NCBI GenBank assembly: GCA_044892505.1
Contig: CM097884.1
Coordinates: forward strand, 91,202,001 to 91,266,000
Length of the DNA stretch: 64,000 nucleotides
Direction of reading: 5' to 3'
From: Schmidtea nova
Lineage: Eukaryota
Position numbers and translations under genes: made by a program. Shown here in pieces: positions 1 to 64,000 of this stretch. The notes under the pieces are model-generated. The model saw nothing but the letters and a program-made list of their open reading frames with translations. It was not told the DNA's origin and did not search any database. The number at the start of each line of letters is the position of its first letter. The stretch's first letter is position 1.

Positions 1-2
1 CT

Positions 3-3000
3 CCAACTAGACCAGGAGCTACAACAACTACAACTAGACGAACAACGACTCTGAAACCATGTGCCGTGAAACTCGTCATCAAAGATAAGCAATTGACAGG
101 AATTACAGTGACACCAAAGATTTCCAAGAGTGATGTTAAAAAGTTGAGACCTGATTGGAAACATCCAAAACAAGGTGTTGAGTTCAAACGTGGAAAACAC
201 ACAATTGTTGTCAAGATCGTCAAAGGCACTCACCAAAAGAAACCAAACAGAATCACAGCAGCCGGTTTGAAAGTAGTCAATGTCAATCCAGGCGACAAAT
301 TGAGCAAATACTTCAAGTCAGTTACAATTGTAATTACGAAACAAAAGTTCACAAGAGGTGGCAAACGAAAGACTGTCAAGAAAACGATTAAAGTCCCATT
401 GAAAACAATTGTTGACGATTTGAGAAATGTGTTGAGAAAACGACATCATTATGTGAAGAAAGTGACATTCAAATTTGAAGTGACGAAAGTTGTTAAAGTG
501 AAATTGGTTGTGAAAGGCTGTGTTGACAAAGTACCGACGCCACCAACATTGCGTCCAACAACTAAATCTACTCCAACTAGACCAGGAGCTACAACAACTA
601 CAACTAGACGAACAACGACTCTGAAACCATGTGCCGTGAAACTCGTCATCAAAGATAAGCAATTGACAGGAATTACAGTGACACCAAAGATTTCCAAGAG
701 TGATGTTAAAAAGTTGAGACCTGATTGGAAACATCCAAAACAAGGTGTTGAGTTCAAACGTGGAAAACACACAATTGTTGTCAAGATCGTCAAAGGCACT
801 CACCAAAAGAAACCAAACAGAATCACAGCAGCCGGTTTGAAAGTAGTCAATGTCAATCCAGGCGACAAATTGAGCAAATACTTCAAGTCAGTTACAATTG
901 TAATTACGAAACAAAAGTTCACAAGAGGTGGCAAACGAAAGACTGTCAAGAAAACGATTAAAGTCCCATTGAAAACAATTGTTGACGATTTGAGAAATGT
1001 GTTGAGAAAACCACATCATTATGTGAAGAAAGTGACATTCAAATTTGAAGTGACAAAAGTTGTTAAAGTGAAATTGGTTGTGAAAGGCTGTGTTGACAAA
1101 GTACCGACGCCACCAACATTGCGTCCAACAACTAAATCTACTCCAACTAGACCAGGAGCTACAACAACTACAACTAGACGAACAACGACTCTGAAACCAT
1201 GTGCCGTGAAACTCGTCATCAAAGATAAGCAATTGACAGGAATTACAGTGACACCAAAGATTTCCAAGAGTGATGTTAAAAAGTTGAGACCTGATTGGAA
1301 ACATCCAAAACAAGGTGTTGAGTTCAAACGTGGAAAACACACAATTGTTGTCAAGATCGTCAAAGGCACTCACCAAAAGAAACCAAACAGAATCACAGCA
1401 GCCGGTTTGAAAGTAGTCAATGTCAATCCAGGCGACAAATTGAGCAAATACTTCAAGTCAGTTACAATTGTAATTACGAAACAAAAGTTCACAAGAGGTG
1501 GCAAACGAAAGACTGTCAAGAAAACGATTAAAGTCCCATTGAAAACAATTGTTGACGATTTGAGAAATGTGTTGAGAAAACCACATCATTATGTGAAGAA
1601 AGTGACATTCAAATTTGAAGTGACGAAAGTTGTTAAAGTGAAATTGGTTGTGAAAGGCTGTGTTGACAAAGTACCGACGCCACCAACATTGCGTCCAACA
1701 ACTAAATCTACTCCAACTAGACCAGGAGCTACAACAACTACAACTAGACGAACAACGACTCTGAAACCATGTGCCGTGAAACTCGTCATCAAAGATAAGC
1801 AATTGACAGGAATTACAGTGACACCAAAGATTTCCAAGAGTGATGTTAAAAAGTTGAGACCTGATTGGAAACATCCAAAACAAGGTGTTGAGTTCAAACG
1901 TGGAAAACACACAATTGTTGTCAAGATCGTCAAAGGCACTCACCAAAAGAAACCAAACAGAATCACAGCAGCCGGTTTGAAAGTAGTCAATGTCAATCCA
2001 GGCGACAAATTGAGCAAATACTTCAAGTCAGTTACAATTGTAATTACGAAACAAAAGTTCACAAGAGGTGGCAAACGAAAGACTGTCAAGAAAACGATTA
2101 AAGTCCCATTGAAAACAATTGTTGACGATTTGAGAAATGTGTTGAGAAAACCACATCATTATGTGAAGAAAGTGACATTCAAATTTGAAGTGACAAAAGT
2201 TGTTAAAGTGAAATTGGTTGTGAAAGGCTGTGTTGACAAAGTACCGACGCCACCAACATTGCGTCCAACAACTAAATCTACTCCAACTAGACCAGGAGCT
2301 ACAACAACTACAACTAGACGAACAACGACTCTGAAACCATGTGCCGTGAAACTCGTCATCAAAGATAAGCAATTGACAGGAATTACAGTGACACCAAAGA
2401 TTTCCAAGAGTGATGTTAAAAAGTTGAGACCTGATTGGAAACATCCAAAACAAGGTGTTGAGTTCAAACGTGGAAAACACACAATTGTTGTCAAGATCGT
2501 CAAAGGCACTCACCAAAAGAAACCAAACAGAATCACAGCAGCCGGTTTGAAAGTAGTCAATGTCAATCCAGGCGACAAATTGAGCAAATACTTCAAGTCA
2601 GTTACAATTGTAATTACGAAACAAAAGTTCACAAGAGGTGGCAAACGAAAGACTGTCAAGAAAACGATTAAAGTCCCATTGAAAACAATTGTTGACGATT
2701 TGAGAAATGTGTTGAGAAAACCACATCATTATGTGAAGAAAGTGACATTCAAATTTGAAGTGACGAAAGTTGTTAAAGTGAAATTGGTTGTGAAAGGCTG
2801 TGTTGACAAAGTACCGACGCCACCAACATTGCGTCCAACAACTAAATCTACTCCAACTAGACCAGGAGCTACAACAACTACAACTAGACGAACAACGACT
2901 CTGAAACCATGTGCCGTGAAACTCGTCATCAAAGATAAGCAATTGACAGGAATTACAGTGACACCAAAGATTTCCAAGAGTGATGTTAAAAAGTTGAGAC

Positions 3001-6000
3001 CTGATTGGAAACATCCAAAACAAGGTGTTGAGTTCAAACGTGGAAAACACACAATTGTTGTCAAGATCGTCAAAGGCACTCACCAAAAGAAACCAAACAG
3101 AATCACAGCAGCCGGTTTGAAAGTAGTCAATGTCAATCCAGGCGACAAATTGAGCAAATACTTCAAGTCAGTTACAATTGTAATTACGAAACAAAAGTTC
3201 ACAAGAGGTGGCAAACGAAAGACTGTCAAGAAAACGATTAAAGTCCCATTGAAAACAATTGTTGACGATTTGAGAAATGTGTTGAGAAAACCACATCATT
3301 ATGTGAAGAAAGTGACATTCAAATTTGAAGTGACAAAAGTTGTTAAAGTGAAATTGGTTGTGAAAGGCTGTGTTGACAAAGTACCGACGCCACCAACATT
3401 GCGTCCAACAACTAAATCTACTCCAACTAGACCAGGAGCTACAACAACTACAACTAGACGAACAACGACTCTGAAACCATGTGCCGTGAAACTCGTCATC
3501 AAAGATAAGCAATTGACAGGAATTACAGTGACACCAAAGATTTCCAAGAGTGATGTTAAAAAGTTGAGACCTGATTGGAAACATCCAAAACAAGGTGTTG
3601 AGTTCAAACGTGGAAAACACACAATTGTTGTCAAGATCGTCAAAGGCACTCACCAAAAGAAACCAAACAGAATCACAGCAGCCGGTTTGAAAGTAGTCAA
3701 TGTCAATCCAGGCGACAAATTGAGCAAATACTTCAAGTCAGTTACAATTGTAATTACGAAACAAAAGTTCACAAGAGGTGGCAAACGAAAGACTGTCAAG
3801 AAAACGATTAAAGTCCCATTGAAAACAATTGTTGACGATTTGAGAAATGTGTTGAGAAAACCACATCATTATGTGAAGAAAGTGACATTCAAATTTGAAG
3901 TGACAAAAGTTGTTAAAGTGAAATTGGTTGTGAAAGGCTGTGTTGACAAAGTACCGACGCCACCAACATTGCGTCCAACAACTAAATCTACTCCAACTAG
4001 ACCAGGAGCTACAACAACTACAACTAGACGAACAACGACTCTGAAACCATGTGCCGTGAAACTCGTCATCAAAGATAAGCAATTGACAGGAATTACAGTG
4101 ACACCAAAGATTTCCAAGAGTGATGTTAAAAAGTTGAGACCTGATTGGAAACATCCAAAACAAGGTGTTGAGTTCAAACGTGGAAAACACACAATTGTTG
4201 TCAAGATCGTCAAAGGCACTCACCAAAAGAAACCAAACAGAATCACAGCAGCCGGTTTGAAAGTAGTCAATGTCAATCCAGGCGACAAATTGAGCAAATA
4301 CTTCAAGTCAGTTACAATTGTAATTACGAAACAAAAGTTCACAAGAGGTGGCAAACGAAAGACTGTCAAGAAAACGATTAAAGTCCCATTGAAAACAATT
4401 GTTGACGATTTGAGAAATGTGTTGAGAAAACCACATCATTATGTGAAGAAAGTGACATTCAAATTTGAAGTGACGAAAGTTGTTAAAGTGAAATTGGTTG
4501 TGAAAGGCTGTGTTGACAAAGTACCGACGCCACCAACATTGCGTCCAACAACTAAATCTACTCCAACTAGACCAGGAGCTACAACAACTACAACTAGACG
4601 AACAACGACTCTGAAACCATGTGCCGTGAAACTCGTCATCAAAGATAAGCAATTGACAGGAATTACAGTGACACCAAAGATTTCCAAGAGTGATGTTAAA
4701 AAGTTGAGACCTGATTGGAAACATCCAAAACAAGGTGTTGAGTTCAAACGTGGAAAACACACAATTGTTGTCAAGATCGTCAAAGGCACTCACCAAAAGA
4801 AACCAAACAGAATCACAGCAGCCGGTTTGAAAGTAGTCAATGTCAATCCAGGCGACAAATTGAGCAAATACTTCAAGTCAGTTACAATTGTAATTACGAA
4901 ACAAAAGTTCACAAGAGGTGGCAAACGAAAGACTGTCAAGAAAACGATTAAAGTCCCATTGAAAACAATTGTTGACGATTTGAGAAATGTGTTGAGAAAA
5001 CCACATCATTATGTGAAGAAAGTGACATTCAAATTTGAAGTGACAAAAGTTGTTAAAGTGAAATTGGTTGTGAAAGGCTGTGTTGACAAAGTACCGACGC
5101 CACCAACATTGCGTCCAACAACTAAATCTACTCCAACTAGACCAGGAGCTACAACAACTACAACTAGACGAACAACGACTCTGAAACCATGTGCCGTGAA
5201 ACTCGTCATCAAAGATAAGCAATTGACAGGAATTACAGTGACACCAAAGATTTCCAAGAGTGATGTTAAAAAGTTGAGACCTGATTGGAAACATCCAAAA
5301 CAAGGTGTTGAGTTCAAACGTGGAAAACACACAATTGTTGTCAAGATCGTCAAAGGCACTCACCAAAAGAAACCAAACAGAATCACAGCAGCCGGTTTGA
5401 AAGTAGTCAATGTCAATCCAGGCGACAAATTGAGCAAATACTTCAAGTCAGTTACAATTGTAATTACGAAACAAAAGTTCACAAGAGGTGGCAAACGAAA
5501 GACTGTCAAGAAAACGATTAAAGTCCCATTGAAAACAATTGTTGACGATTTGAGAAATGTGTTGAGAAAACCACATCATTATGTGAAGAAAGTGACATTC
5601 AAATTTGAAGTGACGAAAGTTGTTAAAGTGAAATTGGTTGTGAAAGGCTGTGTTGACAAAGTACCGACGCCACCAACATTGCGTCCAACAACTAAATCTA
5701 CTCCAACTAGACCAGGAGCTACAACAACTACAACTAGACGAACAACGACTCTGAAACCATGTGCCGTGAAACTCGTCATCAAAGATAAGCAATTGACAGG
5801 AATTACAGTGACACCAAAGATTTCCAAGAGTGATGTTAAAAAGTTGAGACCTGATTGGAAACATCCAAAACAAGGTGTTGAGTTCAAACGTGGAAAACAC
5901 ACAATTGTTGTCAAGATCGTCAAAGGCACTCACCAAAAGAAACCAAACAGAATCACAGCAGCCGGTTTGAAAGTAGTCAATGTCAATCCAGGCGACAAAT

Positions 6001-9000
6001 TGAGCAAATACTTCAAGTCAGTTACAATTGTAATTACGAAACAAAAGTTCACAAGAGGTGGCAAACGAAAGACTGTCAAGAAAACGATTAAAGTCCCATT
6101 GAAAACAATTGTTGACGATTTGAGAAATGTGTTGAGAAAACCACATCATTATGTGAAGAAAGTGACATTCAAATTTGAAGTGACGAAAGTTGTTAAAGTG
6201 AAATTGGTTGTGAAAGGCTGTGTTGACAAAGTACCGACGCCACCAACATTGCGTCCAACAACTAAATCTACTCCAACTAGACCAGGAGCTACAACAACTA
6301 CAACTAGACGAACAACGACTCTGAAACCATGTGCCGTGAAACTCGTCATCAAAGATAAGCAATTGACAGGAATTACAGTGACACCAAAGATTTCCAAGAG
6401 TGATGTTAAAAAGTTGAGACCTGATTGGAAACATCCAAAACAAGGTGTTGAGTTCAAACGTGGAAAACACACAATTGTTGTCAAGATCGTCAAAGGCACT
6501 CACCAAAAGAAACCAAACAGAATCACAGCAGCCGGTTTGAAAGTAGTCAATGTCAATCCAGGCGACAAATTGAGCAAATACTTCAAGTCAGTTACAATTG
6601 TAATTACGAAACAAAAGTTCACAAGAGGTGGCAAACGAAAGACTGTCAAGAAAACGATTAAAGTCCCATTGAAAACAATTGTTGACGATTTGAGAAATGT
6701 GTTGAGAAAACCACATCATTATGTGAAGAAAGTGACATTCAAATTTGAAGTGACGAAAGTTGTTAAAGTGAAATTGGTTGTGAAAGGCTGTGTTGACAAA
6801 GTACCGACGCCACCAACATTGCGTCCAACAACTAAATCTACTCCAACTAGACCAGGAGCTACAACAACTACAACTAGACGAACAACGACTCTGAAACCAT
6901 GTGCCGTGAAACTCGTCATCAAAGATAAGCAATTGACAGGAATTACAGTGACACCAAAGATTTCCAAGAGTGATGTTAAAAAGTTGAGACCTGATTGGAA
7001 ACATCCAAAACAAGGTGTTGAGTTCAAACGTGGAAAACACACAATTGTTGTCAAGATCGTCAAAGGCACTCACCAAAAGAAACCAAACAGAATCACAGCA
7101 GCCGGTTTGAAAGTAGTCAATGTCAATCCAGGCGACAAATTGAGCAAATACTTCAAGTCAGTTACAATTGTAATTACGAAACAAAAGTTCACAAGAGGTG
7201 GCAAACGAAAGACTGTCAAGAAAACGATTAAAGTCCCATTGAAAACAATTGTTGACGATTTGAGAAATGTGTTGAGAAAACCACATCATTATGTGAAGAA
7301 AGTGACATTCAAATTTGAAGTGACGAAAGTTGTTAAAGTGAAATTGGTTGTGAAAGGCTGTGTTGACAAAGTACCGACGCCACCAACATTGCGTCCAACA
7401 ACTAAATCTACTCCAACTAGACCAGGAGCTACAACAACTACAACTAGACGAACAACGACTCTGAAACCATGTGCCGTGAAACTCGTCATCAAAGATAAGC
7501 AATTGACAGGAATTACAGTGACACCAAAGATTTCCAAGAGTGATGTTAAAAAGTTGAGACCTGATTGGAAACATCCAAAACAAGGTGTTGAGTTCAAACG
7601 TGGAAAACACACAATTGTTGTCAAGATCGTCAAAGGCACTCACCAAAAGAAACCAAACAGAATCACAGCAGCCGGTTTGAAAGTAGTCAATGTCAATCCA
7701 GGCGACAAATTGAGCAAATACTTCAAGTCAGTTACAATTGTAATTACGAAACAAAAGTTCACAAGAGGTGGCAAACGAAAGACTGTCAAGAAAACGATTA
7801 AAGTCCCATTGAAAACAATTGTTGACGATTTGAGAAATGTGTTGAGAAAACCACATCATTATGTGAAGAAAGTGACATTCAAATTTGAAGTGACAAAAGT
7901 TGTTAAAGTGAAATTGGTTGTGAAAGGCTGTGTTGACAAAGTACCGACGCCACCAACATTGCGTCCAACAACTAAATCTACTCCAACTAGACCAGGAGCT
8001 ACAACAACTACAACTAGACGAACAACGACTCTGAAACCATGTGCCGTGAAACTCGTCATCAAAGATAAGCAATTGACAGGAATTACAGTGACACCAAAGA
8101 TTTCCAAGAGTGATGTTAAAAAGTTGAGACCTGATTGGAAACATCCAAAACAAGGTGTTGAGTTCAAACGTGGAAAACACACAATTGTTGTCAAGATCGT
8201 CAAAGGCACTCACCAAAAGAAACCAAACAGAATCACAGCAGCCGGTTTGAAAGTAGTCAATGTCAATCCAGGCGACAAATTGAGCAAATACTTCAAGTCA
8301 GTTACAATTGTAATTACGAAACAAAAGTTCACAAGAGGTGGCAAACGAAAGACTGTCAAGAAAACGATTAAAGTCCCATTGAAAACAATTGTTGACGATT
8401 TGAGAAATGTGTTGAGAAAACCACATCATTATGTGAAGAAAGTGACATTCAAATTTGAAGTGACAAAAGTTGTTAAAGTGAAATTGGTTGTGAAAGGCTG
8501 TGTTGACAAAGTACCGACGCCACCAACATTGCGTCCAACAACTAAATCTACTCCAACTAGACCAGGAGCTACAACAACTACAACTAGACGAACAACGACT
8601 CTGAAACCATGTGCCGTGAAACTCGTCATCAAAGATAAGCAATTGACAGGAATTACAGTGACACCAAAGATTTCCAAGAGTGATGTTAAAAAGTTGAGAC
8701 CTGATTGGAAACATCCAAAACAAGGTGTTGAGTTCAAACGTGGAAAACACACAATTGTTGTCAAGATCGTCAAAGGCACTCACCAAAAGAAACCAAACAG
8801 AATCACAGCAGCCGGTTTGAAAGTAGTCAATGTCAATCCAGGCGACAAATTGAGCAAATACTTCAAGTCAGTTACAATTGTAATTACGAAACAAAAGTTC
8901 ACAAGAGGTGGCAAACGAAAGACTGTCAAGAAAACGATTAAAGTCCCATTGAAAACAATTGTTGACGATTTGAGAAATGTGTTGAGAAAACCACATCATT

Positions 9001-12000
9001 ATGTGAAGAAAGTGACATTCAAATTTGAAGTGACGAAAGTTGTTAAAGTGAAATTGGTTGTGAAAGGCTGTGTTGACAAAGTACCGACGCCACCAACATT
9101 GCGTCCAACAACTAAATCTACTCCAACTAGACCAGGAGCTACAACAACTACAACTAGACGAACAACGACTCTGAAACCATGTGCCGTGAAACTCGTCATC
9201 AAAGATAAGCAATTGACAGGAATTACAGTGACACCAAAGATTTCCAAGAGTGATGTTAAAAAGTTGAGACCTGATTGGAAACATCCAAAACAAGGTGTTG
9301 AGTTCAAACGTGGAAAACACACAATTGTTGTCAAGATCGTCAAAGGCACTCACCAAAAGAAACCAAACAGAATCACAGCAGCCGGTTTGAAAGTAGTCAA
9401 TGTCAATCCAGGCGACAAATTGAGCAAATACTTCAAGTCAGTTACAATTGTAATTACGAAACAAAAGTTCACAAGAGGTGGCAAACGAAAGACTGTCAAG
9501 AAAACGATTAAAGTCCCATTGAAAACAATTGTTGACGATTTGAGAAATGTGTTGAGAAAACCACATCATTATGTGAAGAAAGTGACATTCAAATTTGAAG
9601 TGACGAAAGTTGTTAAAGTGAAATTGGTTGTGAAAGGCTGTGTTGACAAAGTACCGACGCCACCAACATTGCGTCCAACAACTAAATCTACTCCAACTAG
9701 ACCAGGAGCTACAACAACTACAACTAGACGAACAACGACTCTGAAACCATGTGCCGTGAAACTCGTCATCAAAGATAAGCAATTGACAGGAATTACAGTG
9801 ACACCAAAGATTTCCAAGAGTGATGTTAAAAAGTTGAGACCTGATTGGAAACATCCAAAACAAGGTGTTGAGTTCAAACGTGGAAAACACACAATTGTTG
9901 TCAAGATCGTCAAAGGCACTCACCAAAAGAAACCAAACAGAATCACAGCAGCCGGTTTGAAAGTAGTCAATGTCAATCCAGGCGACAAATTGAGCAAATA
10001 CTTCAAGTCAGTTACAATTGTAATTACGAAACAAAAGTTCACAAGAGGTGGCAAACGAAAGACTGTCAAGAAAACGATTAAAGTCCCATTGAAAACAATT
10101 GTTGACGATTTGAGAAATGTGTTGAGAAAACCACATCATTATGTGAAGAAAGTGACATTCAAATTTGAAGTGACGAAAGTTGTTAAAGTGAAATTGGTTG
10201 TGAAAGGCTGTGTTGACAAAGTACCGACGCCACCAACATTGCGTCCAACAACTAAATCTACTCCAACTAGACCAGGAGCTACAACAACTACAACTAGACG
10301 AACAACGACTCTGAAACCATGTGCCGTGAAACTCGTCATCAAAGATAAGCAATTGACAGGAATTACAGTGACACCAAAGATTTCCAAGAGTGATGTTAAA
10401 AAGTTGAGACCTGATTGGAAACATCCAAAACAAGGTGTTGAGTTCAAACGTGGAAAACACACAATTGTTGTCAAGATCGTCAAAGGCACTCACCAAAAGA
10501 AACCAAACAGAATCACAGCAGCCGGTTTGAAAGTAGTCAATGTCAATCCAGGCGACAAATTGAGCAAATACTTCAAGTCAGTTACAATTGTAATTACGAA
10601 ACAAAAGTTCACAAGAGGTGGCAAACGAAAGACTGTCAAGAAAACGATTAAAGTCCCATTGAAAACAATTGTTGACGATTTGAGAAATGTGTTGAGAAAA
10701 CCACATCATTATGTGAAGAAAGTGACATTCAAATTTGAAGTGACAAAAGTTGTTAAAGTGAAATTGGTTGTGAAAGGCTGTGTTGACAAAGTACCGACGC
10801 CACCAACATTGCGTCCAACAACTAAATCTACTCCAACTAGACCAGGAGCTACAACAACTACAACTAGACGAACAACGACTCTGAAACCATGTGCCGTGAA
10901 ACTCGTCATCAAAGATAAGCAATTGACAGGAATTACAGTGACACCAAAGATTTCCAAGAGTGATGTTAAAAAGTTGAGACCTGATTGGAAACATCCAAAA
11001 CAAGGTGTTGAGTTCAAACGTGGAAAACACACAATTGTTGTCAAGATCGTCAAAGGCACTCACCAAAAGAAACCAAACAGAATCACAGCAGCCGGTTTGA
11101 AAGTAGTCAATGTCAATCCAGGCGACAAATTGAGCAAATACTTCAAGTCAGTTACAATTGTAATTACGAAACAAAAGTTCACAAGAGGTGGCAAACGAAA
11201 GACTGTCAAGAAAACGATTAAAGTCCCATTGAAAACAATTGTTGACGATTTGAGAAATGTGTTGAGAAAACCACATCATTATGTGAAGAAAGTGACATTC
11301 AAATTTGAAGTGACAAAAGTTGTTAAAGTGAAATTGGTTGTGAAAGGCTGTGTTGACAAAGTACCGACGCCACCAACATTGCGTCCAACAACTAAATCTA
11401 CTCCAACTAGACCAGGAGCTACAACAACTACAACTAGACGAACAACGACTCTGAAACCATGTGCCGTGAAACTCGTCATCAAAGATAAGCAATTGACAGG
11501 AATTACAGTGACACCAAAGATTTCCAAGAGTGATGTTAAAAAGTTGAGACCTGATTGGAAACATCCAAAACAAGGTGTTGAGTTCAAACGTGGAAAACAC
11601 ACAATTGTTGTCAAGATCGTCAAAGGCACTCACCAAAAGAAACCAAACAGAATCACAGCAGCCGGTTTGAAAGTAGTCAATGTCAATCCAGGCGACAAAT
11701 TGAGCAAATACTTCAAGTCAGTTACAATTGTAATTACGAAACAAAAGTTCACAAGAGGTGGCAAACGAAAGACTGTCAAGAAAACGATTAAAGTCCCATT
11801 GAAAACAATTGTTGACGATTTGAGAAATGTGTTGAGAAAACCACATCATTATGTGAAGAAAGTGACATTCAAATTTGAAGTGACGAAAGTTGTTAAAGTG
11901 AAATTGGTTGTGAAAGGCTGTGTTGACAAAGTACCGACGCCACCAACATTGCGTCCAACAACTAAATCTACTCCAACTAGACCAGGAGCTACAACAACTA

Positions 12001-15000
12001 CAACTAGACGAACAACGACTCTGAAACCATGTGCCGTGAAACTCGTCATCAAAGATAAGCAATTGACAGGAATTACAGTGACACCAAAGATTTCCAAGAG
12101 TGATGTTAAAAAGTTGAGACCTGATTGGAAACATCCAAAACAAGGTGTTGAGTTCAAACGTGGAAAACACACAATTGTTGTCAAGATCGTCAAAGGCACT
12201 CACCAAAAGAAACCAAACAGAATCACAGCAGCCGGTTTGAAAGTAGTCAATGTCAATCCAGGCGACAAATTGAGCAAATACTTCAAGTCAGTTACAATTG
12301 TAATTACGAAACAAAAGTTCACAAGAGGTGGCAAACGAAAGACTGTCAAGAAAACGATTAAAGTCCCATTGAAAACAATTGTTGACGATTTGAGAAATGT
12401 GTTGAGAAAACCACATCATTATGTGAAGAAAGTGACATTCAAATTTGAAGTGACGAAAGTTGTTAAAGTGAAATTGGTTGTGAAAGGCTGTGTTGACAAA
12501 GTACCGACGCCACCAACATTGCGTCCAACAACTAAATCTACTCCAACTAGACCAGGAGCTACAACAACTACAACTAGACGAACAACGACTCTGAAACCAT
12601 GTGCCGTGAAACTCGTCATCAAAGATAAGCAATTGACAGGAATTACAGTGACACCAAAGATTTCCAAGAGTGATGTTAAAAAGTTGAGACCTGATTGGAA
12701 ACATCCAAAACAAGGTGTTGAGTTCAAACGTGGAAAACACACAATTGTTGTCAAGATCGTCAAAGGCACTCACCAAAAGAAACCAAACAGAATCACAGCA
12801 GCCGGTTTGAAAGTAGTCAATGTCAATCCAGGCGACAAATTGAGCAAATACTTCAAGTCAGTTACAATTGTAATTACGAAACAAAAGTTCACAAGAGGTG
12901 GCAAACGAAAGACTGTCAAGAAAACGATTAAAGTCCCATTGAAAACAATTGTTGACGATTTGAGAAATGTGTTGAGAAAACCACATCATTATGTGAAGAA
13001 AGTGACATTCAAATTTGAAGTGACGAAAGTTGTTAAAGTGAAATTGGTTGTGAAAGGCTGTGTTGACAAAGTACCGACGCCACCAACATTGCGTCCAACA
13101 ACTAAATCTACTCCAACTAGACCAGGAGCTACAACAACTACAACTAGACGAACAACGACTCTGAAACCATGTGCCGTGAAACTCGTCATCAAAGATAAGC
13201 AATTGACAGGAATTACAGTGACACCAAAGATTTCCAAGAGTGATGTTAAAAAGTTGAGACCTGATTGGAAACATCCAAAACAAGGTGTTGAGTTCAAACG
13301 TGGAAAACACACAATTGTTGTCAAGATCGTCAAAGGCACTCACCAAAAGAAACCAAACAGAATCACAGCAGCCGGTTTGAAAGTAGTCAATGTCAATCCA
13401 GGCGACAAATTGAGCAAATACTTCAAGTCAGTTACAATTGTAATTACGAAACAAAAGTTCACAAGAGGTGGCAAACGAAAGACTGTCAAGAAAACGATTA
13501 AAGTCCCATTGAAAACAATTGTTGACGATTTGAGAAATGTGTTGAGAAAACCACATCATTATGTGAAGAAAGTGACATTCAAATTTGAAGTGACGAAAGT
13601 TGTTAAAGTGAAATTGGTTGTGAAAGGCTGTGTTGACAAAGTACCGACGCCACCAACATTGCGTCCAACAACTAAATCTACTCCAACTAGACCAGGAGCT
13701 ACAACAACTACAACTAGACGAACAACGACTCTGAAACCATGTGCCGTGAAACTCGTCATCAAAGATAAGCAATTGACAGGAATTACAGTGACACCAAAGA
13801 TTTCCAAGAGTGATGTTAAAAAGTTGAGACCTGATTGGAAACATCCAAAACAAGGTGTTGAGTTCAAACGTGGAAAACACACAATTGTTGTCAAGATCGT
13901 CAAAGGCACTCACCAAAAGAAACCAAACAGAATCACAGCAGCCGGTTTGCAAGTAGTCAATGTCAATCCAGGCGACAAATTGAGCAAATACTTCAAGTCA
14001 GTTACAATTGTAATTACGAAACAAAAGTTCACAAGAGGTGGCAAACGAAAGACTGTCAAGAAAACGATTAAAGTCCCATTGAAAACAATTGTTGACGATT
14101 TGAAAAACGTTTTGAGAAAACCACATCATTATGTGAAGAAAGTGACAATCAAATTTGAAGTGACGAAAGTTGTTAAAGTGAAATTGGTTGTGAAAGGCTG
14201 TGTTGACAAAGTACCGACGCCACCAACATTGCGTCCAACAACTAAATCTACTCCAACTAGACCAGGAGCTACAACAACTACAACTAGACGAACAACGACT
14301 CTGAAACCATGTGCCGTGAAACTCGTCATCAAAGATAAGCAATTGACAGGAATTACAGTGACACCAAAGATTTCCAAGAGTGATGTTAAAAAGTTGAGAC
14401 CTGATTGGAAACATCCAAAACAAGGTGTTGAGTTCAAACGTGGAAAACACACAATTGTTGTCAAGATCGTCAAAGGCACTCACCAAAAGAAACCAAACAG
14501 AATCACAGCAGCCGGTTTGAAAGTAGTCAATGTCAATCCAGGCGACAAATTGAGCAAATACTTCAAGTCAGTTACAATTGTAATTACGAAACAAAAGTTC
14601 ACAAGAGGTGGCAAACGAAAGACTGTCAAGAAAACGATTAAAGTCCCATTGAAAACAATTGTTGACGATTTGAGAAATGTGTTGAGAAAACCACATCATT
14701 ATGTGAAGAAAGTGACATTCAAATTTGAAGTGACGAAAGTTGTTAAAGTGAAATTGGTTGTGAAAGGCTGTGTTGACAAAGTACCGACGCCACCAACATT
14801 GCGTCCAACAACTAAATCTACTCCAACTAGACCAGGAGCTACAACAACTACAACTAGACGAACAACGACTCTGAAACCATGTGCCGTGAAACTCGTCATC
14901 AAAGATAAGCAATTGACAGGAATTACAGTGACACCAAAGATTTCCAAGAGTGATGTTAAAAAGTTGAGACCTGATTGGAAACATCCAAAACAAGGTGTTG

Positions 15001-18000
15001 AGTTCAAACGTGGAAAACACACAATTGTTGTCAAGATCGTCAAAGGCACTCACCAAAAGAAACCAAACAGAATCACAGCAGCCGGTTTGAAAGTAGTCAA
15101 TGTCAATCCAGGCGACAAATTGAGCAAATACTTCAAGTCAGTTACAATTGTAATTACGAAACAAAAGTTCACAAGAGGTGGCAAACGAAAGACTGTCAAG
15201 AAAACGATTAAAGTCCCATTGAAAACAATTGTTGACGATTTGAGAAATGTGTTGAGAAAACCACATCATTATGTGAAGAAAGTGACATTCAAATTTGAAG
15301 TGACGAAAGTTGTTAAAGTGAAATTGGTTGTGAAAGGCTGTGTTGACAAAGTACCGACGCCACCAACATTGCGTCCAACAACTAAATCTACTCCAACTAG
15401 ACCAGGAGCTACAACAACTACAACTAGACGAACAACGACTCTGAAACCATGTGCCGTGAAACTCGTCATCAAAGATAAGCAATTGACAGGAATTACAGTG
15501 ACACCAAAGATTTCCAAGAGTGATGTTAAAAAGTTGAGACCTGATTGGAAACATCCAAAACAAGGTGTTGAGTTCAAACGTGGAAAACACACAATTGTTG
15601 TCAAGATCGTCAAAGGCACTCACCAAAAGAAACCAAACAGAATCACAGCAGCCGGTTTGAAAGTAGTCAATGTCAATCCAGGCGACAAATTGAGCAAATA
15701 CTTCAAGTCAGTTACAATTGTAATTACGAAACAAAAGTTCACAAGAGGTGGCAAACGAAAGACTGTCAAGAAAACGATTAAAGTCCCATTGAAAACAATT
15801 GTTGACGATTTGAGAAATGTGTTGAGAAAACCACATCATTATGTGAAGAAAGTGACATTCAAATTTGAAGTGACGAAAGTTGTTAAAGTGAAATTGGTTG
15901 TGAAAGGCTGTGTTGACAAAGTACCGACGCCACCAACATTGCGTCCAACAACTAAATCTACTCCAACTAGACCAGGAGCTACAACAACTACAACTAGACG
16001 AACAACGACTCTGAAACCATGTGCCGTGAAACTCGTCATCAAAGATAAGCAATTGACAGGAATTACAGTGACACCAAAGATTTCCAAGAGTGATGTTAAA
16101 AAGTTGAGACCTGATTGGAAACATCCAAAACAAGGTGTTGAGTTCAAACGTGGAAAACACACAATTGTTGTCAAGATCGTCAAAGGCACTCACCAAAAGA
16201 AACCAAACAGAATCACAGCAGCCGGTTTGAAAGTAGTCAATGTCAATCCAGGCGACAAATTGAGCAAATACTTCAAGTCAGTTACAATTGTAATTACGAA
16301 ACAAAAGTTCACAAGAGGTGGCAAACGAAAGACTGTCAAGAAAACGATTAAAGTCCCATTGAAAACAATTGTTGACGATTTGAGAAATGTGTTGAGAAAA
16401 CCACATCATTATGTGAAGAAAGTGACATTCAAATTTGAAGTGACAAAAGTTGTTAAAGTGAAATTGGTTGTGAAAGGCTGTGTTGACAAAGTACCGACGC
16501 CACCAACATTGCGTCCAACAACTAAATCTACTCCAACTAGACCAGGAGCTACAACAACTACAACTAGACGAACAACGACTCTGAAACCATGTGCCGTGAA
16601 ACTCGTCATCAAAGATAAGCAATTGACAGGAATTACAGTGACACCAAAGATTTCCAAGAGTGATGTTAAAAAGTTGAGACCTGATTGGAAACATCCAAAA
16701 CAAGGTGTTGAGTTCAAACGTGGAAAACACACAATTGTTGTCAAGATCGTCAAAGGCACTCACCAAAAGAAACCAAACAGAATCACAGCAGCCGGTTTGA
16801 AAGTAGTCAATGTCAATCCAGGCGACAAATTGAGCAAATACTTCAAGTCAGTTACAATTGTAATTACGAAACAAAAGTTCACAAGAGGTGGCAAACGAAA
16901 GACTGTCAAGAAAACGATTAAAGTCCCATTGAAAACAATTGTTGACGATTTGAGAAATGTGTTGAGAAAACCACATCATTATGTGAAGAAAGTGACATTC
17001 AAATTTGAAGTGACAAAAGTTGTTAAAGTGAAATTGGTTGTGAAAGGCTGTGTTGACAAAGTACCGACGCCACCAACATTGCGTCCAACAACTAAATCTA
17101 CTCCAACTAGACCAGGAGCTACAACAACTACAACTAGACGAACAACGACTCTGAAACCATGTGCCGTGAAACTCGTCATCAAAGATAAGCAATTGACAGG
17201 AATTACAGTGACACCAAAGATTTCCAAGAGTGATGTTAAAAAGTTGAGACCTGATTGGAAACATCCAAAACAAGGTGTTGAGTTCAAACGTGGAAAACAC
17301 ACAATTGTTGTCAAGATCGTCAAAGGCACTCACCAAAAGAAACCAAACAGAATCACAGCAGCCGGTTTGAAAGTAGTCAATGTCAATCCAGGCGACAAAT
17401 TGAGCAAATACTTCAAGTCAGTTACAATTGTAATTACGAAACAAAAGTTCACAAGAGGTGGCAAACGAAAGACTGTCAAGAAAACGATTAAAGTCCCATT
17501 GAAAACAATTGTTGACGATTTGAGAAATGTGTTGAGAAAACCACATCATTATGTGAAGAAAGTGACATTCAAATTTGAAGTGACGAAAGTTGTTAAAGTG
17601 AAATTGGTTGTGAAAGGCTGTGTTGACAAAGTACCGACGCCACCAACATTGCGTCCAACAACTAAATCTACTCCAACTAGACCAGGAGCTACAACAACTA
17701 CAACTAGACGAACAACGACTCTGAAACCATGTGCCGTGAAACTCGTCATCAAAGATAAGCAATTGACAGGAATTACAGTGACACCAAAGATTTCCAAGAG
17801 TGATGTTAAAAAGTTGAGACCTGATTGGAAACATCCAAAACAAGGTGTTGAGTTCAAACGTGGAAAACACACAATTGTTGTCAAGATCGTCAAAGGCACT
17901 CACCAAAAGAAACCAAACAGAATCACAGCAGCCGGTTTGAAAGTAGTCAATGTCAATCCAGGCGACAAATTGAGCAAATACTTCAAGTCAGTTACAATTG

Positions 18001-21000
18001 TAATTACGAAACAAAAGTTCACAAGAGGTGGCAAACGAAAGACTGTCAAGAAAACGATTAAAGTCCCATTGAAAACAATTGTTGACGATTTGAGAAATGT
18101 GTTGAGAAAACCACATCATTATGTGAAGAAAGTGACATTCAAATTTGAAGTGACGAAAGTTGTTAAAGTGAAATTGGTTGTGAAAGGCTGTGTTGACAAA
18201 GTACCGACGCCACCAACATTGCGTCCAACAACTAAATCTACTCCAACTAGACCAGGAGCTACAACAACTACAACTAGACGAACAACGACTCTGAAACCAT
18301 GTGCCGTGAAACTCGTCATCAAAGATAAGCAATTGACAGGAATTACAGTGACACCAAAGATTTCCAAGAGTGATGTTAAAAAGTTGAGACCTGATTGGAA
18401 ACATCCAAAACAAGGTGTTGAGTTCAAACGTGGAAAACACACAATTGTTGTCAAGATCGTCAAAGGCACTCACCAAAAGAAACCAAACAGAATCACAGCA
18501 GCCGGTTTGAAAGTAGTCAATGTCAATCCAGGCGACAAATTGAGCAAATACTTCAAGTCAGTTACAATTGTAATTACGAAACAAAAGTTCACAAGAGGTG
18601 GCAAACGAAAGACTGTCAAGAAAACGATTAAAGTCCCATTGAAAACAATTGTTGACGATTTGAGAAATGTGTTGAGAAAACCACATCATTATGTGAAGAA
18701 AGTGACATTCAAATTTGAAGTGACGAAAGTTGTTAAAGTGAATTTGGTTGTGAAAGGCTGTGTTGACAAAGTACCGACGCCACCAACATTGCGTCCAACA
18801 ACTAAATCTACTCCAACTAGACCAGGAGCTACAACAACTACAACTAGACGAACAACGACTCTGAAACCATGTGCCGTGAAACTCGTCATCAAAGATAAGC
18901 AATTGACAGGAATTACAGTGACACCAAAGATTTCCAAGAGTGATGTTAAAAAGTTGAGACCTGATTGGAAACATCCAAAACAAGGTGTTGAGTTCAAACG
19001 TGGAAAACACACAATTGTTGTCAAGATCGTCAAAGGCACTCACCAAAAGAAACCAAACAGAATCACAGCAGCCGGTTTGCAAGTAGTCAATGTCAATCCA
19101 GGCGACAAATTGAGCAAATACTTCAAGTCAGTTACAATTGTAATTACGAAACAAAAGTTCACAAGAGGTGGCAAACGAAAGACTTTCAAGAAAACGATTA
19201 AAGTCCCATTGAAAACAATTGTTGACGATTTGAAAAACGTTTTGAGAAAACCACATCATTATGTGAAGAAAGTGACAATCAAATTTGAAGTGACGAAAGT
19301 TGTTAAAGTGAAATTGGTTGTGAAAGGCTGTGTTGACAAAGTACCGACGCCACCAACATTGCGTCCAACAACTAAATCTACTCCAACTAGACCAGGAGCT
19401 ACAACAACTACAACTAGACGAACAACGACTCTGAAACCATGTGCCGTGAAACTCGTCATCAAAGATAAGCAATTGACAGGAATTACAGTGACACCAAAGA
19501 TTTCCAAGAGTGATGTTAAAAAGTTGAGACCTGATTGGAAACATCCAAAACAAGGTGTTGAGTTCAAACGTGGAAAACACACAATTGTTGTCAAGATCGT
19601 CAAAGGCACTCACCAAAAGAAACCAAACAGAATCACAGCAGCCGGTTTGCAAGTAGTCAATGTCAATCCAGGCGACAAATTGAGCAAATACTTCAAGTCA
19701 GTTACAATTGTAATTACGAAACAAAAGTTCACAAGAGGTGGCAAACGAAAGACTGTCAAGAAAACGATTAAAGTCCCATTGAAAACAATTGTTGACGATT
19801 TGAAAAACGTTTTGAGAAAACCACATCATTATGTGAAGAAAGTGACAATCAAATTTGAAGTGACGAAAGTTGTTAAAGTGAAATTGGTTGTGAAAGGCTG
19901 TGTTGACAAAGTACCGACGCCACCAACATTGCGTCCAACAACTAAATCTACTCCAACTAGACCAGGAGCTACAACAACTACAACTAGACGAACAACGACT
20001 CTGAAACCATGTGCCGTGAAACTCATCATCAAAGATAAGCAATTGACAGGAATTACAGTGACACCAAAGATTTCCAAGAGTGATGTTAAAAAGTTGAGAC
20101 CTGATTGGAAACATCCAAAACAAGGTGTTGAGTTCAAACGTGGAAAACACACAATTGTTGTCAAGATCGTCAAAGGCACTCACCAAAAGAAACCAAACAG
20201 AATCACAGCAGCCGGTTTGAAAGTAGTCAATGTCAATCCAGGCGACAAATTGAGCAAATACTTCAAGTCAGTTACAATTGTAATTACGAAACAAAAGTTC
20301 ACAAGAGGTGGCAAACGAAAGACTGTCAAGAAAACGATTAAAGTCCCATTGAAAACAATTGTTGACGATTTGAGAAATGTGTTGAGAAAACCACATCATT
20401 ATGTGAAGAAAGTGACATTCAAATTTGAAGTGACGAAAGTTGTTAAAGTGAAATTGGTTGTGAAAGGCTGTGTTGACAAAGTACCGACGCCACCAACATT
20501 GCGTCCAACAACTAAATCTACTCCAACTAGACCAGGAGCTACAACAACTACAACTAGACGAACAACGACTCTGAAACCATGTGCCGTGAAACTCGTCATC
20601 AAAGATAAGCAATTGACAGGAATTACAGTGACACCAAAGATTTCCAAGAGTGATGTTAAAAAGTTGAGACCTGATTGGAAACATCCAAAACAAGGTGTTG
20701 AGTTCAAACGTGGAAAACACACAATTGTTGTCAAGATCGTCAAAGGCACTCACCAAAAGAAACCAAACAGAATCACAGCAGCCGGTTTGAAAGTAGTCAA
20801 TGTCAATCCAGGCGACAAATTGAGCAAATACTTCAAGTCAGTTACAATTGTAATTACGAAACAAAAGTTCACAAGAGGTGGCAAACGAAAGACTGTCAAG
20901 AAAACGATTAAAGTCCCATTGAAAACAATTTTTGACGATTTGAAAAACGTTTTGAGAAAACCACATCATTATGTGAAGAAAGTGACAATCAAATTTGAAG

Positions 21001-24000
21001 TGACGAAAGTTGTTAAAGTGAAATTGGTTGTGAAAGGCTGTGTTGACAAAGTACCGACGCCGCCAACATTGCGTCCAACAACTAAATCTACTCCAACTAG
21101 ACCAGGAGCTACAACAACTACAACTAGACGAACAACGACTCTGAAACCATGTGCCGTGAAACTCGTCATCAAAGATAAGCAATTGACAGGAATTACAGTG
21201 ACACCAAAGATTTCCAAGAGTGATGTTAAAAAGTTGAGACCTGATTGGAAACATCCAAAACAAGGTGTTGAGTTCAAACGTGGAAAACACACAATTGTTG
21301 TCAAGATCGTCAAAGGCACTCACCAAAAGAAACCAAACAGAATCACAGCAGCCGGTTTGAAAGTAGTCAATGTCAATCCAGGCGACAAATTGAGCAAATA
21401 CTTCAAGTCAGTTACAATTGTAATTACGAAACAAAAGTTCACAAGAGGTGGCAAACGAAAGACTGTCAAGAAAACGATTAAAGTCCCATTGAAAACAATT
21501 TTTGACGATTTGAAAAACGTTTTGAGAAAACCACATCATTATGTGAAGAAAGTGACAATCAAATTTGAAGTGACGAAAGTTGTTAAAGTGAAATTGGTTG
21601 TGAAAGGCTGTGTTGACAAAGTACCGACGCCGCCAACATTGCGTCCAACAACTAAATCTACTCCAACTAGACCAGGAGCTACAACAACTACAACTAGACG
21701 AACAACGACTCTGAAACCATGTGCCGTGAAACTCGTCATCAAAGATAAGCAATTGACAGGAATTACAGTGACACCAAAGATTTCCAAGAGTGATGTTAAA
21801 AAGTTGAGACCTGATTGGAAACATCCAAAACAAGGTGTTGAGTTCAAACGTGGAAAACACACAATTGTTGTCAAGATCGTCAAAGGCACTCACCAAAAGA
21901 AACCAAACAGAATCACAGCAGCCGGTTTGAAAGTAGTCAATGTCAATCCAGGCGACAAATTGAGCAAATACTTCAAGTCAGTTACAATTGTAATTACGAA
22001 ACAAAAGTTCACAAGAGGTGGCAAACGAAAGACTGTCAAGAAAACGATTAAAGTCCCATTGAAAACAATTGTTGACGATTTGAGAAATGTGTTGAGAAAA
22101 CCACATCATTATGTGAAGAAAGTGACATTCAAATTTGAAGTGACGAAAGTTGTTAAAGTGAAATTGGTTGTGAAAGGCTGTGTTGACAAAGTACCGACGC
22201 CACCAACATTGCGTCCAACAACTAAATCTACTCCAACTAGACCAGGAGCTACAACAACTACAACTAGACGAACAACGACTCTGAAACCATGTGCCGTGAA
22301 ACTCGTCATCAAAGATAAGCAATTGACAGGAATTACAGTGACACCAAAGATTTCCAAGAGTGATGTTAAAAAGTTGAGACCTGATTGGAAACATCCAAAA
22401 CAAGGTGTTGAGTTCAAACGTGGAAAACACACAATTGTTGTCAAGATCGTCAAAGGCACTCACCAAAAGAAACCAAACAGAATCACAGCAGCCGGTTTGA
22501 AAGTAGTCAATGTCAATCCAGGCGACAAATTGAGCAAATACTTCAAGTCAGTTACAATTGTAATTACGAAACAAAAGTTCACAAGAGGTGGCAAACGAAA
22601 GACTGTCAAGAAAACGATTAAAGTCCCATTGAAAACAATTGTTGACGATTTGAAAAACGTTTTGAGAAAACCACATCATTATGTGAAGAAAGTGACAATC
22701 AAATTTGAAGTGACGAAAGTTGTTAAAGTGAAATTGGTTGTGAAAGGCTGTGTTGACAAAGTACCGACGCCACCAACATTGCGTCCAACAACTAAATCTA
22801 CTCCAACTAGACCAGGAGCTACAACAACTACAACTAGACGAACAACGACTCTGAAACCATGTGCCGTGAAACTCGTCATCAAAGATAAGCAATTGACAGG
22901 AATTACAGTGACACCAAAGATTTCCAAGAGTGATGTTAAAAAGTTGAGACCTGATTGGAAACATCCAAAACAAGGTGTTGAGTTCAAACGTGGAAAACAC
23001 ACAATTGTTGTCAAGATCGTCAAAGGCACTCACCAAAAGAAACCAAACAGAATCACAGCAGCCGGTTTGCAAGTAGTCAATGTCAATCCAGGCGACAAAT
23101 TGAGCAAATACTTCAAGTCAGTTACAATTGTAATTACGAAACAAAAGTTCACAAGAGGTGGCAAACGAAAGACTGTCAAGAAAACGATTAAAGTCCCATT
23201 GAAAACAATTGTTTACGATTTGAAAAACGTTTTGAGAAAACCACATCATTATGTGAAGAAAGTGACAATCAAATTTGAAGTGACGAAAGTTGTTAAAGTG
23301 AAATTGGTTGTGAAAGGCTGTGTTGACAAAGTACCGACGCCACCAACATTGCGTCCAACAACTAAATCTACTCCAACTAGACCAGGAGCTACAACAACTA
23401 CAACTAGACGAACAACGACTCTGAAACCATGTGCCGTGAAACTCGTCATCAAAGATAAGCAATTGACAGGAATTACAGTGACACCAAAGATTTCCAAGAG
23501 TGATGTTAAAAAGTTGAGACCTGATTGGAAACATCCAAAACAAGGTGTTGAGTTCAAACGTGGAAAACACACAATTGTTGTCAAGATCGTCAAAGGCACT
23601 CACCAAAAGAAACCAAACAGAATCACAGCAGCCGGTTTGAAAGTAGTCAATGTCAATCCAGGCGACAAATTGAGCAAATACTTCAAGTCAGTTACAATTG
23701 TAATTACGAAACAAAAGTTCACAAGAGGTGGCAAACGAAAGACTGTCAAGAAAACGATTAAAGTCCCATTGAAAACAATTGTTGACGATTTGAGAAATGT
23801 GTTGAGAAAACCACATCATTATGTGAAGAAAGTGACATTCAAATTTGAAGTGACGAAAGTTGTTAAAGTGAAATTGGTTGTGAAAGGCTGTGTTGACAAA
23901 GTACCGACGCCACCAACATTGCGTCCAACAACTAAATCTACTCCAACTAGACCAGGAGCTACAACAACTACAACTAGACGAACAACGACTCTGAAACCAT

Positions 24001-27000
24001 GTGCCGTGAAACTCGTCATCAAAGATAAGCAATTGACAGGAATTACAGTGACACCAAAGATTTCCAAGAGTGATGTTAAAAAGTTGAGACCTGATTGGAA
24101 ACATCCAAAACAAGGTGTTGAGTTCAAACGTGGAAAACACACAATTGTTGTCAAGATCGTCAAAGGCACTCACCAAAAGAAACCAAACAGAATCACAGCA
24201 GCCGGTTTGAAAGTAGTCAATGTCAATCCAGGCGACAAATTGAGCAAATACTTCAAGTCAGTTACAATTGTAATTACGAAACAAAAGTTCACAAGAGGTG
24301 GCAAACGAAAGACTGTCAAGAAAACGATTAAAGTCCCATTGAAAACAATTGTTGACGATTTGAAAAACGTTTTGAGAAAACCACATCATTATGTGAAGAA
24401 AGTGACAATCAAATTTGAAGTGACGAAAGTTGTTAAAGTGAAATTGGTTGTGAAAGGCTGTGTTGACAAAGTACCGACGCCACCAACATTGCGTCCAACA
24501 ACTAAATCTACTCCAACTAGACCAGGAGCTACAACAACTACAACTAGACGAACAACGACTCTGAAACCATGTGCCGTGAAACTCGTCATCAAAGATAAGC
24601 AATTGACAGGAATTACAGTGACACCAAAGATTTCCAAGAGTGATGTTAAAAAGTTGAGACCTGATTGGAAACATCCAAAACAAGGTGTTGAGTTCAAACG
24701 TGGAAAACACACAATTGTTGTCAAGATCGTCAAAGGCACTCACCAAAAGAAACCAAACAGAATCACAGCAGCCGGTTTGCAAGTAGTCAATGTCAATCCA
24801 GGCGACAAATTGAGCAAATACTTCAAGTCAGTTACAATTGTAATTACGAAACAAAAGTTCACAAGAGGTGGCAAACGAAAGACTGTCAAGAAAACGATTA
24901 AAGTCCCATTGAAAACAATTGTTGACGATTTGAAAAACGTTTTGAGAAAACCACATCATTATGTGAAGAAAGTGACAATCAAATTTGAAGTGACGAAAGT
25001 TGTTAAAGTGAAATTGGTTGTGAAAGGCTGTGTTGACAAAGTACCGACGCCGCCAACATTGCGTCCAACAACTAAATCTACTCCAACTAGACCAGGAGCT
25101 ACAACAAATACAACTAGACGAACAACGACTCTGAAACCATGTGCCGTGAAACTCGTCATCAAAGATAAGCAATTGACAGGAATTACAGTGACACCAAAGA
25201 TTTCCAAGAGTGATGTTAAAAAGTTGAGACCTGATTGGAAACATCCAAAACAAGGTGTTGAGTTCAAACGTGGAAAACACACAATTGTTGTCAAGATCGT
25301 CAAAGGCACTCACCAAAAGAAACCAAACAGAATCACAGCAGCCGGTTTGAAAGCAGTCAATGTCAATCCAGGCGACAAATTGAGCAAATACTTCAAGTCA
25401 GTTACAATTGTAATTACGAAACAAAAGTTCACAAGAGGTGGCAAACGAAAGACTGTCAAGAAAACGATTAAAGTCCCATTGAAAACAATTTTTGACGATT
25501 TGAAAAACGTTTTGAGAAAACCACATCATTATGTGAAGAAAGTGACAATCCAATTTGAAGTGACGAAAGTTGTTAAAGTGAAATTGGTTGTGAAAGGCTG
25601 TGTTGACAAAGTACCGACGCCGCCAACATTGCGTCCAACAACTAAATCTACTCCAACTAGACCAGGAGCTACAACAACTACAACTAGACGAACAACGACT
25701 CTGAAACCATGTGCCGTGAAACTCGTCATCAAAGATAAGCAATTGACAGGAATTACAGTGACACCAAAGATTTCCAAGAGTGATGTTAAAAAGTTGAGAC
25801 CTGATTGGAAACATCCAAAACAAGGTGTTGAGTTCAAACGTGGAAAACACACAATTGTTGTCAAGATCGTCAAAGGCACTCACCAAAAGAAACCAAACAG
25901 AATCACAGCAGCCGGTTTGAAAGTAGTCAATGTCAATCCAGGCGACAAATTGAGCAAATACTTCAAGTCAGTTACAATTGTAATTACGAAACAAAAGTTC
26001 ACAAGAGGTGGCAAACGAAAGACTGTCAAGAAAACGATTAAAGTCCCATTGAAAACAATTGTTGACGATTTGAGAAATGTGTTGAGAAAACCACATCATT
26101 ATGTGAAGAAAGTGACATTCAAATTTGAAGTGACGAAAGTTGTTAAAGTGAAATTGGTTGTGAAAGGCTGTGTTGACAAAGTACCGACGCCACCAACATT
26201 GCGTCCAACAACTAAATCTACTCCAACTAGACCAGGAGCTACAACAACTACAACTAGACGAACAACGACTCTGAAACCATGTGCCGTGAAACTCGTCATC
26301 AAAGATAAGCAATTGACAGGAATTACAGTGACACCAAAGATTTCCAAGAGTGATGTTAAAAAGTTGAGACCTGATTGGAAACATCCAAAACAAGGTGTTG
26401 AGTTCAAACGTGGAAAACACACAATTGTTGTCAAGATCGTCAAAGGCACTCACCAAAAGAAACCAAACAGAATCACAGCAGCCGGTTTGCAAGTAGTCAA
26501 TGTCAATCCAGGCGACAAATTGAGCAAATACTTCAAGTCAGTTACAATTGTAATTACGAAACAAAAGTTCACAAGAGGTGGCAAACGAAAGACTGTCAAG
26601 AAAACGATTAAAGTCCCATTGAAAACAATTGTTGACGATTTGAAAAACGTTTTGAGAAAACCACATCATTATGTGAAGAAAGTGACAATCAAATTTGAAG
26701 TGACGAAAGTTGTTAAAGTGAAATTGGTTGTGAAAGGCTGTGTTGACAAAGTACCGACGCCACCAACATTGCGTCCAACAACTAAATCTACTCCAACTAG
26801 ACCAGGAGCTACAACAACTACAACTAGACGAACAACGACTCTGAAACCATGTGCCGTGAAACTCGTCATCAAAGATAAGCAATTGACAGGAATTACAGTG
26901 ACACCAAAGATTTCCAAGAGTGATGTTAAAAAGTTGAGACCTGATTGGAAACATCCAAAACAAGGTGTTGAGTTCAAACGTGGAAAACACACAATTGTTG

Positions 27001-30000
27001 TCAAGATCGTCAAAGGCACTCACCAAAAGAAACCAAACAGAATCACAGCAGCCGGTTTGAAAGTAGTCAATGTCAATCCAGGCGACAAATTGAGCAAATA
27101 CTTCAAGTCAGTTACAATTGTAATTACGAAACAAAAGTTCACAAGAGGTGGCAAACGAAAGACTGTCAAGAAAACGATTAAAGTCCCATTGAAAACAATT
27201 GTTGACGATTTGAGAAATGTGTTGAGAAAACCACATCATTATGTGAAGAAAGTGACATTCAAATTTGAAGTGACGAAAGTTGTTAAAGTGAAATTGGTTG
27301 TGAAAGGCTGTGTTGACAAAGTACCGACGCCACCAACATTGCGTCCAACAACTAAATCTACTCCAACTAGACCAGGAGCTACAACAACTACAACTAGACG
27401 AACAACGACTCTGAAACCATGTGCCGTGAAACTCGTCATCAAAGATAAGCAATTGACAGGAATTACAGTGACACCAAAGATTTCCAAGAGTGATGTTAAA
27501 AAGTTGAGACCTGATTGGAAACATCCAAAACAAGGTGTTGAGTTCAAACGTGGAAAACACACAATTGTTGTCAAGATCGTCAAAGGCACTCACCAAAAGA
27601 AACCAAACAGAATCACAGCAGCCGGTTTGAAAGTAGTCAATGTCAATCCAGGCGACAAATTGAGCAAATACTTCAAGTCAGTTACAATTGTAATTACGAA
27701 ACAAAAGTTCACAAGAGGTGGCAAACGAAAGACTGTCAAGAAAACGATTAAAGTCCCATTGAAAACAATTTTTGACGATTTGAAAAACGTTTTGAGAAAA
27801 CCACATCATTATGTGAAGAAAGTGACAATCAAATTTGAAGTGACGAAAGTTGTTAAAGTGAAATTGGTTGTGAAAGGCTGTGTTGACAAAGTACCGACGC
27901 CGCCAACATTGCGTCCAACAACTAAATCTACTCCAACTAGACCAGGAGCTACAACAACTACAACTAGACGAACAACGACTCTGAAACCATGTGCCGTGAA
28001 ACTCGTCATCAAAGATAAGCAATTGACAGGAATTACAGTGACACCAAAGATTTCCAAGAGTGATGTTAAAAAGTTGAGACCTGATTGGAAACATCCAAAA
28101 CAAGGTGTTGAGTTCAAACGTGGAAAACACACAATTGTTGTCAAGATCGTCAAAGGCACTCACCAAAAGAAACCAAACAGAATCACAGCAGCCGGTTTGA
28201 AAGTAGTCAATGTCAATCCAGGCGACAAATTGAGCAAATACTTCAAGTCAGTTACAATTGTAATTACGAAACAAAAGTTCACAAGAGGTGGCAAACGAAA
28301 GACTGTCAAGAAAACGATTAAAGTCCCATTGAAAACAATTTTTGACGATTTGAAAAACGTTTTGAGAAAACCACATCATTATGTGAAGAAAGTGACAATC
28401 AAATTTGAAGTGACGAAAGTTGTTAAAGTGAAATTGGTTGTGAAAGGCTGTGTTGACAAAGTACCGACGCCGCCAACATTGCGTCCAACAACTAAATCTA
28501 CTCCAACTAGACCAGGAGCTACAACAACTACAACTAGACGAACAACGACTCTGAAACCATGTGCCGTGAAACTCGTCATCAAAGATAAGCAATTGACAGG
28601 AATTACAGTGACACCAAAGATTTCCAAGAGTGATGTTAAAAAGTTGAGACCTGATTGGAAACATCCAAAACAAGGTGTTGAGTTCAAACGTGGAAAACAC
28701 ACAATTGTTGTCAAGATCGTCAAAGGCACTCACCAAAAGAAACCAAACAGAATCACAGCAGCCGGTTTGAAAGTAGTCAATGTCAATCCAGGCGACAAAT
28801 TGAGCAAATACTTCAAGTCAGTTACAATTGTAATTACGAAACAAAAGTTCACAAGAGGTGGCAAACGAAAGACTGTCAAGAAAACGATTAAAGTCCCATT
28901 GAAAACAATTGTTGACGATTTGAGAAATGTGTTGAGAAAACCACATCATTATGTGAAGAAAGTGACATTCAAATTTGAAGTGACGAAAGTTGTTAAAGTG
29001 AAATTGGTTGTGAAAGGCTGTGTTGACAAAGTACCGACGCCACCAACATTGCGTCCAACAACTAAATCTACTCCAACTAGACCAGGAGCTACAACAACTA
29101 CAACTAGACGAACAACGACTCTGAAACCATGTGCCGTGAAACTCGTCATCAAAGATAAGCAATTGACAGGAATTACAGTGACACCAAAGATTTCCAAGAG
29201 TGATGTTAAAAAGTTGAGACCTGATTGGAAACATCCAAAACAAGGTGTTGAGTTCAAACGTGGAAAACACACAATTGTTGTCAAGATCGTCAAAGGCACT
29301 CACCAAAAGAAACCAAACAGAATCACAGCAGCCGGTTTGAAAGTAGTCAATGTCAATCCAGGCGACAAATTGAGCAAATACTTCAAGTCAGTTACAATTG
29401 TAATTACGAAACAAAAGTTCACAAGAGGTGGCAAACGAAAGACTGTCAAGAAAACGATTAAAGTCCCATTGAAAACAATTGTTGACGATTTGAAAAACGT
29501 TTTGAGAAAACCACATCATTATGTGAAGAAAGTGACAATCAAATTTGAAGTGACGAAAGTTGTTAAAGTGAAATTGGTTGTGAAAGGCTGTGTTGACAAA
29601 GTACCGACGCCACCAACATTGCGTCCAACAACTAAATCTACTCCAACTAGACCAGGAGCTACAACAACTACAACTAGACGAACAACGACTCTGAAACCAT
29701 GTGCCGTGAAACTCGTCATCAAAGATAAGCAATTGACAGGAATTACAGTGACACCAAAGATTTCCAAGAGTGATGTTAAAAAGTTGAGACCTGATTGGAA
29801 ACATCCAAAACAAGGTGTTGAGTTCAAACGTGGAAAACACACAATTGTTGTCAAGATCGTCAAAGGCACTCACCAAAAGAAACCAAACAGAATCACAGCA
29901 GCCGGTTTGCAAGTAGTCAATGTCAATCCAGGCGACAAATTGAGCAAATACTTCAAGTCAGTTACAATTGTAATTACGAAACAAAAGTTCACAAGAGGTG

Positions 30001-33000
30001 GCAAACGAAAGACTGTCAAGAAAACGATTAAAGTCCCATTGAAAACAATTGTTTACGATTTGAAAAACGTTTTGAGAAAACCACATCATTATGTGAAGAA
30101 AGTGACAATCAAATTTGAAGTGACGAAAGTTGTTAAAGTGAAATTGGTTGTGAAAGGCTGTGTTGACAAAGTACCGACGCCACCAACATTGCGTCCAACA
30201 ACTAAATCTACTCCAACTAGACCAGGAGCTACAACAACTACAACTAGACGAACAACGACTCTGAAACCATGTGCCGTGAAACTCGTCATCAAAGATAAGC
30301 AATTGACAGGAATTACAGTGACACCAAAGATTTCCAAGAGTGATGTTAAAAAGTTGAGACCTGATTGGAAACATCCAAAACAAGGTGTTGAGTTCAAACG
30401 TGGAAAACACACAATTGTTGTCAAGATCGTCAAAGGCACTCACCAAAAGAAACCAAACAGAATCACAGCAGCCGGTTTGAAAGTAGTCAATGTCAATCCA
30501 GGCGACAAATTGAGCAAATACTTCAAGTCAGTTACAATTGTAATTACGAAACAAAAGTTCACAAGAGGTGGCAAACGAAAGACTGTCAAGAAAACGATTA
30601 AAGTCCCATTGAAAACAATTGTTGACGATTTGAGAAATGTGTTGAGAAAACCACATCATTATGTGAAGAAAGTGACATTCAAATTTGAAGTGACGAAAGT
30701 TGTTAAAGTGAAATTGGTTGTGAAAGGCTGTGTTGACAAAGTACCGACGCCACCAACATTGCGTCCAACAACTAAATCTACTCCAACTAGACCAGGAGCT
30801 ACAACAACTACAACTAGACGAACAACGACTCTGAAACCATGTGCCGTGAAACTCGTCATCAAAGATAAGCAATTGACAGGAATTACAGTGACACCAAAGA
30901 TTTCCAAGAGTGATGTTAAAAAGTTGAGACCTGATTGGAAACATCCAAAACAAGGTGTTGAGTTCAAACGTGGAAAACACACAATTGTTGTCAAGATCGT
31001 CAAAGGCACTCACCAAAAGAAACCAAACAGAATCACAGCAGCCGGTTTGAAAGTAGTCAATGTCAATCCAGGCGACAAATTGAGCAAATACTTCAAGTCA
31101 GTTACAATTGTAATTACGAAACAAAAGTTCACAAGAGGTGGCAAACGAAAGACTGTCAAGAAAACGATTAAAGTCCCATTGAAAACAATTGTTGACGATT
31201 TGAAAAACGTTTTGAGAAAACCACATCATTATGTGAAGAAAGTGACAATCAAATTTGAAGTGACGAAAGTTGTTAAAGTGAAATTGGTTGTGAAAGGCTG
31301 TGTTGACAAAGTACCGACGCCACCAACATTGCGTCCAACAACTAAATCTACTCCAACTAGACCAGGAGCTACAACAACTACAACTAGACGAACAACGACT
31401 CTGAAACCATGTGCCGTGAAACTCGTCATCAAAGATAAGCAATTGACAGGAATTACAGTGACACCAAAGATTTCCAAGAGTGATGTTAAAAAGTTGAGAC
31501 CTGATTGGAAACATCCAAAACAAGGTGTTGAGTTCAAACGTGGAAAACACACAATTGTTGTCAAGATCGTCAAAGGCACTCACCAAAAGAAACCAAACAG
31601 AATCACAGCAGCCGGTTTGCAAGTAGTCAATGTCAATCCAGGCGACAAATTGAGCAAATACTTCAAGTCAGTTACAATTGTAATTACGAAACAAAAGTTC
31701 ACAAGAGGTGGCAAACGAAAGACTGTCAAGAAAACGATTAAAGTCCCATTGAAAACAATTGTTGACGATTTGAAAAACGTTTTGAGAAAACCACATCATT
31801 ATGTGAAGAAAGTGACAATCAAATTTGAAGTGACGAAAGTTGTTAAAGTGAAATTGGTTGTGAAAGGCTGTGTTGACAAAGTACCGACGCCGCCAACATT
31901 GCGTCCAACAACTAAATCTACTCCAACTAGACCAGGAGCTACAACAACTACAACTAGACGAACAACGACTCTGAAACCATGTGCCGTGAAACTCGTCATC
32001 AAAGATAAGCAATTGACAGGAATTACAGTGACACCAAAGATTTCCAAGAGTGATGTTAAAAAGTTGAGACCTGATTGGAAACATCCAAAACAAGGTGTTG
32101 AGTTCAAACGTGGAAAACACACAATTGTTGTCAAGATCGTCAAAGGCACTCACCAAAAGAAACCAAACAGAATCACAGCAGCCGGTTTGAAAGTAGTCAA
32201 TGTCAATCCAGGCGACAAATTGAGCAAATACTTCAAGTCAGTTACAATTGTAATTACGAAACAAAAGTTCACAAGAGGTGGCAAACGAAAGACTGTCAAG
32301 AAAACGATTAAAGTCCCATTGAAAACAATTTTTGACGATTTGAAAAACGTTTTGAGAAAACCACATCATTATGTGAAGAAAGTGACAATCAAATTTGAAG
32401 TGACGAAAGTTGTTAAAGTGAAATTGGTTGTGAAAGGCTGTGTTGACAAAGTACCGACGCCGCCAACATTGCGTCCAACAACTAAATCTACTCCAACTAG
32501 ACCAGGAGCTACAACAACTACAACTAGACGAACAACGACTCTGAAACCATGTGCCGTGAAACTCGTCATCAAAGATAAGCAATTGACAGGAATTACAGTG
32601 ACACCAAAGATTTCCAAGAGTGATGTTAAAAAGTTGAGACCTGATTGGAAACATCCAAAACAAGGTGTTGAGTTCAAACGTGGAAAACACACAATTGTTG
32701 TCAAGATCGTCAAAGGCACTCACCAAAAGAAACCAAACAGAATCACAGCAGCCGGTTTGAAAGTAGTCAATGTCAATCCAGGCGACAAATTGAGCAAATA
32801 CTTCAAGTCAGTTACAATTGTAATTACGAAACAAAAGTTCACAAGAGGTGGCAAACGAAAGACTGTCAAGAAAACGATTAAAGTCCCATTGAAAACAATT
32901 GTTGACGATTTGAGAAATGTGTTGAGAAAACCACATCATTATGTGAAGAAAGTGACATTCAAATTTGAAGTGACGAAAGTTGTTAAAGTGAAATTGGTTG

Positions 33001-36000
33001 TGAAAGGCTGTGTTGACAAAGTACCGACGCCACCAACATTGCGTCCAACAACTAAATCTACTCCAACTAGACCAGGAGCTACAACAACTACAACTAGACG
33101 AACAACGACTCTGAAACCATGTGCCGTGAAACTCGTCATCAAAGATAAGCAATTGACAGGAATTACAGTGACACCAAAGATTTCCAAGAGTGATGTTAAA
33201 AAGTTGAGACCTGATTGGAAACATCCAAAACAAGGTGTTGAGTTCAAACGTGGAAAACACACAATTGTTGTCAAGATCGTCAAAGGCACTCACCAAAAGA
33301 AACCAAACAGAATCACAGCAGCCGGTTTGCAAGTAGTCAATGTCAATCCAGGCGACAAATTGAGCAAATACTTCAAGTCAGTTACAATTGTAATTACGAA
33401 ACAAAAGTTCACAAGAGGTGGCAAACGAAAGACTGTCAAGAAAACGATTAAAGTCCCATTGAAAACAATTGTTGACGATTTGAAAAACGTTTTGAGAAAA
33501 CCACATCATTATGTGAAGAAAGTGACAATCAAATTTGAAGTGACGAAAGTTGTTAAAGTGAAATTGGTTGTGAAAGGCTGTGTTGACAAAGTACCGACGC
33601 CACCAACATTGCGTCCAACAACTAAATCTACTCCAACTAGACCAGGAGCTACAACAACTACAACTAGACGAACAACGACTCTGAAACCATGTGCCGTGAA
33701 ACTCGTCATCAAAGATAAGCAATTGACAGGAATTACAGTGACACCAAAGATTTCCAAGAGTGATGTTAAAAAGTTGAGACCTGATTGGAAACATCCAAAA
33801 CAAGGTGTTGAGTTCAAACGTGGAAAACACACAATTGTTGTCAAGATCGTCAAAGGCACTCACCAAAAGAAACCAAACAGAATCACAGCAGCCGGTTTGC
33901 AAGTAGTCAATGTCAATCCAGGCGACAAATTGAGCAAATACTTCAAGTCAGTTACAATTGTAATTACGAAACAAAAGTTCACAAGAGGTGGCAAACGAAA
34001 GACTGTCAAGAAAACGATTAAAGTCCCATTGAAAACAATTGTTGACGATTTGAAAAACGTTTTGAGAAAACCACATCATTATGTGAAGAAAGTGACAATC
34101 AAATTTGAAGTGACGAAAGTTGTTAAAGTGAAATTGGTTGTGAAAGGCTGTGTTGACAAAGTACCGACGCCGCCAACATTGCGTCCAACAACTAAATCTA
34201 CTCCAACTAGACCAGGAGCTACAACAAATACAACTAGACGAACAACGACTCTGACACCATGTGCCGTGAAACTCGTCATCAAAGATAAGCAATTGACAGG
34301 AATTACAGTGACACCAAAGATTTCCAAGAGTGATGTTAAAAAGTTGAGACCTGATTGGAAACATCCAAAACAAGGTGTTGAGTTCAAACGTGGAAAACAC
34401 ACAATTGTTGTCAAGATCGTCAAAGGCACTCACCAAAAGAAACCAAACAGAATCACAGCAGCCGGTTTGAAAGTAGTCAATGTCAATCCAGGCGACAAAT
34501 TGAGCAAATACTTCAAGTCAGTTACAATTGTAATTACGAAACAAAAGTTCACAAGAGGTGGCAAACGAAAGACTGTCAAGAAAACGATTAAAGTCCCATT
34601 GAAAACAATTTTTGACGATTTGAAAAACGTTTTGAGAAAACCACATCATTATGTGAAGAAAGTGACAATCCAATTTGAAGTGACGAAAGTTGTTAAAGTG
34701 AAATTGGTTGTGAAAGGCTGTGTTGACAAAGTACCGACGCCGCCAACATTGCGTCCAACAACTAAATCTACTCCAACTAGACCAGGAGCTACAACAACTA
34801 CAACTAGACGAACAACGACTCTGAAACCATGTGCCGTGAAACTCGTCATCAAAGATAAGCAATTGACAGGAATTACAGTGACACCAAAGATTTCCAAGAG
34901 TGATGTTAAAAAGTTGAGACCTGATTGGAAACATCCAAAACAAGGTGTTGAGTTCAAACGTGGAAAACACACAATTGTTGTCAAGATCGTCAAAGGCACT
35001 CACCAAAAGAAACCAAACAGAATCACAGCAGCCGGTTTGAAAGTAGTCAATGTCAATCCAGGCGACAAATTGAGCAAATACTTCAAGTCAGTTACAATTG
35101 TAATTACGAAACAAAAGTTCACAAGAGGTGGCAAACGAAAGACTGTCAAGAAAACGATTAAAGTCCCATTGAAAACAATTGTTGACGATTTGAGAAATGT
35201 GTTGAGAAAACCACATCATTATGTGAAGAAAGTGACATTCAAATTTGAAGTGACGAAAGTTGTTAAAGTGAAATTGGTTGTGAAAGGCTGTGTTGACAAA
35301 GTACCGACGCCACCAACATTGCGTCCAACAACTAAATCTACTCCAACTAGACCAGGAGCTACAACAACTACAACTAGACGAACAACGACTCTGAAACCAT
35401 GTGCCGTGAAACTCGTCATCAAAGATAAGCAATTGACAGGAATTACAGTGACACCAAAGATTTCCAAGAGTGATGTTAAAAAGTTGAGACCTGATTGGAA
35501 ACATCCAAAACAAGGTGTTGAGTTCAAACGTGGAAAACACACAATTGTTGTCAAGATCGTCAAAGGCACTCACCAAAAGAAACCAAACAGAATCACAGCA
35601 GCCGGTTTGCAAGTAGTCAATGTCAATCCAGGCGACAAATTGAGCAAATACTTCAAGTCAGTTACAATTGTAATTACGAAACAAAAGTTCACAAGAGGTG
35701 GCAAACGAAAGACTGTCAAGAAAACGATTAAAGTCCCATTGAAAACAATTGTTGACGATTTGAAAAACGTTTTGAGAAAACCACATCATTATGTGAAGAA
35801 AGTGACAATCAAATTTGAAGTGACGAAAGTTGTTAAAGTGAAATTGGTTGTGAAAGGCTGTGTTGACAAAGTACCGACGCCACCAACATTGCGTCCAACA
35901 ACTAAATCTACTCCAACTAGACCAGGAGCTACAACAACTACAACTAGACGAACAACGACTCTGAAACCATGTGCCGTGAAACTCGTCATCAAAGATAAGC

Positions 36001-39000
36001 AATTGACAGGAATTACAGTGACACCAAAGATTTCCAAGAGTGATGTTAAAAAGTTGAGACCTGATTGGAAACATCCAAAACAAGGTGTTGAGTTCAAACG
36101 TGGAAAACACACAATTGTTGTCAAGATCGTCAAAGGCACTCACCAAAAGAAACCAAACAGAATCACAGCAGCCGGTTTGAAAGTAGTCAATGTCAATCCA
36201 GGCGACAAATTGAGCAAATACTTCAAGTCAGTTACAATTGTAATTACGAAACAAAAGTTCACAAGAGGTGGCAAACGAAAGACTGTCAAGAAAACGATTA
36301 AAGTCCCATTGAAAACAATTGTTGACGATTTGAAAAATGTTTTGAGAAAACCACATCATTATGTGAAGAAAGTGACAATCAAATTTGAAGTGACGAAAGT
36401 TGTTAAAGTGAAATTGGTTGTGAAAGGCTGTGTTGACAAAGTACCGACGCCACCAACATTGCGTCCAACAACTAAATCTACTCCAACTAGACCAGGAGCT
36501 ACAACAACTACAACTAGACGAACAACGACTCTGAAACCATGTGCCGTGAAACTCGTCATCAAAGATAAGCAATTGACAGGAATTACAGTGACACCAAAGA
36601 TTTCCAAGAGTGATGTTAAAAAGTTGAGACCTGATTGGAAACATCCAAAACAAGGTGTTGAGTTCAAACGTGGAAAACACACAATTGTTGTCAAGATCGT
36701 CAAAGGCACTCACCAAAAGAAACCAAACAGAATCACAGCAGCCGGTTTGAAAGTAGTCAATGTCAATCCAGGCGACAAATTGAGCAAATACTTCAAGTCA
36801 GTTACAATTGTAATTACGAAACAAAAGTTCACAAGAGGTGGCAAACGAAAGACTGTCAAGAAAACGATTAAAGTCCCATTGAAAACAATTGTTGACGATT
36901 TGAAAAACGTTTTGAGAAAACCACATCATTATGTGAAGAAAGTGACAATCAAATTTGAAGTGACGAAAGTTGTTAAAGTGAAATTGGTTGTGAAAGGCTG
37001 TGTTGACAAAGTACCGACGCCACCAACATTGCGTCCAACAACTAAATCTACTCCAACTAGACCAGGAGCTACAACAACTACAACTAGACGAACAACGACT
37101 CTGAAACCATGTGCCGTGAAACTCGTCATCAAAGATAAGCAATTGACAGGAATTACAGTGACACCAAAGATTTCCAAGAGTGATGTTAAAAAGTTGAGAC
37201 CTGATTGGAAACATCCAAAACAAGGTGTTGAGTTCAAACGTGGAAAACACACAATTGTTGTCAAGATCGTCAAAGGCACTCACCAAAAGAAACCAAACAG
37301 AATCACAGCAGCCGGTTTGAAAGTAGTCAATGTCAATCCAGGCGACAAATTGAGCAAATACTTCAAGTCAGTTACAATTGTAATTACGAAACAAAAGTTC
37401 ACAAGAGGTGGCAAACGAAAGACTGTCAAGAAAACGATTAAAGTCCCATTGAAAACAATTGTTGACGATTTGAGAAATGTGTTGAGAAAACCACATCATT
37501 ATGTGAAGAAAGTGACATTCAAATTTGAAGTGACGAAAGTTGTTAAAGTGAAATTGGTTGTGAAAGGCTGTGTTGACAAAGTACCGACGCCACCAACATT
37601 GCGTCCAACAACTAAATCTACTCCAACTAGACCAGGAGCTACAACAACTACAACTAGACGAACAACGACTCTGAAACCATGTGCCGTGAAACTCGTCATC
37701 AAAGATAAGCAATTGACAGGAATTACAGTGACACCAAAGATTTCCAAGAGTGATGTTAAAAAGTTGAGACCTGATTGGAAACATCCAAAACAAGGTGTTG
37801 AGTTCAAACGTGGAAAACACACAATTGTTGTCAAGATCGTCAAAGGCACTCACCAAAAGAAACCAAACAGAATCACAGCAGCCGGTTTGCAAGTAGTCAA
37901 TGTCAATCCAGGCGACAAATTGAGCAAATACTTCAAGTCAGTTACAATTGTAATTACGAAACAAAAGTTCACAAGAGGTGGCAAACGAAAGACTGTCAAG
38001 AAAACGATTAAAGTCCCATTGAAAACAATTGTTGACGATTTGAAAAACGTTTTGAGAAAACCACATCATTATGTGAAGAAAGTGACAATCAAATTTGAAG
38101 TGACGAAAGTTGTTAAAGTGAAATTGGTTGTGAAAGGCTGTGTTGACAAAGTACCGACGCCACCAACATTGCGTCCAACAACTAAATCTACTCCAACTAG
38201 ACCAGGAGCTACAACAACTACAACTAGACGAACAACGACTCTGAAACCATGTGCCGTGAAACTCGTCATCAAAGATAAGCAATTGACAGGAATTACAGTG
38301 ACACCAAAGATTTCCAAGAGTGATGTTAAAAAGTTGAGACCTGATTGGAAACATCCAAAACAAGGTGTTGAGTTCAAACGTGGAAAACACACAATTGTTG
38401 TCAAGATCGTCAAAGGCACTCACCAAAAGAAACCAAACAGAATCACAGCAGCCGGTTTGAAAGTAGTCAATGTCAATCCAGGCGACAAATTGAGCAAATA
38501 CTTCAAGTCAGTTACAATTGTAATTACGAAACAAAAGTTCACAAGAGGTGGCAAACGAAAGACTGTCAAGAAAACGATTAAAGTCCCATTGAAAACAATT
38601 GTTGACGATTTGAGAAATGTGTTGAGAAAACCACATCATTATGTGAAGAAAGTGACATTCAAATTTGAAGTGACGAAAGTTGTTAAAGTGAAATTGGTTG
38701 TGAAAGGCTGTGTTGACAAAGTACCGACGCCACCAACATTGCGTCCAACAACTAAATCTACTCCAACTAGACCAGGAGCTACAACAACTACAACTAGACG
38801 AACAACGACTCTGAAACCATGTGCCGTGAAACTCGTCATCAAAGATAAGCAATTGACAGGAATTACAGTGACACCAAAGATTTCCAAGAGTGATGTTAAA
38901 AAGTTGAGACCTGATTGGAAACATCCAAAACAAGGTGTTGAGTTCAAACGTGGAAAACACACAATTGTTGTCAAGATCGTCAAAGGCACTCACCAAAAGA

Positions 39001-42000
39001 AACCAAACAGAATCACAGCAGCCGGTTTGCAAGTAGTCAATGTCAATCCAGGCGACAAATTGAGCAAATACTTCAAGTCAGTTACAATTGTAATTACGAA
39101 ACAAAAGTTCACAAGAGGTGGCAAACGAAAGACTGTCAAGAAAACGATTAAAGTCCCATTGAAAACAATTGTTGACGATTTGAAAAACGTTTTGAGAAAA
39201 CCACATCATTATGTGAAGAAAGTGACAATCAAATTTGAAGTGACGAAAGTTGTTAAAGTGAAATTGGTTGTGAAAGGCTGTGTTGACAAAGTACCGACGC
39301 CACCAACATTGCGTCCAACAACTAAATCTACTCCAACTAGACCAGGAGCTACAACAACTACAACTAGACGAACAACGACTCTGAAACCATGTGCCGTGAA
39401 ACTCGTCATCAAAGATAAGCAATTGACAGGAATTACAGTGACACCAAAGATTTCCAAGAGTGATGTTAAAAAGTTGAGACCTGATTGGAAACATCCAAAA
39501 CAAGGTGTTGAGTTCAAACGTGGAAAACACACAATTGTTGTCAAGATCGTCAAAGGCACTCACCAAAAGAAACCAAACAGAATCACAGCAGCCGGTTTGA
39601 AAGTAGTCAATGTCAATCCAGGCGACAAATTGAGCAAATACTTCAAGTCAGTTACAATTGTAATTACGAAACAAAAGTTCACAAGAGGTGGCAAACGAAA
39701 GACTGTCAAGAAAACGATTAAAGTCCCCTTGAAAACAATTGTTGACGATTTGAAAAACGTTTTGAGAAAACCACATCATTATGTGAAGAAAGTGACAATC
39801 AAATTTGAAGTGACGAAAGTTGTTAAAGTGAAATTGGTTGTGAAAGGCTGTGTTGACAAAGTACCGACGCCACCAACATTGCGTCCAACAACTAAATCTA
39901 CTCCAACTAGACCAGGAGCTACAACAACTACAACTAGACGAACAACGACTCTGAAACCATGTGCCGTGAAACTCGTCATCAAAGATAAGCAATTGACAGG
40001 AATTACAGTGACACCAAAGATTTCCAAGAGTGATGTTAAAAAGTTGAGACCTGATTGGAAACATCCAAAACAAGGTGTTGAGTTCAAACGTGGAAAACAC
40101 ACAATTGTTGTCAAGATCGTCAAAGGCACTCACCAAAAGAAACCAAACAGAATCACAGCAGCCGGTTTGAAAGTAGTCAATGTCAATCCAGGCGACAAAT
40201 TGAGCAAATACTTCAAGTCAGTTACAATTGTAATTACGAAACAAAAGTTCACAAGAGGTGGCAAACGAAAGACTGTCAAGAAAACGATTAAAGTCCCATT
40301 GAAAACAATTGTTGACGATTTGAGAAATGTGTTGAGAAAACCACATCATTATGTGAAGAAAGTGACATTCAAATTTGAAGTGACGAAAGTTGTTAAAGTG
40401 AAATTGGTTGTGAAAGGCTGTGTTGACAAAGTACCGACGCCACCAACATTGCGTCCAACAACTAAATCTACTCCAACTAGACCAGGAGCTACAACAACTA
40501 CAACTAGACGAACAACGACTCTGAAACCATGTGCCGTGAAACTCGTCATCAAAGATAAGCAATTGACAGGAATTACAGTGACACCAAAGATTTCCAAGAG
40601 TGATGTTAAAAAGTTGAGACCTGATTGGAAACATCCAAAACAAGGTGTTGAGTTCAAACGTGGAAAACACACAATTGTTGTCAAGATCGTCAAAGGCACT
40701 CACCAAAAGAAACCAAACAGAATCACAGCAGCCGGTTTGAAAGTAGTCAATGTCAATCCAGGCGACAAATTGAGCAAATACTTCAAGTCAGTTACAATTG
40801 TAATTACGAAACAAAAGTTCACAAGAGGTGGCAAACGAAAGACTGTCAAGAAAACGATTAAAGTCCCATTGAAAACAATTGTTGACGATTTGAAAAACGT
40901 TTTGAGAAAACCACATCATTATGTGAAGAAAGTGACAATCAAATTTGAAGTGACGAAAGTTGTTAAAGTGAAATTGGTTGTGAAAGGCTGTGTTGACAAA
41001 GTACCAACGCCACCAACATTGCGTCCAACAACTAAATCTACTCCAACTAGACCAGGAGCTACAACAACTACAACTAGACGAACAACGACTCTGAAACCAT
41101 GTGCCGTGAAACTCGTCATCAAAGATAAGCAATTGACAGGAATTACAGTGACACCAAAGATTTCCAAGAGTGATGTTAAAAAGTTGAGACCTGATTGGAA
41201 ACATCCAAAACAAGGTGTTGAGTTCAAACGTGGAAAACACACAATTGTTGTCAAGATCGTCAAAGGCACTCACCAAAAGAAACCAAACAGAATCACAGCA
41301 GCCGGTTTGAAAGTAGTCAATGTCAATCCAGGCGACAAATTGAGCAAATACTTCAAGTCAGTTACAATTGTAATTACGAAACAAAAGTTCACAAGAGGTG
41401 GCAAACGAAAGACTGTCAAGAAAACGATTAAAGTCCCCTTGAAAACAATTGTTGACGATTTGAAAAACGTTTTGAGAAAACCACATCATTATGTGAAGAA
41501 AGTGACAATCAAATTTGAAGTGACGAAAGTTGTTAAAGTGAAATTGGTTGTGAAAGGCTGTGTTGACAAAGTACCGACGCCACCAACATTGCGTCCAACA
41601 ACTAAATCTACTCCAACTAGACCAGGAGCTACAACAACTACAACTAGACGAACAACGACTCTGAAACCATGTGCCGTGAAACTCGTCATCAAAGATAAGC
41701 AATTGACAGGAATTACAGTGACACCAAAGATTTCCAAGAGTGATGTTAAAAAGTTGAGACCTGATTGGAAACATCCAAAACAAGGTGTTGAGTTCAAACG
41801 TGGAAAACACACAATTGTTGTCAAGATCGTCAAAGGCACTCACCAAAAGAAACCAAACAGAATCACAGCAGCCGGTTTGAAAGTAGTCAATGTCAATCCA
41901 GGCGACAAATTGAGCAAATACTTCAAGTCAGTTACAATTGTAATTACGAAACAAAAGTTCACAAGAGGTGGCAAACGAAAGACTGTCAAGAAAACGATTA

Positions 42001-45000
42001 AAGTCCCATTGAAAACAATTGTTGACGATTTGAGAAATGTGTTGAGAAAACCACATCATTATGTGAAGAAAGTGACATTCAAATTTGAAGTGACGAAAGT
42101 TGTTAAAGTGAAATTGGTTGTGAAAGGCTGTGTTGACAAAGTACCGACGCCACCAACATTGCGTCCAACAACTAAATCTACTCCAACTAGACCAGGAGCT
42201 ACAACAACTACAACTAGACGAACAACGACTCTGAAACCATGTGCCGTGAAACTCGTCATCAAAGATAAGCAATTGACAGGAATTACAGTGACACCAAAGA
42301 TTTCCAAGAGTGATGTTAAAAAGTTGAGACCTGATTGGAAACATCCAAAACAAGGTGTTGAGTTCAAACGTGGAAAACACACAATTGTTGTCAAGATCGT
42401 CAAAGGCACTCACCAAAAGAAACCAAACAGAATCACAGCAGCCGGTTTGAAAGTAGTCAATGTCAATCCAGGCGACAAATTGAGCAAATACTTCAAGTCA
42501 GTTACAATTGTAATTACGAAACAAAAGTTCACAAGAGGTGGCAAACGAAAGACTGTCAAGAAAACGATTAAAGTCCCATTGAAAACAATTGTTGACGATT
42601 TGAAAAACGTTTTGAGAAAACCACATCATTATGTGAAGAAAGTGACAATCAAATTTGAAGTGACGAAAGTTGTTAAAGTGAAATTGGTTGTGAAAGGCTG
42701 TGTTGACAAAGTACCAACGCCACCAACATTGCGTCCAACAACTAAATCTACTCCAACTAGACCAGGAGCTACAACAACTACAACTAGACGAACAACGACT
42801 CTGAAACCATGTGCCGTGAAACTCGTCATCAAAGATAAGCAATTGACAGGAATTACAGTGACACCAAAGATTTCCAATAGTGATGTTAAAAAGTTGAGAC
42901 CTGATTGGAAACATCCAAAACAAGGTGTTGAGTTCAAACGTGGAAAACACACAATTGTTGTCAAGATCGTCAAAGGCACTCACCAAAAGAAACCAAACAG
43001 AATCACAGCAGCCGGTTTGAAAGTAGTCAATGTCAATCCAGGCGACAAATTGAGCAAATACTTCAAGTCAGTTACAATTGTAATTACGAAACAAAAGTTC
43101 ACAAGAGGTGGCAAACGAAAGACTGTCAAGAAAACGATTAAAGTCCCCTTGAAAACAATTGTTGACGATTTGAAAAACGTTTTGAGAAAACCACATCATT
43201 ATGTGAAGAAAGTGACAATCAAATTTGAAGTGACGAAAGTTGTTAAAGTGAAATTGGTTGTGAAAGGCTGTGTTGACAAAGTACCGACGCCACCAACATT
43301 GCGTCCAACAACTAAATCTACTCCAACTAGACCAGGAGCTACAACAACTACAACTAGACGAACAACGACTCTGAAACCATGTGCCGTGAAACTCGTCATC
43401 AAAGATAAGCAATTGACAGGAATTACAGTGACACCAAAGATTTCCAAGAGTGATGTTAAAAAGTTGAGACCTGATTGGAAACATCCAAAACAAGGTGTTG
43501 AGTTCAAACGTGGAAAACACACAATTGTTGTCAAGATCGTCAAAGGCACTCACCAAAAGAAACCAAACAGAATCACAGCAGCCGGTTTGAAAGTAGTCAA
43601 TGTCAATCCAGGCGACAAATTGAGCAAATACTTCAAGTCAGTTACAATTGTAATTACGAAACAAAAGTTCACAAGAGGTGGCAAACGAAAGACTGTCAAG
43701 AAAACGATTAAAGTCCCATTGAAAACAATTGTTGACGATTTGAGAAATGTGTTGAGAAAACCACATCATTATGTGAAGAAAGTGACATTCAAATTTGAAG
43801 TGACGAAAGTTGTTAAAGTGAAATTGGTTGTGAAAGGCTGTGTTGACAAAGTACCGACGCCACCAACATTGCGTCCAACAACTAAATCTACTCCAACTAG
43901 ACCAGGAGCTACAACAACTACAACTAGACGAACAACGACTCTGAAACCATGTGCCGTGAAACTCGTCATCAAAGATAAGCAATTGACAGGAATTACAGTG
44001 ACACCAAAGATTTCCAAGAGTGATGTTAAAAAGTTGAGACCTGATTGGAAACATCCAAAACAAGGTGTTGAGTTCAAACGTGGAAAACACACAATTGTTG
44101 TCAAGATCGTCAAAGGCACTCACCAAAAGAAACCAAACAGAATCACAGCAGCCGGTTTGAAAGTAGTCAATGTCAATCCAGGCGACAAATTGAGCAAATA
44201 CTTCAAGTCAGTTACAATTGTAATTACGAAACAAAAGTTCACAAGAGGTGGCAAACGAAAGACTGTCAAGAAAACGATTAAAGTCCCATTGAAAACAATT
44301 GTTGACGATTTGAAAAACGTTTTGAGAAAACCACATCATTATGTGAAGAAAGTGACAATCAAATTTGAAGTGACGAAAGTTGTTAAAGTGAAATTGGTTG
44401 TGAAAGGCTGTGTTGACAAAGTACCAACGCCACCAACATTGCGTCCAACAACTAAATCTACTCCAACTAGACCAGGAGCTACAACAACTACAACTAGACG
44501 AACAACGACTCTGAAACCATGTGCCGTGAAACTCGTCATCAAAGATAAGCAATTGACAGGAATTACAGTGACACCAAAGATTTCCAATAGTGATGTTAAA
44601 AAGTTGAGACCTGATTGGAAACATCCAAAACAAGGTGTTGAGTTCAAACGTGGAAAACACACAATTGTTGTCAAGATCGTCAAAGGCACTCACCAAAAGA
44701 AACCAAACAGAATCACAGCAGCCGGTTTGAAAGTAGTCAATGTCAATCCAGGCGACAAATTGAGCAAATACTTCAAGTCAGTTACAATTGTAATTACGAA
44801 ACAAAAGTTCACAAGAGGTGGCAAACGAAAGACTGTCAAGAAAACGATTAAAGTCCCATTGAAAACAATTGTTGACGATTTGAAAAACGTTTTGAGAAAA
44901 CCACATCATTATGTGAAGAAAGTGACAATCAAATTTGAAGTGACGAAAGTTGTTAAAGTGAAATTGGTTGTGAAAGGCTGTGTTGACAAAGTACCGACGC

Positions 45001-48000
45001 CACCAACATTGCGTCCAACAACTAAATCTACTCCAACTAGACCAGGAGCTACAACAACTACAACTAGACGAACAACGACTCTGAAACCATGTGCCGTGAA
45101 ACTCGTCATCAAAGATAAGCAATTGACAGGAATTACAGTGACACCAAAGATTTCCAAGAGTGATGTTAAAAAGTTGAGACCTGATTGGAAACATCCAAAA
45201 CAAGGTGTTGAGTTCAAACGTGGAAAACACACAATTGTTGTCAAGATCGTCAAAGGCACTCACCAAAAGAAACCAAACAGAATCACAGCAGCCGGTTTGA
45301 AAGTAGTCAATGTCAATCCAGGCGACAAATTGAGCAAATACTTCAAGTCAGTTACAATTGTAATTACGAAACAAAAGTTCACAAGAGGTGGCAAACGAAA
45401 GACTGTCAAGAAAACGATTAAAGTCCCATTGAAAACAATTTTTGACGATTTGAAAAACGTTTTGAGAAAACCACATCATTATGTGAAGAAAGTGACAATC
45501 AAATTTGAAGTGACGAAAGTTGTTAAAGTGAAATTGGTTGTGAAAGGCTGTGTTGACAAAGTACCGACGCCGCCAACATTGCGTCCAACAACTAAATCTA
45601 CTCCAACTAGACCAGGAGCTACAACAACTACAACTAGACGAACAACGACTCTGAAACCATGTGCCGTGAAACTCGTCATCAAAGATAAGCAATTGACAGG
45701 AATTACAGTGACACCAAAGATTTCCAAGAGTGATGTTAAAAAGTTGAGACCTGATTGGAAACATCCAAAACAAGGTGTTGAGTTCAAACGTGGAAAACAC
45801 ACAATTGTTGTCAAGATCGTCAAAGGCACTCACCAAAAGAAACCAAACAGAATCACAGCAGCCGGTTTGAAAGTAGTCAATGTCAATCCAGGCGACAAAT
45901 TGAGCAAATACTTCAAGTCAGTTACAATTGTAATTACGAAACAAAAGTTCACAAGAGGTGGCAAACGAAAGACTGTCAAGAAAACGATTAAAGTCCCATT
46001 GAAAACAATTGTTGACGATTTGAGAAATGTGTTGAGAAAACCACATCATTATGTGAAGAAAGTGACATTCAAATTTGAAGTGACGAAAGTTGTTAAAGTG
46101 AAATTGGTTGTGAAAGGCTGTGTTGACAAAGTACCGACGCCACCAACATTGCGTCCAACAACTAAATCTACTCCAACTAGACCAGGAGCTACAACAACTA
46201 CAACTAGACGAACAACGACTCTGAAACCATGTGCCGTGAAACTCGTCATCAAAGATAAGCAATTGACAGGAATTACAGTGACACCAAAGATTTCCAAGAG
46301 TGATGTTAAAAAGTTGAGACCTGATTGGAAACATCCAAAACAAGGTGTTGAGTTCAAACGTGGAAAACACACAATTGTTGTCAAGATCGTCAAAGGCACT
46401 CACCAAAAGAAACCAAACAGAATCACAGCAGCCGGTTTGAAAGTAGTCAATGTCAATCCAGGCGACAAATTGAGCAAATACTTCAAGTCAGTTACAATTG
46501 TAATTACGAAACAAAAGTTCACAAGAGGTGGCAAACGAAAGACTGTCAAGAAAACGATTAAAGTCCCATTGAAAACAATTGTTGACGATTTGAAAAATGT
46601 GTTGAGAAAACCACATCATTATGTGAAGAAAGTGACAATCAAATTTGAAGTGACGAAAGTTGTTAAAGTGAAATTGGTTGTGAAAGGCTGTGTTGACAAA
46701 GTACCGACGCCACCAACATTGCGTCCAACAACTAAATCTACTCCAACTAGACCAGGAGCTACAACAACTACAACTAGACGAACAACGACTCTGAAACCAT
46801 GTGCCGTGAAACTCGTCATCAAAGATAAGCAATTGACAGGAATTACAGTGACACCAAAGATTTCCAAGAGTGATGTTAAAAAGTTGAGACCTGATTGGAA
46901 ACATCCAAAACAAGGTGTTGAGTTCAAACGTGGAAAACACACAATTGTTGTCAAGATCGTCAAAGGCACTCACCAAAAGAAACCAAACAGAATCACAGCA
47001 GCCGGTTTGAAAGTAGTCAATGTCAATCCAGGCGACAAATTGAGCAAATACTTCAAGTCAGTTACAATTGTAATTACGAAACAAAAGTTCACAAGAGGTG
47101 GCAAACGAAAGACTGTCAAGAAAACGATTAAAGTCCCATTGAAAACAATTTTTGACGATTTGAAAAACGTTTTGAGAAAACCACATCATTATGTGAAGAA
47201 AGTGACAATCAAATTTGAAGTGACGAAAGTTGTTAAAGTGAAATTGGTTGTGAAAGGCTGTGTTGACAAAGTACCGACGCCGCCAACATTGCGTCCAACA
47301 ACTAAATCTACTCCAACTAGACCAGGAGCTACAACAACTACAACTAGACGAACAACGACTCTGAAACCATGTGCCGTGAAACTCGTCATCAAAGATAAGC
47401 AATTGACAGGAATTACAGTGACACCAAAGATTTCCAAGAGTGATGTTAAAAAGTTGAGACCTGATTGGAAACATCCAAAACAAGGTGTTGAGTTCAAACG
47501 TGGAAAACACACAATTGTTGTCAAGATCGTCAAAGGCACTCACCAAAAGAAACCAAACAGAATCACAGCAGCCGGTTTGAAAGTAGTCAATGTCAATCCA
47601 GGCGACAAATTGAGCAAATACTTCAAGTCAGTTACAATTGTAATTACGAAACAAAAGTTCACAAGAGGTGGCAAACGAAAGACTGTCAAGAAAACGATTA
47701 AAGTCCCATTGAAAACAATTGTTGACGATTTGAGAAATGTGTTGAGAAAACCACATCATTATGTGAAGAAAGTGACATTCAAATTTGAAGTGACGAAAGT
47801 TGTTAAAGTGAAATTGGTTGTGAAAGGCTGTGTTGACAAAGTACCGACGCCACCAACATTGCGTCCAACAACTAAATCTACTCCAACTAGACCAGGAGCT
47901 ACAACAACTACAACTAGACGAACAACGACTCTGAAACCATGTGCCGTGAAACTCGTCATCAAAGATAAGCAATTGACAGGAATTACAGTGACACCAAAGA

Positions 48001-51000
48001 TTTCCAAGAGTGATGTTAAAAAGTTGAGACCTGATTGGAAACATCCAAAACAAGGTGTTGAGTTCAAACGTGGAAAACACACAATTGTTGTCAAGATCGT
48101 CAAAGGCACTCACCAAAAGAAACCAAACAGAATCACAGCAGCCGGTTTGAAAGTAGTCAATGTCAATCCAGGCGACAAATTGAGCAAATACTTCAAGTCA
48201 GTTACAATTGTAATTACGAAACAAAAGTTCACAAGAGGTGGCAAACGAAAGACTGTCAAGAAAACGATTAAAGTCCCATTGAAAACAATTTTTGACGATT
48301 TGAAAAACGTTTTGAGAAAACCACATCATTATGTGAAGAAAGTGACAATCAAATTTGAAGTGACGAAAGTTGTTAAAGTGAAATTGGTTGTGAAAGGCTG
48401 TGTTGACAAAGTACCGACGCCGCCAACATTGCGTCCAACAACTAAATCTACTCCAACTAGACCAGGAGCTACAACAACTACAACTAGACGAACAACGACT
48501 CTGAAACCATGTGCCGTGAAACTCGTCATCAAAGATAAGCAATTGACAGGAATTACAGTGACACCAAAGATTTCCAAGAGTGATGTTAAAAAGTTGAGAC
48601 CTGATTGGAAACATCCAAAACAAGGTGTTGAGTTCAAACGTGGAAAACACACAATTGTTGTCAAGATCGTCAAAGGCACTCACCAAAAGAAACCAAACAG
48701 AATCACAGCAGCCGGTTTGAAAGTAGTCAATGTCAATCCAGGCGACAAATTGAGCAAATACTTCAAGTCAGTTACAATTGTAATTACGAAACAAAAGTTC
48801 ACAAGAGGTGGCAAACGAAAGACTGTCAAGAAAACGATTAAAGTCCCATTGAAAACAATTGTTGACGATTTGAGAAATGTGTTGAGAAAACCACATCATT
48901 ATGTGAAGAAAGTGACATTCAAATTTGAAGTGACGAAAGTTGTTAAAGTGAAATTGGTTGTGAAAGGCTGTGTTGACAAAGTACCGACGCCACCAACATT
49001 GCGTCCAACAACTAAATCTACTCCAACTAGACCAGGAGCTACAACAACTACAACTAGACGAACAACGACTCTGAAACCATGTGCCGTGAAACTCGTCATC
49101 AAAGATAAGCAATTGACAGGAATTACAGTGACACCAAAGATTTCCAAGAGTGATGTTAAAAAGTTGAGACCTGATTGGAAACATCCAAAACAAGGTGTTG
49201 AGTTCAAACGTGGAAAACACACAATTGTTGTCAAGATCGTCAAAGGCACTCACCAAAAGAAACCAAACAGAATCACAGCAGCCGGTTTGAAAGTAGTCAA
49301 TGTCAATCCAGGCGACAAATTGAGCAAATACTTCAAGTCAGTTACAATTGTAATTACGAAACAAAAGTTCACAAGAGGTGGCAAACGAAAGACTGTCAAG
49401 AAAACGATTAAAGTCCCATTGAAAACAATTGTTGACGATTTGAGAAATGTGTTGAGAAAACCACATCATTATGTGAAGAAAGTGACATTCAAATTTGAAG
49501 TGACGAAAGTTGTTAAAGTGAAATTGGTTGTGAAAGGCTGTGTTGACAAAGTACCGACGCCACCAACATTGCGTCCAACAACTAAATCTACTCCAACTAG
49601 ACCAGGAGCTACAACAACTACAACTAGACGAACAACGACTCTGAAACCATGTGCCGTGAAACTCGTCATCAAAGATAAGCAATTGACAGGAATTACAGTG
49701 ACACCAAAGATTTCCAAGAGTGATGTTAAAAAGTTGAGACCTGATTGGAAACATCCAAAACAAGGTGTTGAGTTCAAACGTGGAAAACACACAATTGTTG
49801 TCAAGATCGTCAAAGGCACTCACCAAAAGAAACCAAACAGAATCACAGCAGCCGGTTTGAAAGTAGTCAATGTCAATCCAGGCGACAAATTGAGCAAATA
49901 CTTCAAGTCAGTTACAATTGTAATTACGAAACAAAAGTTCACAAGAGGTGGCAAACGAAAGACTGTCAAGAAAACGATTAAAGTCCCATTGAAAACAATT
50001 GTTGACGATTTGAGAAATGTGTTGAGAAAACCACATCATTATGTGAAGAAAGTGACATTCAAATTTGAAGTGACGAAAGTTGTTAAAGTGAAATTGGTTG
50101 TGAAAGGCTGTGTTGACAAAGTACCAACGCCACCAACATTGCGTCCAACAACTAAATCTACTCCAACTAGACCAGGAGCTACAACAACTACAACTAGACG
50201 AACAACGACTCTGAAACCATGTGCCGTGAAACTCGTCATCAAAGATAAGCAATTGACAGGAATTACAGTGACACCAAAGATTTCCAATAGTGATGTTAAA
50301 AAGTTGAGACCTGATTGGAAACATCCAAAACAAGGTGTTGAGTTCAAACGTGGAAAACACACAATTGTTGTCAAGATCGTCAAAGGCACTCACCAAAAGA
50401 AACCAAACAGAATCACAGCAGCCGGTTTGAAAGTAGTCAATGTCAATCCAGGCGACAAATTGAGCAAATACTTCAAGTCAGTTACAATTGTAATTACGAA
50501 ACAAAAGTTCACAAGAGGTGGCAAACGAAAGACTGTCAAGAAAACGATTAAAGTCCCATTGAAAACAATTGTTGACGATTTGAAAAACGTTTTGAGAAAA
50601 CCACATCATTATGTGAAGAAAGTGACAATCAAATTTGAAGTGACGAAAGTTGTTAAAGTGAAATTGGTTGTGAAAGGCTGTGTTGACAAAGTACCGACGC
50701 CACCAACATTGCGTCCAACAACTAAATCTACTCCAACTAGACCAGGAGCTACAACAACTACAACTAGACGAACAACGACTCTGAAACCATGTGCCGTGAA
50801 ACTCGTCATCAAAGATAAGCAATTGACAGGAATTACAGTGACACCAAAGATTTCCAAGAGTGATGTTAAAAAGTTGAGACCTGATTGGAAACATCCAAAA
50901 CAAGGTGTTGAGTTCAAACGTGGAAAACACACAATTGTTGTCAAGATCGTCAAAGGCACTCACCAAAAGAAACCAAACAGAATCACAGCAGCCGGTTTGA

Positions 51001-54000
51001 AAGTAGTCAATGTCAATCCAGGCGACAAATTGAGCAAATACTTCAAGTCAGTTACAATTGTAATTACGAAACAAAAGTTCACAAGAGGTGGCAAACGAAA
51101 GACTGTCAAGAAAACGATTAAAGTCCCATTGAAAACAATTGTTGACGATTTGAGAAATGTGTTGAGAAAACCACATCATTATGTGAAGAAAGTGACATTC
51201 AAATTTGAAGTGACGAAAGTTGTTAAAGTGAAATTGGTTGTGAAAGGCTGTGTTGACAAAGTACCGACGCCACCAACATTGCGTCCAACAACTAAATCTA
51301 CTCCAACTAGACCAGGAGCTACAACAACTACAACTAGACGAACAACGACTCTGAACCCATGTGCCGTGAAACTCGTCATCAAAGATAAGCAATTGACAGG
51401 AATTACAGTGACACCAAAGATTTCCAAGAGTGATGTTAAAAAGTTGAGACCTGATTGGAAACATCCAAAACAAGGTGTTGAGTTCAAACGTGGAAAACAC
51501 ACAATTGTTGTCAAGATCGTCAAAGGCACTCACCAAAAGAAACCAAACAGAATCACAGCAGCCGGTTTGAAAGTAGTCAATGTCAATCCAGGCGACAAAT
51601 TGAGCAAATACTTCAAGTCAGTTACAATTGTAATTACGAAACAAAAGTTCACAAGAGGTGGCAAACGAAAGACTGTCAAGAAAACGATTAAAGTCCCATT
51701 GAAAACAATTGTTGACGATTTGAGAAATGTGTTGAGAAAACCACATCATTATGTGAAGAAAGTGACATTCAAATTTGAAGTGACGAAAGTTGTTAAAGTG
51801 AAATTGGTTGTGAAAGGCTGTGTTGACAAAGTACCGACGCCACCAACATTGCGTCCAACAACTAAATCTACTCCAACTAGACCAGGAGCTACAACAACTA
51901 CAACTAGACGAACAACGACTCTGAAACCATGTGCCGTGAAACTCGTCATCAAAGATAAGCAATTGACAGGAATTACAGTGACACCAAAGATTTCCAAGAG
52001 TGATGTTAAAAAGTTGAGACCTGATTGGAAACATCCAAAACAAGGTGTTGAGTTCAAACGTGGAAAACACACAATTGTTGTCAAGATCGTCAAAGGCACT
52101 CACCAAAAGAAACCAAACAGAATCACAGCAGCCGGTTTGAAAGTAGTCAATGTCAATCCAGGCGACAAATTGAGCAAATACTTCAAGTCAGTTACAATTG
52201 TAATTACGAAACAAAAGTTCACAAGAGGTGGCAAACGAAAGACTGTCAAGAAAACGATTAAAGTCCCATTGAAAACAATTTTTGACGATTTGAAAAACGT
52301 TTTGAGAAAACCACATCATTATGTGAAGAAAGTGACAATCAAATTTGAAGTGACGAAAGTTGTTAAAGTGAAATTGGTTGTGAAAGGCTGTGTTGACAAA
52401 GTACCGACGCCGCCAACATTGCGTCCAACAACTAAATCTACTCCAACTAGACCAGGAGCTACAACAACTACAACTAGACGAACAACGACTCTGAAACCAT
52501 GTGCCGTGAAACTCGTCATCAAAGATAAGCAATTGACAGGAATTACAGTGACACCAAAGATTTCCAATAGTGATGTTAAAAAGTTGAGACCTGATTGGAA
52601 ACATCCAAAACAAGGTGTTGAGTTCAAACGTGGAAAACACACAATTGTTGTCAAGATCGTCAAAGGCACTCACCAAAAGAAACCAAACAGAATCACAGCA
52701 GCCGGTTTGAAAGTAGTCAATGTCAATCCAGGCGACAAATTGAGCAAATACTTCAAGTCAGTTACAATTGTAATTACGAAACAAAAGTTCACAAGAGGTG
52801 GCAAACGAAAGACTGTCAAGAAAACGATTAAAGTCCCATTGAAAACAATTGTTGACGATTTGAAAAACGTTTTGAGAAAACCACATCATTATGTGAAGAA
52901 AGTGACAATCAAATTTGAAGTGACGAAAGTTGTTAAAGTGAAATTGGTTGTGAAAGGCTGTGTTGACAAAGTACCGACGCCACCAACATTGCGTCCAACA
53001 ACTAAATCTACTCCAACTAGACCAGGAGCTACAACAACTACAACTAGACGAACAACGACTCTGAAACCATGTGCCGTGAAACTCGTCATCAAAGATAAGC
53101 AATTGACAGGAATTACAGTGACACCAAAGATTTCCAAGAGTGATGTTAAAAAGTTGAGACCTGATTGGAAACATCCAAAACAAGGTGTTGAGTTCAAACG
53201 TGGAAAACACACAATTGTTGTCAAGATCGTCAAAGGCACTCACCAAAAGAAACCAAACAGAATCACAGCAGCCGGTTTGAAAGTAGTCAATGTCAATCCA
53301 GGCGACAAATTGAGCAAATACTTCAAGTCAGTTACAATTGTAATTACGAAACAAAAGTTCACAAGAGGTGGCAAACGAAAGACTGTCAAGAAAACGATTA
53401 AAGTCCCATTGAAAACAATTGTTGACGATTTGAGAAATGTGTTGAGAAAACCACATCATTATGTGAAGAAAGTGACATTCAAATTTGAAGTGACGAAAGT
53501 TGTTAAAGTGAAATTGGTTGTGAAAGGCTGTGTTGACAAAGTACCGACGCCACCAACATTGCGTCCAACAACTAAATCTACTCCAACTAGACCAGGAGCT
53601 ACAACAACTACAACTAGACGAACAACGACTCTGAAACCATGTGCCGTGAAACTCGTCATCAAAGATAAGCAATTGACAGGAATTACAGTGACACCAAAGA
53701 TTTCCAAGAGTGATGTTAAAAAGTTGAGACCTGATTGGAAACATCCAAAACAAGGTGTTGAGTTCAAACGTGGAAAACACACAATTGTTGTCAAGATCGT
53801 CAAAGGCACTCACCAAAAGAAACCAAACAGAATCACAGCAGCCGGTTTGAAAGTAGTCAATGTCAATCCAGGCGACAAATTGAGCAAATACTTCAAGTCA
53901 GTTACAATTGTAATTACGAAACAAAAGTTCACAAGAGGTGGCAAACGAAAGACTGTCAAGAAAACGATTAAAGTCCCATTGAAAACAATTGTTGACGATT

Positions 54001-57000
54001 TGAGAAATGTGTTGAGAAAACCACATCATTATGTGAAGAAAGTGACATTCAAATTTGAAGTGACGAAAGTTGTTAAAGTGAAATTGGTTGTGAAAGGCTG
54101 TGTTGACAAAGTACCGACGCCACCAACATTGCGTCCAACAACTAAATCTACTCCAACTAGACCAGGAGCTACAACAACTACAACTAGACGAACAACGACT
54201 CTGAAACCATGTGCCGTGAAACTCGTCATCAAAGATAAGCAATTGACAGGAATTACAGTGACACCAAAGATTTCCAAGAGTGATGTTAAAAAGTTGAGAC
54301 CTGATTGGAAACATCCAAAACAAGGTGTTGAGTTCAAACGTGGAAAACACACAATTGTTGTCAAGATCGTCAAAGGCACTCACCAAAAGAAACCAAACAG
54401 AATCACAGCAGCCGGTTTGAAAGTAGTCAATGTCAATCCAGGCGACAAATTGAGCAAATACTTCAAGTCAGTTACAATTGTAATTACGAAACAAAAGTTC
54501 ACAAGAGGTGGCAAACGAAAGACTGTCAAGAAAACGATTAAAGTCCCATTGAAAACAATTTTTGACGATTTGAAAAACGTTTTGAGAAAACCACATCATT
54601 ATGTGAAGAAAGTGACAATCAAATTTGAAGTGACGAAAGTTGTTAAAGTGAAATTGGTTGTGAAAGGCTGTGTTGACAAAGTACCGACGCCGCCAACATT
54701 GCGTCCAACAACTAAATCTACTCCAACTAGACCAGGAGCTACAACAACTACAACTAGACGAACAACGACTCTGAAACCATGTGCCGTGAAACTCGTCATC
54801 AAAGATAAGCAATTGACAGGAATTACAGTGACACCAAAGATTTCCAAGAGTGATGTTAAAAAGTTGAGACCTGATTGGAAACATCCAAAACAAGGTGTTG
54901 AGTTCAAACGTGGAAAACACACAATTGTTGTCAAGATCGTCAAAGGCACTCACCAAAAGAAACCAAACAGAATCACAGCAGCCGGTTTGAAAGTAGTCAA
55001 TGTCAATCCAGGCGACAAATTGAGCAAATACTTCAAGTCAGTTACAATTGTAATTACGAAACAAAAGTTCACAAGAGGTGGCAAACGAAAGACTGTCAAG
55101 AAAACGATTAAAGTCCCATTGAAAACAATTGTTGACGATTTGAGAAATGTGTTGAGAAAACCACATCATTATGTGAAGAAAGTGACATTCAAATTTGAAG
55201 TGACGAAAGTTGTTAAAGTGAAATTGGTTGTGAAAGGCTGTGTTGACAAAGTACCGACGCCACCAACATTGCGTCCAACAACTAAATCTACTCCAACTAG
55301 ACCAGGAGCTACAACAACTACAACTAGACGAACAACGACTCTGAAACCATGTGCCGTGAAACTCGTCATCAAAGATAAGCAATTGACAGGAATTACAGTG
55401 ACACCAAAGATTTCCAAGAGTGATGTTAAAAAGTTGAGACCTGATTGGAAACATCCAAAACAAGGTGTTGAGTTCAAACGTGGAAAACACACAATTGTTG
55501 TCAAGATCGTCAAAGGCACTCACCAAAAGAAACCAAACAGAATCACAGCAGCCGGTTTGAAAGTAGTCAATGTCAATCCAGGCGACAAATTGAGCAAATA
55601 CTTCAAGTCAGTTACAATTGTAATTACGAAACAAAAGTTCACAAGAGGTGGCAAACGAAAGACTGTCAAGAAAACGATTAAAGTCCCATTGAAAACAATT
55701 TTTGACGATTTGAAAAACGTTTTGAGAAAACCACATCATTATGTGAAGAAAGTGACAATCAAATTTGAAGTGACGAAAGTTGTTAAAGTGAAATTGGTTG
55801 TGAAAGGCTGTGTTGACAAAGTACCGACGCCGCCAACATTGCGTCCAACAACTAAATCTACTCCAACTAGACCAGGAGCTACAACAACTACAACTAGACG
55901 AACAACGACTCTGAAACCATGTGCCGTGAAACTCGTCATCAAAGATAAGCAATTGACAGGAATTACAGTGACACCAAAGATTTCCAAGAGTGATGTTAAA
56001 AAGTTGAGACCTGATTGGAAACATCCAAAACAAGGTGTTGAGTTCAAACGTGGAAAACACACAATTGTTGTCAAGATCGTCAAAGGCACTCACCAAAAGA
56101 AACCAAACAGAATCACAGCAGCCGGTTTGAAAGTAGTCAATGTCAATCCAGGCGACAAATTGAGCAAATACTTCAAGTCAGTTACAATTGTAATTACGAA
56201 ACAAAAGTTCACAAGAGGTGGCAAACGAAAGACTGTCAAGAAAACGATTAAAGTCCCATTGAAAACAATTGTTGACGATTTGAGAAATGTGTTGAGAAAA
56301 CCACATCATTATGTGAAGAAAGTGACATTCAAATTTGAAGTGACGAAAGTTGTTAAAGTGAAATTGGTTGTGAAAGGCTGTGTTGACAAAGTACCGACGC
56401 CACCAACATTGCGTCCAACAACTAAATCTACTCCAACTAGACCAGGAGCTACAACAACTACAACTAGACGAACAACGACTCTGAAACCATGTGCCGTGAA
56501 ACTCGTCATCAAAGATAAGCAATTGACAGGAATTACAGTGACACCAAAGATTTCCAAGAGTGATGTTAAAAAGTTGAGACCTGATTGGAAACATCCAAAA
56601 CAAGGTGTTGAGTTCAAACGTGGAAAACACACAATTGTTGTCAAGATCGTCAAAGGCACTCACCAAAAGAAACCAAACAGAATCACAGCAGCCGGTTTGA
56701 AAGTAGTCAATGTCAATCCAGGCGACAAATTGAGCAAATACTTCAAGTCAGTTACAATTGTAATTACGAAACAAAAGTTCACAAGAGGTGGCAAACGAAA
56801 GACTGTCAAGAAAACGATTAAAGTCCCATTGAAAACAATTTTTGACGATTTGAAAAACGTTTTGAGAAAACCACATCATTATGTGAAGAAAGTGACAATC
56901 AAATTTGAAGTGACGAAAGTTGTTAAAGTGAAATTGGTTGTGAAAGGCTGTGTTGACAAAGTACCGACGCCGCCAACATTGCGTCCAACAACTAAATCTA

Positions 57001-60000
57001 CTCCAACTAGACCAGGAGCTACAACAACTACAACTAGACGAACAACGACTCTGAAACCATGTGCCGTGAAACTCGTCATCAAAGATAAGCAATTGACAGG
57101 AATTACAGTGACACCAAAGATTTCCAAGAGTGATGTTAAAAAGTTGAGACCTGATTGGAAACATCCAAAACAAGGTGTTGAGTTCAAACGTGGAAAACAC
57201 ACAATTGTTGTCAAGATCGTCAAAGGCACTCACCAAAAGAAACCAAACAGAATCACAGCAGCCGGTTTGAAAGTAGTCAATGTCAATCCAGGCGACAAAT
57301 TGAGCAAATACTTCAAGTCAGTTACAATTGTAATTACGAAACAAAAGTTCACAAGAGGTGGCAAACGAAAGACTGTCAAGAAAACGATTAAAGTCCCATT
57401 GAAAACAATTTTTGACGATTTGAGAAATGTGTTGAGAAAACCACATCATTATGTGAAGAAAGTGACATTCAAATTTGAAGTGACGAAAGTTGTTAAAGTG
57501 AAATTGGTTGTGAAAGGCTGTGTTGACAAAGTACCGACGCCGCCAACATTGCGTCCAACAACTAAATCTACTCCAACTAGACCAGGAGCTACAACAACTA
57601 CAACTAGACGAACAACGACTCTGAAACCATGTGCCGTGAAACTCGTCATCAAAGATAAGCAATTGACAGGAATTACAGTGACACCAAAGATTTCCAAGAG
57701 TGATGTTAAAAAGTTGAGACCTGATTGGAAACATCCAAAACAAGGTGTTGAGTTCAAACGTGGAAAACACACAATTGTTGTCAAGATCGTCAAAGGCACT
57801 CACCAAAAGAAACCAAACAGAATCACAGCAGCCGGTTTGAAAGTAGTCAATGTCAATCCAGGCGACAAATTGAGCAAATACTTCAAGTCAGTTACAATTG
57901 TAATTACGAAACAAAAGTTCACAAGAGGTGGCAAACGAAAGACTGTCAAGAAAACGATTAAAGTCCCATTGAAAACAATTGTTGACGATTTGAGAAATGT
58001 GTTGAGAAAACCACATCATTATGTGAAGAAAGTGACATTCAAATTTGAAGTGACGAAAGTTGTTAAAGTGAAATTGGTTGTGAAAGGCTGTGTTGACAAA
58101 GTACCGACGCCACCAACATTGCGTCCAACAACTAAATCTACTCCAACTAGACCAGGAGCTACAACAACTACAACTAGACGAACAACGACTCTGAAACCAT
58201 GTGCCGTGAAACTCGTCATCAAAGATAAGCAATTGACAGGAATTACAGTGACACCAAAGATTTCCAAGAGTGATGTTAAAAAGTTGAGACCTGATTGGAA
58301 ACATCCAAAACAAGGTGTTGAGTTCAAACGTGGAAAACACACAATTGTTGTCAAGATCGTCAAAGGCACTCACCAAAAGAAACCAAACAGAATCACAGCA
58401 GCCGGTTTGAAAGTAGTCAATGTCAATCCAGGCGACAAATTGAGCAAATACTTCAAGTCAGTTACAATTGTAATTACGAAACAAAAGTTCACAAGAGGTG
58501 GCAAACGAAAGACTGTCAAGAAAACGATTAAAGTCCCATTGAAAACAATTGTTGACGATTTGAGAAATGTGTTGAGAAAACCACATCATTATGTGAAGAA
58601 AGTGACATTCAAATTTGAAGTGACGAAAGTTGTTAAAGTGAAATTGGTTGTGAAAGGCTGTGTTGACAAAGTACCGACGCCACCAACATTGCGTCCAACA
58701 ACTAAATCTACTCCAACTAGACCAGGAGCTACAACAACTACAACTAGACGAACAACGACTCTGAAACCATGTGCCGTGAAACTCGTCATCAAAGATAAGC
58801 AATTGACAGGAATTACAGTGACACCAAAGATTTCCAAGAGTGATGTTAAAAAGTTGAGACCTGATTGGAAACATCCAAAACAAGGTGTTGAGTTCAAACG
58901 TGGAAAACACACAATTGTTGTCAAGATCGTCAAAGGCACTCACCAAAAGAAACCAAACAGAATCACAGCAGCCGGTTTGAAAGTAGTCAATGTCAATCCA
59001 GGCGACAAATTGAGCAAATACTTCAAGTCAGTTACAATTGTAATTACGAAACAAAAGTTCACAAGAGGTGGCAAACGAAAGACTGTCAAGAAAACGATTA
59101 AAGTCCCATTGAAAACAATTTTTGACGATTTGAGAAATGTGTTGAGAAAACCACATCATTATGTGAAGAAAGTGACATTCAAATTTGAAGTGACGAAAGT
59201 TGTTAAAGTGAAATTGGTTGTGAAAGGCTGTGTTGACAAAGTACCGACGCCGCCAACATTGCGTCCAACAACTAAATCTACTCCAACTAGACCAGGAGCT
59301 ACAACAACTACAACTAGACGAACAACGACTCTGAAACCATGTGCCGTGAAACTCGTCATCAAAGATAAGCAATTGACAGGAATTACAGTGACACCAAAGA
59401 TTTCCAAGAGTGATGTTAAAAAGTTGAGACCTGATTGGAAACATCCAAAACAAGGTGTTGAGTTCAAACGTGGAAAACACACAATTGTTGTCAAGATCGT
59501 CAAAGGCACTCACCAAAAGAAACCAAACAGAATCACAGCAGCCGGTTTGAAAGTAGTCAATGTCAATCCAGGCGACAAATTGAGCAAATACTTCAAGTCA
59601 GTTACAATTGTAATTACGAAACAAAAGTTCACAAGAGGTGGCAAACGAAAGACTGTCAAGAAAACGATTAAAGTCCCATTGAAAACAATTTTTGACGATT
59701 TGAAAAACGTTTTGAGAAAACCACATCATTATGTGAAGAAAGTGACAATCAAATTTGAAGTGACGAAAGTTGTTAAAGTGAAATTGGTTGTGAAAGGCTG
59801 TGTTGACAAAGTACCGACGCCGCCAACATTGCGTCCAACAACTAAATCTACTCCAACTAGACCAGGAGCTACAACAACTACAACTAGACGAACAACGACT
59901 CTGAAACCATGTGCCGTGAAACTCGTCATCAAAGATAAGCAATTGACAGGAATTACAGTGACACCAAAGATTTCCAAGAGTGATGTTAAAAAGTTGAGAC

Positions 60001-63000
60001 CTGATTGGAAACATCCAAAACAAGGTGTTGAGTTCAAACGTGGAAAACACACAATTGTTGTCAAGATCGTCAAAGGCACTCACCAAAAGAAACCAAACAG
60101 AATCACAGCAGCCGGTTTGAAAGTAGTCAATGTCAATCCAGGCGACAAATTGAGCAAATACTTCAAGTCAGTTACAATTGTAATTACGAAACAAAAGTTC
60201 ACAAGAGGTGGCAAACGAAAGACTGTCAAGAAAACGATTAAAGTCCCATTGAAAACAATTGTTGACGATTTGAGAAATGTGTTGAGAAAACCACATCATT
60301 ATGTGAAGAAAGTGACATTCAAATTTGAAGTGACGAAAGTTGTTAAAGTGAAATTGGTTGTGAAAGGCTGTGTTGACAAAGTACCGACGCCACCAACATT
60401 GCGTCCAACAACTAAATCTACTCCAACTAGACCAGGAGCTACAACAACTACAACTAGACGAACAACGACTCTGAAACCATGTGCCGTGAAACTCGTCATC
60501 AAAGATAAGCAATTGACAGGAATTACAGTGACACCAAAGATTTCCAAGAGTGATGTTAAAAAGTTGAGACCTGATTGGAAACATCCAAAACAAGGTGTTG
60601 AGTTCAAACGTGGAAAACACACAATTGTTGTCAAGATCGTCAAAGGCACTCACCAAAAGAAACCAAACAGAATCACAGCAGCCGGTTTGAAAGTAGTCAA
60701 TGTCAATCCAGGCGACAAATTGAGCAAATACTTCAAGTCAGTTACAATTGTAATTACGAAACAAAAGTTCACAAGAGGTGGCAAACGAAAGACTGTCAAG
60801 AAAACGATTAAAGTCCCATTGAAAACAATTTTTGACGATTTGAAAAACGTTTTGAGAAAACCACATCATTATGTGAAGAAAGTGACAATCAAATTTGAAG
60901 TGACGAAAGTTGTTAAAGTGAAATTGGTTGTGAAAGGCTGTGTTGACAAAGTACCGACGCCGCCAACATTGCGTCCAACAACTAAATCTACTCCAACTAG
61001 ACCAGGAGCTACAACAACTACAACTAGACGAACAACGACTCTGAAACCATGTGCCGTGAAACTCGTCATCAAAGATAAGCAATTGACAGGAATTACAGTG
61101 ACACCAAAGATTTCCAAGAGTGATGTTAAAAAGTTGAGACCTGATTGGAAACATCCAAAACAAGGTGTTGAGTTCAAACGTGGAAAACACACAATTGTTG
61201 TCAAGATCGTCAAAGGCACTCACCAAAAGAAACCAAACAGAATCACAGCAGCCGGTTTGAAAGTAGTCAATGTCAATCCAGGCGACAAATTGAGCAAATA
61301 CTTCAAGTCAGTTACAATTGTAATTACGAAACAAAAGTTCACAAGAGGTGGCAAACGAAAGACTGTCAAGAAAACGATTAAAGTCCCATTGAAAACAATT
61401 GTTGACGATTTGAGAAATGTGTTGAGAAAACCACATCATTATGTGAAGAAAGTGACATTCAAATTTGAAGTGACGAAAGTTGTTAAAGTGAAATTGGTTG
61501 TGAAAGGCTGTGTTGACAAAGTACCGACGCCACCAACATTGCGTCCAACAACTAAATCTACTCCAACTAGACCAGGAGCTACAACAACTACAACTAGACG
61601 AACAACGACTCTGAAACCATGTGCCGTGAAACTCGTCATCAAAGATAAGCAATTGACAGGAATTACAGTGACACCAAAGATTTCCAAGAGTGATGTTAAA
61701 AAGTTGAGACCTGATTGGAAACATCCAAAACAAGGTGTTGAGTTCAAACGTGGAAAACACACAATTGTTGTCAAGATCGTCAAAGGCACTCACCAAAAGA
61801 AACCAAACAGAATCACAGCAGCCGGTTTGAAAGTAGTCAATGTCAATCCAGGCGACAAATTGAGCAAATACTTCAAGTCAGTTACAATTGTAATTACGAA
61901 ACAAAAGTTCACAAGAGGTGGCAAACGAAAGACTGTCAAGAAAACGATTAAAGTCCCATTGAAAACAATTTTTGACGATTTGAAAAACGTTTTGAGAAAA
62001 CCACATCATTATGTGAAGAAAGTGACAATCAAATTTGAAGTGACGAAAGTTGTTAAAGTGAAATTGGTTGTGAAAGGCTGTGTTGACAAAGTACCGACGC
62101 CGCCAACATTGCGTCCAACAACTAAATCTACTCCAACTAGACCAGGAGCTACAACAACTACAACTAGACGAACAACGACTCTGAAACCATGTGCCGTGAA
62201 ACTCGTCATCAAAGATAAGCAATTGACAGGAATTACAGTGACACCAAAGATTTCCAAGAGTGATGTTAAAAAGTTGAGACCTGATTGGAAACATCCAAAA
62301 CAAGGTGTTGAGTTCAAACGTGGAAAACACACAATTGTTGTCAAGATCGTCAAAGGCACTCACCAAAAGAAACCAAACAGAATCACAGCAGCCGGTTTGA
62401 AAGTAGTCAATGTCAATCCAGGCGACAAATTGAGCAAATACTTCAAGTCAGTTACAATTGTAATTACGAAACAAAAGTTCACAAGAGGTGGCAAACGAAA
62501 GACTGTCAAGAAAACGATTAAAGTCCCATTGAAAACAATTGTTGACGATTTGAGAAATGTGTTGAGAAAACCACATCATTATGTGAAGAAAGTGACATTC
62601 AAATTTGAAGTGACGAAAGTTGTTAAAGTGAAATTGGTTGTGAAAGGCTGTGTTGACAAAGTACCGACGCCACCAACATTGCGTCCAACAACTAAATCTA
62701 CTCCAACTAGACCAGGAGCTACAACAACTACAACTAGACGAACAACGACTCTGAAACCATGTGCCGTGAAACTCGTCATCAAAGATAAGCAATTGACAGG
62801 AATTACAGTGACACCAAAGATTTCCAAGAGTGATGTTAAAAAGTTGAGACCTGATTGGAAACATCCAAAACAAGGTGTTGAGTTCAAACGTGGAAAACAC
62901 ACAATTGTTGTCAAGATCGTCAAAGGCACTCACCAAAAGAAACCAAACAGAATCACAGCAGCCGGTTTGAAAGTAGTCAATGTCAATCCAGGCGACAAAT

Positions 63001-63998
63001 TGAGCAAATACTTCAAGTCAGTTACAATTGTAATTACGAAACAAAAGTTCACAAGAGGTGGCAAACGAAAGACTGTCAAGAAAACGATTAAAGTCCCATT
63101 GAAAACAATTTTTGACGATTTGAGAAATGTGTTGAGAAAACCACATCATTATGTGAAGAAAGTGACATTCAAATTTGAAGTGACGAAAGTTGTTAAAGTG
63201 AAATTGGTTGTGAAAGGCTGTGTTGACAAAGTACCGACGCCGCCAACATTGCGTCCAACAACTAAATCTACTCCAACTAGACCAGGAGCTACAACAACTA
63301 CAACTAGACGAACAACGACTCTGAAACCATGTGCCGTGAAACTCGTCATCAAAGATAAGCAATTGACAGGAATTACAGTGACACCAAAGATTTCCAAGAG
63401 TGATGTTAAAAAGTTGAGACCTGATTGGAAACATCCAAAACAAGGTGTTGAGTTCAAACGTGGAAAACACACAATTGTTGTCAAGATCGTCAAAGGCACT
63501 CACCAAAAGAAACCAAACAGAATCACAGCAGCCGGTTTGAAAGTAGTCAATGTCAATCCAGGCGACAAATTGAGCAAATACTTCAAGTCAGTTACAATTG
63601 TAATTACGAAACAAAAGTTCACAAGAGGTGGCAAACGAAAGACTGTCAAGAAAACGATTAAAGTCCCATTGAAAACAATTTTTGACGATTTGAAAAACGT
63701 TTTGAGAAAACCACATCATTATGTGAAGAAAGTGACAATCAAATTTGAAGTGACGAAAGTTGTTAAAGTGAAATTGGTTGTGAAAGGCTGTGTTGACAAA
63801 GTACCGACGCCGCCAACATTGCGTCCAACAACTAAATCTACTCCAACTAGACCAGGAGCTACAACAACTACAACTAGACGAACAACGACTCTGAAACCAT
63901 GTGCCGTGAAACTCGTCATCAAAGATAAGCAATTGACAGGAATTACAGTGACACCAAAGATTTCCAAGAGTGATGTTAAAAAGTTGAGACCTGATTGG
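3..63998 (+). CDS. Internal fragment (open at both ends) of a giant tandem-repeat protein, at least 21,332 aa: 112 x 190-aa units of a basic discoidin/FA58C-like domain plus a Thr/Pro-rich linker. Probably a secreted mucin-like or structural protein. Absent from the supplied ORF track.
   Basis: Manual translation from base 3 gives PTRPGATTTTTRRTTTLKPCAVKLVIKDKQLTGITVTPKISKSDVKKLRPDWKHPKQGVEFKRGKHTIVVKIVKGTHQKKPNRITAAGLKVVNVNPGDKLSKYFKSVTIVITKQKFTRGGKRKTVKKTIKVPLKTIVDDLRNVLRKPHHYVKKVTFKFEVTKVVKVKLVVKGCVDKVPTPPTLRPTTKST (190 aa), with no stop and no Met. The unit length of 570 is divisible by 3. The other two + frames stop at once (TAG at 8-10, TGA at 52-54). All 21 variants seen are missense or synonymous in this frame. 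Exact 570-bp spacing of the track ORFs shows no net indel. The open frame is seen directly; expression and function are inferred. Confidence 0.88.
60..521 (+). other. Repeat domain (first copy; recurs every 570 bp): Cys20 to Cys173, 154 aa, divergent discoidin / F5-8 type C (FA58C)-like beta-rich domain, highly Lys/Val-rich
   Basis: Motifs match the FA58C pattern by eye and in the right order: terminal Cys pair, IKDKQLT (compare I.D.QITASS), W-K-H-P (compare W.P), HTIVVKI (compare WLQVDL), RITAAG (compare VTGI.TQG), YFKSVTI (compare YVKSYKI), and KVKLVVKGC (compare LRLELYGC). The Cys-to-Cys length fits the roughly 150-aa fold. No HMM or structure search was run. Confidence 0.55.
522..629 (+). 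other. Thr/Pro-rich mucin-like linker (first copy; recurs every 570 bp): VDKVPTPPTLRPTTKSTPTRPGATTTTTRRTTTLKP
   Basis: 36 aa between Cys173 and the next Cys20, containing 14 Thr, 7 Pro and 1 Ser. This PTS composition is typical of O-glycosylated spacers. Glycosylation is inferred. Confidence 0.75.
5701..17100 (+). repeat. Loose 5-unit (2850-bp) periodicity of the synonymous Thr161 ACG>ACA marker
   Basis: The marker at unit offset 485 occurs in units 2, 4, 6, 7, 9, 14, 15, 19, 20, 29 and 30. Units 11-15, 16-20 and 26-30 each read A,A,A,a,a. It rests on a single marker, so support is modest. Confidence 0.5.
19951..33630 (+). repeat. 12-unit (6840-bp) higher-order duplication: units 36-47 and 48-59
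   Basis: Both blocks have the haplotype order A,C,C,A,B,B+K90Q+D138Y,A,B,B+K90Q+g542,C,A,B+K90Q. The rare D138Y change is at 23214 and 30054, exactly 6840 bp apart. Confidence 0.9.
33631..35910 (+). repeat. 4-unit block (units 60-63) matching units 44-47 (24511-26790), offset 9120 bp
   Basis: Same haplotype order. The rare T9N (25108, 34228) and K157Q (25551, 34671) changes occur only in units 45 and 61. Confidence 0.85.
39331..44460 (+). repeat. 3-unit (1710-bp) higher-order repeat in three copies, units 70-78
   Basis: Synonymous CCA>CCC at 39728, 41438 and 43148. Synonymous CCG>CCA at 41006, 42716 and 44426. The order B,A,B repeats three times. Confidence 0.9.
54151..63840 (+). repeat. 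Predominantly 2-unit (1140-bp) alternation of A and C haplotypes with interspersed mosaic D units, units 96-112
   Basis: The order is C,A,C,A,C,D,A,A,D,C,A,C,A,C,A,D,C. C carries V137F, the B block and g542. D carries V137F and g542 around an A-type core. Confidence 0.75.
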
Positions 63999-64000
63999 AA

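Follow-up and report, generated by a model that had tools for sequence, protein, structure and literature searches.

The window analyzed here, a 64-kb stretch of Schmidtea nova DNA, is taken up by a single uninterrupted reading frame on the + strand (3..63998), which runs through 21,332 codons with 0 stops, 0 Met and no N/X, and which is open at both window ends. The other five frames contain between 112 and 2,693 stops each. This unbroken frame, without stop or Met, had been put forward in the original prediction, and full translation confirmed it, giving neither an in-frame stop nor a frameshift, with no indel among the repeat units of which the frame is made. The encoded 21,332 residues have a mass of 2.389 MDa and include 225 Cys and 3,709 Thr and Ser, with Lys making up 20.1% and Thr 14.8% of the sequence and Lys or Arg at roughly every fourth position; the earlier estimates, about 21 kDa for a unit and 2.4 MDa for the whole window, were therefore right. 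No Met, start codon, signal peptide, stop or flanking domain occurs within the 64-kb window. The ORF lister shows antisense ORFs only, two in each unit, with 162 and 116 aa; the 162-aa shadow ORF (318..806, - strand, in one instance) recurs once per unit alongside the 116-aa one. The + frame is missing from its output because, as had been correctly surmised, ORFs that do not terminate go unreported: the lister by design leaves out any ORF that runs off the source.

The frame consists of 112 full tandem units of 570 bp, or 190 codons, that keep perfect register as judged by lag-570 identity and consensus comparison (3..63842, + strand), followed in the same register by the 158 leftover bases of a partial 113th unit (63843-64000, + strand). 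Base identity at a lag of 570 is 0.994, while at neighboring lags it is ~0.3. When the units are compared to their consensus, 278 differences are found, all confined to 21 sites, and no indels. Tandem Repeats Finder gave no output on the window; considering that its longest period is 500, below the 570-bp unit, this blank follows from the period limit only.

Within each unit (190 aa, 21.3 kDa, pI 11.0), a 154-residue domain rich in K/V/T/I extends from Cys20 to Cys173 (60..521 on the + strand in unit 1), and a 36-residue Thr/Pro-rich linker leads from Cys173 to Cys20 of the next unit (for example 522..629, + strand). The domain carries a net charge of about +34, and the whole unit about +40. 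It is predicted to form alternating hydrophobic/Lys strands and one helix around its sole acidic patch, a secondary structure on which two low-confidence AlphaFold2 runs agree (pLDDT 41.6 for the unit, 44.6 for the domain alone); the helix, of 10-12 residues between strands, is well predicted in these models. Foldseek searches with the low-confidence models against the PDB and AFDB clusters returned nothing with E < 1e-3 or TM > 0.4. Matches to the little-finger domain of Y-family polymerases (E > 1e-3, TM < 0.4) were taken as generic alpha/beta resemblance. The linker, with 14 Thr and 7 Pro among its 36 residues, looks like the PTS stalk of a mucin; it is present in every unit, where it accounts for 19% of the length, and it contains neither an N-glycosylation sequon nor a furin site.

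Units of this kind could also be released from one another. Profilaggrin and the polyprotein allergens of nematodes arise from a repeat precursor that is cut, and cleavage between units would here release over 100 molecules of a basic ~21-kDa protein, which might, for example, be antimicrobial or bind glycans in mucus. Every unit is the same self-contained module with a Cys pair and a linker to itself; there are several dibasic sites per unit, and each linker has one RR pair. However, this pair is embedded in a run of Thr, and glycans attached there would obstruct cutting; a Thr/Pro stretch of 36 residues is also typical of glycosylated stalks. No multibasic site for cleavage between units was found either, as the furin motif R-x-[KR]-R and tetrabasic sites are both absent from all 21,332 residues. 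Moreover, the known flatworm adhesives with a repeat core have been described as single large proteins (PMC6410801, PMC9229212). We therefore consider a polyprotein precursor improbable, although it fares slightly better than the other alternatives weighed below.

The length of the open frame had been a central part of the original prediction; it does not count as independent evidence. Because the copies vary at only 21 sites, openness over 64 kb is no stronger evidence than a single open unit: 4.4% of possible substitutions create a stop, and the probability of finding none over the 21 variant sites is ~0.39. The openness of one unit, read circularly, was matched by 1 in 20,000 composition-preserving shuffles. 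The variants among copies within the window comprise 6 synonymous and 15 non-synonymous changes, a ratio of 0.77; since they show no synonymous bias, recent constraint is not visible in the array itself.

Selection becomes visible when the window is compared to a version of the unit that is about 95% alike, found in RNA-type runs of a second organism (organism B) and in poly(A) metatranscriptomes. Between this version and the window unit there are 17 synonymous and 6 non-synonymous codon changes (dN/dS ~0.10; binomial P = 4.6e-7), and the five non-synonymous changes that can be read as single-base are all conservative (E>D, V>I twice, G>D and R>K). Third codon positions of the + frame take 18 of the 24 changed bases; as the substitutions between organisms thus fit the + frame, we judged the antisense 162-aa and 116-aa ORFs not to be genes. 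A one-base gap and a one-base insertion at 230/232 in the relative's version cancel out, so that its frame is kept. Nearly all copies in organism B share the same differences, which indicates concerted evolution.

The same version provides an RNA signal, which comes from related organisms and whose contigs cover unit-to-unit joins rather than whole-array transcripts. Summed word depth across the unit in two runs guessed to be RNA (X5 and X8) ranges from 1e5 to 3e6. Loose poly(A) ends lie behind A-rich sites of the + strand, and the SMART template-switch oligo is found before + strand positions, both of which fit RNA of + sense. One contig from a poly(A) library runs from position 574 back to position 5, where unit end meets unit start; the unit junction is thus contiguous and unspliced in RNA. 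Taken together, purifying selection between the versions of two organisms, abundant RNA-type signal and continuity from unit to unit support the earlier proposal that the frame is truly coding and not that of a dead satellite. The opposing explanation, in which the unit derives from a real exon and has expanded as a transcribed, coding-derived satellite or pseudogene that now yields no functional giant protein by translation, would fit a window that has no Met, start or stop, an array whose variants lack synonymous bias, and an openness that, with so few variant sites, needs no selection. On the other hand, it sits poorly with a dN/dS this low between organisms (P = 5e-7, rounded), with a frame kept at about 5% divergence, with zero indels over 64 kb, and with the very high depth in RNA-type libraries that carry poly(A)-primed and template-switch ends, and we regard it as quite unlikely.

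Near-identical sequence is also present in four runs (X1 to X4). In X1, the entire array is collapsed to one 600-base loop contig and one 399-base variant contig. In the window, by comparison of units, an in-frame higher-order duplication was found (19953..33632, + strand), in which units 35-46 and units 47-58, 12 units or 6.84 kb each, differ by 4 bases; the unit variants form ordered zones along the array and are not randomly mixed. Such order, together with the 12-unit duplication, speaks for an array that is real and has been resolved. That the length or order of the array is partly an artefact of over-expansion or mis-ordering, with a shorter true ORF, would concern its size only and would be compatible with the other readings; while units that are 99.4% alike are hard to assemble, as the collapse in X1 illustrates, the ordered zones, the clean duplication, a register that is perfect throughout and a depth of the collapsed loop far above single-copy expectation make such an artefact scarcely likely.

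Relatives of the unit were sought widely. A Pfam search gave sub-threshold noise only, with no SEA, VWD or other match, and a sequence search of the PDB gave 0 matches. A word-indexed search of 5.8 billion proteins found nothing, as did searches of metagenome contigs by protein and by exact 26-mer, and an exact-product look-up of the 199-aa ORF expected from the loop contig found none on record. An exhaustive phmmer search of 1.84 billion representatives showed no similarity to any ap2 protein, mucin or sp-I; its sole match, a Pro/Ser/Ala-rich repeat protein, was judged to be low-complexity chance. Two ESM Atlas searches reached a best score of 0.69 among mixed beta-sandwich families and were unusable. 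The text of 8.4 million papers contained 0 of the unit peptides, and our literature search found no paper that identifies a repeat protein of such a kind in the glue or mucus of planarians (triclads). The sequence and fold searches thus agree with the earlier suggestion that the gene may well be undescribed, in that they returned no described relative. As evidence of novelty these blanks are weak, since the related version that exists in public runs was missed as well. One family was compared in particular: like F5_F8_type_C (discoidin) domains, the domain has ~150 residues, a Cys at each end, a C-terminal ...V-x-G-C and a predicted beta-rich core, but it differs from them in the predicted helix between strands; discoidin domains fold into a jelly roll of eight strands whose ends are joined by a disulfide. 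The PF00754 profile did not match even at E <= 10, and no discoidin match appeared among the PDB sequences or in Foldseek with the low-confidence models (pLDDT 42-45).

Considering the above, we propose that the window lies inside one very large coding exon and encodes the repeat core of a giant, polycationic structural protein that the planarian secretes and O-glycosylates, and we assign this reading a probability of roughly 60%. It is most likely a known kind of gene at an unusual scale. We infer that the protein is translated as a single chain, secreted and glycosylated, that its disulfide forms, and that it acts in adhesion or mucus. The 190-residue units would be arranged as beads on a string. 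Each bead would be a compact 154-residue domain of mixed beta/alpha structure, closed by a Cys20-Cys173 disulfide and covered with lysines on its surface, and a stiff Thr/Pro linker bearing O-glycans would tie each domain to the next. With ~+40 per unit, the chain would bind polyanions electrostatically, candidates being the glycocalyx, acid glycans of mucus, and mineral or biofilm-coated substrates, and it would in this way act in adhesive or locomotory mucus as a scaffold that binds surfaces or gives cohesion. Within this reading, an adhesive role is a possibility we hold tentatively, and a part in general mucus or the rhabdite matrix seems somewhat less likely still. The uniformity of the units would be maintained by concerted evolution through unequal crossing-over or gene conversion, while selection keeps the protein.

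A like mode of action has been proposed for the ap2 adhesion proteins of other flatworms, which are rich in lysine and have a repeat core. Mlig-ap2 of Macrostomum lignano has 14,794 aa, with central repeats of 21 x 255 aa and 25 x 221 aa (PMC6410801), and Tmed-ap2 of Theama mediterranea has 7,228 aa, with repeats of 330 and 230 aa, 22.5% Lys, 11% O-glycosylation motifs and a signal peptide (PMC9229212). The ap2 proteins are not conserved between taxa (PMC9229212), and short reads cannot assemble genes of this type (PMC8621496). The window resembles these two and Mile-ap2 of Minona ileanae in encoding a giant protein with a core of long tandem units (190 aa here, 221-330 aa in ap2), in its Lys content (20.1% compared to about 20-22%), in its dense O-glycosylation motifs, predicted here from the sequence of the Thr/Pro linker, and in having taxon-specific units without known domains in a gene that short reads do not assemble. 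It differs in that the phmmer search detected no sequence similarity, in its number of units (at least 112, as opposed to 20-46), in its length (at least 21,332 aa in the window alone, as opposed to 7,228-14,794 aa in total) and in copies that are far more uniform. The ap2 proteins are further defined by a signal peptide, vWD/TIL/LDL/TSP-1 flanks, expression in the adhesive gland, presence in the footprint and a non-adhesive knock-down; the comparison to the window covers the repeat core and, for expression, bulk contig depth.

Another likeness is found in the sp-I proteins of the Chironomus Balbiani rings, which are megadalton secreted structural proteins encoded by exons of tens of kb with near-identical tandem units. 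Their genes are very highly transcribed in gland cells, and the proteins, which are basic and Cys-containing, have units of 60-90 aa with four Cys and a short region of sub-repeats. The window would similarly encode a giant, basic, Cys-bearing product of near-identical tandem units in a huge exon, although its unit has no sequence similarity to sp-I, which is an insect rather than a flatworm protein.

If the proposed repeat core is indeed that of a secreted structural protein, the window would hold part of a gene for a major secreted material of the planarian, a glue or mucus scaffold, that is unannotated because short reads collapse it, and whose reads may form a noticeable, unmapped share of RNA libraries. 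It would fill a gap in the flatworm model of temporary adhesion, in which the surface-binding protein varies by taxon, by providing a candidate for triclads. In addition, it would offer a natural design for biomimetic wet adhesives, consisting of a cationic folded bead and a glycosylated spacer, and a striking case of concerted evolution in which over 100 coding units stay nearly the same while selection acts at the protein level.

A bolder version of this reading, which we consider rather doubtful, is that the array extends well past the window and encodes a single polypeptide larger than titin, which has about 36,000 aa and would require at least 190 units to be exceeded; that it forms the largest animal coding exon; that its orphan domain has a new fold; and that its transcript is among the most abundant by mass in a well-studied regeneration model, yet absent from its gene sets. 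The vertebrate mucins MUC12, MUC16 and MUC4 resemble the window in having one huge uninterrupted repeat exon and Thr/Pro-rich stretches between modules, and the exon in the window is uninterrupted as well. In MUC16, for example, units of 156 aa each comprise a folded module and a linker. In contrast to the mucins, the PTS-like part comprises only 36 of the 190 residues here, the rest being a basic globular orphan domain; the unit has no SEA, VWD or other Pfam match; and its charge is strongly positive. The original prediction of an exon at least three times as large as the largest human one relied on outdated figures: a 2026 pangenome preprint predicts up to 23,080 aa from MUC12 alleles and describes the exon at their center as the largest coding exon in humans (PMC13345508), which would make it about equal to the stretch in the window.

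We read the window, at a probability of roughly 60%, as repeats forming the core of a giant polycationic glycoprotein that would be secreted and would bind anionic surfaces or glycans. In line with the original prediction, an uninterrupted ORF runs through its whole length: in frame +3, translation across 21,332 codons met neither a stop nor a Met, every residue was unambiguous, and each of the remaining five frames contained 112 to 2,693 stops. The window is free of N, and base identity is 0.994 at a lag of 570 and the same at multiples of 570, against ~0.3 at neighbouring lags. It thus holds 112 complete 570-bp units (190 residues each; window 3-63842, + strand) plus 158 bases of another, all in register without insertion or deletion, so that full translation meets neither an in-frame stop nor a frameshift. 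Tandem Repeats Finder reported no match in the window because its longest period, 500, is shorter than 570. Similarly, the ORF lister by design leaves out ORFs that run off the source, and the frame's absence from the ORF track is therefore a property of the tool, as had been proposed. The ORFs that it lists are antisense (162 and 116 aa; window 318-806 and 449-799, − strand, recurring in each unit), and are shadows, rich in Cys/Phe/Ser or in Val, of the sense frame with its abundant Lys and Thr.

The 64 kb of this frame should not be counted as that much independent evidence. Compared with their consensus, the 112 copies carry 21 distinct variant sites in 278 occurrences, 6 of them synonymous and 15 non-synonymous, with no synonymous bias among these variants inside the window (ratio 0.77). 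Stop-making changes represent 4.4% of possible substitutions, and the probability that 21 variants create none is ~0.39; the 64-kb length therefore amounts to one open 570-bp unit repeated 112 times. The openness of that single unit, however, is significant: its length is divisible by three, and a circular open frame was found in 1 of 20,000 shuffles at 40% A.

Each unit consists of a linker and a domain. The linker, 36 residues between Cys173 and Cys20 of the next unit (unit residues 174-190 and 1-19), contains 14 Thr, 7 Pro and one RR pair, and its composition reads like that of a mucin stalk. The domain (unit residues 20-173) contains 35 Lys, 25 Val, 14 Thr and 10 Ile, with a net charge of ~+34, and has stretches of hydrophobic residues alternating with Lys, a pattern typical of amphipathic beta strands. 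Two independent AlphaFold2 runs, both of low confidence, agree on seven to eight strands and one helix, the latter predicted at unit residues ~133-144, over the sole acidic patch. The unit has exactly two Cys, one at each domain end, which suggests a disulfide joining the domain termini; inter-chain cross-links would be the alternative. The ORF in the window has 20% Lys, 15% Thr, a pI of ~11 and, except in two variant units, no N-glycosylation sequon. Its mass is 2.389 MDa before glycosylation, which rounds to the minimum of 2.4 MDa that had been claimed. It is unlikely that the ORF is instead a polyprotein precursor cut into 21-kDa units, considering that cleavage motifs between units are absent; neither furin-type nor tetrabasic sites occur in the window ORF.

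The case for a constrained protein product of the frame rests most strongly on the substitution pattern between the window and a diverged version of the unit. This version, about 90-95% alike, occurs in two runs of a related organism, here organism B (X5 and X8, presumed RNA), and in a poly(A) metatranscriptome (X18). Its differences from the window are common to nearly all copies, which points to concerted evolution of the array. In frame +3, 15 codon changes are synonymous and 5 non-synonymous outside a small cluster at 229-237, where we counted two more synonymous changes and one His>Arg. Overall, 17 synonymous changes stand against 6 non-synonymous ones, and third codon positions make up 18 of the 24 changed bases. 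Set against 134 synonymous and 436 non-synonymous sites, these counts correspond to a dS of ~0.14, a dN of ~0.014 and a dN/dS of ~0.10 (binomial P = 4.6e-7), with linker divergence undercounted, since both ends of window 3-602, where the Thr/Pro linker lies, align poorly in X5, X8 and X18. The same holds for the 229-237 cluster, while the domain aligns well, and divergence seems faster in the linker than in the domain. All five single-base replacements are conservative (E>D, V>I twice, G>D and R>K), and a one-base gap and a one-base insertion at 230/232 offset each other, so that the frame is kept in the B version. With regard to the antisense ORFs, this pattern fits the sense frame. A transcribed satellite derived from coding sequence, without translation into a functional giant protein, is made improbable by the dN/dS between the organisms and by the absence of indels in the array.

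Transcription from the + strand, which the original prediction presumed, was supported in part: the + sense RNA-type signal comes from the relative's version, and near-identical sequence occurs in X1-X4, runs of organism A of unrecorded library kind. Thousands of short contigs match the unit in X5 and X8, with a summed word depth across it of 2e5 to 3e6 and 3e4 to 8e5, respectively. Although this depth comes from contigs rather than reads, and both libraries are RNA by guess, it is far above what contaminating DNA of a few-hundred-copy repeat would give. Loose poly(A) ends lie behind A-rich + strand sites at 142, 229, 308 and 346, and a SMART-type template-switch oligo precedes + strand positions (321 in X18); from library chemistry, we take these ends to reflect + sense RNA, internally primed by oligo-dT. 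One 488-base contig of X18 covers positions 445-574 and then resumes at position 5, a step back of 570. In poly(A) RNA, one unit thus passes directly into the next, and the contig omits no part of the unit. Runs containing the sequence include a freshwater metatranscriptome, and a freshwater planarian is the probable source of the window. In X1, the array is collapsed to one 600-base loop contig (570 + 30). Each unit has nine A-runs of at least 4, and several poly(A) loose ends lie near such A-rich spots; oligo-dT therefore probably primes many times per transcript, inflating read counts. ATTAAA occurs once per unit on the + strand (112 in total, e.g., window 387-392), and AATAAA is absent from both strands of the window.

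The proposal that the gene may be undescribed agrees with our sequence and fold searches, none of which returned a relative. Pfam gave only sub-threshold noise for the unit, without F5_F8_type_C, SEA or VWD, leaving a discoidin identity without sequence support. No match was found in the PDB sequence search, a word-indexed search of 5.8 billion proteins, metagenome contigs (protein and DNA queries) or an exact-product look-up. Two Atlas searches stayed at scores of at most 0.69 with no relative, exhaustive phmmer against 1.84 billion representatives gave a single match that we judged a low-complexity chance hit, and Foldseek with a weak predicted model found nothing at E < 1e-3 or TM > 0.4. 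These blanks are no proof of novelty, because the organism B version, present in public data, was also missed.

In architecture and composition, the closest described systems are ap2 adhesion proteins from other flatworms. In Mlig-ap2 (14,794 aa), central repeats (21 of 255 aa and 25 of 221 aa) are flanked by vWD/TIL/LDL and TSP-1 domains (PMC6410801), and Tmed-ap2 has 7,228 aa, repeats of 330 and 230 aa, a signal peptide, 22.5% Lys and 11% O-glycosylation motifs (PMC9229212). The repeats in the window are shorter, at 190 aa, and the Lys share is similar. In Macrostomum, polyanions block adhesion and polycations block release (PMC6410801), consistent with an electrostatic mechanism. In planarians, the marginal adhesive organ is of a comparable duo-gland type (PMC8602322), and in the literature searched we found no paper identifying its glue protein. 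The putative glycoprotein could thus act as an adhesive, or as a mucus or rhabdite scaffold.

Mucins, Balbiani-ring genes and flatworm adhesives already provide examples of giant repeat exons. The original prediction took 17-22 kb as the size of the largest human exons, a figure that is outdated: MUC12 alleles, whose central exon is called the largest human coding exon, predict up to 23,080 aa (2026 pangenome preprint, PMC13345508), which would be about the size of the window. What stands out is how many long folded-domain units there are and how uniform they are (at least 112, at 99.4%), that the domain is an orphan and extremely basic, and that it seems to be missing from protein databases although expression in the relative is very high. 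An array long enough to exceed titin would be of greater interest, and we hold this to be possible but rather doubtful.

Coding the units by variant pattern (numbered 0-111) gave 22 types, arranged in zones: units 0-31 (window ~3-18242) alternate between two types (A/C), units 32-78 (~18243-45032) mix about ten (D, E, F, J, K, G, H and others), and units 79-111 (~45033-63842) alternate among three (A/B/I). Such an arrangement points to homogenisation on a local scale and not to mixing across the whole array. Units 35-46 and 47-58 (window 19953-33632) form an in-frame higher-order duplication of 12 units (6.84 kb) with 4 differing bases. The left zone, from about 5703 on, shows shorter periods as well, of 5, 10 and 15 units. 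Such order is the expected product of unequal crossing-over and argues against a scrambled assembly; it does not thereby prove the length itself, and partial inflation of the array by assembly, compatible with the other readings, seems to us a slim prospect. A linked four-site haplotype, the second commonest, is present in ~47 of the 112 units (unit positions 421, 425, 428 and 465; window 424, 428, 431 and 468 in the first unit). At three of the four sites (424, 428 and 431), its state is near-fixed in organism B, reflecting either shared ancestral polymorphism or incomplete homogenisation. Finally, G replaces C at window 442 only in the first unit, changing Pro to Arg (...LRK(P/R)HH...), and the X1 contig carries the consensus C at this site.

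What the first reader, a model, noticed from the sequence alone, without database searches (positions are those of the whole stretch)
60..521. Extremely polycationic, divergent discoidin/FA58C-like domain repeated 112 times
Seen: each unit has 38 Lys (20%), 11 Arg, 5 His and only 9 Asp/Glu, a net charge near +40 per unit and about +4,500 across the window. It also has 27 Val, often alternating with Lys (KVVKVKLVVK, KKVTFKFEV), a pattern typical of amphipathic beta strands. Established: FA58C domains are beta sandwiches closed by a disulfide between terminal cysteines. They bind anionic phospholipid (factor V/VIII C2, lactadherin), heparin (neuropilin b domains) or glycans, and occur in secreted polymers such as hemolectin, SCO-spondin and sea-star footprint protein Sfp1. 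Those proteins carry only a few copies. Inference: more than 100 supercharged copies on glycosylated spacers would form a micron-scale multivalent polycation suited to complexing sulfated glycans, acidic mucins, membranes or mineral surfaces, as in a glue, slime, cocoon, tube or antimicrobial mucus scaffold.
Basis: partly seen in the sequence, partly recalled or inferred. Interest (0 to 1): 0.78.

Follow-up and report, generated by a model that had tools for sequence, protein, structure and literature searches.

The report
Giant lysine-rich flatworm glue-like protein repeat
The whole window is one uninterrupted coding stretch of a giant flatworm gene that strings 112 near-identical, very positively charged small domains on sugar-bearing spacers, probably a secreted glue or slime polymer, and the guess that the domain has a discoidin-type fold gets only moderate support.

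Summary
The window is one open frame of 21,332 codons with no stop. It consists of 112 tandem 570-bp (190-aa) units that are about 99.4% identical. Each unit has a 154-aa Cys-to-Cys domain (35 Lys, net +35) and a 36-aa Thr/Pro linker. The unit carries 38 Lys and a net charge of about +40, and the window carries +4,470.

It is coding. Related organisms' cDNA-type libraries hold the same 570-bp unit at about 93% identity. Differences are mostly synonymous (pN/pS about 0.17) and are fixed across all 112 copies, which indicates concerted evolution.

The closest functional analogue is flatworm adhesion protein 2. These are giant glue proteins rich in Lys and Thr, with repeat units that differ between flatworm groups. 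Gland, secretion signal and function are untested.

The scan already reported this array on the adjoining overlapping window (s1-399582, s1-399577). If the two windows are contiguous, the protein exceeds about 38,000 residues.

The parts
3..63998 (+). Single open reading frame of 21,332 codons that runs off both ends of the window, with no intron or stop. It is an internal part of a larger coding exon.
   Evidence: 0 stops in this frame, 112-2,693 in the others. (3 of 20,000 shuffles give an open frame). (between-species pN/pS about 0.17 in this frame).
1..63840 (+). 112 complete head-to-tail units of exactly 570 bp (190 aa), followed by a partial unit to 64000. Units differ on average at about 3 of 570 positions.
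60..521 (+). The domain in unit 1 (the flagged span): 154 aa from Cys20 to Cys173, with K 35, V 25 and net +35. It is predicted to be beta-rich, with 7-8 strands and two short helices. It recurs every 570 bp.
522..629 (+). 36-aa Thr/Pro-rich linker (14 Thr, 1 Ser, 7 Pro, net +6) between consecutive domains. It is a mucin-type O-glycosylation candidate with no N-glycosylation sequon. It recurs every 570 bp.
411..471 (+). Hot spot of variation between units (unit residues 137-157, covering the predicted short helix and the next strand). Two tightly linked unit types occur, R141/F156 and K141/I156, each with linked synonymous changes.
19951..33630 (+). Two adjacent in-frame copies of a 12-unit (6,840-bp) block, differing at 4 positions.
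   Evidence: 4 mismatches, against a median of 39 at this lag. The unit-type string.

Best explanation
Shown: the window is an internal piece of one very large protein-coding exon of a flatworm gene. Earlier scan notes say the genome is a planarian. I did not verify the species.

Shown: the exon encodes at least 112 copies of a 190-residue unit. Each unit has a two-cysteine, Lys/Val-rich domain of 154 residues (net +35) followed by a 36-residue Thr/Pro spacer. The copies are kept nearly identical by concerted evolution. The protein sequence is under purifying selection between species. The sense strand is present in cDNA-type libraries of related organisms.

Inferred with moderate support: the domain folds as a small beta sandwich of the galactose-binding-domain-like type (discoidin/CBM32/DOC). 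Its ends would be pinned by a Cys20-Cys173 disulfide, hydrophobic Val/Ile/Leu/Phe would face inward, and lysines would coat the outside.

Inferred: the spacers are O-glycosylated and stiff. That would make a micrometre-scale secreted polymer with thousands of positive charges.

Most likely role: the surface-binding component of the planarian temporary adhesive, analogous to flatworm 'adhesion protein 2'.
- It would be packed with counter-ions in gland granules.
- After release it would stick through multivalent lysine contacts to negatively charged substrates and glycans.
- It might be gripped by lysine-binding kringle proteins on anchor cells.
- It would be let go when a polyanion is secreted.
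For: Coding and real:
- 0 stops in 21,332 codons, no indel in 112 copies, and a period of 570 = 3 x 190.
- An open frame is rare by chance (3 of 20,000 shuffles).

Related organisms:
- Contigs from three other organisms and studies carry the same unit at about 93% identity. One 488-nt contig wraps the 570-bp period.
- Template-switch-oligo sequence lies upstream of the match and poly(A) runs lie downstream on the + strand, as expected for sense-strand cDNA.

Selection and homogenisation:
- 13 synonymous against 7 non-synonymous differences gives pN/pS of about 0.17.
- At 16 of those sites, plus four more sites around codon 77, all 112 copies agree with each other and differ from the relatives.
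- Within-array variants look near neutral (6 synonymous, 15 non-synonymous).

Composition: K 20.1%, T 14.8%, V 14.1%, pI 11, net +4,470 and 2.39 MDa for the window part.

Fold:
- AlphaFold with the 14 unit variants gives pLDDT 61.7 and pTM 0.63, with 7-8 strands.

Analogy to flatworm ap2:
- Tmed-ap2 has 7,228 aa, 22.5% Lys, 230- and 330-aa tandem repeats and predicted O-glycosylation, and its RNAi gives non-adhesive animals.
- Mlig-ap2 has 14,794 aa.
- Mile-ap2 has 12 or more repeats in an exon of at least 15 kb.
- The repeat units are not conserved between flatworm taxa (PMC9229212; PMC6745481).

A partner in planarians: marginal adhesive gland anchor cells of S. mediterranea express plasminogen-1 (plg1). 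Its RNAi gives drifting, poorly adhering animals (PMC8602322). This fits the kringle-lysine model proposed for Theama (PMC9229212).
Against: - The window lies wholly inside the array, so no signal peptide, gene end or C-terminal TSP1/TIL module can be seen.
- No cell-type, footprint or RNAi data exist for this gene. Mucus glands, rhabdites or cement glands remain possible sources.
- No sequence relative was found, including any ap2 protein, in 1.84 billion cluster representatives, the word search, PDB or a metagenome scan.
- The fold rests on a single model of moderate confidence. The other four models of that run scored 43-53.
- On the charge-hydropathy plot the domain falls slightly on the disordered side (H 0.455 against a boundary of 0.493).
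- Heparin-binding consensus motifs are not enriched beyond composition.
- The RNA runs were laid as contigs, so transcript length and expression level are not shown.
Confidence: 0.5

Rival explanations
1. The molecule is the same but the job differs. It could be a basic structural protein of gliding or defensive mucus, of rhabdites, or of cocoon cement. In that case it would act by complexing acidic mucopolysaccharides, or as an antimicrobial polycation, and not as the substrate-binding glue of the marginal adhesive glands.
For: Everything that shows a giant polycationic bead-and-linker protein fits this equally well. Earlier scan notes list several other giant bead-on-string mucin genes in this genome (untested leads). 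From my own knowledge, rhabdites and some planarian glands stain with acid dyes, which indicates basic proteins. No cell-type evidence was obtainable here.
Against: The closest published matches in build (size, about 20% Lys, Thr-rich glycosylated repeats, giant exon) are adhesive-gland ap2 proteins (PMC9229212, PMC6745481). Typical gel-forming mucins are acidic and have PTS tracts far longer than 36 residues.
Confidence: 0.27
2. The repeat is not a discoidin-type domain. It could be another beta sandwich (for example C2-like), a new fold, or a chain that is unfolded alone and orders only on binding polyanions. The FA58C resemblance would then be a coincidence of length and terminal cysteines. 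This rival concerns the fold only and is compatible with either functional reading.
For: - No PF00754 hit at E<=10.
- No sequence relatives.
- The FA58C patterns as I recall them do not match.
- The first AlphaFold model (pLDDT 42.8) matched C2 domains.
- The five models of the second run disagree in confidence (43-62).
- The charge-hydropathy position is on the disordered side.
Against: The better model (pTM 0.63) draws an almost pure list of galactose-binding-like jelly rolls that cover the whole domain (residues 1-158 against whole CBM32 modules). This would be unusual for a random beta sandwich. The paired terminal cysteines and the 154-aa length fit eukaryotic discoidin domains.
Confidence: 0.4
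3. The stretch is a non-coding satellite or an assembly artefact that only happens to be open in one frame.
For: All units are nearly identical, so the long open frame amounts to one 190-codon observation repeated. Within-array variants look neutral. An in-register antisense frame has only one stop per unit.
Against: - An open frame is very rare in shuffles (3 of 20,000).
- Between-species changes are concentrated at third codon positions of the sense frame (13 of 20 synonymous; pN/pS 0.17).
- The unit is found in poly(A)/template-switch cDNA libraries of other organisms in sense orientation.
- 22 unit variants lie in a non-periodic order with a 12-unit duplication. This argues for a real long-read structure and against a collapsed or inflated one.
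Confidence: 0.03

Closest known systems
Flatworm adhesion protein 2 (Mlig-ap2, Mile-ap2, Tmed-ap2), the surface-binding protein of the duo-gland temporary adhesive
   Same: - It is a giant secreted protein with a long core of tandem repeats of a few hundred residues.
- It is very Lys-rich (Tmed-ap2 22.5%, here 20.1%) and Thr-rich, with predicted O-glycosylation.
- The repeat core sits in a very large exon.
- The repeat sequence is specific to each flatworm group (PMC9229212, PMC6745481).
   Different: - There are far more copies here (at least 112 in this window, against 12-20), and they are far more uniform.
- The protein part seen here (21,332 aa) already exceeds Mlig-ap2 (14,794 aa).
- The unit here is a discrete two-Cys domain plus a short linker.
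- There is no detectable sequence similarity.
- The defining ends (signal peptide, C-terminal TSP1 and TIL domains), gland expression and RNAi phenotype could not be examined.
F5/8 type C (discoidin, FA58C) domains and bacterial CBM32 modules (Pfam PF00754; galactose-binding domain-like fold)
   Same: - The domain length is about 150 aa.
- One cysteine lies at each end, as in eukaryotic discoidin domains.
- Known members bind anionic lipids, heparin or glycans (established knowledge).
   Different: - There is no profile or motif match.
- Identity in the structural alignments is 6-12%.
- DOC/APC10 domains score equally well.
- The net charge of +35 per domain is unlike any family member I know of.
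- More than 100 tandem copies occur, whereas the known family proteins carry one to a few.
Lys-rich marine bioadhesives (sea-star Sfp1, mussel foot proteins, sandcastle-worm cement polycations). This comparison is from my own knowledge.
   Same: They are secreted polycationic proteins that adhere under water through lysine-surface and polyanion interactions. Sfp1 contains discoidin domains.
   Different: Those proteins are much smaller, often rely on DOPA or phosphoserine partners, and are not built from more than 100 identical folded beads. Only 2 Tyr occur per unit here.
Bead-on-string mucins (SEA or CysD domains between PTS tracts)
   Same: Small disulfide-containing domains alternate with Thr/Pro-rich O-glycosylated spacers in a giant exon.
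   Different: Here the folded bead dominates (81% of the unit), the spacer is only 36 aa, and the polymer is strongly basic.

Membership tests
F5/8 type C / discoidin (PF00754, FA58C) | Significant match to the family profile | tested here: not met
   hmmscan against Pfam-A at E<=10 on one unit, on the domain alone and on three units listed no PF00754. PDB sequence and profile searches gave 0 hits at E<=10.
F5/8 type C / discoidin (PF00754, FA58C) | Domain of about 150 residues bounded by one N-terminal and one C-terminal cysteine | tested here: met
   Cys20 and Cys173 are the only cysteines of the unit, lie 154 aa apart and are invariant in all 112 copies.
F5/8 type C / discoidin (PF00754, FA58C) | Eight-stranded distorted jelly-roll (galactose-binding domain-like) fold | tested here: inconclusive
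F5/8 type C / discoidin (PF00754, FA58C) | Disulfide joining the two terminal cysteines | not testable with these tools
   Model coordinates are not returned. The first and last strands of the model lie next to the two cysteines, which is compatible with a disulfide but is not a measurement.
F5/8 type C / discoidin (PF00754, FA58C) | PROSITE-type signature motifs FA58C_1 and FA58C_2 (patterns recalled from memory, so a lead only) | tested here: not met
   Neither regular expression matches the unit. Only the final hydrophobic-x-G-C part is present.
Flatworm adhesion protein 2 (ap2) | Giant protein with a core of long tandem repeats, Lys-rich and Thr-rich (O-glycosylated) | tested here: met
   112 units of 190 aa, with K 20.1% and T 14.8%, and a linker with 15 Ser/Thr in 36 residues. 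Comparison values come from PMC9229212 and PMC6745481.
Flatworm adhesion protein 2 (ap2) | N-terminal signal peptide and C-terminal thrombospondin-1 and TIL domains | not testable with these tools
   The window lies entirely inside the repeat array. An earlier scan note on the next window says the gene layout matches ap2. I could not read that DNA.
Flatworm adhesion protein 2 (ap2) | Expression in adhesive gland cells, presence in footprints, non-adhesive RNAi phenotype | not testable with these tools
   Only presence in cDNA-type libraries of related organisms could be shown.
Flatworm adhesion protein 2 (ap2) | Sequence similarity to known ap2 proteins | tested here: not met
   No hit at E<=0.001 in 1.84 billion representatives or in the word search. 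I do not know whether ap2 proteins are in those libraries. The papers report that the repeat units are not conserved between flatworm orders (PMC6745481).

The most novel reading that the evidence does not exclude
This array and the one reported on the overlapping next window would be a single exon of more than 110 kb. It would encode over 190 identical polycationic discoidin-type beads in a protein of at least about 38,000 residues. That is larger than titin and so would be the largest animal protein known. It would be the planarian's substrate-binding glue, held by kringle receptors on anchor cells and released by a secreted polyanion. This would give the flatworm ap2 repeats a fold and a mechanism for the first time.
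Probability: 0.25. Interest if true: 0.8.

Novelty: new variant of a known kind. Interest (0 to 1): 0.6.

Why it matters
Flatworm temporary glues are studied as models for reversible wet adhesives. Their surface-binding ap2 proteins are known only as giant repeats of unknown fold, and none has been described for planarians in the papers I could search. This locus offers a clean, extremely regular example: one small domain with about +35 charge, repeated more than 100 times on glycosylated spacers. That makes a single recombinant bead a workable test object for fold, polyanion and surface binding, and coacervation.

It is also a striking case of concerted evolution inside a coding exon. If it is contiguous with the neighbouring window, it is a candidate for one of the largest proteins of any animal.

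Tried and rejected
I used autocorrelation instead.
- Pfam gave only sub-threshold noise on the three-unit query, such as Cypovirus_WIV, ACT-like, Spc25 and PDDEXK_10, all below their curated cut-offs.
- These searches found nothing: ESM Atlas by features, PDB phmmer and profile, the word search of 5.8 billion proteins, full HMMER against 1.84 billion representatives, the JGI metagenome scan, a full-text search for peptide or DNA strings of the unit, and Rfam on four units.
- The single-sequence AlphaFold model was too poor to use (pLDDT 42.8). Its C2-like matches and its Foldseek list are not evidence.
- The Foldseek and ESM Atlas searches with the better model gave only weak rows.
- Cardin-Weintraub heparin motifs and global hydrophobic/polar alternation are not above what the composition gives.
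- I looked for the sequence of the S. mediterranea viscid-gland marker mag-1 to test identity with this gene. No sequence or primers were in the papers read.
- A search for a published planarian ap2 returned none among the listed papers.
- I rejected the satellite or artefact reading and an antisense gene, for the reasons given under the rivals.

Full report
**What is in the window**

The 64,000 bases contain no N and have a uniform composition of 39% G+C with a strong A excess on the + strand. Sequence identity at a lag of 570 bases is 0.994, against 0.25-0.34 at the other lags tested. The whole window is therefore one head-to-tail array of 112 complete 570-bp units plus a partial one. TRF reported nothing only because its longest period is 500.

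The frame that starts at nt 3 on the + strand has no stop in 21,332 codons. The other five frames have 112 to 2,693 stops. There are 22 distinct DNA units, 14 distinct protein units, 21 variable columns and no insertion or deletion in any copy. The open frame runs off both ends, so the window is an internal piece of a larger exon.

**The unit**

Each 190-aa unit has exactly two cysteines, Cys20 and Cys173, at nt 60-521 of unit 1. These are the coordinates of the finding. The 154 residues between them hold 35 Lys, 25 Val and 8 Arg but only 8 Asp/Glu, for a net charge of +35.

The remaining 36 residues form a linker with 14 Thr, 1 Ser and 7 Pro, and there is no N-glycosylation sequon. Unit 1 alone has a twelfth Arg at position 147.

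The part of the protein in the window weighs 2.39 MDa, has pI 11.0 and carries a net charge of +4,470. One qualification applies: V/K alternation is visible in the predicted strands, but over the whole domain it is not beyond what the composition gives (917 of 5,000 shuffles).

**Is it a real coding sequence?**

Only 3 of 20,000 shuffles of the unit have any open circular frame.

Public runs hold the unit. One organism has it nearly identical and may be the source of the assembly. At least three other organisms in separate studies have a version about 93% identical.

One 488-nt contig from a poly(A) RNA-seq library wraps around the unit (joint 574 to 5), so the 570-bp period is shared. Template-switch-oligo sequence lies immediately upstream of matches, and poly(A) runs lie immediately downstream on the + strand. 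That is the arrangement expected for cDNA made from sense-strand RNA. These runs were laid as contigs, so they show presence in cDNA-type libraries. They do not show transcript length or expression level.

Of 20 substitutions between the window and these relatives, 13 are synonymous and 7 are not, giving pN/pS of about 0.17. The replacements are mostly conservative: E60D, V73I, V92I and R141K. An apparent 1-nt deletion plus insertion around nt 230-236 resolves, on my reading of the contig consensus, into in-frame substitutions that turn His77 into Arg.

At 16 of the 20 sites, and at four more sites around codon 77, all 112 copies carry one base while the relatives carry another. The array is therefore homogenised within a species while it diverges between species, which is concerted evolution. 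Variants within the array look nearly neutral (6 synonymous, 15 non-synonymous).

I conclude that this is a real, selected, transcribed coding array. It is not a satellite or an assembly artefact.

**The domain: relatives and fold**

Sequence searches found nothing.
- Pfam at E<=10 lists no F5_F8_type_C, only sub-threshold noise.
- PDB sequence and profile searches gave 0 hits.
- ESM Atlas by features gave no usable hit.
- The word search of 5.8 billion proteins gave none.
- Full HMMER against 1.84 billion cluster representatives gave 0 hits at E<=0.001.
- A JGI metagenome scan gave none.

Even the 93% identical orthologue seen in the read data is absent from these protein libraries. The blank therefore shows that the libraries lack this kind of gene. 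It does not show that the domain is unique to one species.

With the 14 unit variants as the alignment, the best model reached pLDDT 61.7 and pTM 0.63. It has seven to eight strands and two short helices, and residues 12-39 are poorly defined. The other four models of that run scored 43-53.

I aligned this model to 48,161 PDB representatives without any prefilter. The top 50 are almost entirely galactose-binding-domain-like jelly rolls:
- GH29 fucosidase C-terminal modules.

My reading is that the domain is probably a folded beta sandwich. The discoidin/CBM32/DOC-type jelly roll is the best current guess at about even odds, and family membership by descent is unproven.

The FA58C signature patterns as I recall them do not match. 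The charge-hydropathy position is slightly on the disordered side. The domain may therefore need counter-ions or polyanions to be stable.

**What it most likely does**

Three features point to a secreted, O-glycosylated beads-on-a-string polymer. Each domain has paired cysteines, the spacers are of the Thr/Pro mucin type, and the repeat sits in a giant exon. No signal peptide can be seen from inside the array.

The closest published proteins are the flatworm adhesion proteins 2.
- Tmed-ap2 has 7,228 aa, 22.5% Lys, tandem repeats of 230 and 330 aa and predicted O-glycosylation. Its RNAi gives non-adhesive animals.
- Mlig-ap2 has 14,794 aa and a repetitive core over two thirds of its length. It is glycosylated and is left in footprints.
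- Mile-ap2 has at least 12 repeats in an exon of at least 15 kb.
- The repeat units are explicitly not conserved in sequence between flatworm orders (PMC9229212; PMC6745481).

The current model from those papers has two parts. A lysine-rich secreted component is held by lysine-binding kringle domains of an anchor-cell membrane protein. A secreted polyanion then releases the bond, and heparin abolishes attachment.

In S. mediterranea the marginal adhesive gland consists of mag-1-positive viscid gland cells and ifb-positive anchor cells. The anchor-cell cluster expresses plasminogen-1 (plg1). RNAi of plg1 gives animals that drift instead of holding on (PMC8602322).

A polymer with about 4,300 lysines displayed on rigid beads would be a natural ligand for such a system and for negatively charged natural surfaces. 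This is inference by analogy. I could not obtain any cell-type information for this gene, and the mag-1 sequence was not in the papers read.

The main rival is the same molecule serving as a basic matrix protein of mucus, rhabdites or cocoon cement.

**Relation to earlier scan notes**

I treat these notes as leads only.
- The scan already reported this array on the next window, which starts at my position 62,001. Notes s1-399582 and s1-399577 describe at least 84 further copies, at least 17,700 residues, a discoidin/CBM32-type fold and an ap2-like layout.
- My independent tests agree on reality, transcription evidence, composition and the ap2 analogy. They reproduce the fold call only at moderate strength.
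- If the two windows are contiguous as the scan's coordinates state, the open frame spans more than 110 kb and the protein has at least about 38,000 residues, without counting whatever lies upstream of my window. That would exceed titin. I could not read the neighbouring DNA, so this remains conditional.
- Other notes (s1-381132, s1-408920) describe further giant genes in this genome with two-Cys bead domains of about 150 aa between Thr-rich linkers. That would suggest a family of such genes. I could not compare the sequences.
- Note s1-356230 (a 12-unit duplication) is confirmed: 19,951-26,790 and 26,791-33,630 differ at 4 of 6,840 positions, against a median of 39 at that lag.

**Verdict**

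The polycationic secreted-polymer idea is well founded and has a published analogue in flatworm glue. The FA58C label is a reasonable but unproven fold assignment and fails the sequence-level membership tests. I rate it a new variant of a known kind (flatworm ap2-type adhesive or mucin proteins), unusual for its scale, regularity and charge.

Noticed in passing
window 318-320, recurring every 570 bp, minus strand: The antisense frame in register with the coding frame has only one stop per unit, giving 112 open stretches of 189 codons. That stop is the complement of the single TCA serine codon. The related organisms read TCC there, which would leave their antisense frame fully open. This looks like a by-product of codon choice (9 of 11 Leu are TTG, with no TTA or CTA). 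The substitution pattern supports the sense frame.
   Followed up: partly
window 19951-33630: A 12-unit (6,840-bp) block is duplicated in tandem and in frame, with 4 mismatches. This confirms the scan's separate note s1-356230.
   Followed up: yes
unit columns 411-471 across the window: Two tightly linked unit types occur: R141/F156 (65 copies) and K141/I156 (47 copies), with linked synonymous changes at columns 428 and 431. The first 32 or so units are almost all of the first type, and the two types interleave after that. At columns 424, 428 and 431 the second type carries the bases seen in the related organisms. This suggests an old polymorphism or gene conversion.
   Followed up: partly
window 1-600 against public runs: At 16 substitution sites, and at four more sites around codon 77, all 112 copies agree with each other and differ from the relatives' contigs. 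This is a clean example of concerted evolution inside a coding exon.
   Followed up: yes
window 83, 321, 346, 427: cDNA libraries of related organisms show template-switch-oligo junctions and poly(A) runs at internal positions of the unit. This is probably internal oligo-dT priming on A-rich tracts and strand switching on a very abundant or fragmented RNA. Such a transcript would be miscounted and fragmented in standard single-cell and short-read pipelines.
   Followed up: no
window 62001-64000 and beyond (scan notes s1-399577, s1-399582): The array continues into the next window for at least 84 more units according to earlier notes. Joined with this window, the protein would exceed about 38,000 residues. 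I could not read that DNA.
   Followed up: no
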